A stretch of 64,000 bases of DNA from Mobula birostris (Eukaryota). Shown piece after piece: positions 1-64,000 of this stretch (positions are counted from its first letter, which is position 1; each line of letters begins with the position of its first letter). The translations under genes and the position numbers were made by a program. The stretch is from contig NC_092374.1 in NCBI RefSeq assembly GCF_030028105.1, positions 193,187,345-193,251,344 on the forward strand. The letters are read 5' to 3'. The notes beneath the pieces are model-generated. The model was not told where the DNA came from, ran no database searches, and worked only from the letters and a program-made list of their open reading frames with translations.

Positions 1-900
1 ATAATTACGAAACACCATTTCCCGAGGAACTCCCACCGACACCCTACCAACGACAGCCGGTGCTACCGTCTGCACGATTGGCACTGCTAGTTACTATCAG
101 AGAGAGAGAAGCAGGGGGAGCAGATCAAATCAGAATATAACACACACCACACCATTCGGGGTACAGCAGCTTAGAGATATTGCTAAAGATATTGGGACAT
201 GTGTGCTCAGAGACGATCCTCGAGAGATTTTCCAAGCAACTAGTCATCAGGGAATAATATATGGCCTAGACAACTCTGAGGAAAGGAAATTGACTATAAT
301 GTGTTTACACCCAAATATACACTCAGCTTTGCCAGATATACAACAACATGGTGGGGGAACACGTGAGGATCTGAAAAACTGTTATGGGAGTTAACAGAGG
401 GGACCCAGTAGATGCCCTAAATGTTACCAAAGGAGAGTTGAACATCCCATTGCACTTGCATCCCGTTTCTGGACTGTGTTCCAAGGGGTTTATGGGACAA
501 AATTAGAGTGGGACCATTTAGGACCAGAGACATCAAATAGATGGTTAAGGACTCTGGTGTCTCACTGTACCGATGAATCTAAAAAGGCACTAGAAATGTT
601 TGATCCTTCTGAACCCACACATACTGAGGCATGGGTACTGAGGAAAACGTGTGGAGTGTGGGAAAAGGAGATACAAAGACCATCTAAACTCTCTAATGGG
701 AAGGTGATGCCTGTTAAAAGCCAGGCACCTGCCTGGTGAAATGAGGGTAGGAGACGCACCCTGAGGACCTCCTTGCCACACCACCAAGGGGCAAGGAAGG
801 GCAGAGGAAATGGAACACCGTTGAAGACGGGAGAAGGGGTCATCAGTGGGGGTGGGAGAGTTCTTGCCAAAGAAGTAGGCTTGAAGAAGGAGCTGGCGGA
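1..900 (+). mobile_element. Degenerate LTR-retrotransposon gag-like fragment (frameshifted)
   Basis: Broken reading frames 203-394 and 476-739, plus intervening GDPVDALN / EHPIALASRFW segments that resemble a Gypsy-type capsid. No LTR or pol visible in the window. Pattern recognition only. Confidence 0.35.
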
Positions 901-1440
901 GCCATTCCCATTCTGACATGTCTATCCACGGCCTCCTCTACTATAAAGATGAAGCCACACTCAGGTTGGAGCAACAACACCTTATCTTCTGTCTGGGTTG
1001 CCTCCAACCTGATGGCATGAACATTGACTTTTCTAACTTCCATTAATGCCCCACCTGCCCTTTGTACCCCATTCCTTATTTATTTATGATTTTTTTTCTC
1101 TCTCTCTCTTTTTTCTCCCTCTGTTCCTCTCACTATAACTCCTTGCCCATCCTCTGGGCTCCCCTCCCCCTTTCTTTCTCCCTAGACATCCCGTCCCATG
1201 ATCCTCTCCCTTCTCCAGCCTTGCATCCCTTTTGCCAATCAACTTTCCAGCTCTTCCAGTTCCGTCCCTCCCCCTCCAGTCTTCTCCTATCATTTCGGAT
1301 CTCTCCCTCCCCCTCCCACTTCCAAATCTCTTACTAGCTCTTCTTTCAGTTAGTCCTGACAAAGCCCGAAACATTAACTGTACCTCTTCCTGTAGATGCT
1401 CCCTGGCCTGCTGCATTCACCAGCATTTTTTATGTGTGCT
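901..1440 (+). mobile_element. Penelope-like element 3' fragment (end of GIY-YIG region, pyrimidine-rich tract, terminal repeat)
   Basis: Collinear with 10690-11230 and with other copies that carry the Y(I/V)GET..RL..(C/H)FAEH GIY-YIG motif. Decayed hammerhead-like motif at 1352-1380. Confidence 0.7.
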
Positions 1441-1443
1441 GCT

Positions 1444-1610
1444 GGTATTTTAATATTCGGTCTTTGTGTTGCAATTCTACATCAAGCAAGAGCAAGTTCA
1501 TCATTTCCTACCTTAATTCTCCTGTAGATGACCTATAAGCACTGAAAACTGCCCATGTCACTGTTGTGGTTTAGATGTGAGTTAATGAATACACTTTAGA
1601 GAGTTACAAT
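1444..1610 (+). other. Orphan paralogous copy of the IER3 3' flanking sequence
   Basis: ATTTTAATATTCGGTCTTTGTGTTGCAAT...CCTTAATTCTCCTGTAGATGACCTATAAGCACTGAAAACTGCC aligns with 7662-7825, downstream of the IER3-A poly(A) signal. Confidence 0.85.
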
Positions 1611-2418
1611 TAGATAAACAAGTCTTGTGGTCAGGGTGCATTCTTCCTGTGTGTGTGTTTCCTCTGGGTGCTCCTGTTTCTTCCCACAGTACCAAGACCT
1701 ACCTGTTAGTAGGTTACGTCATTGTAAGTTGTCCTGTAAATAGGCCAAGGTTAAATTGGTGGGCAGCTGGGCAGCACGGCTCAACAGGCCAGAAAGGCCT
1801 GTTCCATGCTGTATTGATAAATGTGTCAGAGAGATGTATTCGCAGCCTCCACGCCATTCCTACAAATGAGGCAACCGAAACTGGATACAATACTCCCTGT
1901 GTGGTCTAACTAGATTTTTATAGAGCTGCAACATTACCTTTACCTTTTGAAGTCAAACCCTTGACTAATGAAGGCCAATTATTACATCTCTTTTTAACCA
2001 ACTTTAAGGTGGATGTAGAAACTTGATCATAGAAACACTAAATCACTATTCCTATTTTGTACTATTTTATTTAGAAATGCAGAAAACCTACAGCACAATT
2101 CAGGCCCTTCGGCCAACAATACTGTGCCGAACATGTACTTACTTTAGAAATTACCTAGGGTTACCCATAGCCCTTTATTTTTCTAAGCTCCACGTACCAT
2201 TTATTGTAACTTACTAATTTTTGTGCTTTGCTCAGCACTTCTGCTGCACAATAACAAAAGTAATGACTTTTTCTCAGTGTAATAAATCAGATTCTGATTC
2301 CTGTGGAAGAACCCAGATGGGCTATGTTTGCAAATAAAGAAAGAATCACCTATTCAGTTCAGATGTGAAGTGAAATTCATAAACATGAGAAAGACTGTAG
2401 ATGCTGGAAATCCAAAAA

Positions 2419-2420
<2 letters not shown>

Positions 2421-2452
<32 letters not shown>
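2421..2452. repeat. (AC)16 microsatellite
   Basis: Read directly from the sequence. Confidence 0.97.
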
Positions 2453-2454
<2 letters not shown>

Positions 2455-2956
2455 CCAGAGAGTGGGGAATCTGTGTAATTCATTGCCACAGGCTGCTGTG
2501 GAGGCCAAGTCATTGGAAATATTTAAGGCAGAGGTTGATAGATCCATGATTAGTCAGGGTGTGAAGGAATACTGGGAGTAGGCAGGAGATTGGAGTTGAG
2601 AGGGAAAATAGATCAGCTGTGATGAAATAACAGCAGACTCAATGGGCCAAATGGCCTAATTCTGCTCCTATGTCTTATAGTCTAAAATGCTGGAGGAACA
2701 CACAAGGTCAGGCAGTAGCTATGGAAATACATAAATAGTCAACATTTCAGGTCGAGACCACCCTTCAGGATTGAGAAGGAACAGGGAAGCTGCCAAAGTA
2801 GAAAGGTGGGGTGGAGGGAAAGGAGGTTAGCTGGAAGGTGATAGGTGTAGCCAGGTGGGTGGGAAAGGTCAAGGACTGGAGAAGAAAGAATCTGATATAA
2901 GAGGAGTTTGGACTACAGGAGAAAGGGAAGGAGGAGGGGACCCAAAGCTAAGTGAT

Positions 2957-3870
2957 TAGATTAGATTATGAGGACACGCAGTCCTCTTTTATTGTCATTT
3001 AGTAATGCATGCATTAGTCATAGTCATAGTCATAGTCATACTTTATTGATCCCGAGGGAAACTGGGTTTTGTTACAGTTGCACCAACCAAGAATAGAGTA
3101 TAAATATAGCAATATTAAGAAATGATACAATGTTCCTCCAGTGTGATATCACAGAAACACAAGACAGACCAAGACTTAAAAACTGACAAAAACCACATAA
3201 TTTTTTTTAGATTATGAGAACACTCAGTCCTCTTTTATTGTCATTTAGAAATGCATACATGCATTAAGAAATGATACAATGTTTCTCCAGAGTGATATCA
3301 CAGAAAACAGGACAAACCAAAGACTAACACTGACAGAACCACATAATCATAACATATAGTTACAGCAGTGCAAAGCAATACCATAATTTGATGAAGAACA
3401 AACCATAGGAACAGTATAAAAAATGTCTCAGAGTCCCTGAGTTGATAGCAAGTGGCAAGAGGGAGAAACTCCCTGCCATAAACCTCCAGGCACTGTAAAC
3501 TTGACGATGCCTTGAAAGCAGCCGACCACAGCCAACACTGAGTCCGTCCGTTGAAAACTTCGAGCCTCTGACCGGCCCTCTAACACCGAGCACCGAACAA
3601 AAACTCTGCCGAGTGCTTCGACCCCAACCCCAGCCACCAGCAACAGGCAAAGCCGAGGATTTGGGCCCTTCCCCTCTGGAGAATCTCGATCTCACAACAG
3701 CAGTGGCAGCGAACTGGGCATTTCAGAAGTTTCTCCAGATGTTCCTCCATGCTTCTCATGTCTGTCTCCATCAAATCAGAATTGTGCACAGCATCCTACT
3801 TACAAATATGATATCATTCACCGGAGAGGCCGAACGCGCTGCATGTCGTCACCGTCTTCTCCTCTCTCCC
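2957..3870 (-). mobile_element. Non-autonomous LINE-derived element with (AATCT)n tail; 3' end duplicated and interrupted by a (TGACTA)n-tailed repeat
   Basis: Reverse complement matches the family at 51040-51685. (TAGTCA)4 at about 3016-3040 matches the tail of the repeat at about 48380-48640. Confidence 0.6.
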
Positions 3871-3874
3871 AGCC

Positions 3875-4920
3875 ATTCTGATAGGCAGATGAGAAGAGGT
3901 AGTGGGTCAGGGTGATGATAGACAACGGAGGGATTTTTTTACTAGAAGGAAAAATCGATACTTATGCCATCAGGCCAGAGGCTACCTGGATAGAATATAA
4001 GGTGTTGCTCCTCCACCCTGAAGGTGGCCTCATCTGGCAGAAGAGGAGGCCATAGACTGACATGTTGGAATGGGAATGTGAATGTGATTTAAAATGTCTG
4101 GCCACTAAGAAATTCCACTTGTGACAGACAGAGCAGAGGTGCTTAATGAACTGGTTCCCTAATTTATAACTGGCCTCACTAATATAGAGGAGGCCACTTC
4201 GTGAGCAACAGACACAATAGATTAACCCAGAAGATTTGCAGGTGAAGCATTGCCTCACCTGGAAGGACTGTTTGGGACCCTGAACGGAGGTGTATGTGCA
4301 GGTGTAGCACTTAGTCCACTTGCAGGGTTAAGTGCTAGGAGGGAAATTAATGGGGAGGGACAAATGGACAAGGGAATTGCAGAGGGAGCAATCTCTACAG
4401 AAAGCGGAGATGGGGGAGGTTGCAATGTGTTTAGTGGTGGGATCTCTTTGGAGATGGCAGAAGTTGCAGAGGATGTTGTGTTGGATGTGGAGGCTGATGG
4501 GGTGGTAGGTAAGGACAAAAGGAACTCTATCATTGTTAAGGTGGCGTGAAGATGGAGGTGAGCACGGATGTTCAGGAAATGGAGGAGATGTGCGTGAGAG
4601 CAGCATCAGTAATGGAGGGAGGGAAGTGCATTAGGGTTCTGTGAAGAAGGAGGACCTGGAATGGAAAGCCATATTCTGGGAACAGAAATGGCAGAGGTGA
4701 AGGAACTGAGAAAAGGGAATAGTATTTTTACAGGAGATAGGATAGGAAGAGCTATAGTCAAGATAACTAAATCAATAGGTTTATAGAAGATGTCTGTTGT
4801 CAGTTCCTCTCCAGAGCTCGAAACAGAGAGATCGAGAAAGGGGAGGGAGATGCCAGAAATGGACCAAGTGAATTAAGGGCAGGGTGGAAGTTAGAGGCAA
4901 AGTTGATGAAACTGAGGAGT
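3875..4920 (-). mobile_element. Penelope-like element fragment (RT C-terminus to GIY-YIG region), degenerate
   Basis: Reverse-strand match to 32820-34010 and 44010-44750; contains the RVPFVLTYHP motif (ORF 4328-4606). Confidence 0.7.
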
Positions 4921-5439
4921 TCGCAATTGATCAGCCATGATCACAGTGAATGGCGGTGCTGGCTCGAAGGGCCGAATGGCCTACTCTTGCACTTATTGTC
5001 TGTTGTCTATTGCCTTTCATTGGGAGGGTGTTGGTTTTGTGCAATACTATTTGTCAAAGGGTTATTACATAGCTTAAGGCAAGAATAGGTAAAGCCTTGA
5101 CAAACAGGAGGTGAAAATTAGATCAGGCGTCTTCTCAGGCATTTTCTGTTTGTTGCTCAGGATTTTCAGCATCTGCAGAATCTATGACTGTTGTAATGAG
5201 AGGGCAGATGGGGCTGAGGCCGAGTGTCCACTTACTGCCCTCCCCACCAAAAATGTTTTATGGTCTTTTTAAGCAACGAGCTACTTCATTAGAAATACTT
5301 GAGAATCGCAGCTGCAGACTTTGTGTTTCAATCAGGTCACGGCTTGAGTTCCTGCTTTATGGCTGTCTACAACGACAACCAAAGTAAGCTGCTTAATGCT
5401 AAAACATTCAGGCTGTAACTTGCTCTGACATTTCCTAGG

Positions 5440-5600
5440 CTTATTTCCAGAGCTTATTCCCCGAAACGAAGTATGGAAAATAACATGCTGTCTCAAAGCT
5501 GATGTGACAGGAGGCGGGACAGCTCCATCAAAGGCACCCAATCGGACAGCGAGAGCTGAAAAAGGCGGGGAACGGCTAGGCGATAAATTGCCCCGCGTCC
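5440..5600 (+). promoter_or_regulatory. IER3-A1 proximal promoter
   Basis: GC box GGAGGCGGGAC 5510-5520, CCAAT 5538-5542, GC box AAAGGCGGGG 5561-5570, TATA-like GATAAAT 5582-5588 about 100 bp upstream of the ATG, and TTCCCCGAA (GAS consensus) 5457-5465. The GC, CCAAT and TATA-like motifs keep the same order in the B2 promoter. Confidence 0.7.
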
Positions 5601-5681
5601 ACTGGAAACCTCAGAGCACAGATGTTTTTTTCTCTTTCTCCCGTTGTTGTCTAGTTACGCCCTCCTCAGATCCAAGAAGCC

Positions 5682-5891
5682 ATGTGTAGGGGCTGCCGCT
5701 ACCCCCAGCGAGCCTCCATGGTCCCCGGGCTCTCGCTGGAGTACAGGGACGACCCATTCCTGAAGAAGCAGAGGGGCATCGAGCCGGAGATCTTCACTTT
5801 CCAGCCAGTCGCACCAGTCAAGGACCGTGCGTCGGTCAGTGGCCGGAGCCCGGGAAAGCGTCGAGCTGTTAAAGTCCTCTATCCGGCGCAG
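5682..5891 (+). CDS. IER3: IER3/IEX-1-like paralog A, copy A1, exon 1 of 2 (joined protein 194 aa)
   Basis: MCR start in GAAGCCATG context. EPEIFTF and KRRAVKVLYP match the IER3 hallmark motifs (human GPEIFTFDP, RKRSRRVLYP). Ends CAG|GTAAGT, phase 0; intron 5892-6681. Confidence 0.9.
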
Positions 5892-6681
5892 GTAAGTGCC
5901 CAGCTCCTCAGAAGATGTTAAATTGATCTTAACCCCATCTCAATCAATGTCCAATGTGCACTGCCCTTTAAAACTGAGCCAGCCGCTTAGTACTTCAAGC
6001 AACCGGCTCCTAAGCCGATTGTAGGTGCTAAGCTGGCGCGCATCTGCACGTCAGGATCAAAACTAAAAGAGAACTCACTTGTAAGATTAGGTTGATTTTG
6101 TTATAAATAGATGTGGGCTGTTTGTATCGGCTGCGAGTGAGGGAGAGAGTGGAGGAGGGGAATGTCAGCATCCCCTGTTTCTATTTGATTCCCTGCTTCA
6201 AGACTCGCAGGAAATACCGATGTGGGAAGGGGCGGGGGTGTAGAGCAAAATAAACGGTAAACGTTCTCCCAAGTGTCCGCATCTGGTAGTGAGGGGGACA
6301 GACTTGGATGCAGACTTTCCTCAGTCACTTTATTCGGGCGATAGGGGTGGAGGGGAATGGCAGTTTGCAACTTGGAGCTTGGACCAGTTCTCCCTGGCAT
6401 TCTCCATCCGTCCCCCCCCCCCCCCGCCCCCACCCCCTTCCACACTGGCTCTGGTTATTTATCCCTGAACCAATGCCCCATTCAGGAGTTGTTTGTGGGA
6501 ACGGAAACGGGAGATCTGATGGTTACTGATCGTGTAAAACTTTGAGCGCAAATTTTGCCTGGTGCAATCGCGATTATGAGCAGAAGACGGAACATCCCCA
6601 GTTGACTGTAAAGAGCGTTGAGTTGTTGAGCCATGATAAAATGCAATAGCAATGTTGATCGTTTCTCTTATTCATCTGCAG

Positions 6682-7056
6682 GTCAGAAAGTATCTCCCAC
6701 CGGAAAAGAAGGACTGGGTAAAGAGGATGTTTTTCCTGTTCCTGGCCATTGTCCTGCTCCAGGTGTACGAAGCCACAGAGGGCAACGAGGAGCTCGCTGC
6801 TCCGGCGTCACCAGGCGACGTGACTCCGTTGTTGCCTACTAACAGATCCGCCCTGCTGCTGCCAAACCTGCCCATAACGGGGACTGAAACCAGCCCGGCC
6901 CTCGGGATCCCACGCGCCAGCCACGTCTGCGGATGGAACGGGTCGTCCCTCCACCAGGGCACTGCCGGGGATCTTCCCGATCAGCGGTGCGTCGTCTTGG
7001 ACCTCCGTGAGGTCAAGAGCGGGGACGGCCTGAACTCCGGTTTCCTTGCCCTGTGA
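6682..7056 (+). CDS. IER3: IER3/IEX-1-like paralog A, copy A1, exon 2 of 2
   Basis: Pyrimidine tract and CTGCAG acceptor ending at 6681. VRKYLPPEKKDWVKRMFFLFLAIVLLQV matches human [28 protein letters not shown] (hydrophobic anchor). NRS and NGS sequons; stop TGA 7054-7056. Confidence 0.9.
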   Translation, partial: VRKYLPPEKKDWVKRMFFLFLAIVLLQVYEATEGNEELAAPASPGDVTPLLPTNRSALLLPNLPITGTETSPALGIPRASHVCGWNGSSLHQGTAGDLPDQRCVVLDLREVKSGDGLNSGFLAL

Positions 7057-7348
7057 AGAGACGAGGCCGGCCTCAGTCGCTTGGGAAGTTTGACTCGGGC
7101 TTTCCTCGCCAAATAATATGAGCCACGGTGTCAGCTCGATCGCCAGGATGCGCCGCTAGCAACCTAGCGAGGGGAGGTAGAGGTGCCTTTCCAGGTCTTG
7201 TCAGGACTTGGGGCTTGAATGTGGGGGGCCACTCCCTGTTGGACTTTGCAGACGGAGGAGATAACTGTTAAACGTCGACCACGTTTACTTATTCGTCATT
7301 TGCAAGGCTACCCCGCAGCAATTCTGGGGCAGTAAATGCCACCTAACC

Positions 7349-7546
7349 TGTACATTAAACATTATATATTTATCTAATATTTTATTTATGTGCTTGCTGT
7401 GTAAGCAACATTTGTTTGACTGATGGAAATATAATGTATTTTGAAACACAATCTGTTCAGGTCTCGCTTTGAGAACTTGTTTGTAACTTCATTCACAAAA
7501 GTTTAAACCGTATTAACTGTATGTTCTATGAACACATGACAATAAA
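7349..7546 (+). promoter_or_regulatory. IER3-A1 3'UTR decay module: AREs, CDE stem-loop, poly(A) signal
   Basis: ATTTA 7368-7372 and TTATTTAT 7382-7389; TGTTC-TAT-GAACA triloop hairpin 7522-7534; AATAAA 7541-7546. Confidence 0.8.
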
Positions 7547-9344
7547 CTATTATTGGGGAATATCTTGTCTTATGGTTTTACTAATAGGCAATGAGCAACT
7601 TTTTAAGTAAGTTCAATGGTAATTGCAATGTTTGAAGCGTAACTTTGGACAGAACTGCAACATTTTAATATTCTGTCTTTGTGTTCCAATACTGTACAAC
7701 AGCAGGAGTAGGTTCATTATTTTCCACCTTAATTCTTCTGTAGATGACCCATAAGCATTGAAAACTGCCTGTGTCACTGCTATGCTTTAGTTGTGATCTA
7801 AAAAGTACCCATTTGTGAGTTACAAGCTGGAATCTAATTGAAGAATTTGAGTAGTTTTACATAGAATAATGGGTTAGAGTTCTTGAGTTGTAGAAGAACA
7901 GAACAGGCCTGTCAGTTCAAAGGTTCCATTTAATTTCAGAGAATGTATACAATAGACAACATGAAATTCTTACTCTCCACAGACATCCTCAAAACAGGGG
8001 GAAAAAAAACTCAGTGAATGACAGAAAAAAGCCCCCTGCCAGCCTCCCATGCACCAGCAGCATCAGCCATACCCCTTTCCACCCTCATTCTAATATAAAG
8101 CATCAGTATTCCCACCAATCACCATGCAAGCAACAGCAAAGGTCACGAGAGTACATCAAAAACTAACTGTTCACTCCAATGTTTTCGACATCCCACAGGC
8201 ACCGTCCCTCACTCACAAGGGACAGACAAATATCACTCTTTCCACAGGGAGAGAGCAGACATACAGGCATTGTTTCAATATCACAGTTCAAAGCATCAGT
8301 TTTTATTTTGAGTTCCCTGACTTGAGAATCGGCAGCAAACTCTCCATTGCCATTTTCAGAGAGTGATCAGATTTCTCCAACAGACACTCACACTGTCTTT
8401 GATGTTCCAGCTCCCACTATACTTCAGTTCATGACACTGGCAATAATTTGTCAGACTTCAGGCCAAACCCGGACATATTAAAACGTGGCCAATCTGCGAG
8501 TTCCAAGAGCAGCCATGCAGAACCGTAGTTTGAATGCCGCTGTAGATCAAAGATCCCAACAGGACCGCACAACACCATGAGAAAGCAAAATAGAGACATC
8601 ACAGTAGGAAGAATTTAACCACATTGTTGGGATGTCCAATATAAACAGCTCTACAATCAATTTAACCCTTCTGTCTTACATAGCCCACAACTCTCTGTTT
8701 TTCTTTCATCCCTCTGCCTATTTAAGAGTCTCCTAAATGTCCCTATTGTACCAACCTCAATCATCATCTTCAGCAGTGCCTTCCCGGCACCAACCACCCA
8801 CAAGCAAAAAAAAAACAACCTCAGGCATCAAATACCATCAAAGGACTTGGTAAATGTTGTTACTGATCTTGTCTCCATCAGGTCCAGCTCATTCCAGGTA
8901 ACCACTGCTCTTTGTGTGAAAAAATTATCACTCAGACTCTCTTTAACCCTGCGCTCTCTCATTTAAACCTATGCCATCTAGTTCTAGTCATCCCTATCAT
9001 CCAGTTGTAGTCATTCCTGTTATCATGGAAAATAGACACTGGCTGTCTACCTTAAAATGTATATAAGTTTATCCTGTCATCTCTCAGTGTCCTACACCCC
9101 AGGCTAAACAGACCCCCCTCCCATCCAATCTCTCCTCATAACTCAAGCCCTCCAATCTAACATACACGTGACTCTGTTCTACACTCTCTCCATTGTAACC
9201 CCATCTCTTCCTGCTGTGCAGTGACAGAACTGCACACAAGACTCCAAGTGCTGCTTTGTACAACTATTATAAACAATGCGTCATTTGTTGAAGCTGAGTG
9301 TAAGTGCTGCAGGCTGGCATCTGGTGGAATAGCAGATACATGGA

Positions 9345-10380
9345 GTGATCTCAAGCTGGTATGTAATACAGGGGTTCAGGGGTTTATATATGAACTAATT
9401 GATCCCTGGGAATGAGAACAGGCTGGAATACAATCCAAGGATTTAGGGCATTGATATATAAATTAATGAGTAACAAGGAATGAGTTACAGGCTCGGATCT
9501 AATACAGAGGTTCAGGCATTTTTACGTATAGAATAATGCACCCCTGGCAGGGAGTCACTGGTGTGGATTGGTCCAGGGTTTATCTCATAAATGGAATAAA
9601 AAATTGCCTGAGAGTGAATTACAGGCTGGAATTTAATCCAGGGGTTCAGAGGATACAATATGGCATAACGGACCGCCAGGAGTGAGTCACACTGGGGTCT
9701 GATCCACAGATTCAGGCATTGTATATATAGAATTATCTTCTCCAAAGATCATCACCTTGTTGTGGTAAAGAGGCTTGTGAGTTCCTGAGATCCAGAAAGT
9801 GATGCTGTCTGGAGATTAGCCATCTGGTGCTTAGCTCCTGGTAGGATCACCCATGGCGGTAAGGTCAAAGGGGAAGGTTCAGGCAGGGAGCAATCCAACC
9901 AAGACCTCACTGATGGAGCTGGCAGAAGATGATGACAGCGGTGAAGGGGCAGGAAGGCTGCAGCAATGAAGGATCCACAGCCGTCTTGCATTCCATGTCA
10001 CAGGTCCTGACTCCGATCTGTCAAAGACCATGTGGTTGCTGGCCGTGCTCATCCTCTCCATGTTAAACAAAGTCATGCATGGGTTTTCTCCTTTAATGGA
10101 ATCCATCCTAACATCTGGAACCCCTTTGGAGACCATTGTACTCAACTCAAGTGATCACGTTAGTACTATGTGTACAGATTCATGGACCCCCAAGAGTGAA
10201 TTACAGGCTGGAATATAATCCAGGGGTTCAGATCTTTTATATAAAGATATTGGATCCCTCAAGGTGAGATACGGGCTAGAATCTAATTTAAGGTTTTGTG
10301 AAGATTAATGAATAGCTTGGAGTAAGTAACAGGCTGAAACCATATTGAAAGGTTGGGATGGTTTATATATGTATGGATGT
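9345..10380 (+). repeat. Degenerate tandem repeat with a unit of about 65-70 bp (second copy at about 27630-28665)
   Basis: Recurrent GAGTGAGTTACAGGCTGGAATNTAATCCAGGGGTTCAG...TATATATAGAAT-like units starting near 9353, 9419, 9489, 9559, 9623, 9691, 10205, 10272 and 10331. Confidence 0.75.
9748..10140 (+). mobile_element. Short RTE 5'-region-like interspersed repeat inserted in the tandem array (relatives at about 28032-28424 and 46010-46380)
   Basis: Aligns with 46010-46380 (GATCATCA...GAGGCTYGTGAGT...GTGATGCTGTCTGGAG...CCTGGTAGGAYCACCCATGG). The RTE assignment is by resemblance. Confidence 0.5.
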
Positions 10381-10573
10381 CAGAGGGCATTGAGAAGGGC
10401 ATGACTGTCAGTGGCCAACCTGCAGTGGAGAAGTGAGTTCCAGGATATGAAAACCACCCCGACATAATTTGCTGTGAGAAGGGAGTGAAATTCAGTCACC
10501 GTCGACATGAACAGATGGGATAACATGAGAGAGTCCCATCCTGTCACAGAGTAGTTACAGTACCAATGTCAAT

Positions 10574-11275
10574 GGCCTTCCATATATTGGCGAGACTTGA
10601 CGCAGGCTGGGAGAATGTTTCGCTGAACACCTATGCTCTGTCTGCCAGAGAAAGCAGGATCTCCCAGTGGCCACACATTTTAATTCCATGTCCCATCCCC
10701 ATTTTGATATGTCTATCCATGGTCTCCTCTACTGTCGAGATGAAACCACACTCAGTCTGGAGGAACAAAACCTTATATTCTGTCTGGGTAGTCTCCAACC
10801 TGATGGCATGAATATTGACTTCTCTAACTTCCATTAATGCCCCACCTCCCCTTTGTACCCCAAACCCTTATTTATTTATTATTTTTTTCTCTCTTTTTTC
10901 TCCCTCTGTCCCTCTCACTGTAACTCCTTGCCCATCCTCTGGGCTCTCCTCCCCATTTCTTCCTCCCCAGGCTTCCCGTCCAATGATCCTCTCCCTTCTG
11001 CAGCCTCGTATCCCTTTTGCCAATCAACTGTCCAGCTCTTGGCTCTATCCCTCCCCCTCCTGTCTTCTCCTATCATTTCGGATCTCCCCCTCCCCTTCCC
11101 TCTTTCAAATCTCTTACTATCTCTTCTTTCAGTTAGTCCCGACAAAGGGTCTCGGCCCGAAACGTCGACTGTACCTCTTCCTAGAGATGCTGCCCAGCCT
11201 ACTGCATTCACCAGCATTTTTTTTATATGTGTATTGCTTGAATTTCCAGCATCTGCAGATTTACTCGGGTTTGCG
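10574..11275 (+). mobile_element. Penelope-like element 3' fragment (second copy 28858-29559)
   Basis: TATATTGGCGAGACT...CGCAGGCTGGGAGAATGTTTCGCTGAACAC encodes YIGET*RRLGECFAEH (GIY-YIG). Terminal region has a hammerhead-like motif at 11135-11170. Confidence 0.8.
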
Positions 11276-11401
11276 ATATTAAAATGCCGCCGGTCTGTCC
11301 AAAATTAGGCTTCAAAACATTGCAATTACCATGGAGCTTATTTTAAAAGTTCCTCATTGCCTATCAGTAAAACCATAAGGTAAGATATTCCCCAATAATA
11401 G

Positions 11402-11600
11402 TTTATTACCATGTGTTCACGGAACATACAGTTAATATGGTTTAAACTTTTATGAATGAAGTTACAAACAAGTTCTCAAAGCGAGTTTTGAACAGCTTGT
11501 GTTCCAAAATACTTTATATTTCCATCAATCAAACCAAAGTCGCTCGCACAGCAAGCACATAATAAAATATTAGATGAATAAATAATAGTTAATGTACAGG
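11402..11600 (-). promoter_or_regulatory. IER3-B1 3'UTR decay module: ARE, CDE stem-loop, poly(A) signal
   Basis: Minus strand: TTATTTATT nonamer 11585-11577; TGTTC-CGT-GAACA hairpin 11426-11414; AATAAA 11407-11402. Confidence 0.8.
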
Positions 11601-11738
11601 TTAGGTGGCATTTACTGCCCTAGGATTGCGTATGCTGTGGGGGGTAGTCTAGTAACTGACGAAGTCTCAGCGTGGTCGAAGTTGAACAGTTACTCCCTCT
11701 GTCTGTCTGCAAAGTCCTGCAGGGAGTGCCCCCCACGT

Positions 11739-12035
11739 TCAAACCCCAAGTCCTGGAAAGATTCCCCCCTCCATCTCCCCTCTGAGTTGCAAACGGTGCT
11801 TCTTGGCGATCACGCTGATCCCGAGGGCTGGGCTAGCGGTGGCGCCAGCCCCCGGCATGGGCAGGTTTGGCAGCAGCAGGGCGGATCTGTTGGTGGGCAA
11901 CAACGGTGCCGCCGCAACAGCGAGCTCCTCGTTGCCCTCCGTGGCTTCGTACACCTGGAGCAGGACAATGGACAGGAACAGGAAAAACATCCTCTTTACC
12001 CAGTCTTTCTTTTTCGGTGGGAGATACTTTCTGAC
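11739..12035 (-). CDS. IER3: IER3/IEX-1-like paralog B, copy B1, exon 2 of 2 (joined protein 168 aa)
   Basis: CTGCAG acceptor at 12041-12036; VRKYLPPKKKDWVKRMFFLFLSIVLLQV; divergent 25-aa tail; stop TGA. Confidence 0.85.
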   Translation of the reverse strand, partial: VRKYLPPKKKDWVKRMFFLFLSIVLLQVYEATEGNEELAVAAAPLLPTNRSALLLPNLPMPGAGATASPALGISVIAKKHRLQLRGEMEGGIFPGLGV

Positions 12036-13222
12036 CTGCAGATAAATAAGAGAAACGATCAACATTGAGCCATGATAAATACAATAGCAATAATTCAAAA
12101 CTCTTTACAGTCAACGGAAGATGTTCTGACTTCTGCTCATAATCGCTAAGTTTGCGCGCAGAAAATTTCCCACAAACAGCAATCATCAGATCCGCACGCC
12201 TCAATGGGATATTGGTTCAGCGGTAAGTAACCCGAACAGCGGCGGGGAAGGGGGTGGGGCGGTAGCATGGAGAATTGGCCCAAGCTGCAAACTGCCACCC
12301 CTCCCACCTTTCCCTCGAGCAACGTGCTTGAGGAAGGTCTGCACAATTAGGCCACTCGGCCCCCTCCAATCCCGGAGACTGACACTAGGAAGGACCTTCC
12401 CCGTTCACATCTGAGCGAGTCTTGGAGCAACGTGACCAAACAGAAATAAGAGGGGCTGACAATCCTCTCCTGCAGACTCCCCTTCACGCCCTCTCACTCC
12501 CAGCCAATACAAACGGTCCAAATCAATCTACCTTAACTTGCAAGTGGCTCCTCTTTTAGTTTTGATCCTGACATGCAGATGCACCCCTGCTTAGCGCTTA
12601 CAATCTGCTTGGGAGCTCGCCGGATAAGATGGGGTCGGGTGCTTGAAGTACTCAGCGGCTGGCTCCGATTTAAAAGGGCAGCGCGCATTGCTCATCGATG
12701 GAGATGGGTTTAAGATCATTCAATGTCTTCTGCACTCCGCTTCTCTTCTTCTTTGCATACCATCCAGACAGATTGTGCCATTCCCAAGTGCATGAATGCA
12801 TTTAGGTATGACCTGCTTGGATGGCGAGCAGACTAAAGCTTTTCACTGCATCCCGTACGTGGCTACAATAAACCTATCTGCCTTCATTGGGTCCACAAGA
12901 CATGGGTGCAGAATTAGGCCATTCGTCCCAGCTCTGCTTCGCCACTTTATCATGGCTGATTTTTTAACCCCCCCTCGACGCCATTCGTGGGCTTTACCCC
13001 CGTAATTTTTGACGCCCTTGCGAATCAAGTCTATTGATCCCCGCTTTAAATATACCCAAGGAATTGTCTGTGGCGGTGAGCTCTACAGCTATACCACCCC
13101 TGGCTGAAGAAATTGCCCATTCACTTTAATTATCTGCAGCGTGGCATTAACAACTAATACGATGAGGTACGTACACGACGGGCTGAATGGCCTCTTGCGT
13201 AAGGGGAGATGGAGGCACTTAC

Positions 13223-13432
13223 CTGCGCCGGATAGAGGACTTTCACAGCTCGGCGCCTTCCCGGGCTCCGGCCACTGACCGACGTACTGCTCTTGACCGG
13301 TGCGACGGTCTCGAAGGTGAAGATCTCCGGCTCGATGCTCCTCTGCTTCTTCAGGAATGGGTCGCCCCTATATTCCAGCGAGAGCCCGGGGACCATGGAG
13401 GCTCGCTGGGGGTAGTGGCAGCCCCTACACAT
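13223..13432 (-). CDS. IER3: IER3/IEX-1-like paralog B, copy B1, exon 1 of 2 (ORF intact, promoter deleted; possible pseudogene)
   Basis: MCRGCHYP...EPEIFTF...RRRAVKVLYPAQ|GTAAGT; intron 12036-13222. Only 18 bp of native upstream sequence remain (13433-13450). Confidence 0.85.
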
Positions 13433-13450
13433 GGCTTCTTGGAGGATGTA

Positions 13451-14090
13451 CCTAGAAATCTGCTGGGGTCATCTATCGTGTCTGGTTCTCTCAATGCACC
13501 CGCCTCTACGTTGGAGAGACCCATCGTGAATTGAGGGATCACTTCGTTGAGCAGCTCTGCTCCACCATCCACAAGCAGAACTTCCCAGTGGCCAAACATT
13601 TTAATTTCCATTCCCATTCCCGTTCCAACATGTCTGTCCATGGCCTCCTCTTTTGCCAAGATCCGGCCACCTCAGGGTGGAGGAGCAACATATTATTTTT
13701 ATGTCTGAGTAGCCTCCAACCTGATGGCATGAATATCAATTTCTCCTTCCAGTAAAAAAAATGACCCCCCCCCCATCGCTTCATCTCTGACCTTTTACCT
13801 CTTCTCATCTGCCTATCATTTCCCTCTGGGTCTCTTCTTCCTCCCCTTTCTCCTATGGACCACCCTCTTCTCCTATCAGATTCCTTCTTCCCTAGTCCTT
13901 GACTTTTCCCAACAACGGCTTCACCTTTCACCTTCCAGCTAGCCTCCTTTTCCTCTCCCCACCTTCTTATTCTGGCTGCTTCCCCCTTCCTTTTCAGTCC
14001 TGAAGAACAGTCTTGGCCCGAAATGTCAACTATATATTAATCTCCATAGATGCTGCCTGACCTGCTGAGTTCCTCCATCATTTTGTGTTG
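13451..14090 (+). mobile_element. Penelope-like 3' fragment, 5'-truncated at the deletion junction
   Basis: RLYVGETHRELRDHFVEQL GIY-YIG-like reading; nearly identical to 33710-34349; CTGAAGA...GAAA motif at 14000-14023. Confidence 0.75.
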
Positions 14091-14829
14091 TTAAATTCCT
14101 TGCTGATTAGATTTGATGCAAACATGCTGCATTTCATCGTATGTATTAATGTACAGTAACAATAGAGCTTATCTTTAAAATCATTTTTCCACAGCCTCTG
14201 GTAGATAGTTACAAGCATTCACATCCCTTTAAGAGATGAAGTTTCTCCTCCTTGAATCACCTTATCGAGTGCACAGTTGGGGCATTGACTACCCAGCTCA
14301 CTTATTCAAACATATAGGCAAGCATAAGGAAAGTTCGATCAATAACAATTTAAATAGCAATTTAGACCCTGATCTAGCAGCTTGTGGGGTGCTTTATTCT
14401 ATGTGGAGGCAACTGAGAGAAGGTTTATTTGGACTGGTACCTGGAATGGATGTGCTGGTTATCCTGTGAGGAAATGTTGACAGGGTAGTCTTGTATTCAC
14501 TTGAACAGCAATGTTATTCTTAACCTGTGCTGCCTGCTCTGGGAGTACATGATAGGACAGTGTGAGGTGTGTTTTTGTCTATCTTGAAGCTGTCCAATAC
14601 TGTCTTCTTAACATTCAGACCCAGTAACCAGACTGATTACAATCGAGTCCAGACCTGTGTCGCTGAAATTAATTGCTTTGCTTGAGATTCCTTCTGACTG
14701 TGGCTGTGCAAAATCAGCTTCAGTCAAGCAGCAACACACACAAAATGCTGAAGGAAATCAACAGGTCAGGCAGCATCTATGGAGGGAAGTGAACAGTCAA
14801 CATTTCAAGCTGACAACCTTCATCAGTTT

Positions 14830-15340
14830 GGCTAGATTGGAAGTATTGCATTCAGTTCTGGTTGACCCATTATAGGAAGGATGTGAGGCGTTTGGAGAGG
14901 GTGTAGAAAACTTAATACCAGAATGCTGCCTGCTATAAAGGGAAGGTGACAACTGGGTCATTTTCTCTGAAGTGATGAAGGCTGAGGGGAGATTTGAAAG
15001 AGTTTCATAAAATTATGAGAGGCATAGTTAGAGTAGACAGACATTATCTTTTTTTCCCAGGGCTGAAATGAGGACATGCATTTAAGGTGAGGGGGGTAAG
15101 TTCAAAGCAGATGTGCGGGGCAAGTGTTTTGCATGGCGAGTGATGTGTGACAGGAATGCACTGACAGGGATGGTGCTAGAGGCAAATACAATAGTGGGGT
15201 ACAAGAGATTGTTAGATAGGGACACAGATGTGTTGGAAATTGAATGATGGGGACATCTTGTAGTCAGAAGGGATTAGTTTAGTTGGGCGATTCATTGCAA
15301 AGTTAGTTCAGCACAACATTGTGTTCCTGTGCTCTACTGA
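14830..15340 (+). mobile_element. CR1 LINE 3' fragment, degenerate (second copy about 35090-35600)
   Basis: Homologous to the CR1 C-terminal region at 59980-60330 (LEYC.QFW.PHYRKDV..LERV motif). Confidence 0.7.
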
Positions 15341-15494
15341 TCTTGGAGTGTATACTCATGCACCTCCCTGAAGTATCATCGGGATTCAATTAGTTGTCCA
15401 ATAGACATGTCCAGACTCTGAGAGACGATCATAAATACAGAAGATTCTGGAGATGCTGGAAATCCAGGGCAACACCCAAACGCTGGAGGAAATC

Positions 15495-16730
15495 AGCAGG
15501 CCAGGCAGCATCCACGGAGGGGAATAAACAGTCAACGTTTTGAGCCAAGACCCTCCTGATGACCCTCCCTCTGAGGGAACTCTGCTGTGTGATTTACTCT
15601 GTGTGACTTTTGTCCTTCTTGACCCTCTAATGTTAAAAGTATGGTCTTGCCCCTTATGGGCAAGGATTTGATCTTGTTTCCAGGACCTCTGGACAGTGGA
15701 GCTCAGTGAAACCCAGGTTTTTGAAATCTCCAGCCAGACCCTGATACGTAGTGCTGCACTTTCGATCCTTCATTGAGATCATCTCCCCTGGTCTGCTATA
15801 TCAGGAGCATTGCACACATGGTGCCTTTAGCATTGTCAAGGACCCCTCCCATCCATCCAACAATCTCTTTGACCCCCTAGCATCAGGCCAGACCATTAGG
15901 ACAAGGACTTTTCTGATAGAAACCAGCTTCTTCCCCTAGGCCATGGAACTAATGAACTCCTTACCACCACCCAGGTCTCATCATGCAGGAATCACCAGTA
16001 GCATTATGCTATTCACATTTTAACGTGTCATAAATACTCCTTATGGTAAAGGTCAATCTTCAGGAATATATGTTATTATTTGTTAATTTATTTGTGGTAA
16101 TATTACTATATGTATTGTGTGTGAGTATGTGTACTGTGTTGTACACCTCGGTCTGGAGGAATGTTGTTTCATTGGCAGTACATGTGTACATGGTTGAATG
16201 GCCTCTACCTACTAACCCACCCCACTATTACTTTATAATTTCCTGTCAGAGTCACCTTATGTACAGACACTCATGTACCTAGTGTCACTTCATGGACAAA
16301 TAGTCAATCGATGTTTATAAGCTATCTTATGTATTTATATTTATTGTGCTTCTTAATTTATTATGTTCTATTTGTGCTGCATCAAATTCAGAGTAACAAT
16401 TATTTAACTTTTCTTTACGCTTGTGTACTGGAAATGACACTCAGCAGATGAGGCAGTATCTATGGAGCGGAATAAACAGTTGTCATTTTGGGCCAAGACC
16501 CCTCCAATGACCCTCCCTATGAGGGAACACTGCCATGTAATTTACTCTGTAGGTCTCTTGTCCTCCTTAATCCTCTAATGTTGGAAATATAGTCTTGCCT
16601 TTTACCCCCGCTAGGATTTGATTTTGTTCCCAGGACCTCAGTACAGCGGAGCTCTGTTTTCAAAATCTTCAGCCAGGCCCTGATACGTGGTACTGAACAG
16701 TCACATCCTTCACTGAGATCCTTTCCCATG
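15495..16730 (+). repeat. Old diverged direct repeat pair of about 290 bp (15495-15790 and 16443-16730; duplicated again in unit 2)
   Basis: Shared CCAAGACCC..TGACCCTCCCT.TGAGGGAAC, CCTCTAATGTT, CCAGGACCTC, CCCTGATACGT and TCCTTCA.TGAGATC blocks. Confidence 0.75.
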
Positions 16731-19700
16731 TCCTGATATTTCTTTGTTCTGGCAGATCACCTTCATTTCAGTGGCAAACAGCTGGGTTGGTTCTCCTCCA
16801 GTTCCAGTGAATAATATGGTTCATTTTCCGAAGTGTTAATGGAATTTTCTTGTCCCTGGGGAATATTTACGGAGCATGCTCGCCAGCCTCAGCCTGTTGC
16901 TTCAATTCAGAAAAAATGTCTCAGCTTTTTAATTTGGACTTTAATCTTTCTCTTGTGACACAGGGATGATTCCTCCTTCATTCATTGAATGAAGCTGCCC
17001 TTAGGTCACAGAAGAACAGATCCCCTACTTTGCCACCAAACTCTTGGTGGACTGAGACCTCCTGGCAGCCTACACAACGGGGGCAACCTGAATGACTTTC
17101 CCCCATGGTATTGTTATCAGCATTGCTGCCTCTCGTGTGAAAGAGTGGAGGTCAGTTTCCCCCGGGAGGACGATGGGGAAGTTGTGATTGTGAACAATTT
17201 TGGGCTCCATATCTGAGGAAGGATGTGCTGTAACTGGAGAGAGTCCAAAGGAGGTTGACATGAATGATCTCTGGAATAGAAAGTGTGGATTGACATTATG
17301 TTAACAGAAAGAAAATAGACTGCTAAAATTAGTGGGCCATTCTCAAATTGACAGGATCAGAATCCTTTATTATCGCCAAGTATGTGGACACATACAGGGA
17401 ATCCGATGCTGGTTTCCCTGAGCTCTCGCTGTACCAATGGTCTGCTCTGAGGCACAGTGCTAGAGATGCTAAATCCGTGACTCAGAATGAGAAGATCAAG
17501 TATAATATATCCAAGTTTGCTAACAAGATCCAGCTAGGTGACAGTGTATGAGGAGAAGATGGAGAGGTGGCAATGGACAGACTACATGAAAGGTAGAGAA
17601 CAGTTTCATATGAAGGAATGTGAGGTCATTCACAATGTGGACTACTTATCATTTAGGTAATGAGATGTTGCCGTTCAGAGGGACGTGGGTGCCTTTGTAC
17701 ACAGATCATAAAAGGTTAATGTTCTCCAATTAGGAAGACAAGCAGTATGATGTTCTTTGTTGCAAGAGGATTTGAGTGTAACAATAAATCAGGTTCAGAT
17801 TCATTTATTTATCACATGTGCATTGAAACATGGTGAAATGCATTGTTCACATTAACATGCCGCACAACCTAATGATGTGATGGGGCAGCCTGCAAATGTC
17901 GCCACGCATTCCAGCACCAATATAACATGCCCACAATGCTTGGCAGAACAGCACAGAACACAGAGACTAAAACAACAGCAAAACAAGCCCTGTTCCTCTC
18001 TCCCATTCACCTACTGTACACAGTCCTCCAACCCCAGGGCAGGCCAAAGTCAGCCTGCAGCAGACTTAGGGATTCATAGACACTGGGCTTCAACTTCCTC
18101 AGTGGACTTGCAAGAGACCTGCAGACCCAGGTTTCTGCACCTTCCAGAGTGCGATCGACCCTGTAAGATGCTCTATTACAATCATACATGGTTCTGGTGA
18201 GATCATTCCTGCAACATTATGTGCAGGCCTGGTTTCCCTTACGCATAAATTATATAACCGTACTAAGGGGAGTACAATGAAAGTTTGACCGACCGATTCT
18301 TGCAGTGGTATGCTGGTGGGGTCCATTCTACAAGGGCGCTTAAGTGGACTGGTATATTAGGAATTTGAGATTTGGGTTGTCACCTAGGAAACTTGTACAG
18401 ATGTACTATGGAGAGCATTCTGCTTCACTGTCTGGTATAGGGTGACTACTGCACAGGATCGTAAGAAGTAAAACTGGTCAGCTCCATCTTGGGTACTAGC
18501 CTCCATAGTATCGAAAACATCTTCGAGATGTCTCAGTAAGGTGGCATCCATTCTTAAGAACCCCCATCATCTAAGACATGCCCTCTTCTCATTGTTACCG
18601 TCAGAAAGGACTACAGAAGCCCGAAGGCACACACACTCAGCGATTCAGGAACATCTTCTTCCCTTCTGCCATCCGATTCCTGAATGGATATTGAACCCAC
18701 AAACACTAACTCACATTTTTTATGTTTTAATTTAGCTATTTAACACACATATGTACACTTACCGTCATTGATTTACTTATTTATTTTTTGTTCTATATTA
18801 TCATGTATTGCATTGTACTCTGCCATTAAGTTAACAAATTGCATGATATGGGGTGATATTAAATCTGTTTCTGATTTTGATATGCTCTACATTCTTTCTC
18901 AAACATGCAACATTCTTCCAGGATGGATGTGAGGCGAAGAAATCTGCTGGCTGGGGTAACTAGAACCACAAGTCACCAGCTCAGAATATGACGTCTCCCA
19001 TGCAGGACTTAGGGAAGCAGACATTTCTTCACCCAGAGGAATGGCGAATCTTTGGGACTTCTTATTCAAGATGAAAGAGATCGGGACATTTATGGGTATG
19101 AAGCGAATCAAGGGAAACAGGAATTGAGCAGGAAAGTGGTATTGAGGTCAAAGGTCAGCCATGATCATGTTGAATGGTGCAACAGAAGCGAGAGGCCGAA
19201 TGGCCTGTTTCTTCTCCATTCCCAAGTTGAGGACAGTGTTGACTCTGCAGGGATCTTGGTTGAAGTGTTGGAAGTGGGCATCTGGGGTTCAACAGTTGTT
19301 TTCGCAAAGGCTGCCCACCCCCAAGACCGTCAGCCCGGCAGGAGGTTGTCACAGAGCTCTCTGCTAGGACTTGTCTGTGCCCTTTGGCTGCCTGTGCTTT
19401 GGGGAAGCCTGACCGGCTGGCAGAGATGTGTTCCCACTCTCACTGCTGCTGCTGGGCTGGGGAGGAAGCAGAGAAAATCCCCCCTCTCCTTGCTACACTG
19501 CTTTATCTCTGTTAGAATCTTTCCTGTAGTAACATGGGCTTGTAGCTTGTTAAGCAACCTTACGTTTGACACCTTGTCAGAAGCCTTCCGAAACTGCAAG
19601 AACATAACATCAACCGTTTCTTCTTTGTCTATCCTGCTTGTTATTTCTTCAGAGAATTTCACCTGGGATGGGATAGTTGTGTCAAAGGACCTGTTTCCTG

Positions 19701-21242
19701 CTGCATGATTGTACAACTCTGTGACTCCAGCTGTTCTTCGGTCTACTAAATATATTGCTGTGAACAACCTCAGGGCCTTGGAGTCAGTTGGGGCCAGTTT
19801 CATGTCTGGAAAAGTTTTCCAGCACCATTGGAAATCCCACCAGGGCATCAAGGTACAAGTTTGTCACTGGACGCTAATAATGGAAATGGGCCAAATATCA
19901 TTCTACTCCAGCTATACCTTTCCTTGCAGTGCAGCAGTAATTTTGAAGGAATTTCTACATGCGTTATTCCATGCTATAGGAGGGATAGTGATAGAAAGAT
20001 CCCTTAAGTTGAGTATGATACTCTCCTAAGTGGTTGTCTATTGAAGGCTCCCCAAGGCCAATCCAGGATCCGCATATTCTGGTGCTGTATGGGCTATGGA
20101 TAGTGGTTGGGTCTTTTGGTTAGTTAGTCTCTCTTTTTGCAACAGGTGTTTATTCTCTGCAGCACAGCTGAGATCATTCTTGTGCAGCGCAGCTCCATCT
20201 TGAACAGATTTCCTCCAGATGCAAACTTTCCAGTTTTTAGATGTAATGTTGAATTCCTTCAGAATGATTTTGATGTTTATCTTTGAAGTATTTTCTTTGC
20301 CCACCAGGGGCACCGAGCTTTCTTCAACTGGGAGTAAAGGATCTATTTGGGGCAACAAGAGTTAGGCATCCAGGTGACATGACCTATCCATCAGAGTTGG
20401 TGATACTTTATCACGGTGGAAATGCTGTTCATGTTGACCTCCCTTTGTATGCTGGCGTCCTTTCAGCTGATCCTCAAAATCTTTCGTAAGGACCTTAAGT
20501 GATATTGCTTCAAGGCTTTCAGGTAGTCAGACAGGGGTAGAGAGGCATTGAGTGAACTCTTTTTAAATAATGACAGAAACAGGATGATTGCATCAGCTGA
20601 AAATTATCCATCTGCCTTCACTGAATGCTGAATGCTGGTGGCTTATTGTTCAGCATATGGCCCAACTTCAATGTAACCAGACATATCAGGGCATGTTGGC
20701 TTTCCAAGGAAAATTGCGGCGTGTAGACAAGCCCACAACATCCTTTACATTTCATTTCTTGTATAAGGATAAGGAAAATAGGAGAGGGGAAGACTATAGG
20801 CCGTTCACTTCCCACACAGGGGTGACTGTGATTTTCTGATGAACGGCTTGCATAAACCTTTCAGAGGAACTTGATATTTGTCTGTGACATCAGTGGAGAT
20901 TGTTGGTCACATTAAGGGGATGGTTTTTAAGTATCCACTGACTGGAACATCCCAGGATGTGGGAGGACAAGCTGAAGAATGTACTGTAGTTTAGTGCACT
21001 CAATGGGACTGCCCTGTGGGGAAGGATCACACGGTGCTGACACTGGACACTGAGGGATTGTGTCCTGTGGGACAACCTTTCAAACAGATATGTGAAGAAC
21101 AGGTGGATGATTAAAGTGAGGGCAAGACTGACCAGGGATAAAAGAGAAAGTAGGCCTGGGATCAGAGGAGGTAGAGGAGACCCTTAATGTGTACTTCGCT
21201 TCAGTATTCAGCAGTGAGACGGACCCTGTCATTTTCATGTCA

Positions 21243-23228
21243 TTTTTAAATCTTTTTCCTTAATTATTATTGAATATCAACGAAAATACATTAAAGTAAT
21301 CAAGTCAGCATGTCAATATGTATAATGAGGAATTAAATTGCCAAATAACTGATTAACAAAGCTAAACAGTATATCAATAATAATAAGAAAAAAAAAGTGT
21401 TAAAACTATTCTTTTTTGGAAAAAAGTAAGAAGTTAAAAAGAACCCCTGCTAACTAAAACAAAAAAAAAACCCTGCTAACAAAAAAAATGAAAAAAAAAA
21501 CATTGGGAGCACAACCCCAGAGCTATATGCCATACAAGCTTCCATAAAAGAAAAATATCAATCTGCCAATTCAAATCCATTTAAAAAAGAATCAGAAGGA
21601 AATGCTCTTAATTAACTCAAATTAGATGATAGTAGCAGGCAAAAGAGCCCCACCTCTTCTCAAAGTCAAATCGAGGATCAAAAGTACGACTTCTGATTTT
21701 CTCCAAACTAAGACATAGCATCACCTGAGAGAACCATTGTATCAAAGTGGGAGCAGAGGCATCTTTCCATTTCAATAAAATAGCCCTTCTGGCCAGTAAT
21801 GTAACAAATGCAATTACATGTTGGGCTGATATAGAAATATCATGAATACATTGAGGGATTATACCAAACAAAACTGTCAATTTATTAGGTTGTAAATTAA
21901 TTTTTAAAGCTTTAGAAGTTGTAGAGAAAATAGATTTCCAAAACTGCTTCAATACAGAACACAACCAAAACATATGTGTCAATGTAGCTGTCTCAGTTTT
22001 ACATCTATCACACTGACTATCAACATTAGGAAATATTTTAGACTGTTTCTCCTTTGTCAAATAGTAATGATGTACAATTTTAAATTGAATTAAAAATTGA
22101 CTGGCACAAATCGAAGAAGAGTTAACCAAATTCAAAGTTCGCAACCAATCCTCTGTTATCAAGGTCATGTTAAGCTATCTTTCCCAATCTTGCTTAACCT
22201 TGAGTGAAAGATAATTGTACTGTTGTAATAGTAAATTATAAATATTCCCAATAAAACCTTTCACTAAAGGATTCATTTTTAAAAGAATGTCTAACAGGTG
22301 AGAATCCTGTATATATGGAAAATTACTTAAATGTTCTTGTAAGAAATGTCTGACCTGAAGATATTGCAAGAAATGTGAGTACGAGAGAGAGTATTTAGTT
22401 ACTAATTTCTCAAAAGACATCAATCGGCCTTCTTGGAACAGATCCATGAAGGAATAGACTCCTTTATTCCTCCAAAGAAAAAAGTTTAAATAAATAATTT
22501 TGATAAATTAAACTAAGAAGGTTAAATGTTTTGAGATTAAAAAAATTACGAAACTGGTAGCAAATTTGTAATGACTGCTTAATCATAGCATATAAATTTA
22601 GATTAGAAATTTTAGCCAGTTGTACAGGTAAAGAAGCTTCTAAAAATGAAGTTAAGTAAAATTGTTTCACAGCTTTCAATTCCAAGGTGGTCGTTCATTT
22701 TTATCAGCCCAATATAACCAAGCACACATATAACATATATTAACAGCTCAATAGTACATTTTAAATTAGGCAGAGCTAGATGTCCATCCTTCTTTAATTT
22801 TCGTAAATGATATTTTCCAATTCTTTTTCTTTTATTATTCCAAACAAAAGATGAAATAATAGAATCAACCTGATCAAAAAACTTCTTAGTTAAAAAAAAG
22901 GAATATTTTGAAATACATATAAAAATTTTGGTAAAATCATCATTTTAACTGCATGAATTTGGCCAGCTAATGAAAGTGTAAGTGGACTCCATCTACCAAA
23001 TAGTTGTTTCATAAAATCCACTAAAGGAATCAAATTAGCTCTATAAAGGGCTCTGTGATTTTTAGTGATAATAATACCTAAATATTAAAAAGAGTCCGTA
23101 ACTTTAAAAAGAACGTCATCATATATAGAAGCAGAATCATTTAGAGGAAATAATTCACTTTTATGAAAGTTTAGATTATATCCCGAAAACTTTCCAAATT
23201 CACTTAATGATTTCAATAAACTAGGAAA
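21243..23228 (-). mobile_element. 5'-truncated L1-clade LINE (ORF2 C-terminal half, broken)
   Basis: ORF 21617-22168 has the L1 ORF2 Cys-rich motif CDRC...LTHMFWLC, with upstream fragments 22175-22685 and a T-rich 3'UTR. Inserted within CR1 remnants. Confidence 0.85.
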
Positions 23229-23966
23229 ATAGTGAGGTCAGCATAGAACAGATTGGTATGTTGGAACTTTTCGGCATTAAGAACTTCTAAAAAAACATTA
23301 AGGTTAAGATTAAAGGAAAACAAAAATTATTAAAAAACATTCTTCACTCAGAGGATTGTGAGAGGGTGGAACAAGCTGCCAGCACAAGTCGTGCATGCGA
23401 GCTTGACTTCAATGTTTAAAAGAAGTTTGGACAGGTACATGAGTGGTAGGGGTAAGGAGGGCTAAGGTCCTGGTGCAAGTCAATGAGAGTAGGCAGTTTA
23501 AATGTCTCGGCACGGACTTGATGGGCCAAAGGGCCTGTTTCTGTGCAGTACATTTCTATGGGTCTAATAAATGTCAAGGGCCAGATGGTATATACCCCAG
23601 TTTATTACAGGAAGCAAGGGAAGAGATTGCTGCACCCTTGGAAATGATCTTTGCATCCTCAATGGCCTTAGGAGTGACACTAGCTGAATGGAAGGTGACA
23701 AATGACATTCCTTTGTCCAAGAAAGGTAATAAGAATATTTCTAGTGATTATGTCAATGGCAGGCAAGCTATATCCAGATCTAAAGAGATGCCCTGCTTAT
23801 TCAAAGAAAGGGGCTTCCCTTCCTCCACCATCAACGGTGCCTTCAACTGCATCTCCTCCTTTCTGCGCACATCTGCCCCGCGTCCACTGGAAACCTCAGA
23901 GCACAGATGTTTTTTTCTCTTTCTCCCGTTGTTGTCTAGTTACGCCCTCCTCAGATCCAAGAAGCC

Positions 23967-24176
23967 ATGTGTAGGAGCTGCCGCTACCCCCAGCGAGCCT
24001 CCATGGTCCCCGGGCTCTCGCTGGAGTACAGGGACGACCCGTTCCTGAAGAAGCAGAGGGGCATCGAGCCGGAGATCTTCACTTTCCAGCCAGTCGCACC
24101 AGTCAAGGACCGTGCGTCGGTCAGTGGCCGGAGCCCGGGAAAGCGTCGAGCTGTTAAAGTCCTCTATCCGGCGCAG
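23967..24176 (+). CDS. IER3: IER3/IEX-1-like paralog A, copy A2, exon 1 of 2 (ORF intact, promoter absent; possible pseudogene)
   Basis: Same protein as A1 except G4S; CAG|GTAAGT donor. Upstream of 23874 the sequence is a Penelope fragment rather than the A promoter. Confidence 0.85.
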
Positions 24177-24966
24177 GTAAGTGCCCAGTTCCTCAGAAGA
24201 TGTTAAATTGATCTTAACCCCATCTCAATCAATGTCCAATGTGCACTGCCCTTTAAAACTGAGCCAGCCGCTTAGTACTTCAAGCAACCGGCTCCTAAGC
24301 CGATTGTAGGTGCTAAGCTGGCGCGCATCTGCACGTCAGGATCAAAACTAAAAGAGAACTCACTTGTAAGATTAGGTTGATTTTGTTATAAATAGATGTG
24401 GGCTGTTTGTATCGGCTGCGAGTGAGGGAGAGTGTGGAGGAGGGGAATGTCAGCATCCCCTGTTTCTATTTGATTCCCTGCTTCAAGACTCGCAGGAAAT
24501 ACCGATGTGGGAAGGGGCGGGGGTGTAGAGCAAAATAAACGGTAAACGTTCTCCCAAGTGTCCGCATCTGGTAGTGAGGGGGACAGACTTGGATGCAGAC
24601 TTTCCTCAGTCACTTTATTCGGGCGATAGGGGTGGAGGGGAATGGCAGTTTGCAACTTGGAGCTTGGACCAGTTCTCCCTGGCATTCTCCATCCGTCCCC
24701 CCCCCCCCCCGCCCCCACCCCCTTCCACACTGGCTCTGGTTATTTATCCCTGAACCAATGCCCCATTCAGGAGTTGTTTGTGGGAACGGAAACGGGAGAT
24801 CTGATGGTTACTGATCGTGTAAAACTTTGAGCGCAAATTTTGCCTGGTGCAATCGCGATTATGAGCAGAAGACGGAACATCCCCAGTTGACTGTAAAGAG
24901 CGTTGAGTTGTTGAGCCATGATAAAATGCAATAGCAATGTTGATCGTTTCTCTTATTCATCTGCAG

Positions 24967-25341
24967 GTCAGAAAGTATCTCCCACCGGAAAAGAAGGACT
25001 GGGTAAAGAGGATGTTTTTCCTGTTCCTGGCCATTGTCCTGCTCCAGGTGTACGAAGCCACAGAGGGCAACGAGGAGCTCGCTGCTCCGGCGTCACCAGG
25101 CGACGTGACTCCGTTGTTGCCTACTAACAGATCCGCCCTGCTGCTGCCAAACCTGCCCATAACGGGGACTGAAACCAGCCCGGCCCTCGGGATCCCACGC
25201 GCCAGCCACGTCTGCGGATGGAACGGGTCGTCCCTCCACCAGGGCACTGCCGGGGATCTTCCCGATCAGCGGTGCGTCGTCTTGGACCTCCGTGAGGTCA
25301 AGAGCGGGGACGGCCTGAACTCCGGTTTCCTTGCCCTGTGA
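24967..25341 (+). CDS. IER3: IER3/IEX-1-like paralog A, copy A2, exon 2 of 2
   Basis: CTGCAG acceptor 24961-24966; translation identical to A1 exon 2. Confidence 0.85.
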   Translation, partial: VRKYLPPEKKDWVKRMFFLFLAIVLLQVYEATEGNEELAAPASPGDVTPLLPTNRSALLLPNLPITGTETSPALGIPRASHVCGWNGSSLHQGTAGDLPDQRCVVLDLREVKSGDGLNSGFLAL

Positions 25342-25806
25342 AGAGACGAGGCCGGCCTCAGTCGCTTGGGAAGTTTGACTCGGGCTTTCCTCGCCAAATA
25401 ATATGAGCCACGGTGTCAGCTCGATCGCCAGGATGCGCCGCTAGCAACCTAGCGAGGGGAGGTAGAGGTGCCTTTCCAGGTCTTGTCAGGACTTGGGGCT
25501 TGAATGTGGGGGGCCACTCCCTGTTGGACTTTGCAGACGGAGGAGATAACTGTTAAACGTCGACCACGTTTACTTATTCGTCATTTGCAAGGCTACCCCG
25601 CAGCAATTCTGGGGCAGTAAATGCCACCTAACCTGTACATTAAACATTATATATTTATCTAATATTTTATTTATGTGCTTGCTGTGTAAGCAACATTTGT
25701 TTGACTGATGGAAATATAATGTATTTTGAAACACAATCTGTTCAGGTCTCGCTTTGAGAACTTGTTTGTAACTTCATTCACAAAAGTTTAAACCGTATTA
25801 ACTGTA

Positions 25807-25831
25807 TGTTCTATGAACACATGACAATAAA
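25807..25831 (+). promoter_or_regulatory. IER3-A2 CDE stem-loop and poly(A) signal
   Basis: TGTTC-TAT-GAACA 25807-25819; AATAAA 25826-25831. Confidence 0.75.
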
Positions 25832-28800
25832 CTATTATTGGGGAATATCTTGTCTTATGGTTTTACTAATAGGCAATGAGCAACTTTTTAAGTAAGTTCA
25901 ATGGTAATTGCAATGTTTGAAGCGTAACTTTGGACAGAACTGCAACATTTTAATATTCTGTCTTTGTGTTCCAATACTGTACAACAGCAGGAGTAGGTTC
26001 ATTATTTTCCACCTTAATTCTTCTGTAGATGACCCATAAGCATTGAAAACTGCCTGTGTCACTGCTATGCTTTAGTTGTGATCTAAAAAGTACCCATTTG
26101 TGAGTTACAAGCTGGAATCTAATTGAAGAATTTGAGTAGTTTTACATAGAATAATGGGTTAGAGTTCTTGAGTTGTAGAAGAACAGAACAGGCCTGTCAG
26201 TTCAAAGGTTCCATTTAATTTCAGAGAATGTATACAATAGACAACATGAAATTCTTACTCTCCACAGACATCCTCAAAACAGGGGGAAAAAAAACTCAGT
26301 GAATGACAGAAAAAAGCCCCCTGCCAGCCTCCCATGCACCAGCAGCATCAGCCATACCCCTTTCCACCCTCATTCTAATATAAAGCATCAGTATTCCCAC
26401 CAATCACCATGCAAGCAACAGCAAAGGTCACGAGAGTACATCAAAAACTAACTGTTCACTCCAATGTTTTCGACATCCCACAGGCACCGTCCCTCACTCA
26501 CAAGGGACAGACAAATATCACTCTTTCCACAGGGAGAGAGCAGACATACAGGCATTGTTTCAATATCACAGTTCAAAGCATCAGTTTTTATTTTGAGTTC
26601 CCTGACTTGAGAATCGGCAGCAAACTCTCCATTGCCATTTTCAGAGAGTGATCAGATTTCTCCAACAGACACTCACACTGTCTTTGATGTTCCAGCTCCC
26701 ACTATACTTCAGTTCATGACACTGGCAATAATTTGTCAGACTTCAGGCCAAACCCGGACATATTAAAACGTGGCCAATCTGCGAGTTCCAAGAGCAGCCA
26801 TGCAGAACCGTAGTTTGAATGCCGCTGTAGATCAAAGATCCCAACAGGACCGCACAACACCATGAGAAAGCAAAATAGAGACATCACAGTAGGAAGAATT
26901 TAACCACATTGTTGGGATGTCCAATATAAACAGCTCTACAATCAATTTAACCCTTCCGTCTTACATAGCCCACAACTCTCTGTTTTTCTTTCATCCCTCT
27001 GCCTATTTAAGAGTCTCCTAAATGTCCCTATTGTACCAACCTCAATCATCATCTTCAGCAGTGCCTTCCCGGCACCAACCACCCACAAGCAAAAAAAAAC
27101 AACCTCAGGCATCAAATACCATCAAAGGACTTGGTAAATGTTGTTACTGATCTTGTCTCCATCAGGTCCAGCTCATTCCAGGTAACCACTGCTCTTTGTG
27201 TGAAAAAATTATCACTCAGACTCTCTTTAACCCTGCGCTCTCTCATTTAAACCTATGCCATCTAGTTCTAGTCATCCCTATCATCCAGTTGTAGTCATTC
27301 CTGTTATCATGGAAAATAGACACTGGCTGTCTACCCTAAAATGTATATAAGTTTATCCTGTCATCTCTCAGTGTCCTACACCCCAGGCTAAACAGACCCC
27401 CCTCCCATCCAATCTCTCCTCATAACTCAAGCCCTCCAATCTAACATACACGTGACTCTGTTCTACACTCTCTCCATTGTAACCCCATCTCTTCCTGCTG
27501 TGCAGTGACAGAACTGCACACAAGACTCCAAGTGCTGCTTTGTACAACTATTATAAACAATGCGTCATTTGTTGAAGCTGAGTGTAAGTGCTGCAGGCTG
27601 GCATCTGGTGGAATAGCAGATACATGGAGTGATCTCAGGCTGGTATGTAATACAGGGGTTCAGGGGTTTATATATGAACTAATTGATCCCTGGGAATGAG
27701 AACAGGCTGGAATACAATCCAAGGATTTAGGGCATTGATATATAAATTAATGAGTAACAAGGAATGAGTTACAGGCTCGGATCTAATACAGAGGTTCAGG
27801 CATTTTTACGTATAGAATAATGCACCCCTGGCAGGGAGTCACTGGTGTGGATTGGTCCAGGGTTTATCTCATAAATGGAATAAAAAATTGCCTGAGAGTG
27901 AATTACAGGCTGGAATTTAATCCAGGGGTTCAGAGGATACAATATGGCATAACGGACCGCCAGGAGTGAGTCACACTGGGGTCTGATCCACAGATTCAGG
28001 CATTGTATATATAGAATTATCTTCTCCAAAGATCATCACCTTGTTGTGGTAAAGAGGCTTGTGAGTTCCTGAGATCCAGAAAGTGATGCTGTCTGGAGAT
28101 TAGCCATCTGGTGCTTAGCTCCTGGTAGGATCACCCATGGCGGTAAGGTCAAAGGGGAAGGTTCAGGCAGGGAGCAATCCAACCAAGACCTCACTGATGG
28201 AGCTGGCAGAAGATGATGACAGCGGTGAAGGGGCAGGAAGGCTGCAGCAATGAAGGATCCACAGCCGTCTTGCATTCCATGTCACAGGTCCTGACTCCGA
28301 TCTGTCAAAGACCATGTGGTTGCTGGCCGTGCTCATCCTCTCCATGTTAAACAAAGTCATGCATGGGTTTTCTCCTTTAATGGAATCCATCCTAACATCT
28401 GGAACCCCTTTGGAGACCATTGTACTCAACTCAAGTGATCACGTTAGTACTATGTGTACAGATTCATGGACCCCCAAGAGTGAATTACAGGCTGGAATAT
28501 AATCCAGGGGTTCAGATCTTTTATATAAAGATATTGGATCCCTCAAGGTGAGATACGGGCTAGAATCTAATTTAAGGTTTTGTGAAGATTAATGAATAGC
28601 TTGGAGTAAGTAACAGGCTGAAACCATATTGAAAGGTTGGGATGGTTTATATATGTATGGATGTCAGAGGGCATTGAGAAGGGCATGACTGTCAGTGGCC
28701 AACCTGCAGTGGAGAAGTGAGTTCCAGGATATGAAAACCACCCCGACATAATTTGCTGTGAGAAGGGAGTGAAATTCAGTCACCGTCGACATGAACAGAT

Positions 28801-29685
28801 GGGATAACATGAGAGAGTCCCATCCTGTCACAGAGTAGTTACAGTACCAATGTCAATGGCCTTCCATATATTGGCGAGACTTGACGCAGGCTGGGAGAAT
28901 GTTTCGCTGAACACCTATGCTCTGTCTGCCAGAGAAAGCAGGATCTCCCAGTGGCCACACATTTTAATTCCATGTCCCATCCCCATTTTGATATGTCTAT
29001 CCATGGTCTCCTCTACTGTCGAGATGAAACCACACTCAGTCTGGAGGAACAAAACCTTATATTCTGTCTGGGTAGTCTCCAACCTGATGGCATGAATATT
29101 GACTTCTCTAACTTCCATTAATGCCCCACCTCCCCTTTGTACCCCAAACCCTTATTTATTTATTATTTTTTTCTCTCTTTTTTCTCCCTCTGTCCCTCTC
29201 ACTGTAACTCCTTGCCCATCCTCTGGGCTCTCCTCCCCATTTCTTCCTCCCCAGGCTTCCCGTCCAATGATCCTCTCCCTTCTGCAGCCTCGTATCCCTT
29301 TTGCCAATCAACTGTCCAGCTCTTGGCTCTATCCCTCCCCCTCCTGTCTTCTCCTATCATTTCGGATCTCCCCCTCCCCTTCCCTCTTTCAAATCTCTTA
29401 CTATCTCTTCTTTCAGTTAGTCCCGACAAAGGGTCTCGGCCCGAAACGTCGACTGTACCTCTTCCTAGAGATGCTGCCCAGCCTACTGCATTCACCAGCA
29501 TTTTTTTTATATGTGTATTGCTTGAATTTCCAGCATCTGCAGATTTACTCGGGTTTGCGATATTAAAATGCCGCCGGTCTGTCCAAAATTAGGCTTCAAA
29601 ACATTGCAATTACCATGGAGCTTATTTTAAAAGTTCCTCATTGCCTATCAGTAAAACCATAAGGTAAGATATTCCCCAATAATAG

Positions 29686-29710
29686 TTTATTACCATGTGT
29701 TCACGGAACA
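29686..29710 (-). promoter_or_regulatory. IER3-B2 CDE stem-loop and poly(A) signal
   Basis: Minus strand TGTTC-CGT-GAACA 29710-29698; AATAAA 29691-29686. Confidence 0.8.
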
Positions 29711-30022
29711 TACAGTTAATATGGTTTAAACTTTTATGAATGAAGTTACAAACAAGTTCTCAAAGCGAGTTTTGAACAGCTTGTGTTCCAAAATACTTTA
29801 TATTTCCATCAATCAAACCAAAGTCGCTCGCACAGCAAGCACATAATAAAATATTAGATGAATAAATAATAGTTAATGTACAGGTTAGGTGGCATTTACT
29901 GCCCTAGGATTGCGTATGCTGTGGGGGGTAGTCTAGTAACTGACGAAGTCTCAGCGTGGTCGAAGTTGAACAGTTACTCCCTCTGTCTGTCTGCAAAGTC
30001 CTGCAGGGAGTGCCCCCCACGT

Positions 30023-30319
30023 TCAAACCCCAAGTCCTGGAAAGATTCCCCCCTCCATCTCCCCTCTGAGTTGCAAACGGTGCTTCTTGGCGATCACGCT
30101 GATCCCGAGGGCTGGGCTAGCGGTGGCGCCAGCCCCCGGCATGGGCAGGTTTGGCAGCAGCAGGGCGGATCTGTTGGTGGGCAACAACGGTGCCGCCGCA
30201 ACAGCGAGCTCCTCGTTGCCCTCCGTGGCTTCGTACACCTGGAGCAGGACAATGGACAGGAACAGGAAAAACATCCTCTTTACCCAGTCTTTCTTTTTCG
30301 GTGGGAGATACTTTCTGAC
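30023..30319 (-). CDS. IER3: IER3/IEX-1-like paralog B, copy B2, exon 2 of 2 (joined protein 168 aa)
   Basis: Acceptor 30325-30320; translation identical to B1 exon 2. Confidence 0.88.
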   Translation of the reverse strand, partial: VRKYLPPKKKDWVKRMFFLFLSIVLLQVYEATEGNEELAVAAAPLLPTNRSALLLPNLPMPGAGATASPALGISVIAKKHRLQLRGEMEGGIFPGLGV

Positions 30320-31506
30320 CTGCAGATAAATAAGAGAAACGATCAACATTGAGCCATGATAAATACAATAGCAATAATTCAAAACTCTTTACAGTCAACG
30401 GAAGATGTTCTGACTTCTGCTCATAATCGCTAAGTTTGCGCGCAGAAAATTTCCCACAAACAGCAATCATCAGATCCGCACGCCTCAATGGGATATTGGT
30501 TCAGCGGTAAGTAACCCGAACAGCGGCGGGGAAGGGGGTGGGGCGGTAGCATGGAGAATTGGCCCAAGCTGCAAACTGCCACCCCTCCCACCTTTCCCTC
30601 GAGCAACGTGCTTGAGGAAGGTCTGCACAATTAGGCCACTCGGCCCCCTCCAATCCCGGAGACTGACACTAGGAAGGACCTTCCCCGTTCACATCTGAGC
30701 GAGTCTTGGAGCAACGTGACCAAACAGAAATAAGAGGGGCTGACAATCCTCTCCTGCAGACTCCCCTTCACGCCCTCTCACTCCCAGCCAATACAAACGG
30801 TCCAAATCAATCTACTTTAACTTGCAAGTGGCTCCTCTTTTAGTTTTGATCCTGACATGCAGATGCACCCCTGCTTAGCGCTTACAATCTGCTTGGGAGC
30901 TCGCCGGATAAGATGGGGTCGGGTGCTTGAAGTACTCAGCGGCTGGCTCCGATTTAAAAGGGCAGCGCGCATTGCTCATCGATGGAGATGGGTTTAAGAT
31001 CATTCAATGTCTTCTGCACTCCGCTTCTCTTCTTCTTTGCATACCATCCAGACAGATTGTGCCATTCCCAAGTGCATGAATGCATTTAGGTATGACCTGC
31101 TTGGATGGCGAGCAGACTAAAGCTTTTCACTGCATCCCGTACGTGGCTACAATAAACCTATCTGCCTTCATTGGGTCCACAAGACATGGGTGCAGAATTA
31201 GGCCATTCGTCCCAGCTCTGCTTCGCCACTTTATCATGGCTGATTTTTTAACCCCCCCTCGACGCCATTCGTGGGCTTTACCCCCGTAATTTTTGACGCC
31301 CTTGCGAATCAAGTCTATTGAACCCCGCTTTAAATATACCCAAGGACTTGTCTGTGGCGGTGCGCTCTACAGCTATACCACCCCTGGCTGAAGAAATTGC
31401 CCATTCACTTTAATTATCTGCAGCGTGGCATTAACAGCTAATACGATGAGGTACGTACACGACGGGCTGAATGGCCTCTTGCGTAAGGGGAGATGGGGGC
31501 ACTTAC

Positions 31507-31716
31507 CTGCGCCGGATAGAGGACTTTCACAGCTCGGCGCCTTCCCGGGCTCTGGCCACTGACCGACGTACTGCTCTTGACCGGTGCGACGGTCTCGAAG
31601 GTGAAGATCTCCGGCTCGATGCTCCTCTGCTTCTTCAGGAATGGGTCGCCCCTATATTCCAGCGAGAGCCCGGGGACCATGGAGGCTCGCTGGGGGTAGT
31701 GGCAGCTCCTACACAT
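31507..31716 (-). CDS. IER3: IER3/IEX-1-like paralog B, copy B2, exon 1 of 2 (promoter retained)
   Basis: ATG 31716-31714; MCRSCHYP...EPEIFTF...VLYPAQ|GTAAGT (donor 31506-31501). The longer N-terminus in the ORF track (from 31842) reads through promoter DNA. Confidence 0.88.
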
Positions 31717-31794
31717 GGCTTCTTGGAGGATGTAACTAGGCAGCAACCTGCAAAGGTGAAAAAACCATCTGTGTTCTGAGGTTTTCCAGAGACG

Positions 31795-32243
31795 CGGGAG
31801 CAATTTAATGCGCAGCCGGTCCCCGCCTTTCTCAGGTCTCACTGACCGATTGGATGCACTTGATCCCGCCTCCTGTCACACCAGCTTTGAGACAGCACGT
31901 TAGATCCCCTTTTTATTTCGGAAAATCTCTGGAGAGCCTAGAGCAAACCAGTGCAAGTTACAGCCTGGCTGTTTTGACAGTAAGCAGCTTACTTTTGTCG
32001 ACATTGTAGATACAGTCTTACCGAAAGAATTTGAGCCGTGAATCGATTCCAGCTCGCACTCTTCCAGTCCCTAAACTTAGCCCCAACACGAAGTCTGCAG
32101 CTGCGTTCTTCAATCTTTTAAGATATGTCCCATTGCTTAGAAAGGACATGAACCGACGTAGGTACCGGGGGGAGTAAGAGAACACTCGGCCTCCGTCCCA
32201 TCTGCCTTCTCATTACAGCAGTCATAAACACAATAGATTCTGC
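31795..32243 (-). promoter_or_regulatory. IER3-B2 proximal promoter, homologous to the A1 promoter (about 5175-5600)
   Basis: Minus strand: GGAGGCGGG 31873-31865, CCAAT 31853-31849, GGCGGGG 31827-31821, TATA-like ATTAAAT 31809-31803. Confidence 0.7.
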
Positions 32244-32373
32244 NNNNNNNNNNNNNNNNNNNNNNNNNNNNNNNNNNNNNNNNNNNNNNNNNNNNNNNNN
32301 NNNNNNNNNNNNNNNNNNNNNNNNNNNNNNNNNNNNNNNNNNNNNNNNNNNNNNNNNNNNNNNNNNNNNNNNN
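32244..32373. other. Assembly gap (130 N)
   Basis: Run of N in the sequence. Confidence 1.
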
Positions 32374-32799
32374 CCATTCCATTCTAGCTCCCCTCTTAAC
32401 CCTTCTGCTCTCCTCACTTGCCCTTCACTTTACCCTGGTGCCCCTCCTCCATTCCTTTCTCCCATAGTCCACAGTCCTCTCCTATCCGATTCTTTCTTCT
32501 CCCTCCCAGCTTCTTATTTCATCCCCCTCTCCTACTCAACTACTTACACCCCTCCCCCCATATTCTGATCCAGCCTGATTTGCCGAGTTTCTCCATCATT
32601 TTGTATGTGTTACTCTGGAGGAACTGAGCATGCCAGGCAGCATCTGTGGAGGGGAATAAACAGATGATGGTCCCAGTTGAGACTCTTTATCAGGATAACG
32701 ACATTCACCCTGCTGTTCTAACTTTCATCTTTCCCCTACTTATCAAGGTTTTATCTGTCCTTGTTTTAAGATACGCAATGGCCCTTTGAGAAAGAGGGT

Positions 32800-34349
32800 A
32801 CAAACCCAACATCCTCCCAATGAAAGGTGAGCTCATCAGTTTCAGCCACTTCGCCTCTAACTTCCACCCTGCCCATAAATTCACTTGGTCCATCTCTGAC
32901 ATCTCCCTCCTCTTTCTCGATCTCTCTATTTTCATCTCTGGAGACAAACTGCCAACAGACATCTTTTATAAACCTATTGATTCCCAGAGTTGTGTCGATC
33001 TATACCTCTTCCCACCTTATCTCCTCTAAAGATGCTATTCTCTTTCCTCAGTCCCTCTGCCTTTGCCGTATCTGTTCTCAGGACATGATTTTCCATTCCA
33101 GGACATCAGAGAACAGGGTTTCCCTCCCTCCAATATTGATGCTAGGGCAACCGGTGGTGTAGTGGTATCTGTGATGGGGCGAGAGGTCTCAGGTTCAAAT
33201 CTGGCTGGCTCCTTGTACGCTTTCCATCTGTGCTGGGTTGAGCGTCAAGCTGGAAACACATAAAAAAACAGATAAAAATGCTAAAGAAATAGCAAGAGTG
33301 CTGGCCAATGCTCCATGAGACATGACCAGGAACAACAACTATTGATGCTGCCCTCCCCCGCATCACCTCCATTCCCCGAACATCTGCGCTCACTCCATCT
33401 TCCCACAGTCTTAATAGTGATAGAGTTCCTCTTGTCCTTACCTCCCACCCCATCAGCTTCTGCATCCAACATATCCTCCACAACTTCTGCCATCTCCAAA
33501 GGGATCCCACCACTAAACATATCTTGACCTCCCTCCCCTCCACTTTTCATAGGGTTTGTTCCACGATTTCCTTGTCCATTCGTCCCTCCTCACTAATCTC
33601 CCCGCTGGCACAACCCTGCAGACAGCTCAAGTGCTACACCTGCTCATGCACCTCCTCCCTTATCTCTATTTAGGGCCCCAAACAGTCCTTCCAGGTGAGG
33701 AAACACTCACCTAGAAATCTGCTGGGGTCATCTATCATGTCTGGTTCTCTCAATGCACCCGCCTCTACGTTGGAGAGACCCATCGTGAATTGAGGGATCA
33801 CTTCGTTGAGCAGCTCTGCTCCACCATCCACAAGCAGAACTTCCCAGTGGCCAAACATTTTAATTTCCATTCCCATTCCCGTTTCAACATGTCTGTCCAT
33901 GGCCTCCTCTTTTGCCAAGATCCGGCCACCTCAGGGTGGAGGAGCAACATATTATTTTTATGTCTGAGTAGCCTCCAACCTGATGGCATGAATATCAATT
34001 TCTCCTTCCAGTAAAAAAAATGACCCCCCCCCATCGCTTCATCTCTGACCTTTTACCTCTTCTCATCTGCCTATCATTTCCCTCTGGGTCTCTTCTTCCT
34101 CCCCTTTCTCCTATGGACCACCCTCTTCTCCTATCAGATTCCTTCTTCCCTAGTCCTTGACTTTTCCCAACAACGGCTTCACCTTTCACCTTCCAGCTAG
34201 CCTCCTTTTCCTCTCCCCACCTTCTTATTCTGGCTGCTTCCCCCTTCCTTTTCAGTCCTGAAGAACAGTCTTGGCCCGAAATGTCAACTATATATTAATC
34301 TCCATAGATGCTGCCTGACCTGCTGAGTTCCTCCATCATTTTGTGTTGT
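32800..34349 (+). mobile_element. Penelope-like element (RT C-terminus, GIY-YIG region, terminal repeat), degenerate
   Basis: SNFHPAHKFT...FLDLSI...TDIFYKP motif typical of PLE reverse transcriptase (ORF 32820-33029), followed by a Cys motif and the YVGET region. Confidence 0.85.
33144..33339 (+). mobile_element. tRNA-derived SINE nested in the Penelope element
   Basis: A box TGGTGTAGTGG 33155-33165, B box GGTTCAAATCT 33192-33202, (AAC)3 tail, and a 10-bp TSD TATTGATGCT at 33134-33143 and 33340-33349. Confidence 0.85.
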
Positions 34350-37300
34350 TAAATTCCTTGCTGATTAGATTTGATGCAAACATGCTGCATTTCATCGTAT
34401 GTATTAATGTACAGTAACAATAGAGCTTATCTTTAAAATCATTTTTCCACAGCCTCTGGTAGATAGTTACAAGCATTCACATCCCTTTAAGAGATGAAGT
34501 TTCTCCTCCTTGAATCACCTTATCGAGTGCACAGTTGGGGCATTGACTACCCAGCTCACTTATTCAAACATATAGGCAAGCATAAGGAAAGTTCGATCAA
34601 TAACAATTTAAATAGCAATTTAGACCCTGATCTAGCAGCTTGTGGGGTGCTTTATTCTATGTGGAGGCAACTGAGAGAAGGTTTATTTGGACTGGTACCT
34701 GGAATGGATGTGCTGGTTATCTTGTGAGGAAATGTTGACAGGGTAGTCTTGTATTCACTTGAACAGCAATGTTATTCTTAACCTGTGCTGCCTGCTCTGG
34801 GAGTACATGATAGGACAGTGTGAGGTGTGTTTTTGTCTATCTTGAAGCTGTCCAATACTGTCTTCTTAACATTCAGACCCAGTAACCAGACTGATTACAA
34901 TCGAGTCCAGACCTGTGTCGCTGAAATTAATTGCTTTGCTTGAGATTCCTTCTGACTGTGGCTGTGCAAAATCAGCTTCAGTCAAGCAGCAACACACACA
35001 AAATGCTGAAGGAAATCAACAGGTCAGGCAGCATCTATGGAGGGAAGTGAACAGTCAACATTTCAAGCTGACAACCTTCATCAGTTTGGCTAGATTGGAA
35101 GTATTGCATTCAGTTCTGGTTGACCCATTATAGGAAGGATGTGAGGCGTTTGGAGAGGGTGTAGAAAACTTAATACCAGAATGCTGCCTGCTATAAAGGG
35201 AAGGTGACAACTGGGTCATTTTCTCTGAAGTGATGAAGGCTGAGGGGAGATTTGAAAGAGTTTCATAAAATTATGAGAGGCATAGTTAGAGTAGACAGAC
35301 ATTATCTTTTTTTCCCAGGGCTGAAATGAGGACATGCATTTAAGGTGAGGGGGGTAAGTTCAAAGCAGATGTGCGGGGCAAGTGTTTTGCATGGCGAGTG
35401 ATGTGTGACAGGAATGCACTGACAGGGATGGTGCTAGAGGCAAATACAATAGTGGGGTACAAGAGATTGTTAGATAGGGACACAGATGTGTTGGAAATTG
35501 AATGATGGGGACATCTTGTAGTCAGAAGGGATTAGTTTAGTTGGGCGATTCATTGCAAAGTTAGTTCAGCACAACATTGTGTTCCTGTGCTCTACTGATC
35601 TTGGAGTGTATACTCATGCACCTCCCTGAAGTATCATCGGGATTCAATTAGTTGTCCAATAGACATGTCCAGACTCTGAGAGACGATCATAAATACAGAA
35701 GATTCTGGAGATGCTGGAAATCCAGGGCAACACCCAAACGCTGGAGGAAATCAGCAGGCCAGGCAGCATCCACGGAGGGGAATAAACAGTCAACGTTTTG
35801 AGCCAAGACCCTCCTGATGACCCTCCCTCTGAGGGAACTCTGCTGTGTGATTTACTCTGTGTGACTTTTGTCCTTCTTGACCCTCTAATGTTAAAAGTAT
35901 GGTCTTGCCCCTTATGGGCAAGGATTTGATCTTGTTTCCAGGACCTCTGGACAGTGGAGCTCAGTGAAACCCAGGTTTTTGAAATCTCCAGCCAGACCCT
36001 GATACGTAGTGCTGCACTTTCGATCCTTCATTGAGATCATCTCCCCTGGTCTGCTATATCAGGAGCATTGCACACATGGTGCCTTTAGCATTGTCAAGGA
36101 CCCCTCCCATCCATCCAACAATCTCTTTGACCCCCTAGCATCAGGCCAGACCATTAGGACAAGGACTTTTCTGATAGAAACCAGCTTCTTCCCCTAGGCC
36201 ATGGAACTAATGAACTCCTTACCACCACCCAGGTCTCATCATGCAGGAATCACCAGTAGCATTATGCTATTCACATTTTAACGTGTCATAAATACTCCTT
36301 ATGGTAAAGGTCAATCTTCAGGAATATATGTTATTATTTGTTAATTTATTTGTGGTAATATTACTATATGTATTGTGTGTGAGTATGTGTACTGTGTTGT
36401 ACACCTCGGTCTGGAGGAATGTTGTTTCATTGGCAGTACATGTGTACATGGTTGAATGGCCTCTACCTACTAACCCACCCCACTATTACTTTATAATTTC
36501 CTGTCAGAGTCACCTTATGTACAGACACTCATGTACCTAGTGTCACTTCATGGACAAATAGTCAATCGATGTTTATAAGCTATCTTATGTATTTATATTT
36601 ATTGTGCTTCTTAATTTATTATGTTCTATTTGTGCTGCATCAAATTCAGAGTAACAATTATTTAACTTTTCTTTACGCTTGTGTACTGGAAATGACACTC
36701 AGCAGATGAGGCAGTATCTATGGAGCGGAATAAACAGTTGTCATTTTGGGCCAAGACCCCTCCAATGACCCTCCCTATGAGGGAACACTGCCATGTAATT
36801 TACTCTGTAGGTCCCTTGTCCTCCTTAATCCTCTAATGTTGGAAATATAGTCTTGCCTTTTACCCCCGCTAGGATTTGATTTTGTTCCCAGGACCTCAGT
36901 ACAGCGGAGCTCTGTTTTCAAAATCTTCAGCCAGGCCCTGATACGTGGTACTGAACAGTCACATCCTTCACTGAGATCCTTTCCCATGTCCTGATATTTC
37001 TTTGTTCTGGCAGATCACCTTCATTTCAGTGGCAAACAGCTGGGTTGGTTCTCCTCCAGTTCCAGTGAATAATATGGTTCATTTTCCGAAGTGTTAATGG
37101 AATTTTCTTGTCCCTGGGGAATATTTACGGAGCATGCTCGCCAGCCTCAGCCTGTTGCTTCAATTCAGAAAAAATGTCTCAGCTTTTTAATTTGGACTTT
37201 AATCTTTCTCTTGTGACACAGGGATGATTCCTCCTTCATTCATTGAATGAAGCTGCCCTTAGGTCACAGAAGAACAGATCCCCTACTTTGCCACCAAACT

Positions 37301-40300
37301 CTTGGTGGACTGAGACCTCCTGGCAGCCTACACAACGGGGGCAACCTGAATGACTTTCCCCCATGGTATTGTTATCAGCATTGCTGCCTCTCGTGTGAAA
37401 GAGTGGAGGTCAGTTTCCCCCGGGAGGACGATGGGGAAGTTGTGATTGTGAACAATTTTGGGCTCCATATCTGAGGAAGGATGTGCTGTAACTGGAGAGA
37501 GTCCAAAGGAGGTTGACATGAATGATCTCTGGAATAGAAAGTGTGGATTGACATTATGTTAACAGAAAGAAAATAGACTGCTAAAATTAGTGGGCCATTC
37601 TCAAATTGACAGGATCAGAATCCTTTATTATCGCCAAGTATGTGGACACATACAGGGAATCCGATGCTGGTTTCCCTGAGCTCTCGCTGTACCAATGGTC
37701 TGCTCTGAGGCACAGTGCTAGAGATGCTAAATCCGTGACTCAGAATGAGAAGATCAAGTATAATATATCCAAGTTTGCTAACAAGATCCAGCTAGGTGAC
37801 AGTGTATGAGGAGAAGATGGAGAGGTGACAATGGACAGACTACATGAAAGGTAGAGAACAGTTTCATATGAAGGAATGTGAGGTCATTCACAATGTGGAC
37901 TACTTATCATTTAGGTAATGAGATGTTGCCGTTCAGAGGGACGTGGGTGCCTTTGTACACAGATCATAAAAGGTTAATGTTCTCCAATTAGGAAGACAAG
38001 CAGTATGATGTTCTTTGTTGCAAGAGGATTTGAGTGTAACAATAAATCAGGTTCAGATTCATTTATTTATCACATGTGCATTGAAACATGGTGAAATGCA
38101 TTGTTCACATTAACATGCCGCACAACCTAATGATGTGATGGGGCAGCCTGCAAATGTCGCCACGCATTCCAGCACCAATATAACATGCCCACAATGCTTG
38201 GCAGAACAGCACAGAACACAGAGACTAAAACAACAGCAAAACAAGCCCTGTTCCTCTCTCCCATTCACCTACTGTACACAGTCCTCCAACCCCAGGGCAG
38301 GCCAAAGTCAGCCTGCAGCAGACTTAGGGATTCATAGACACTGGGCTTCAACTTCCTCAGTGGACTTGCAAGAGACCTGCAGACCCAGGTTTCTGCACCT
38401 TCCAGAGTGCGATCGACCCTGTAAGATGCTCTACTACAATCATACATGGTTCTGGTGAGATCATTCCTGCAACATTATGTGCAGGCCTGGTTTCCCTTAC
38501 GCATAAATTATATAACCGTACTAAGGGGAGTACAATGAAAGTTTGACCGACCGATTCTTGCAGTGGTATGCTGGTGGGGTCCATTCTACAAGGGCGCTTA
38601 AGTGGACTGGTATATTAGGAATTTGAGATTTGGGTTGTCACCTAGGAAACTTGTACAGATGTACTATGGAGAGCATTCTGCTTCACTGTCTGGTATAGGG
38701 TGACTACTGCACAGGATCGTAAGAAGTAAAACTGGTCAGCTCCATCTTGGGTACTAGCCTCCATAGTATCGAAAACATCTTCGAGATGTCTCAGTAAGGT
38801 GGCATCCATTCTTAAGAACCCCCATCATCTAAGACATGCCCTCTTCTCATTGTTACCGTCAGAAAGGACTACAGAAGCCCGAAGGCACACACACTCAGCG
38901 ATTCAGGAACATCTTCTTCCCTTCTGCCATCCGATTCCTGAATGGATATTGAACCCACAAACACTAACTCACATTTTTTATGTTTTAATTTAGCTATTTA
39001 ACACACATATGTACACTTACCGTCATTGATTTACTTATTTATTTTTTGTTCTATATTATCATGTATTGCATTGTACTCTGCCATTAAGTTAACAAATTGC
39101 ATGATATGGGGTGATATTAAATCTGTTTCTGATTTTGATATGCTCTACATTCTTTCTCAAACATGCAACATTCTTCCAGGATGGATGTGAGGCGAAGAAA
39201 TCTGCTGGCTGGGGTAACTAGAACCACAAGTCACCAGCTCAGAATATGACGTCTCCCATGCAGGACTTAGGGAAGCAGACATTTCTTCACCCAGAGGAAT
39301 GGCGAATCTTTGGGACTTCTTATTCAAGATGAAAGAGATCGGGACATTTATGGGTATGAAGCGAATCAAGGGAAACAGGAATTGAGCAGGAAAGTGGTAT
39401 TGAGGTCAAAGGTCAGCCATGATCATGTTGAATGGTGCAACAGAAGCGAGAGGCCGAATGGCCTGTTTCTTCTCCATTCCCAAGTTGAGGACAGTGTTGA
39501 CTCTGCAGGGATCTTGGTTGAAGTGTTGGAAGTGGGCATCTGGGGTTCAACAGTTGTTTTCGCAAAGGCTGCCCACCCCCAAGACCGTCAGCCCGGCAGG
39601 AGGTTGTCACAGAGCTCTCTGCTAGGACTTGTCTGTGCCCTTTGGCTGCCTGTGCTTTGGGGAAGCCTGACCGGCTGGCAGAGATGTGTTCCCACTCTCA
39701 CTGCTGCTGCTGGGCTGGGGAGGAAGCAGAGAAAATCCCCCCTCTCCTTGCTACACTGCTTTATCTCTGTTAGAATCTTTCCTGTAGTAACATGGGCTTG
39801 TAGCTTGTTAAGCAACCTTACGTTTGACACCTTGTCAGAAGCCTTCCGAAACTGCAAGAACATAACATCAACCGTTTCTTCTTTGTCTATCCTGCTTGTT
39901 ATTTCTTCAGAGAATTTCACCTGGGATGGGATAGTTGTGTCAAAGGACCTGTTTCCTGCTGCATGATTGTACAACTCTGTGACTCCAGCTGTTCTTCGGT
40001 CTACTAAATATATTGCTGTGAACAACCTCAGGGCCTTGGAGTCAGTTGGGGCCAGTTTCATGTCTGGAAAAGTTTTCCAGCACCATTGGAAATCCCACCA
40101 GGGCATCAAGGTACAAGTTTGTCACTGGACGCTAATAATGGAAATGGGCCAAATATCATTCTACTCCAGCTATACCTTTCCTTGCAGTGCAGCAGTAATT
40201 TTGAAGGAATTTCTACATGCGTTATTCCATGCTATAGGAGGGATAGTGATAGAAAGATCCCTTAAGTTGAGTATGATACTCTCCTAAGTGGTTGTCTATT

Positions 40301-41499
40301 GAAGGCTCCCCAAGGCCAATCCAGGATCCGCATATTCTGGTGCTGTATGGGCTATGGATAGTGGTTGGGTCTTTTGGTTAGTTAGTCTCTCTTTTTGCAA
40401 CAGGTGTTTATTCTCTGCAGCACAGCTGAGATCATTCTTGTGCAGCGCAGCTCCATCTTGAACAGATTTCCTCCAGATGCAAACTTTCCAGTTTTTAGAT
40501 GTAATGTTGAATTCCTTCAGAATGATTTTGATGTTTATCTTTGAAGTATTTTCTTTGCCCACCAGAGGCACCGAGCTTTCTTCAACTGGGAGTAAAGGAT
40601 CTATTTGGGGCAACAAGAGTTAGGCATCCAGGTGACATGACCTATCCATCAGAGTTGGTGATACTTTATCACGGTGGAAATGCTGTTCATGTTGACCTCC
40701 CCTTGTATGCTGGCGTCCTTTCAGCTGATCCTCAAAATCTTTCGTAAGGACCTTAAGTGATATTGCTTCAAGGCTTTCAGGTAGTCAGACAGGGGTAGAG
40801 AGGCATTGAGTGAACTCTTTTTAAATAATGACAGAAACAGGATGATTGCATCAGCTGAAAATTATCCATCTGCCTTCACTGAATGCTGAATGCTGGTGGC
40901 TTATTGTTCAGCATATGGCCCAACTTCAATGTAACCAGACATATCAGGGCATGTTGGCTTTCCAAGGAAAATTGCGGAGTGTAGACAAGCCCACAACATT
41001 CTTTACATTTCATTTCTTGTATAAGGATAAGGAAATAGGAGAGAGGAAGACTATAGGCCGTTCACTTCCCACACAGGGGTGACTGTGATTTTCTGATGAA
41101 CGGCTTGCATAAACCTTTCAGAGGAACTTGATATTTGTCTGTGACATCAGTGGAGATTGTTGGTCACATTAAGGGGATGGTTTTTAAGTATCCACTGACT
41201 GGAACATCCCAGGATGTGGGAGGACAAGCTGAAGAATGTACTGTAGTTTAGTGCACTCAATGGGACTGCCCTGTGGGGAAGGATCACACGGTGCTGACAC
41301 TGGACACTGAGGGATTGTGTCCTGTGGGACAACCTTTCAAACAGATATGTGAAGAACAGGTGGATGATTAAAGTGAGGGCAAGACTGACCAGGGATAAAA
41401 GAGAAAGTAGGCCTGGGATCAGAGGAGGTAGAGGAGACCCTTAATGTGTACTTTGCTTCAGTATTCAGCAGTGAGACGGACCCTGTCATTTTCATGTCA

Positions 41500-43485
41500 T
41501 TTTTAAATCTTTTTCCTTAATTATTATTGAATATCAACGAAAATACATTAAAGTAATCAAGTCAGCATGTCAATATGTATAATGAGGAATTAAATTGCCA
41601 AATAACTGATTAACAAAGCTAAACAGTATATCAATAATAAGAAGAAAAAAAAAGTGTTAAAACTATTCTTTTTTGGAAAAAAGTAAGAAGTTAAAAAGAA
41701 CCCCTGCTAACTAAAACAAAAAAAAAACCCTGCTAACAAAAAAAAATGAAAAAAAAACATTGGGAGCACAACCCCAGAGCTATATACCATACAAGCTTCC
41801 ATAAAAGAAAAATATCAATCTGCCAATTCAAATCCATTTAAAAAAGAATCAGAAGGAAATGCTCTTAATTAACTCAAATTAGATGATAGTAGCGGGCAAA
41901 AGAGCCCCACCTCTTCTCAAAGTCAAATCGAGGATCAAAAGTACGACTTCTGATTTTCTCCAAACTAAGACATAGCATCACCTGAGAGAACCATTGTATC
42001 AAAGTGGGAGCAGAGGCATCTTTCCATTTCAATAAAATAGCCCTTCTGGCCAGTAATGTAACAAATGCAATTACATGTTGGGCTGATATAGAAATATCAT
42101 GAATACATTGAGGGATTATACCAAACAAAACTGTCAATTTATTAGGATGTAAATTAATTTTTAAAGCTTTAGAAGTTGTAGAGAAAATAGATTTCCAAAA
42201 CTGCTTCAATACAGAACACAACCAAAACATATGTGTCAATGTAGCTGTCTCAGTTTTACATCTATCACACTGACTATCAACATTAGGAAATATTTTAGAC
42301 TGTTTCTCCTTTGTCAAATAGTAATGATGTACAATTTTAAATTGAATTAAAAATTGACTGGCACAAATCGAAGAAGAGTTAACCAAATTCAAAGTTCGCA
42401 ACCAATCCTCTGTTATCAAGGTCATGTTAAGCTATCTTTCCCAATCTTGCTTAACCTTGAGTGAAAGATAATTGTACTGTTGTAATAGTAAATTATAAAT
42501 ATTCCCAATAAAACCTTTCACTAAAGGATTCATTTTTAAAAGAATGTCTAACAGGTGAGAATCCTGTATATATGGAAAATTACTTAAATGTTCTTGTAAG
42601 AAATGTCTGACCTGAAGATATTGCAAGAAATGTGAGTACGAGAGAGAGTATTTAGTTACTAATTTCTCAAAAGACATCAATCGGCCTTCTTGGAACAGAT
42701 CCATGAAGGAATAGACTCCTTTATTCCTCCAAAGAAAAAAGTTTAAATAAATAATTTTGATAAATTAAACTAAGAAGGTTAAATGTTTTGAGATTAAAAA
42801 AATTACGAAACTGGTAGCAAATTTGTAATGACTGCTTAATCATAGCATATAAATTTAGATTAGAAATTTTAGCCAGTTGTACAGGTAAAGAAGCTTCTAA
42901 AAATGAAGTTAAGTAAAATTGTTTCACAGCTTTCAATTCCAAGGTGGTCGTTCATTTTTATCAGCCCAATATAACCAAGCACACATATAACATATATTAA
43001 CAGCTCAATAGTACATTTTAAATTAGGCAGAGCTAGACGTCCATCCTTCTTTAATTTTCGTAAATGATATTTTCCAATTCTTTTTCTTTTATTATTCCAA
43101 ACAAAAGATGAAATAATAGAATCAACCTGATCAAAAAACTTCTTAGTTAAAAAAAAGGAATATTTTGAAATACATATAAAAATTTTGGTAAAATCATCAT
43201 TTTAACTGCATGAATTTGGCCAGCTAACGAAAGTGTAAGTGGACTCCATCTACAAAATAGTTGTTTCATAAAATCCACTAAAGGAATCAAATTAGCTCTA
43301 TAAAGGGCTCTGTGATTTTTAGTGATAATAATACCTAAATATTAAAAAGAGTCCGTAACTTTAAAAAGAATGTCATCATATATAGAAGCAGAATCATTTA
43401 GAGGAAATAATTCACTTTTATGAAAGTTTAGATTATATCCCGAAAACTTTCCAAATTCACTTAATGATTTCAATAAACTAGGAAA
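41500..43485 (-). mobile_element. 5'-truncated L1-clade LINE (duplicate of 21243-23228)
   Basis: ORFs 41874-42425, 42432-42704 and 42721-42942. Confidence 0.85.
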
Positions 43486-44009
43486 ATAGTGAGGTCAGCA
43501 TAGAACAGATTGGTATGTTGGAACTTTTCGGCATTAAGAACTTCTAAAAAAACATTAAGGTTAAGATTAAAGAAAAACAAAAATTATTAAAAAACGTTCT
43601 TCACTCAGAGGATTGTGAGAGGGTGGAACAAGCTGCCAGCACAAGTCGTGCATGCGAGCTTGACTTCAATGTTTAAAAGAAGTTTGGACAGGTACATGAG
43701 TGATAGGGGTAAGGAGGGCTAAGGTCCTGGTGCAAGTCAATGAGAGTAGGCAGTTTAAATGTCTTGGCACGGACTTGATGGGCCAAAGGGCCTGTTTCTG
43801 TGCAGTACATTTCTATGGGTCTAATAAATGTCAAGGGCCAGATGGTATATACCCCAGTTTATTACAGGAAGCAAGGGAAGAGATTGCTGCACCCTTGGAA
43901 ATGATCTTTGCATCCTCAATGGCCTTAGGAGTGACACTAGCTGAATGGAAGGTGACAAATGACATTCCTTTGTCCAAGAAAGGTAATAAGAATATTTCTA
44001 GTGATTATG

Positions 44010-45150
44010 TCAGTGGCAGGCAAGCTATATCCAGATCTAAAGAGATGCCCTGCTTATTCAAAGAAAGGGGCTTCCCTTCCTCCACCATCAACGGTGCCTT
44101 CAACTGCATCTCCTCCTTTCTGCGCACATCTGCCCTCAGCCCATCCTCCTGCCATCCCTCCAGGGATAGGATTCCTCTTGTTCTCACCTGTAACCCCATC
44201 AGCCTCTGCAACCAGCACATAATTTTCTGTATCTCCAGCAGGATCCCACCACCAAGCACATCTTTCCCACTCCCCGCACTTTCTGCTTTCCACAGGGATC
44301 ACTCCCTACGTGACTCCCTTGTCCATTCATCCCTCTCCACTGATCTCCCTCGGGACACTTACTCTTGCAAGCAGAACAAGTGCTACACCTGCCCCTATAT
44401 CTCCTCCCTCACTCTCTCTCCCTACCATTCAGGGCCCTAAATAGTCCTTCCAGGTGAGACAACACTTCACCCTTGAGTCTGTTGGGATCTTCTACTGTAT
44501 CAGTGTGGGCTCCTGTGAGACCCGATGCAGATCGGGAGACCATTTTGCCGAGCACCCATGGTTCATCCGCCAGAAAAAGTGGAATGCCCCAGTGGCCACC
44601 CATTTTATTTCTACTTCCCATTCCCATTTTGACATGTCCACAGCCTCCTCTACTATCACGTTGAAGCCACACTCAAGTTGGAGGAGCAACGCGTTATATT
44701 CCTTCTGGGTAGCCTCCAACCTGATGGCATGAACATTGATTTCTTGAACTTTCGGTAATTCCACACCCCCTCCTACCCTTCACCATCCCTTATTCCCATT
44801 TCCCCCTCTACCTTATCCCCTTACCTGCCTATCACCTCTCTCTGGTTCTCCTTCCCCTTTTCTTTCTTCCATGGACTTTTGTCCTCTCCTATCAGATTTA
44901 TCCCTTCTCCAGCCCTGTTTCTCTTTCACCAATCAACTTCTCAGCTCTTTACCTCACCCCCACCCCCCCCCACAACCCCCGGTTTCACCCATCACCTTGT
45001 GGTTCCTCCTTCCCTTCCCCCACCTTCTTACTCTGACTCCTCATAAATTTTTTCAGTCCTGATGAAGGGCCTTGGCCCGAAACATGGACTATACTCTTTT
45101 GCAAAGAAGCTACCTGGTCTGCTAAGTTCCTTCAGCGTTTCATGTGTGAT
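44010..45150 (+). mobile_element. Penelope-like element 3' portion, degenerate
   Basis: FKERGFPSSTI, RIPLVLT and CKQNKCYTCPY motifs (Cys motif preceding GIY-YIG); hammerhead-like motif 45055-45090. Confidence 0.85.
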
Positions 45151-45990
45151 AGAGGATTCATAGAGACAGTCGGGAGAAGTATTATTTGATGAGGGATAGA
45201 CAGCATGGCTTTATGAGAGGCAGGTCACGCTTCATGCACATTGATGATGGTAGAGCAGTCTCATGTGGTGTATATGGATCTGAGTAAGGCATTTGATAAG
45301 GTTCCGCATGGCAGGCTCATTTAGAAAATCAGGAGGTACAGGAGTCAGGAAATCTTAGCTGTGTGGATTCAGAACTGACCTGTTCAGAGAAAGCAGAGGG
45401 TGGTAGTAGACAGAGCATATTCAGCCTGGAGATTGATGCCCAGTGATATTCCACAGGGAACTTTTCTGGGAACCCATGCTCTTTGTTATACGTATAAATA
45501 AATTGGATGCCGGAGTGGAGGGTCGGATAAGTTTGCAGATGACACAAAGGTTAGCGGTGTTGTAGCTTACCACAGGATATTGATAGGATGCTGAGCTCTG
45601 CTGAGGAGTGGTAGGTTGAATCTGGAAAAGTGTGAAGTGATTCAGTTTGGAAGGTTGAACTTGAAGGCAGAGTACAGGGTTAATAGTAGGATTCTTAACT
45701 GTGTGGAGGAACAGAGGGATCTTGATATTTACATCCATAGATCCCTCAAAGTCACAGTGCATGGTGATAGGGCAGTGTAAAAAGGCATATGGTGTGCTGG
45801 CCTTTCATTCGCTGGGGGATTCAGTTCAAGAGCTGTAAGGTAATGTTGCAGCTCTACCAAACCCCAGTTAGACCAGAATTGGAGTATTGTGCTCGGTTCT
45901 GGTCACTTCATTGTAGGAAGGATGTGGAAACTTTAGAGAGGGTGCAGAGGAGATTTAGCAAGACGTGACCTGGATTGGAATGGATTTCTT
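45150..45990 (+). mobile_element. CR1 LINE RT / C-terminal fragment, degenerate
   Basis: YMDLSKAFDKVPHGRL and KFADDTK readable; homologous to 60200-61050 on the minus strand. Confidence 0.85.
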
Positions 45991-46389
45991 ATGTGGATCC
46001 TGTCTGAGGATCATCATCTTATCACGGTGGAGAGGCTCGTGAGTCCCCGAGATCCCTAGAGTGATGCTGTCTGGAGTTCGATGTCTGGCGTGTTTGTTCC
46101 TGGTAGGACCACCCATGGGGGAGGTTCCAGACAAAATGATCCGATGAAGTCTTCAACAGTGGAGCTGGCTGAAGATGATGACACATCACAATGGCAGCGA
46201 AGGCAGAAGGAAGGCTGCAACAGAGAAGGGACCCCAGTTGTCTGGCATTCTATGTCACTGAACACTGACCCAGTTCTGGCGAGGGGCTGTGTGGTGGCTG
46301 TCTATGCACCAGCCTCCCTACATTAAACGAAGCCTTGCACAGGTGTTCTCCATTAAGAGGATACAACCTAACATCCCGGATTAAGTGCC

Positions 46390-47210
46390 ATGGCGATTAG
46401 CAAGTGTCAACCAGTGCGAGGCTACGGGACCGGACGAGTACTCAGGATGTGCGTGGCAGAACTGGCAGGTGTGTTTACAGATGTTTTTAATCTCTCCCTC
46501 TCCCAGTGTAGAGTGCCCTTCTGCTTCAAAACATCCACTGTTGTCCCTGTACCTAAAAAGACCAAGGTAACATGTCTGAGCGACTGGCGTCCTGTCGCAC
46601 TCACCTCAATAATAAACAAATGCTTTGAGAGGCTGGTCAAGGACTACATCTGCAGCATGCTACCACCCACACTGGACCCTCTACAATTCACCTACCGACA
46701 CAACCGATCGACAGATGACAGAATAGCCGCAGCTCTACACACCATTGTTACACATCTGGAGAAGAGGGATGCTTATGTGAGGATGCTGTTCTTGGACTAT
46801 AGTTCAGCATTCAAGACGATAATTCCCTCCAGGCTCGACAAGAAGCTCAGAGACCTTGGCCTTCACCTTGCCTTGTACAACTGAATCCTGGACTTCTTGT
46901 CAGATCACTGGCAGGTGGTAAAAGTGGGCTCCCTCACCTCTGTCCCTCTGACCCTCATCACAGGTGCCCCTCAGGGCTGTGTACTGAGCCCCCTCCTTTA
47001 CTCCCTGTATACCCATGACTGTCGCCACCAACAGCTCCAATCTGCTAATTAAATTTGCCGACAACACCACACTGATTGGCCCTATCTCGAATAATAATGA
47101 GGCAGCCTACAGAGAAGAAGTCATCCGCTGAGACAGTGGAGTCAAGAAAACAAGCTCTCCCTCAATGTCGCAAAAACAAAGGAGCTGGTTATGGACTACA
47201 GGAGGAATGG
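46390..47210 (+). mobile_element. Rex1/Babar-like LINE RT fragment
   Basis: ORF 46390-46884 (DWRPVALTS...KCFERLV...LDPLQFTYR...LFLDYSSAF), followed by [13 protein letters not shown]. Confidence 0.85.
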
Positions 47211-47359
47211 AACTACAATTGTGAATTAATCAGTCTGATGGCCTGGTGGAAGATGCTGCCCCAGAGCCTGTTGGTCCTGCCTTTTATGCTGTGGTTAATG
47301 CACAGGGTGACTTTATTGGGCAATCTAAAATAAATAATTCTTTAAACAGTCATTTTACA

Positions 47360-48990
47360 TCATTCAAAGTAAAATTATTATCGAAGTACATTATGCCACC
47401 ATATACAACCGGAGATTCATTTTCTTGCTGGCATACTTAATAAATCCATAATAGAATAATAACCATAATAGAATCAATGAAAGACCACACCAACTTGGGC
47501 ATTCAACCACTATGCTAAAGACAAGAAACTGTGCAAATACAAAAAGAAAGAGATGGCGAGTTCTTGAAAGTGAGTCCATAGGTCGTGGAAACATTACTAT
47601 GATGGGGCAAATGAAGTTGAGTGAAGTTATCCTCCTTGGTTCAGGAGCCTGATGGCTGAAGGGTAATAAGGGTAAGGGTAATAACCGTCCCTGAACCTGG
47701 TACTGTGGGTCCTGAAACTCCTGAACCTTCTTACCGATGCCAGTAGTGAGACGAGAGCATGACCTAGGTGGTGAGGTTCTCTGATGATGGATGCTGCTCT
47801 CCTGCGACACTTCATGTAGATGTGCTCAATAGTGGGGCTTTAGCTATGATGAACTGAGTCGTATTCACTAACTTTTTGTAGGATTTTTCATTCAATGGCA
47901 TTCGTGGCCCCATACCGGGCCACGATGCAGCCAGTTAATATTCTCTCCACTACGCATCTGTAGAAGTTTTTTCAAATTTTTAGAAGTCATGAGAAATCTT
48001 CACAAATTCCTAAGGGAGTAGAGCTGGTGCCGTGCTTTTCTTTATAGTTGCCCTAACGTGCTGGGCCCAGGACAGGTCCTTGAAAATGATAACAGCGAGG
48101 AATTTAAAGTCGATGTTCTTTTCTACCTCTGGTTCTCCAATGAGGACTGGCTCATGAGTCTCTGCTTTCCTCCTTCTGAAGTCAATAACCAGCTCCTTGG
48201 TCTTGCTGACACTCAGTGAGAGGTTGTTGTTGCGGCACCACTCAGCCAGATTTTCAATCTCACTCCTTTAGGCTAATTCATCACCACCTTTGATTCAGCC
48301 TATAAGAGCAGTGTCATTGGCAAACTTAAATACGGCATTGGAGCTGTCCTTAGCCACACAGTCATAAGCGTAATACAGTGCCATAGAGCATCAACACAGA
48401 GCGTCACAGGAAGTCATTCCTGCCTGTGGCCATCAAACTTTACAACTCCTCCCTTGGAGGGTCAGACACCCTGAGCCAATAGGCTGGTCCTGGACTTATT
48501 TCCTGGCATAATTTACATATTACTATTTAATTATTTATGGTTTTAAATTGCTATGTTTATACTCTATTCTTGGTTGGTGCAACTGTAACAAAAACCAATT
48601 TCCCTCGGGATCAATAAAGTATGACTATGACTATGACTATGTAATGGAGTAGAGCAAAGGACGAAGCACGCAGCCTTGTGGTGCGCCTGTGCCGGTGGAG
48701 ATTGTGGAGGTGCTGTTATTGTCAATCCAATGTGACTGGGGTCTGCAGGCGAGGAAATTGAGGATCCAATTGCACTAGGAGGTATTGAGGCCAAGGTCTT
48801 GAAGCTTGTTGATTAGTTTGAGGGGATGATGGTATTGAATGCCGAGCTGTAGTTGATAAAGGACATCCTGATGTGTGCAGCTTTGCTGTCCAGATGTTCC
48901 AGGGTTGAGTGAAGAGCAAGTGAGAAGGAATTTGCTCTGTCCCTGTTGCTCTGGTAGGCCTGTTGGAGCAGATCTAATTTGCTTCTCATG
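47360..48990 (-). mobile_element. Rex1/Babar-like LINE 3' portion, degenerate, interrupted by a (TGACTA)n-tailed repeat at about 48375-48640
   Basis: ALHSTLEHLD...INYSSAFNTIIP (48813-49016) and RAASIIREPHHLGHAL (47627-47815). Confidence 0.75.
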
Positions 48991-49484
48991 CATGAGTTGA
49001 TATGTTTCATCCTCATTCATTTAACAAAATTATTTCTGGGAAAATACAACATATCATTTACAGTTTGACGCATTGAAACAATATCCCAAACTGGTCACGT
49101 CCCAAGCAGTGCACCCATAGCTCTAAGTGTCATCCTGGGGTATGACAGCAGACGAGGAGCTCGCTGAGCACCTGTGGAGCCAATGTCAGAATAATATCGG
49201 GCCCTATTCTTGTTGTGGTTTGTGATGCGTTTATCAGTTGACCAACAGCAAAGCCAAATTTAAGGTTAAGCTTACTGTCATACGCACAATGACGCATATA
49301 CGCAAGTATATGCATGCAGAGAGTCAATGAAAACATCTGCCTGCTGGCATACAGCATCAGAAAAGCTACACATTCACAAGAAAAGTATGAAAGAAACATA
49401 AATTATACATTAGATTAGCAAGAAAGGACACAATTACCAGAAAAAGAATGAAAGTCCATTTTAGTTCAAGGTTGTTATCACCAG

Positions 49485-51830
49485 GTAATGGCATCATCAG
49501 GTGCCATGCCCAGTTTGCCCAGCTTTGACTGCCATGGCCCACACACTCCTGTTTCGAGTCAAGTGGATCAATTCACTGGTATTCTTTCCAGTTCTCTGGC
49601 TGCTGTCTCCATCATCATTTGTCTTTGTCTTCCTCTTGCTTTCTTCCCTTCAGCCTTTCCCATAATTACCGTACATTCTAACTCCTCTTTCCTAATCACA
49701 TGTCTAATGAAGTTATGTTGTCTTTTCATGATCTCATACATTATTTCTCTTTTTGTGTTTGCTCTGTTCATGACATCCTCGTTAGATATTCGTTTCATCC
49801 ATGATATTCTTTCCATCCTCCTCAAAACCCACATCTCTGCTGCTTCAATTCGTTTCCTCATGTTACTAGGTATTGTCCAACATTCTGAGCCATATGACAT
49901 AACTGGATAAACGTAACATTTCACTAGTCTAAGGCAGGTTGTCATGCCTAGTTTAGTGTTGGTCAGTATACTCTTCATTCTCATAAAGGTGGCTTTTGCA
50001 TCCCTATTCTTCTTTTGATGTCTATGTCACACCTGCCATCTGATGTCACCAACCTTCCTAAGTAGCAAAAGTTCTTTACTTGTTTTATGTCTTCCCCATT
50101 TATTCTCAGCCTGCAGATAGGATTCTCCTTCTTTTTGGATATCACCAAACATTCTGTCTTTTTGCACTTTCTTCAACAACTATATCAATTAAGTTTTGTA
50201 GTTCTTCATCCATACTTGCAATTAACACAATGTCATCTGAATATCTGAAATGATTGATGTTTTCACCGCCAACTTTGATTCCCAAGATGTCTCTTATTTT
50301 TTGCAATATTGTTTCACTGTACACATTAAATAAATCAGAGGAGAAAACACACCCTTGTCTAACACCTCTTTTGATTTTCGTAAACTGACTCACTTCTCCA
50401 TCTATTCTTACAGTGGCAGTTTGTTCCCAGTACAGATTTCTGATTAGGCAGAGGTCTTTCAAATCTAGATCTAGAGTTTTCTGTAATATTTCAAATAACT
50501 TATTGTGCTTCACTTTATCAAATGCTTTTGTGTAGTCAATAAAACAAACAAATCTTTTTCCACTTGAGTAGCTCATCCTGATAGTATCTTTAACATCAAT
50601 ATTGCGTTGCTTGTACTTTTATCTTTCACAAAACCACGTTGTTCATTACCTATTTGAGCTTGTATCTTACTTTTAGCTCTTATCATCAAAATTCTTAGAA
50701 GTATCTTGGTGATATGACTCATTAAATTTATGGTCCTATGTAATTCACATTCTATTGTTCCAGGTTTCTTAGGAAGAGTGATAAATACTGATTTTTTCAT
50801 CTCTTCTGGTATTATTCCAGTCTCATAAATGTCATTGATTAAATCAGTAAGTTTTTCAATTCCATAATCTTCAAGGGTGATAATTTGTTCTATTACTAAT
50901 TCATCAGGACCTGCTGCCTTTCCTTTCTTCATCTTATTTATTGCATTACGAACTTCAGATTCTAAAATACTTGGATCTTCAATGTTTTTATTTAATTTCT
51001 GGTTTCTTGCCTCCATCATCTTCAAACAATTCCTGAATAGTTGCAGGGAGGACAAGATGGCTGCGCGACGCAGTGCGCGCAGCTCTCTGGTGAAATGATA
51101 TTGTATCTGTTAAATAGGGGTGGTGGACAATACCCTGATTTGATGAAGACAGACTTCAGAAGCAGAGGAATGTCTGGAGAAATTTCTGAAATGCCTGGTT
51201 TCGCTGCCATTGCTACTGTGTGATCGAGAATCTCCGGAGGGAAGGCCCCACAATCCCCAGCTTTGCCTGCTGCTGGTGACCGAGGCTGAGGTCGAAGCGT
51301 TCGGATAGAGATGGTGCTGGGTACTCAGTGTCGGAGGGCTAATCAGAGCTCGAAGTTTTCGGACGACTCAGAGTCGGACTGTGGTCGGGCATGGCAGGGG
51401 GAGTTTTCTTCCTTCTCCCGTCTGTGTGAGATGTGGGACTTTCGAGAGACTTTGAACTTTTTTACTGTGCCATGGACTGTTCTTCATCAAGCTATGGTAT
51501 TGTTGCACTGTTGTAACTATATGTTATAATTATCTGGTTTTGTTAGTTTTTCAGTCTTGGTCTGTCCTGTGTTTTTATGATATTACACCGGAGGAATATT
51601 GTATCATGTCTTAATGCATGCATTACTAAATGACAATAAAAGAGGACTGTGTGTCCTCATAATCTAACCTAAATAATCTAAAAAAGAATATATTCAGTCC
51701 ATCTGTTCATAATCTCATTTTTTTCCATGATAATGATACTGTCCTTTGCTCTCAAACATCCACCTGAAGAACAGAGGAGCTTTTTATCAGTGATATCCTT
51801 GATTCGTTAATGTAATCTTTTTGGATCAGT
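49485..51830 (-). mobile_element. RTE-clade (BovB-like) LINE, 5'-truncated and frameshifted
   Basis: ORF pieces 50573-51055 (KAAGPD, HRTINLMSH), 50142-50576 (FIDYTKAFD, GVRQGC, RYSDD) and 49568-49984 (YGSECWT, GKKARGRQR). Confidence 0.9.
51040..51685 (+). mobile_element. Non-autonomous retroposon nested in the RTE element
   Basis: Starts near GACAAGATGGC and ends AATAAA...(AATCT)n-A5. Flanked by TSD GAATA (51035-51039, 51686-51690); removing it rejoins the RTE sequence. Confidence 0.75.
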
Positions 51831-51869
51831 AATAGGGATTCTTTCTATTTGCTCACAATAGTGAAGTCT

Positions 51870-52899
51870 CATGGCACCAGGTTAAACGTGGGCAAGGAAA
51901 CCTCCTGCTGATTACCACGTACTGTCAATAGACAATAGACAATAGGTGCAGGAGTAGGCCATTCGGCCCTTCGAGCCAGTACCGCCATTCACTGTGATCA
52001 TGGCTGATCATCCACTATCAGTATCCAGTTCCTGCCTTCTCCCCATAACCGTCCTCCCTCAGCCAATGAATCAGTACTTCTCCATGTTGAGCAGCACTCG
52101 GAGGAGGCATTGAGGATGGCAGGGACACAGAATATACCCTGCGTGGGATACTTCAATGTCCATCACCAAGAGTGGCTAGGTAGTACCACCGCAGACCGAG
52201 CAGGCCGGGTCCTACCCGACACAGCTACTAGACTGGGACTACAGCAGGTGGTGAGGGAACCAACAAGAGGGAAAAACACACTTGACCTCACTCTCACCAA
52301 CCTGCCTGCTGCAGAAGCATTTGTCCATGTCAGCATTTGTAGAAGTGACCACCGCACAGTAGTTGTGGAGGCTAAATCCTGTCTCCTCATTGAAGCAACC
52401 CTCCACCATGTTGTGCGACACTACCACCATGCTAAATGGGATAGAATTTGAACAGATCTAGCAGCCCAAGACTGGGCACCTATGCGGCATTGTGGGCCAT
52501 CAGCAGCAGCAGAATTGTACTCAACTACAATCTGTAATCTCTAATGTCCCCCATTCTAACATTACCACCAGGTCAGGGGATCAACCCTGGCTCAATGAAG
52601 AGCGCAGGAGAGTATGCCAAGAACAACACCAGGCATACTTCAATATGAGGTGTCACCCTGGGACTGCTTGTATGCCAAACACCATAAGCAGCAAGTAATA
52701 GACAGAGCTGAGTGCTCCCACAACCAATGGATCAGATCTAAGTTCTGTTGTCCTGCCACATCCAGCTGTGAATGGTAGTGGACAATCAAACAACTCACAG
52801 GAGGAGGAGGCTCCACAAAATCCCCATCCTCAATGATAGAGGAGCCCAGCACACCTGTGCAAAAGGTAAGGCATCACCATCACTGAATCCCCTACTATC
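51870..52899 (+). mobile_element. Old CR1/L2-group LINE fragment (endonuclease region); continues at 57770-58190 after the L1 insertion
   Basis: GYFNVHHQEW...QVVREPTRGKNTLDLTLTN...SDHRTV (ORF 52110-52451) is an APE endonuclease motif. Confidence 0.75.
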
Positions 52900-53848
52900 T
52901 TTTTTAAATTTTATTTTTATTTGGATAAGGAATTCACAAATATCATGTACTTTTTTCACACATATAACCTTTTCCATTTTTTTATATGTATAAAACTACA
53001 GTTATTTATACATTCTTAAGTACACATTGAGATGATATAAAAGGAAAATAAACATTTAAATAGATAATTATGTACTGTGGTAAATCTAACCTATTAGGCT
53101 AAGTAATGGAATTAGTTGTTAAGAAAAATGGTAATAATAGTTTCCATATAACCCTTCTGGACCATTTCCACTAGTCCAAAATGTTGTATATAAGCCTATG
53201 TATCAACCATTGTTGGTGTTTATAACCTAATTTGTTCATGCTTGCTCCTGCCCGCAGACATAATTATCCAAACCCTATGTACTTATTTACCTAATTTTTT
53301 CATTTTTTTATCCCTTTCCCAAATCTTTCCCTTTACTTGTGTTAATTCTCTATTTTCCAAAAGAAAACAAAAAAAAACAAACATTTAGACTAGGGGTGCT
53401 TACGTTAGCAATACTACTGTGTTGATGAGAAGAGCAGTATAAATCATTAGGAGAGTCATCTAAAGTCTGCTCGCATTGGGGTTATGTATTCAATCCATTT
53501 ATTCCAGATTTGATAAATTTTTTCTTTTTGAGTTCTCAGGGAGTAAGTCAACTTTTCCATTTAAATATTTCCAAGATAATTTCGTACCAATCTTCTAATG
53601 TAGGTGGTATTGAATTTAGCCATTTTCTAGTGATTGATTTCTTACTTGCCGCTAAGAGGGCCTGCAGCAACTTTATATCTTCCTTCTGTTCAAGAAACAA
53701 TACATGCCCCAAATAGAGCGTCTCAAAGTTCAGAAGTATCTGGGACTTAAGTACCTTAACTAATGTTCTATGAATACCTTCCCAAAATAGACTTAATTTA
53801 GGGCAATCCCAAAATATATGAAAATGATTTGCCTCCTTGGAGCAATAT

Positions 53849-56309
53849 TCATTTTATAGGAAGAATATTCATTTTTATAGTATTTATCCTTGAATTTATA
53901 CTTAAAAAGGGGATAAGATTCCATCTATGCATATCTGCTTTTATCTCTGAGATTAATGGCCCATAATTTACCTGTGACAGTGTTGAAAGATCCTTCGGCA
54001 GGGTTATTCCTAAATATTTTAATGATTTAGCTTCCCACTTAAGATCATATGTATCCTGCAACTTTTTGGATGGTGTATAATTTAGGGACATAACCTGCGT
54101 TTTCTTTACATTTATTTTATAACCTGATATTTTCCCAAAGTCATCCAACAGTGTAAACATTCCTATAAATGATTTTTCTGGTTCACTGAGATAGACCAAA
54201 ACATCATCTGCGAACAACGCCACTTTCTGTTCAACCCCTGCCACCTTGATACCTTTTACGATTTCACTCTGTCTTATTAGTTGGGCAAGCGGTTCAATAT
54301 ATAGCGCAAAAAGGAGAGGAGAAATTGAGCATCCCTGTCTAGTGCCTCTGTCTAAGATGAAGGAGTCAGAGAGGTCCCCATTTATCTTAATTCGGGCTGT
54401 AGGGCTGTCATATAGAGTCTGAATTACTTTAATAAACTTTTCTTGAAAGCCGAATCTTCCTAACACTCTGTATAGGAATGCCCAACTAACCGAATCAAAA
54501 GCTTTCTCAGCGTCCAATCCTACTACCATTGTCTCTGTCTCGTTCTTATTAACCTGTTCTAATATGTGCAGAGTTCTCCTTATGTTGTCCTGTGTTTGTC
54601 TTTGTGGAATAAATCCAGTCTGGTCTAAGTGGATTAGGCCAGGTAAAAGCTTTTCCAATCTGCGCGCTAATATAGATGTAAATAGTTTGTAATCTAAATT
54701 AAGAACACTAATTGGCCGATAATTGCCACATTCTAGTTTATCTTTACCCTCTTTAGGAATAACTGAAATAATCGCTTCTCTCCAGGAAGGTGGAGTTTCT
54801 CCTCTCTGCAAGATCCAATTAAAGGTGTTAAGTAGTAATGGGGCTAACTGTGTCTTCAGGGACTTGTACCACTCTGAGGTAAACCCATCAGAACCCGGGG
54901 ACTTTCCAGCCTTTAACCTAGAGATGGCCACGTTCAGTTCTTTGACAGTTACTGGTTCTAATAAACTTTCATTTTGTAAATCTGTAAGTTTAGGTAGATC
55001 TAAAAAATTCAATACACTGTCTATATAGGGCTCATTGGGGGGCCCGGGGTTGGGAGTACAGCTCTCGATAATATGTTTCAAAACTCTCTTGAATTTTCCC
55101 TATTGTCCTCTCCACAAGCTTTGTCTTTGGATTCTTTATTTTATGAATTGTATTGTCTGCTTGTTGTTTTCGTAATTTATATGCTAATAATCTAGCTGAT
55201 TTACCTCCTACTTCATAATTCTTTTGTCTCAGGTAAAGAAAATTTCTTTGAGTTTCCAACGTATAAATATCGTCAATTTCACTTTGCAATTTCCTAGTTT
55301 CCTGTTTTCGATTTGAATTACTTTTGTTGCTATCTACAACTTGAAGTTGTTTTAATTTTCCTTGAAGGTCTGCTAATTTTTGTGCATTGATTTTTTTCAT
55401 GTGAGTGGTAATGGAAATAATTTTCCCTCTCAGTACAGTTTTCAATGTATCCCATAAGATCACTGGTGATGTTTCTCCCGTGTCATTAAGGTCTAGATAT
55501 TCTTTGATTTCTCCCCTTAATCTCTCCATTACTTTCGGGTTATTGAGTATATGTGAGTTTAGCCTCCATAGTGTTTTCCTCATTTTCCTTTCCAGGATTA
55601 GAGACATAGAGACTGGGCTATGATCCGACAGATCAATTGTTGCAATATTACAGTTTTTTATCCTGAGTCTATCTGTATTAAAGATAAAGAAATAGTCTAA
55701 CCTTGAATAGGCTGAATGAGGGAAAGAGTAATATGTATAATCTTTACTAGTAGGGTGTAATTCCCTCCAGACATCTATAATTCCCAACTCCTCCATCAAT
55801 GAATTCACTTTCCGAGTCAGAGGTTTATTCTGAGTAACTACTCTTGAAGAATCTAATATAGGATTTAATCTAATATTAAAATCCCCTCCACAAATTACTA
55901 CCCCTTGAGAACTGACCATTAGGTCAAAAATGTGTCTATAAAATGACCATTCACAACCTGGAGGAGCATAAACATTCAGCAATGTTATTTCTGTACCTTC
56001 TATTCTTCCTGTGATTTTTACGAACCGTCCTTCTTTGTCTCCAGTCTCTGAAATATGTTCATAATTAAGAGTGCTTGATATTAAAGTAGCTACCCCTCTT
56101 TTGTGACTCAATTTATATGATGAATAAAATACATGCTTAAAGCCCATTCTTTTTAATTTTCCATGTTCAGATTGGCTCATATGTGTTTCCTGGAGGAAAG
56201 CTATTTGTGCCCTCTCTTTTTTCAATTTAGACATAATCTTATTTCTTTTAATTGGATTCAAAACCCCATTAACATTATAGGAAATTATTTTTACCAATTC
56301 AGTTTGCAT
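53849..56309 (-). pseudogene. L1 ORF2p (APE endonuclease and RT), split by a frameshift at about 55037-55042 and truncated after the RT
   Basis: SYNVNG, FLQETH, GGDFN, SRLDYF, SDH (endonuclease); KSPGSDG, DAEKAFD, GTRQGC, FADD (RT). Confidence 0.92.
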
Positions 56310-56761
56310 TTTTCTCTAGTAGAAAAAAATCTCTCCTTTTCTAACCAAACAGTAAGCAATCCCTTCTCAACAGTAAACCAAGACATATAACCACACCCTA
56401 GACATTTTTGAACGTGCAACATTTGAAAATTTTTCCCGACTTCCCACAGTGAGGCCTGAGCACCGACCCGCCTCAGTTCAGAGGGATAACCTCTATCTTC
56501 ACCCTGTGTTAGAGGGCCCTCAGCAGTTTGAATAATCATAGAGAATTTTCTCCTATTTATGTCTCGACCATATTGCTATCATTCAAGTTATTCCGTCTAG
56601 TTTATTTTCAGTTACCAGTTTTCATTTTACCTTTAAGTCCGATTTACTCTTTTCAGTCATTTCTCTTAATTAATCTGTGTTCTCTGTACATTCACGTCTG
56701 AATATTTGCAGCTTTTCCTTGTAGCTTGACACTCTGGTTCGTGTGGAGCGTCCTCGCCGCA

Positions 56762-57649
56762 CTAACTGCCACGACTTCTGCCGAATCCTCTCCAGTAGCG
56801 ACTCCGGTTGGGTGATAACTTTAGTCCCCGGTCCGCCAGGTCCAACGTTGCCTCCTCCACCGTAGCGTAAGTTTTTGTCCCTTCGTTGTAAAAGACTCTC
56901 AGCCGAGCTGGATACAGGGTCTGGAATTTGATGTTGTTTTCCTTCAGGACTCTCCGTGTTTCCATATATTCCTTCTGTCTGGCAAGAATCCCCGGTGCGT
57001 AGTCGTGGTCTAAACTGATTTTACAGTTGTTCCACATGAAACCTTTCTTTTGCCATGCCCTTTTAAGCACCTCTTCCTTCGTTCTGTAACTGAGAAATCT
57101 GACCAGAATCGATCTGGGCTGGGCGCCTGCTGGAGGCTGTGGCGCCAACGCGCGGTGAGCTCTTTCTATCTGTAGGTCTTTTGCGGCCGGTATATCAAGG
57201 TTCTCTCTAAGTAGCTTCTCCACGAAGGGAATCATCAATCCGGGTTTACCTTCAGTTCCTTCGGGAACTCCGTAAATCCTCACATTTTCCCTTCTCGAGC
57301 GACCTTCTTGATCTATTAGTTTCCACTGGAGCTGGTCTTGCAGCTTCAGCATTTCTGCTATCACTTCCTCTGCGTTTTGTAGCTTCTCTTCAATTCCAAC
57401 AATCCTCGCTTTGGCTTCATCTATCCACGAGTTAGTTTTTACTATTTCTCCTTTAATATCTTCCAGCTGTTTGCTGTTATCTTGTCGGAACTCGCGAATC
57501 TCCCCGAGAATCAAGGACAGAGTCACCGATACCCCCTCATTATCTCCGTCCTGGCTTGCCGTGGGGGAGCTAGGCCCGTCGCCTTGCTGCGTCTCTTTAT
57601 GTTTATCAGCCTTCAGAGCAGACTTTTTAATCTTGTTCTTAGACATCAT
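56762..57649 (-). pseudogene. L1 ORF1p (coiled coil, RRM, CTD); apparent frameshift near the C-terminus
   Basis: EGRSRRENVRIYGVPEGTE, IERAHR, PRSILVRF and YPARLRV motifs. Confidence 0.9.
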
Positions 57650-58539
57650 CCTTGCCCCTTTTATTAATATAGTTATGCAATATTAAGTATTTGTCTAAAT
57701 TCGATTATGGGGCAGTTTACCTTCTTTTTTGTCGAGAGACCTTTTCCTTACGCCGCCATTCTCTTGATCGAATCCCCTACTATCAACATCCTGGGAGTTA
57801 CCATTGACGGAAACTGAACTGGTCTAGCCACATAAACACCGTGGCTACCAGAGCAGGTTAAAGGCTAGGAATCCTGTGGTGAGTAACTCACCTTCTGACT
57901 GCCATCTACAAGGCTCAGGTCAGGAGTGTAATGGAATACTCGCCACTCACCTGAATGAGTGCAGTGCCATCAACACTCAAGAAGCTTGACACCATCCAGT
58001 ACAAGGCAGCCCATTTGATTGGTATCCTTTCCACAAGCATCCAATCCCTCCACCATTGTTGAACAGTTGCATCAGTGTGTACTATCTACACGATGCACTG
58101 CAACAACACACCAAAATTCCAAAGGCAGCACCTTCCAGACCCACGACCACTACCACCTAGAAGGACAAGAACAGCAGATACCTGGAAACACCCTAAAAAC
58201 ACGCTAAGTGCCTCTGTTACCATGAGAAAACTGCTTAAGCAAAGATGACCGCCCAAAACAAGAGATAGGCCAGAACAAAAATTCCTTTGCGGCCCCTGTA
58301 AGGTGACCAAACACAAGTTATATGAGCAGCCGCATCTAGGATTTAAAATTGAACAGAAGAATGCTGCAGGCCAGGTCAACCAAACCTCTTTCTCACACTC
58401 ATTCACTCGCCCTCACACACTCCCAAACGGAGCGTACAGTCAGACCAGAGCCTGCTACACCAGCACCAGCTCAACCCGGAAGTTTGAACTGTTGGGTGCA
58501 GGAAGGGGAGTGGGGATTGAGTGGTTACAGAGACAAAAA

Positions 58540-59055
58540 AAAATACATTTGTACACTTGCTTCTTAATGGAAGTATCTGATCAGCCAATCATGTGGCAGC
58601 AACTCAATGAATAAAAGCATGCAGACATGGTCAAGTGATTCAATTGGGCCTAAACATCAGAACAGTGAAGAACTGTGATCTAAGTGTCTTTGACTGAGGA
58701 GTGAGTGTTGGTTCCAGATGGGGTGGATTGAGTATCTCAGGAACTGCTGATCTCCTGGGATTTTCACACACAATAGTCTTTAGAGTTTACCAGGAATGGT
58801 GCAATAAACAGAAAAACATCCAATGAGCAGCAGTTCTGGGGGCAAAGCCTCCTTGTTAATGAGAGAGGTCAGAGGAGACTGGCCAGACAGGTTCAAGCTG
58901 ACAGGAAGGTGACAGCAACTCAAGTAACCAGGCATTACAATGGTGGTGTGCAGAAAAGCTCGTCTGAATGATGGCATGTCAAACCAAGAAGTGGATGAGC
59001 AACAACCACAGAAGACCATGAACACACACACAGAGGCTCCTTCATTTGGCACAGG
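58540..59055 (+). mobile_element. Tc1/mariner DNA transposon remnant (N-terminal HTH region only)
   Basis: Decayed reading LSISGTADLLGFSHTIVFRVYQEW...LVNERGQRRLARQVQADRK; no DDE domain seen. Confidence 0.75.
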
Positions 59056-59779
59056 AGGAATCTAAAGTGGCTTCTGAGTGTCGAATGGTTCGGGAATGTA
59101 CTTCAGTTCACAATGTCTATGCCAGTCCTGAGTACACAAGATCCATAGACCTCTACTCCTTATATCTTACGTTAAATTGCAGGGCAATGAATAGATCTAC
59201 TGTAACTTTTACAACACAATTTAAAAACCTATAGAAGGTACAGCAGAAGAAGCAAAAGAACCATTGACTCAGATGTCGGTGACAGAGATCCGGGTTTGAT
59301 CTTGACATCTGGTACTGTCCGCGCGGAATTCGCACGTCCTCCTTGATTGTGTGTTGCTTTCTGCCGGCTGCTCCTGTTTCCCCCAAGTCCCAGGTCGGCA
59401 GGTTTATTGACTGCGGTAAATTGCCTCTAATGTGTAGGCGGGTGCCAGATCCTGGGGGGAGTTGAAGGGAATGTGGGGAGATGGGTGTAAATTGCATGGT
59501 CTGACTCACGAGGTGAAGAGACCTGGGTCTGTTCTCAGTAAATCTATGTTTACTTCAGTCTGTCAGTTTTCGATGTTGTACTGGTGTCTGATGAACTGGT
59601 ACTGAACTGTGTCATTTAAAACAGTTAAAGATAACCATCAAATACAAGGAAATCTTTGATTTGTTGTTGCCTGACATAAAATTCCAACAAACAAGGAAAA
59701 AAGGCATGGATTCCCAGAGAGCGGAAATTTGATTTTCAGCCAGACAATTGAGCCTTCATTGGGTGTGACTATTTTTAGA

Positions 59780-62690
59780 CATAATAGAGCATAGAGAACT
59801 TACAGCACAATACGGGTCCTTCGGCCCACAAATTTGAGCTGAACATGTCCCTACCTTAGAAATTACTAGGCTTACCTATAGCCCTCTATTTTTCTAAGCT
59901 CCATGTACCTATCCAAAAGTCTCTTAAAAGCCTCTATCATATCCGCCTCCACCACCGTTGCCGGCAGCCCATTCCACGCACTCACCACTTTCTGAGTAAA
60001 ACACTTACCCCTGACATCTCCTCTGTACCTACTCCCCAGCACCTTAAACCTGTGTCTCTTCTGGCAGCCATTTCAGCCCTGGGAAAAAGCCTCTGACTAT
60101 CCACACGATCAATGCTTCTCATCATCTTATAGGCCTCTATCAGGGCAGCTCTCACCCTCTGTCGCTCCAAGGGGAAAAGGCCAAGTTCACTCAACCTGTT
60201 TTCATAAGGCAGGCTCCCCAATCCAGGCAACATCCTTGTAAATCTCCTCTGCACCCTTTCTATGGTTTCCACGTCTTTCCTGTAGTGAGGCGACCAGAAC
60301 TGAGCACAGTACTCCAAGTGGGGTCTGACCAGGGTCCTATATAGCTGCAACATTACCTCTTGGCTCCTAAACTCAATTCCACGGTTAATGAAGGCCAATA
60401 CACCGTACGCTTTCTTAACCACAGAGTCAACCTGCACAGCTGCTTTGAGCATCCTATGGACTCGGACCCCAAGATCCCTCTGATCCTCCACACTGCCAAG
60501 AGTCTTACCACTAATACTATATTCTGTCATCATATTTGAACTACCAAAATGAACCACTTCACCCTTCTGCCACTTCTCAGCTCAGTATTGCATCCTATCA
60601 ATGTCCTGCTGTAAACTCTGACAGCTCTCCACACTATCCGCAACACCTCAAACCTTTGTGTCATCAGCAAACTTACTAACCCATCCCTCCACTTCCTCAT
60701 CCAGGTCATTTATAAAAATCACGAAGAGTAAGGGTCCCAGAACAGATCCCTGAGGCATTCCACTGGTGACTGACCTCCATGCAGAATAATGACCCGTCTA
60801 CAACCACCCTTTGCCTTCTGTGGGCAAGCCAGTTCTGGATCCACAAAGCAAGGTCCCCTTGGATCCTATGCCTCCTTACTTTCTCAATAAGCCTTGCATG
60901 GGTTATCTTATCAAATGCCTTGCTGAGATCCATATACACCACATCTACTGCTCTTCCTTCATCAATATGTTTAGTCACATCATCAAAAAATTCAATCAGG
61001 CTCGTAAGGCATGACCTGCCCTTGACAAAGCCATGCTGAGTATTCCTAATCATATTATACCTCTCCAAATGTTCATAAATCCTGCCTCTCAGGATCCTCT
61101 CCATCAACTTACCAACCACTGAAGTAAGACTCACTGGTCTATAATTTCCTGGGCTATCTCTAATCCCTTTCTTGAATAAAGGAACAACATCTGCAACCAC
61201 CCAATCCTCTGGAACCTCCCCGTCCCCATTGATGATGCAAAGATCATCGCCAGAGGCTCAGTAATCTCCTCCCTCCCCTCCCACAGTAGCCTGGGGTACA
61301 TCTCATCTGGTCCTGGTGACTTATCCAACTTGATGCTTTCCAAAAGCTCCAGCACATCCTGTTTCTTAATATCTACATGCTCAAGCTTTTCAGTCTGCTG
61401 CAAGTCATCACTACAATCACCAAGATCCTTTTCCATAGTGAATACTGAAGTAAAGTATTCATTAAGTACCTCTGTTATTTCCTCTGGTTCCATACATACT
61501 GTCACACTTGATAGATCCTATTCTTTCATGCCTTATCCTCTTGCTCTTCACATACTTGTAGAATGCCTTGGGGTTTTCCTTAATCCTGCCCACCAAGGCC
61601 TTCTCATGGCCCCTTCTGGCTCTCCTAATTTCCTTCTTAAGCTCCTTCCTATTATAATCTTCTAGATCTCTAACATTACCTAGCTCTCTGAACCTTTTGT
61701 AAGCTTTTCTTTTCTTCTTGACTAGATTTATTACAGCCTTTGTACACCACGGTTCCTGTACCCTACCATAACTTCCCTGTCTCATTGGAAAGTAACTCTG
61801 CAGAACTCCACACAAATATCCCCTGAACCTTTGCCACATTTCTTCCGTACTTTTCCCTGAGAACATCTGTTTCCAATTTAAGCTCCTAATTTCCTGCCCA
61901 ATTGCCTCATAATTCCCCTTATTCCAATTAAACGCTTTTGTAACTTGTCTGTTCCTATCTCTCTCCAATGCTATTGTAAAGAAGATGAAATTATCATCAC
62001 TCTCTCCAAAATGCTCTCCCACTGAGAGATCTGACACCTGACCAGATTCATTTCCCAATGTCAAATCAAGTACAGCCTCTCCTCTTGTAGGCTTATCTAC
62101 ATACTATGTCAAGAAACCTTCCTGAACACACCTAACAAACTCCACCCCATCTAAACCCCTTGCTCTAGGGAGATGCCAATCTCCCTATTTTAAATCTCCC
62201 ATCATGACAACTCTGTTATCATTGCACCTTTCCAGGATCTGTTTCCCTATCTGCTCCTCGATATCCCTGTTACTATTGGGCGGCCTATAAAAAACACCGA
62301 GTAAAGTTATTGACCCCTTTCTGTTCCTAACCTCCACCCACAGAGACTCCGTAGACAATCCCTCCATTGTGTCCACCTCTTCTGCACCGTGACACTATCT
62401 CTGATCAGCAGTGCCATGCCCCCACCTCTTTTACCTCCGTCCCTGTCCTTTCTGAAACATCTAAAACCCGGCACCTGAAGTAACCATTCCTGTCCCTGAG
62501 CCATCCAGGTCTCTGTAATGGCCACCACATCATATCTCCAAGTACTGATCCATGCTCTAAGCTCATCCGCTTTGTTCACAGCACTCCTTGCATTAAAATA
62601 GACGCATCTCAATCCTTTGCTCTGAGCGTGACCCTTCTCGCTCACCTGCCTATCCTCCCTCTCGCACTGTTCTATGCTCCCTCTCGCACT
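59780..62690 (-). mobile_element. CR1 LINE ORF2 (endonuclease, RT, C-terminus, 3'UTR), multiply frameshifted
   Basis: YFNARS...AITETW (62307-62645), YRPPNS...MGD, NYRPVSLTSVVGK...YMDLSKAFD (60706-61200), RPHLEYCAQFWSPHY (59982-60557). Confidence 0.93.
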
Positions 62691-62693
62691 TCT

Positions 62694-64000
62694 TAATGTT
62701 CTATGAATACCTTCCCAAAATAGACTTAATTTAGGGCAATCCCAAAATATATGAAAATGATTTGCCTCCTTGGAGCAATATTCATTTTATAGGAAGAATA
62801 TTCATTTTTATAGTATTTATCCTTGAATTTATACTTAAAAAGGGGATAAGATTCCATCTATGCATATCTGCTTTTATCTCTGAGATTAATGGCCCATAAT
62901 TTACCTGTGACAGTGTTGAAAGATCCTTCGGCAGGGTTATTCCTAAATATTTTAATGATTTAGCTTCCCACTTAAGATCATATGTATCCTGCAACTTTTT
63001 GGATGGTGTATAATTTAGGGACATAACCTGCGTTTTCTTTACATTTATTTTATAACCTGATATTTTCCCAAAGTCATCCAACAGTGTAAACATTCCTATA
63101 AATGATTTTTCTGGTTCACTGAGATAGACCAAAACATCATCTGCGAATAACGCCACTTTCTGTTCCATCCCTGCCACCTTGATACCTTTTACGATTTCAC
63201 TCTGTCTTATTAGTTGGGCAAGCGGTTCAATATATAGCGCAAAAAGGAGAGGAGAAATTGGGCATCCCTGTCTAGTGCCTCTCTCTAAGATGAAGGAGTC
63301 AGAGAGGTCCCCATTTATCTTAATTCGGGCTGTAGGGCTGTCATATAGAGTCTGAATTACTTTAATAAACTTTTCTTGAAAGCCGAATCTTCCTAACACT
63401 CTGTATAGGAATGCCCAACTAACCGAATCAAAAGCTTTCTCAGCATCCAATCCTACTACCATTGTCTCTGTCTCGTTCTTATTAACCTGTTCTAATATGT
63501 GCAGAGTTCTCCTTATGTTGTCCTGTGTTTGTCTTTGTGGAATAAATCCAGTCTGGTCTAAGTGGATTAGGCCAGGTAAAAGCTTTTCCAATCTGCGCGC
63601 TAATATAGATGTAAATAGTTTGTAATCTAAATTAAGAACACTAATTGGCCGATAATTGCCACATTCTAGTTTATCTTTACCCTCTTTAGGAATAACTGAA
63701 ATAATCGCTTCTCTCCAGGAAGGTGGAGTTTCTCCTCTCTGCAAGATCCAATTAAAGGTGTTAAGTAGTAATGGGGCTAACTGTGTCTTCAGGGACTTGT
63801 ACCACTCTGAGGTAAACCCATCAGAACCCGGGGACTTTCCAGCCTTTAACCTAGAGATGGCCACGTTCAGTTCTTTGACAGTTACTGGTTCTAATAAACT
63901 TTCATTTTGTAAATCTGTAAGTTTAGGTAGATCTAAAAAATTCAATACACTGTCTATATAGGGCTCATTGGGGGGCCCGGGGTTGGGAGTACAGCTCTCG
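62694..64000 (-). mobile_element. Second copy of the same defective L1 (RT region; 3' end lost; continues beyond the window)
   Basis: ORF 62782-63945 differs from 53849-55012 at three residues and shares its deletion junction and frameshift. Confidence 0.93.

Follow-up and report, generated by a model that had tools for sequence, protein, structure and literature searches.

Four intact IER3-like genes are present in the window analysed here (64,000 nucleotides of contig NC_092374.1 of Mobula birostris), within a block in which two segments, X and Z, occur twice and a third, Y, only once. On balance, this arrangement is best read as the product of a single two-switch event of the DUP-NML-DUP class, also known as linked interspersed duplication, in the manta lineage. 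The assembled order is U-X1-Z1-X2-Y-Z2-R: in the self-BLAST of the window, 5589-13455 matches 23874-31739 at 99.78% identity, and 13450-23878 matches 33709-44135 at 99.71%. X (7.9 kb) stretches between two putative start sites and carries the bodies of the A and B genes tail to tail, at 5589-13450 (X1) and 23874-31734 (X2, 16 differences from X1). The repeat-rich Z (10.4 kb) lies at 13451-23873 (Z1) and 33709-44135 (Z2, 29 differences from Z1), where it runs into the native repeat at 44136. Y (31735-33708, minus strand) contains the B promoter (31735-32243) and the sole run of Ns in the window, a 130-N gap at 32244-32373 that adjoins a tract with 76-82% pyrimidines. The earlier note gave the cluster as 5440-33710 and the missing piece as a 1975-bp deletion; the duplicated block ends later, at 44135, and the junction at 13450/13451 stands as described, but the size is only an estimate that counts in the 130 N.

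The genes are A1 (exons 5682-5891 and 6682-7056, plus strand, 194 aa, XP_072113464.1), A2 (23967-24176 and 24967-25341, plus strand, 194 aa with Ser4, XP_072113466.1), B1 (13432-13223 and 12035-11739, minus strand, 168 aa, XP_072113465.1) and B2 (31716-31507 and 30319-30023, minus strand, 168 aa with Ser4 and Gln55, both derived changes at conserved residues, XP_072113467.1). As originally proposed, all four are two-exon, stop-free reading frames with GT-AG phase-0 introns; the proteins are the RefSeq records of M. birostris and all are named IER3-like there. Similarity to named IEX-1 proteins was found in 17 matches among 510 candidates, at least 11 of which bear an IEX-1-like name, and the best three Atlas clusters carry the name IEX-1 with scores of 0.81-0.82, which is a lead only; the Pfam family search with these proteins gave no match. 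IER3 is located in the MHC region, and its human intron, as in the manta genes, presumably follows codon 70. The resemblance to the IER3/IEX-1 family comprises the RefSeq name (shared with ray and shark relatives), two exons, a promoter with GC, CCAAT and TATA-like boxes and AU-rich motifs in the 3' UTR. The differences are the inverted A/B pair of stingrays and mantas and the C terminus of B, the original of which was lost by deletion, so that the present one is read from the former 3' UTR; the function in rays is putative. Among the 74 open reading frames of at least 110 aa in the window, no further host gene was recognised, and the Pfam scan of 10 non-IER3 frames produced transposon-type or sub-threshold matches only. 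A 1.3-kb repeat (53761/62694) was considered as a second segmental duplicate and dismissed as L1 sequence.

Both junctions fall close to start sites that were placed from motif spacing alone (5613 for A1 and 31777 for B2; B1 has none), so that X begins at about -22 relative to the predicted start site of A and ends at about +44 relative to that of B. At J1 (13450-13451), the end of X is joined to the start of Z with Y skipped; the junction lies at about +44 of B and has a 1-bp microhomology plus a 5 of 6 near-match that qualifies as microhomeology as defined in PMC6902434. At J2 (23874-23878), the end of Z is joined to the start of X through a 5-bp microhomology, at about -24 to -20 of A. The proposed position of J2, 23874, corresponds to A position 5589, the first base past the TATA-like heptamer 5582-5588; this placement is correct, except that the microhomology spreads the break over 5589-5593. 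A 5-bp microhomology arises in 0.6% of about 200,000 random position pairs. Recombination between long homologies was rejected as the source of the joins, given that the ends of Z, both inside remnants of GIY-YIG-type repeats, correspond to places in the repeats that are not homologous to each other (33709 to 44469, and 44135 to 33389). There is no N gap at either junction, which, together with the microhomology at J2, favours a real event.

The competing possibility that has to be taken seriously, although it is not the probable one, is a false duplication, in which the two haplotypes of a heterozygous 2-kb B-promoter deletion, or J1 and J2 located on different homologues, were placed in tandem by the assembler. 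False duplications of this heterotype kind, as described in excerpts of PMC9516828, likewise consist of adjacent, near-identical copies with allele-like divergence, '-like' annotation and a nearby gap; in newer long-read assemblies, 61-92% of the leftover cases are on the same scaffold, and wrong gap filling can conceal a join. They are usually separated by a gap, however, according to the same excerpts, whereas in the manta the gap, although inside the block, is in the single-copy Y, and both joins are contiguous, with microhomology. At J2, a join at an arbitrary position would have only the 0.6% chance of such a microhomology, and it would have to land on the A core promoter.

The two units differ at 45 of 18,290 sites (~0.25%), which is within the vertebrate heterozygosity range of 0.22-0.95% in Table 1 of PMC9516828 (seen in excerpt), and the available part of PMC11789554 describes higher heterozygosity for M. 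birostris than for the other manta. The differences are SNP-like and comprise 40 substitutions (32 transitions, among them 11 at CpG, and 8 transversions) and five single-base indels inside or next to homopolymer runs; sequencing error was rejected as their origin because of the transitions and the CpG pattern. The differences are overdispersed (index 3.7, reached in none of 20,000 simulations). Within 500 bp of J1, there are 10 of the 45 against 2.5 expected (p = 1e-4), and at the J2 ends, 6 against 2.5, which is marginal (p = 0.035); within 1 kb, the counts are 11 and 12, against 4.9 expected for each. The 1-kb signal at J2 falls in a 3.4-kb block (20308-23756) that is dense throughout and contains 22 of the 29 differences in Z. 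Such allele-like, patchy divergence and the presence of Ser4 in both genes of the second unit are what two alleles would be expected to show, but the divergence suits young paralogues equally well. The strongest clustering, at J1, also speaks for a false duplication; an artificial join, in contrast, gives no cause for the enrichment at J2. Error-prone synthesis directly after each switch does not fit the clustering, because derived alleles at 13269/31553 and 13423/31707 are in X2, the end of which is a native join. Polarity could be assigned to the 11 of the 40 substitutions that have a third copy in the window; all four coding differences are derived in the second unit, and an overall excess of derived alleles there is not claimed (about 8 to 3 by eye, with several weak alignments). 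If the duplication were false, the real finding would be a B-promoter-null allele. The single-nucleotide differences that were offered as diagnostic for the copies (5691/23976 and 13423/31707) do exist, but they make weak markers when used alone because the same change affects the same codon in A and B, within 27 bp where the two are identical.

For a real event, the proposed path starts from a recent replication or repair event in the manta lineage, with two template switches guided by microhomology: U-X would be copied, followed by a forward jump over Y, copying of Z, return to the start of X and normal progression, yielding U-X-Z-X-Y-Z-R. An 18.3-kb circle of X and Z, integrated by recombination in X, would give the identical product; it may also be that the homologue served as template for the second unit. 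The geometry matches the direct DUP-NML-DUP class described in the accessible part of PMC6902434, which involves two switches. As in the PLP1 locus (PMC6902434 and PMC12616954, both in excerpt), two direct duplicated segments flank a single-copy segment, two linked junctions connect the end of X to the start of Z and the end of Z to the start of X, the joins show microhomology or microhomeology without long homology, and three arrangements are possible. Here, the block is about 20 kb compared with the much larger clinical cases, is known from a ray assembly, has copies that are already 0.25% apart and includes a duplicated segment with the predicted start sites of two paralogues at its ends.

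The promoter of A is in U and that of B is in Y, both single-copy. The 'reciprocal promoter loss' of the earlier note, if taken as two compensating events, is not supported, and is a consequence of the geometry: the promoters are in DNA that was never duplicated, one two-switch event suffices, and the duplication would have been nearly dosage-neutral at birth, with no compensation needed. A two-step history, in which a tandem duplication of X-Y-Z was followed by a deletion of the B1 promoter that was favoured for dosage, with the silent copies kept as conversion donors, seems decidedly unlikely, although it leads to the same end product and IER3 overexpression is harmful in mice (PMC6404175, in excerpt). 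It requires two events where one is enough; dosage selection would tolerate a break at any point between the promoter and the stop codon, but both breaks are between TATA and ATG (rough post hoc chance, 0.002), and the coincidence of both ends of X with the predicted start sites is left unexplained by dosage. Tight dosage control of B is itself doubtful: the gene appears loosely constrained, with its original C terminus lost, the Ser4 and Gln55 changes in B2 and no M. hypostoma B protein found. The donor role fares no better. The Ser4 that A2 and B2 have in common could come from an exchange in which a silent copy took part, but under neutrality, 0.21 disabling hits are expected in both spare copies, with a probability of about 0.81 of none, so that intactness requires no selection and does not point to donors; young age would explain the intact state of the spare frames, which are probably drifting to pseudogenes.

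The single-copy A promoter (5175-5588, plus strand) comprises a GAS-like site, two GC boxes, CCAAT and the TATA-like box, and its footprint is shared with the B promoter at 78% identity distally and 87.5% proximally. Two GC boxes, CCAAT and the TATA-like box precede A1 and B2 only, which bears out the earlier description of A2 and B1 as promoterless. The leader of B1 is cut to 18 bp upstream of the ATG at J1, and a single GC-box hexamer, at -72, comes from repeat DNA; B1 is most likely silent. A2 retains 93 bp, including the leader and a putative initiator (23898), and has gained, from repeat DNA (23800-23819, plus strand), a GAS-like site (23800-23808) and a kB consensus (23810-23819) at about -98 to -79 from this initiator, which is a lead only. 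Silence of A2 is therefore unproven, and the gene may be silent or weakly expressed from the retained initiator. IER3/IEX-1 is induced rapidly through NF-kB and Sp1 sites (PMC2241879); the perfect kB consensus was not found in the native A and B promoters, and the window contains 19 matches to it against 18.7 expected, so that the kB site at A2 is not taken as a sign of function. CpG counts, which were checked for decay in the promoterless copies, are alike with or without a promoter (80/81 and 85/85) and uninformative; the bacterial promoter scan, based on a model unsuited to this DNA, returned nothing. Four coding copies with two native promoters are present in the assembled structure, and an expressed dosage of about one A plus one B is probable from the promoter count.

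Which copies own the promoters depends on the choice of the assembler, because three arrangements share the junctions, and neither copy number nor the sequence of the joins distinguishes between them (PMC12616954, in excerpt). With the order U-X-Y-Z-X-Z-R, both junctions would be real, A1 and B1 would keep promoters, the second pair would have none and there would be no reciprocity. This order is very unlikely: the assembly is broken in Y, but the path from U through J1, Z1, J2 and X2 into Y is gap-free, and X is within the span of long reads.

The A/B pair is older than the block duplication, as indicated by the two annotated IER3-like copies in each of Hypanus and Hemitrygon. IER3 is single-copy in human, which the earlier note had used as the baseline; this is the wrong one, given the two copies in these stingray genera and, likewise, in Mustelus and Hemiscyllium. 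At most two copies were found in each of three other stingray and devil-ray species, as a false duplication in the manta would predict. The protein search, which covered forms up to 340 aa, found no B protein of M. hypostoma, and the search for a short form (38-123 aa) gave no candidates. The pair would have arisen by an old inverted duplication in the ancestry of stingrays and mantas, placing A and B tail to tail. A decayed GIY-YIG-type repeat upstream of A (3879-4931), which we take to be Penelope-like, is 82-83% identical over aligned bases to an inverted counterpart near B (32820-34076), and this pair appears to delimit the old duplication; the repeat has a feature score of 0.94 to GIY-YIG clusters (the family is on 22-29% of cluster members) and no match in the Pfam scan.

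Inverted paralogues are known to evolve in concert by gene conversion, and A and B seem to have exchanged sequence in this manner. They share lineage-specific residues at positions 7, 104 and 108, and their synonymous divergence (0.12) is below the flank divergence (about 0.17-0.22). The exon 1 tree splits A from B at 93/92, partly circularly because the A/B labels of the other species were set from exon-1 residues, whereas the exon 2 tree, mostly unresolved, does not split them. Residue 4 is Gly in 14 of the 17 rows from outside the window (the others being two gaps and one coelacanth); the derived Ser shared by A2 and B2 looks like conversion or exchange, in either direction. Homogenisation is also seen in the genera with two copies, compared by proteins only, which likewise leaves the donor role unsupported. 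No prior account of a stingray and manta A/B pair with signs of conversion was found in a limited literature search.

As it stands, the block belongs to a known class of duplications and is small and restricted to one lineage. The annotation already has four genes here; two of these RefSeq models have no promoter, and an IER3 expansion in mantas should be counted only once the reads have been checked. The positions of the X ends relative to the predicted immediate-early start sites resemble the TOP2B and pause-site breaks reported at the start sites of immediate-early genes, EGR1 and FOS, in somatic cells (PMC10721843, in excerpts that name neither IER3 nor inherited rearrangements), whereas the manta case is a single locus known from sequence. 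A rather unlikely further reading is that the block is the inherited footprint of transcription-linked breaks: the A core promoter and the B pause region, at the start sites of a co-induced immediate-early pair, would have broken together, the promoterless pair would have been copied as a unit, and A2 would have been placed behind the repeat-derived GAS/NF-kB pair, maybe under new inducible control. If the coincidence of breakpoints and start sites is mechanistic, it would link somatic promoter breaks at immediate-early genes to inherited duplicates, and if the breaks were transcription-linked, start-site fragility would be one way in which dosage-neutral duplicates that have complete reading frames can arise.

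Self-comparison of the window reveals two direct repeats, 5589-13455 with 23874-31739 (99.78% identity) and 13450-23878 with 33709-44135 (99.71%), in the assembled segment order U-X1-Z1-X2-Y-Z2-R. X contains the gene bodies of both A and B, whereas Z consists of repeats; U carries the A promoter and Y the B promoter, each present in one copy. The four intact two-exon IER3-like ORFs reported in the earlier note (A1 and A2, plus strand, 194 amino acids; B1 and B2, minus strand, 168 amino acids) are borne out, as are the positions of J1 (13450/13451, the end of X joined to the start of Z) and J2 (23874, the end of Z joined to the start of X). The 1975 bp given for a ‘deletion' is an estimate only, because the sole N run of the window (32244-32373, 130 bases) falls inside the segment called deleted. 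This gap adjoins a pyrimidine-rich tract, and such tracts cause long-read dropout.

The observation underlying the earlier note is thus confirmed and its interpretation is supported in part: ‘reciprocal promoter loss' requires no loss because neither promoter was copied, both being located in single-copy sequence, and the reciprocity holds only for the arrangement as assembled. The block is probably a fresh instance of a known rearrangement class, with one mechanistic oddity. It has the direct DUP-NML-DUP geometry (two duplicated segments around a single-copy one) that, at PLP1, arises via two template switches (PMC6902434). J2 shows 5 bp of microhomology (0.6% of random pairs), and J1 shows 1 bp with a near-match of 5/6; three arrangements have such junctions and copy numbers in common (PMC12616954).

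The two X+Z units differ at 45 of 18,290 sites, leaving out an aligner difference at 13451 that is the junction itself. The makeup of these differences (32 transitions, 8 transversions, 5 one-base indels) means that both units are authentic sequence, whether as alleles or as young paralogues. Along the units the differences are overdispersed, with 10 of the 45 within 500 bp of J1 and, as a weaker enrichment, 6 within 500 bp of the J2 ends (2.5 expected in each case); this clustering could stem from conversion being suppressed near the borders of a genuine duplication, from allelic origin or from polishing. Separately, 22 of the 29 Z differences lie in one 3.4-kb AT-rich, L1-derived block (20308-23756 versus 40566-44013) that resembles a deep haplotype block or else a tract left unconverted. 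The usual signs of false duplication are half depth, discordant reads and a gap between the copies, and in newer assemblies false duplications persist on the same scaffold (PMC9516828); here, the gap is not between the copies. M. birostris has comparatively high heterozygosity (PMC11789554). False duplication is unlikely, if well short of negligible, and J1 and J2 are probably real.

A1 and B2 each carry two GC boxes, a CCAAT box and a TATA-like box, a set missing from A2 and B1. Both native promoters have an initiator-like hexamer 31-32 bases past the TATA-like box, a spacing that suggests start sites at 5613 (A) and 31777 (B). Relative to these, the cut of J2 would lie near -22 and that of J1 near +44. 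B1 is left without this putative start site; A2 retains the putative initiator, the leader and the CpG-rich body. A GAS-like site and a perfect kB consensus now lie ~80-100 bases upstream of the A2 putative initiator but are a lead only, because the kB pattern occurs in the window at chance frequency (19 observed versus 18.7 expected). Human IER3 has an NF-kB element and is bound by SP1 (PMC2241879); it is an immediate-early gene inducible by stress (PMC11976266). The A promoter contains a GAS (STAT) consensus (5457-5465) that the B promoter lacks, so the two genes may be regulated differently. Within 13433-13470 (minus strand), J1 also leaves a weak acceptor-like AG some 20 bases before the start codon of B1, through which a read-through transcript could in principle be spliced into B1.

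The oddity is that both X ends fall between the TATA box and the ATG, a coincidence at one locus with a post hoc chance of roughly 0.002. It stays odd despite dosage selection, under which breaks would be acceptable anywhere from promoter to stop. One candidate cause is breakage where transcription of immediate-early genes starts or pauses, described for somatic cells in a source whose available text does not mention IER3 (PMC10721843); another is that the A/B inverted repeat folded back and paired with itself; its near-perfect tract starts 11 bases before the ATG and 7 bases from J1.

Provided that A2 and B1 are silent, the structure itself entails the proposed dosage neutrality, which may have let the rearrangement persist; mice are harmed by IER3 overexpression (PMC6404175). 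As to silent intact copies as conversion donors, spare ORFs of this age are expected to be intact (0.21 disabling hits expected). An identical Gly4Ser change occurs in A2 and B2 (Gly in 14 of 17 non-window rows), inside 27 bp without an A/B difference; the most plausible reading is a short conversion confined to unit 2, whether it preceded or followed the duplication. The promoter-bearing B2 additionally has Gln55, at a position where Arg is found in 15 of the 17 non-window rows and a gap in the other 2. B2, presumably the expressed B copy, is thus more derived than B1, a pattern that does not point to repair by silent donors.

A and B themselves are inverted paralogues. Their homology starts in an upstream repeat remnant common to both and extends across promoter and intron to the 3' UTR; aligned noncoding bases are 78-88% identical. 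A comparison of 108 codons gives a pN of 0.048 and a pS of 0.119, so both have been under purifying selection; this pS is lower than the flank divergence. Some lineage-specific residues are common to A and B (position 7, mantas versus stingrays; positions 104 and 108, Hemitrygon), a sign of gene conversion where only two copies exist. In manta B, deletions remove the old stop, and a new tail is encoded by the former 3' UTR. Relative to A, the B intron has a ~455-bp insertion (12735-13215 and 31019-31499) with weak similarity to the repeats 2506-2676 and 51937-51969. Of the 16 X differences, 5 fall in this insertion, including three transversions inside 42 bp.

Elsewhere in the window, a near full-length young L1 (53030-57760, minus strand) has ORF1-, endonuclease- and RT-type frames, the latter two in different reading frames near 55032-55099. 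A second copy, 99.5% identical, lacking the 3' part and starting inside a CR1-like element, leaves the window (62694-64000); the pair suggests recent L1 activity. Two adjoining plus-strand frames at the window start (5-739; 129 and 114 amino acids), with no confident Pfam match, are probably a mobile-element remnant.

A exon 2 is identical to a M. birostris RefSeq protein named IEX-1-like, and the four ORFs match the consecutive accessions XP_072113464 to XP_072113467 on one 210-Mb sequence. Pfam has no family covering IER3; the top-ranked Atlas clusters bear the IEX-1 name, at lead level only. Among mostly open-access papers, searches for IER3 in sharks or cartilaginous fish turned up none on this locus. 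The whale shark relative (P0019), named torsin-4A-like in its source, groups with IER3 by alignment. Two such proteins are annotated in each of the stingrays Hypanus sabinus and Hemitrygon akajei. For M. hypostoma the A type alone was recovered, with no B among proteins of 106-340 or 38-123 amino acids, an absence from the annotation, not the genome. Among ten further clusters, two annotated IER3-like proteins also occur in Mustelus asterias (P0014/P0024, 188 amino acids each, 6 differences apart) and Hemiscyllium ocellatum (P0020/P0021). Their close relatives have one, and the remaining species of these clusters have one gene's worth; IER3 may have been duplicated repeatedly in elasmobranchs.
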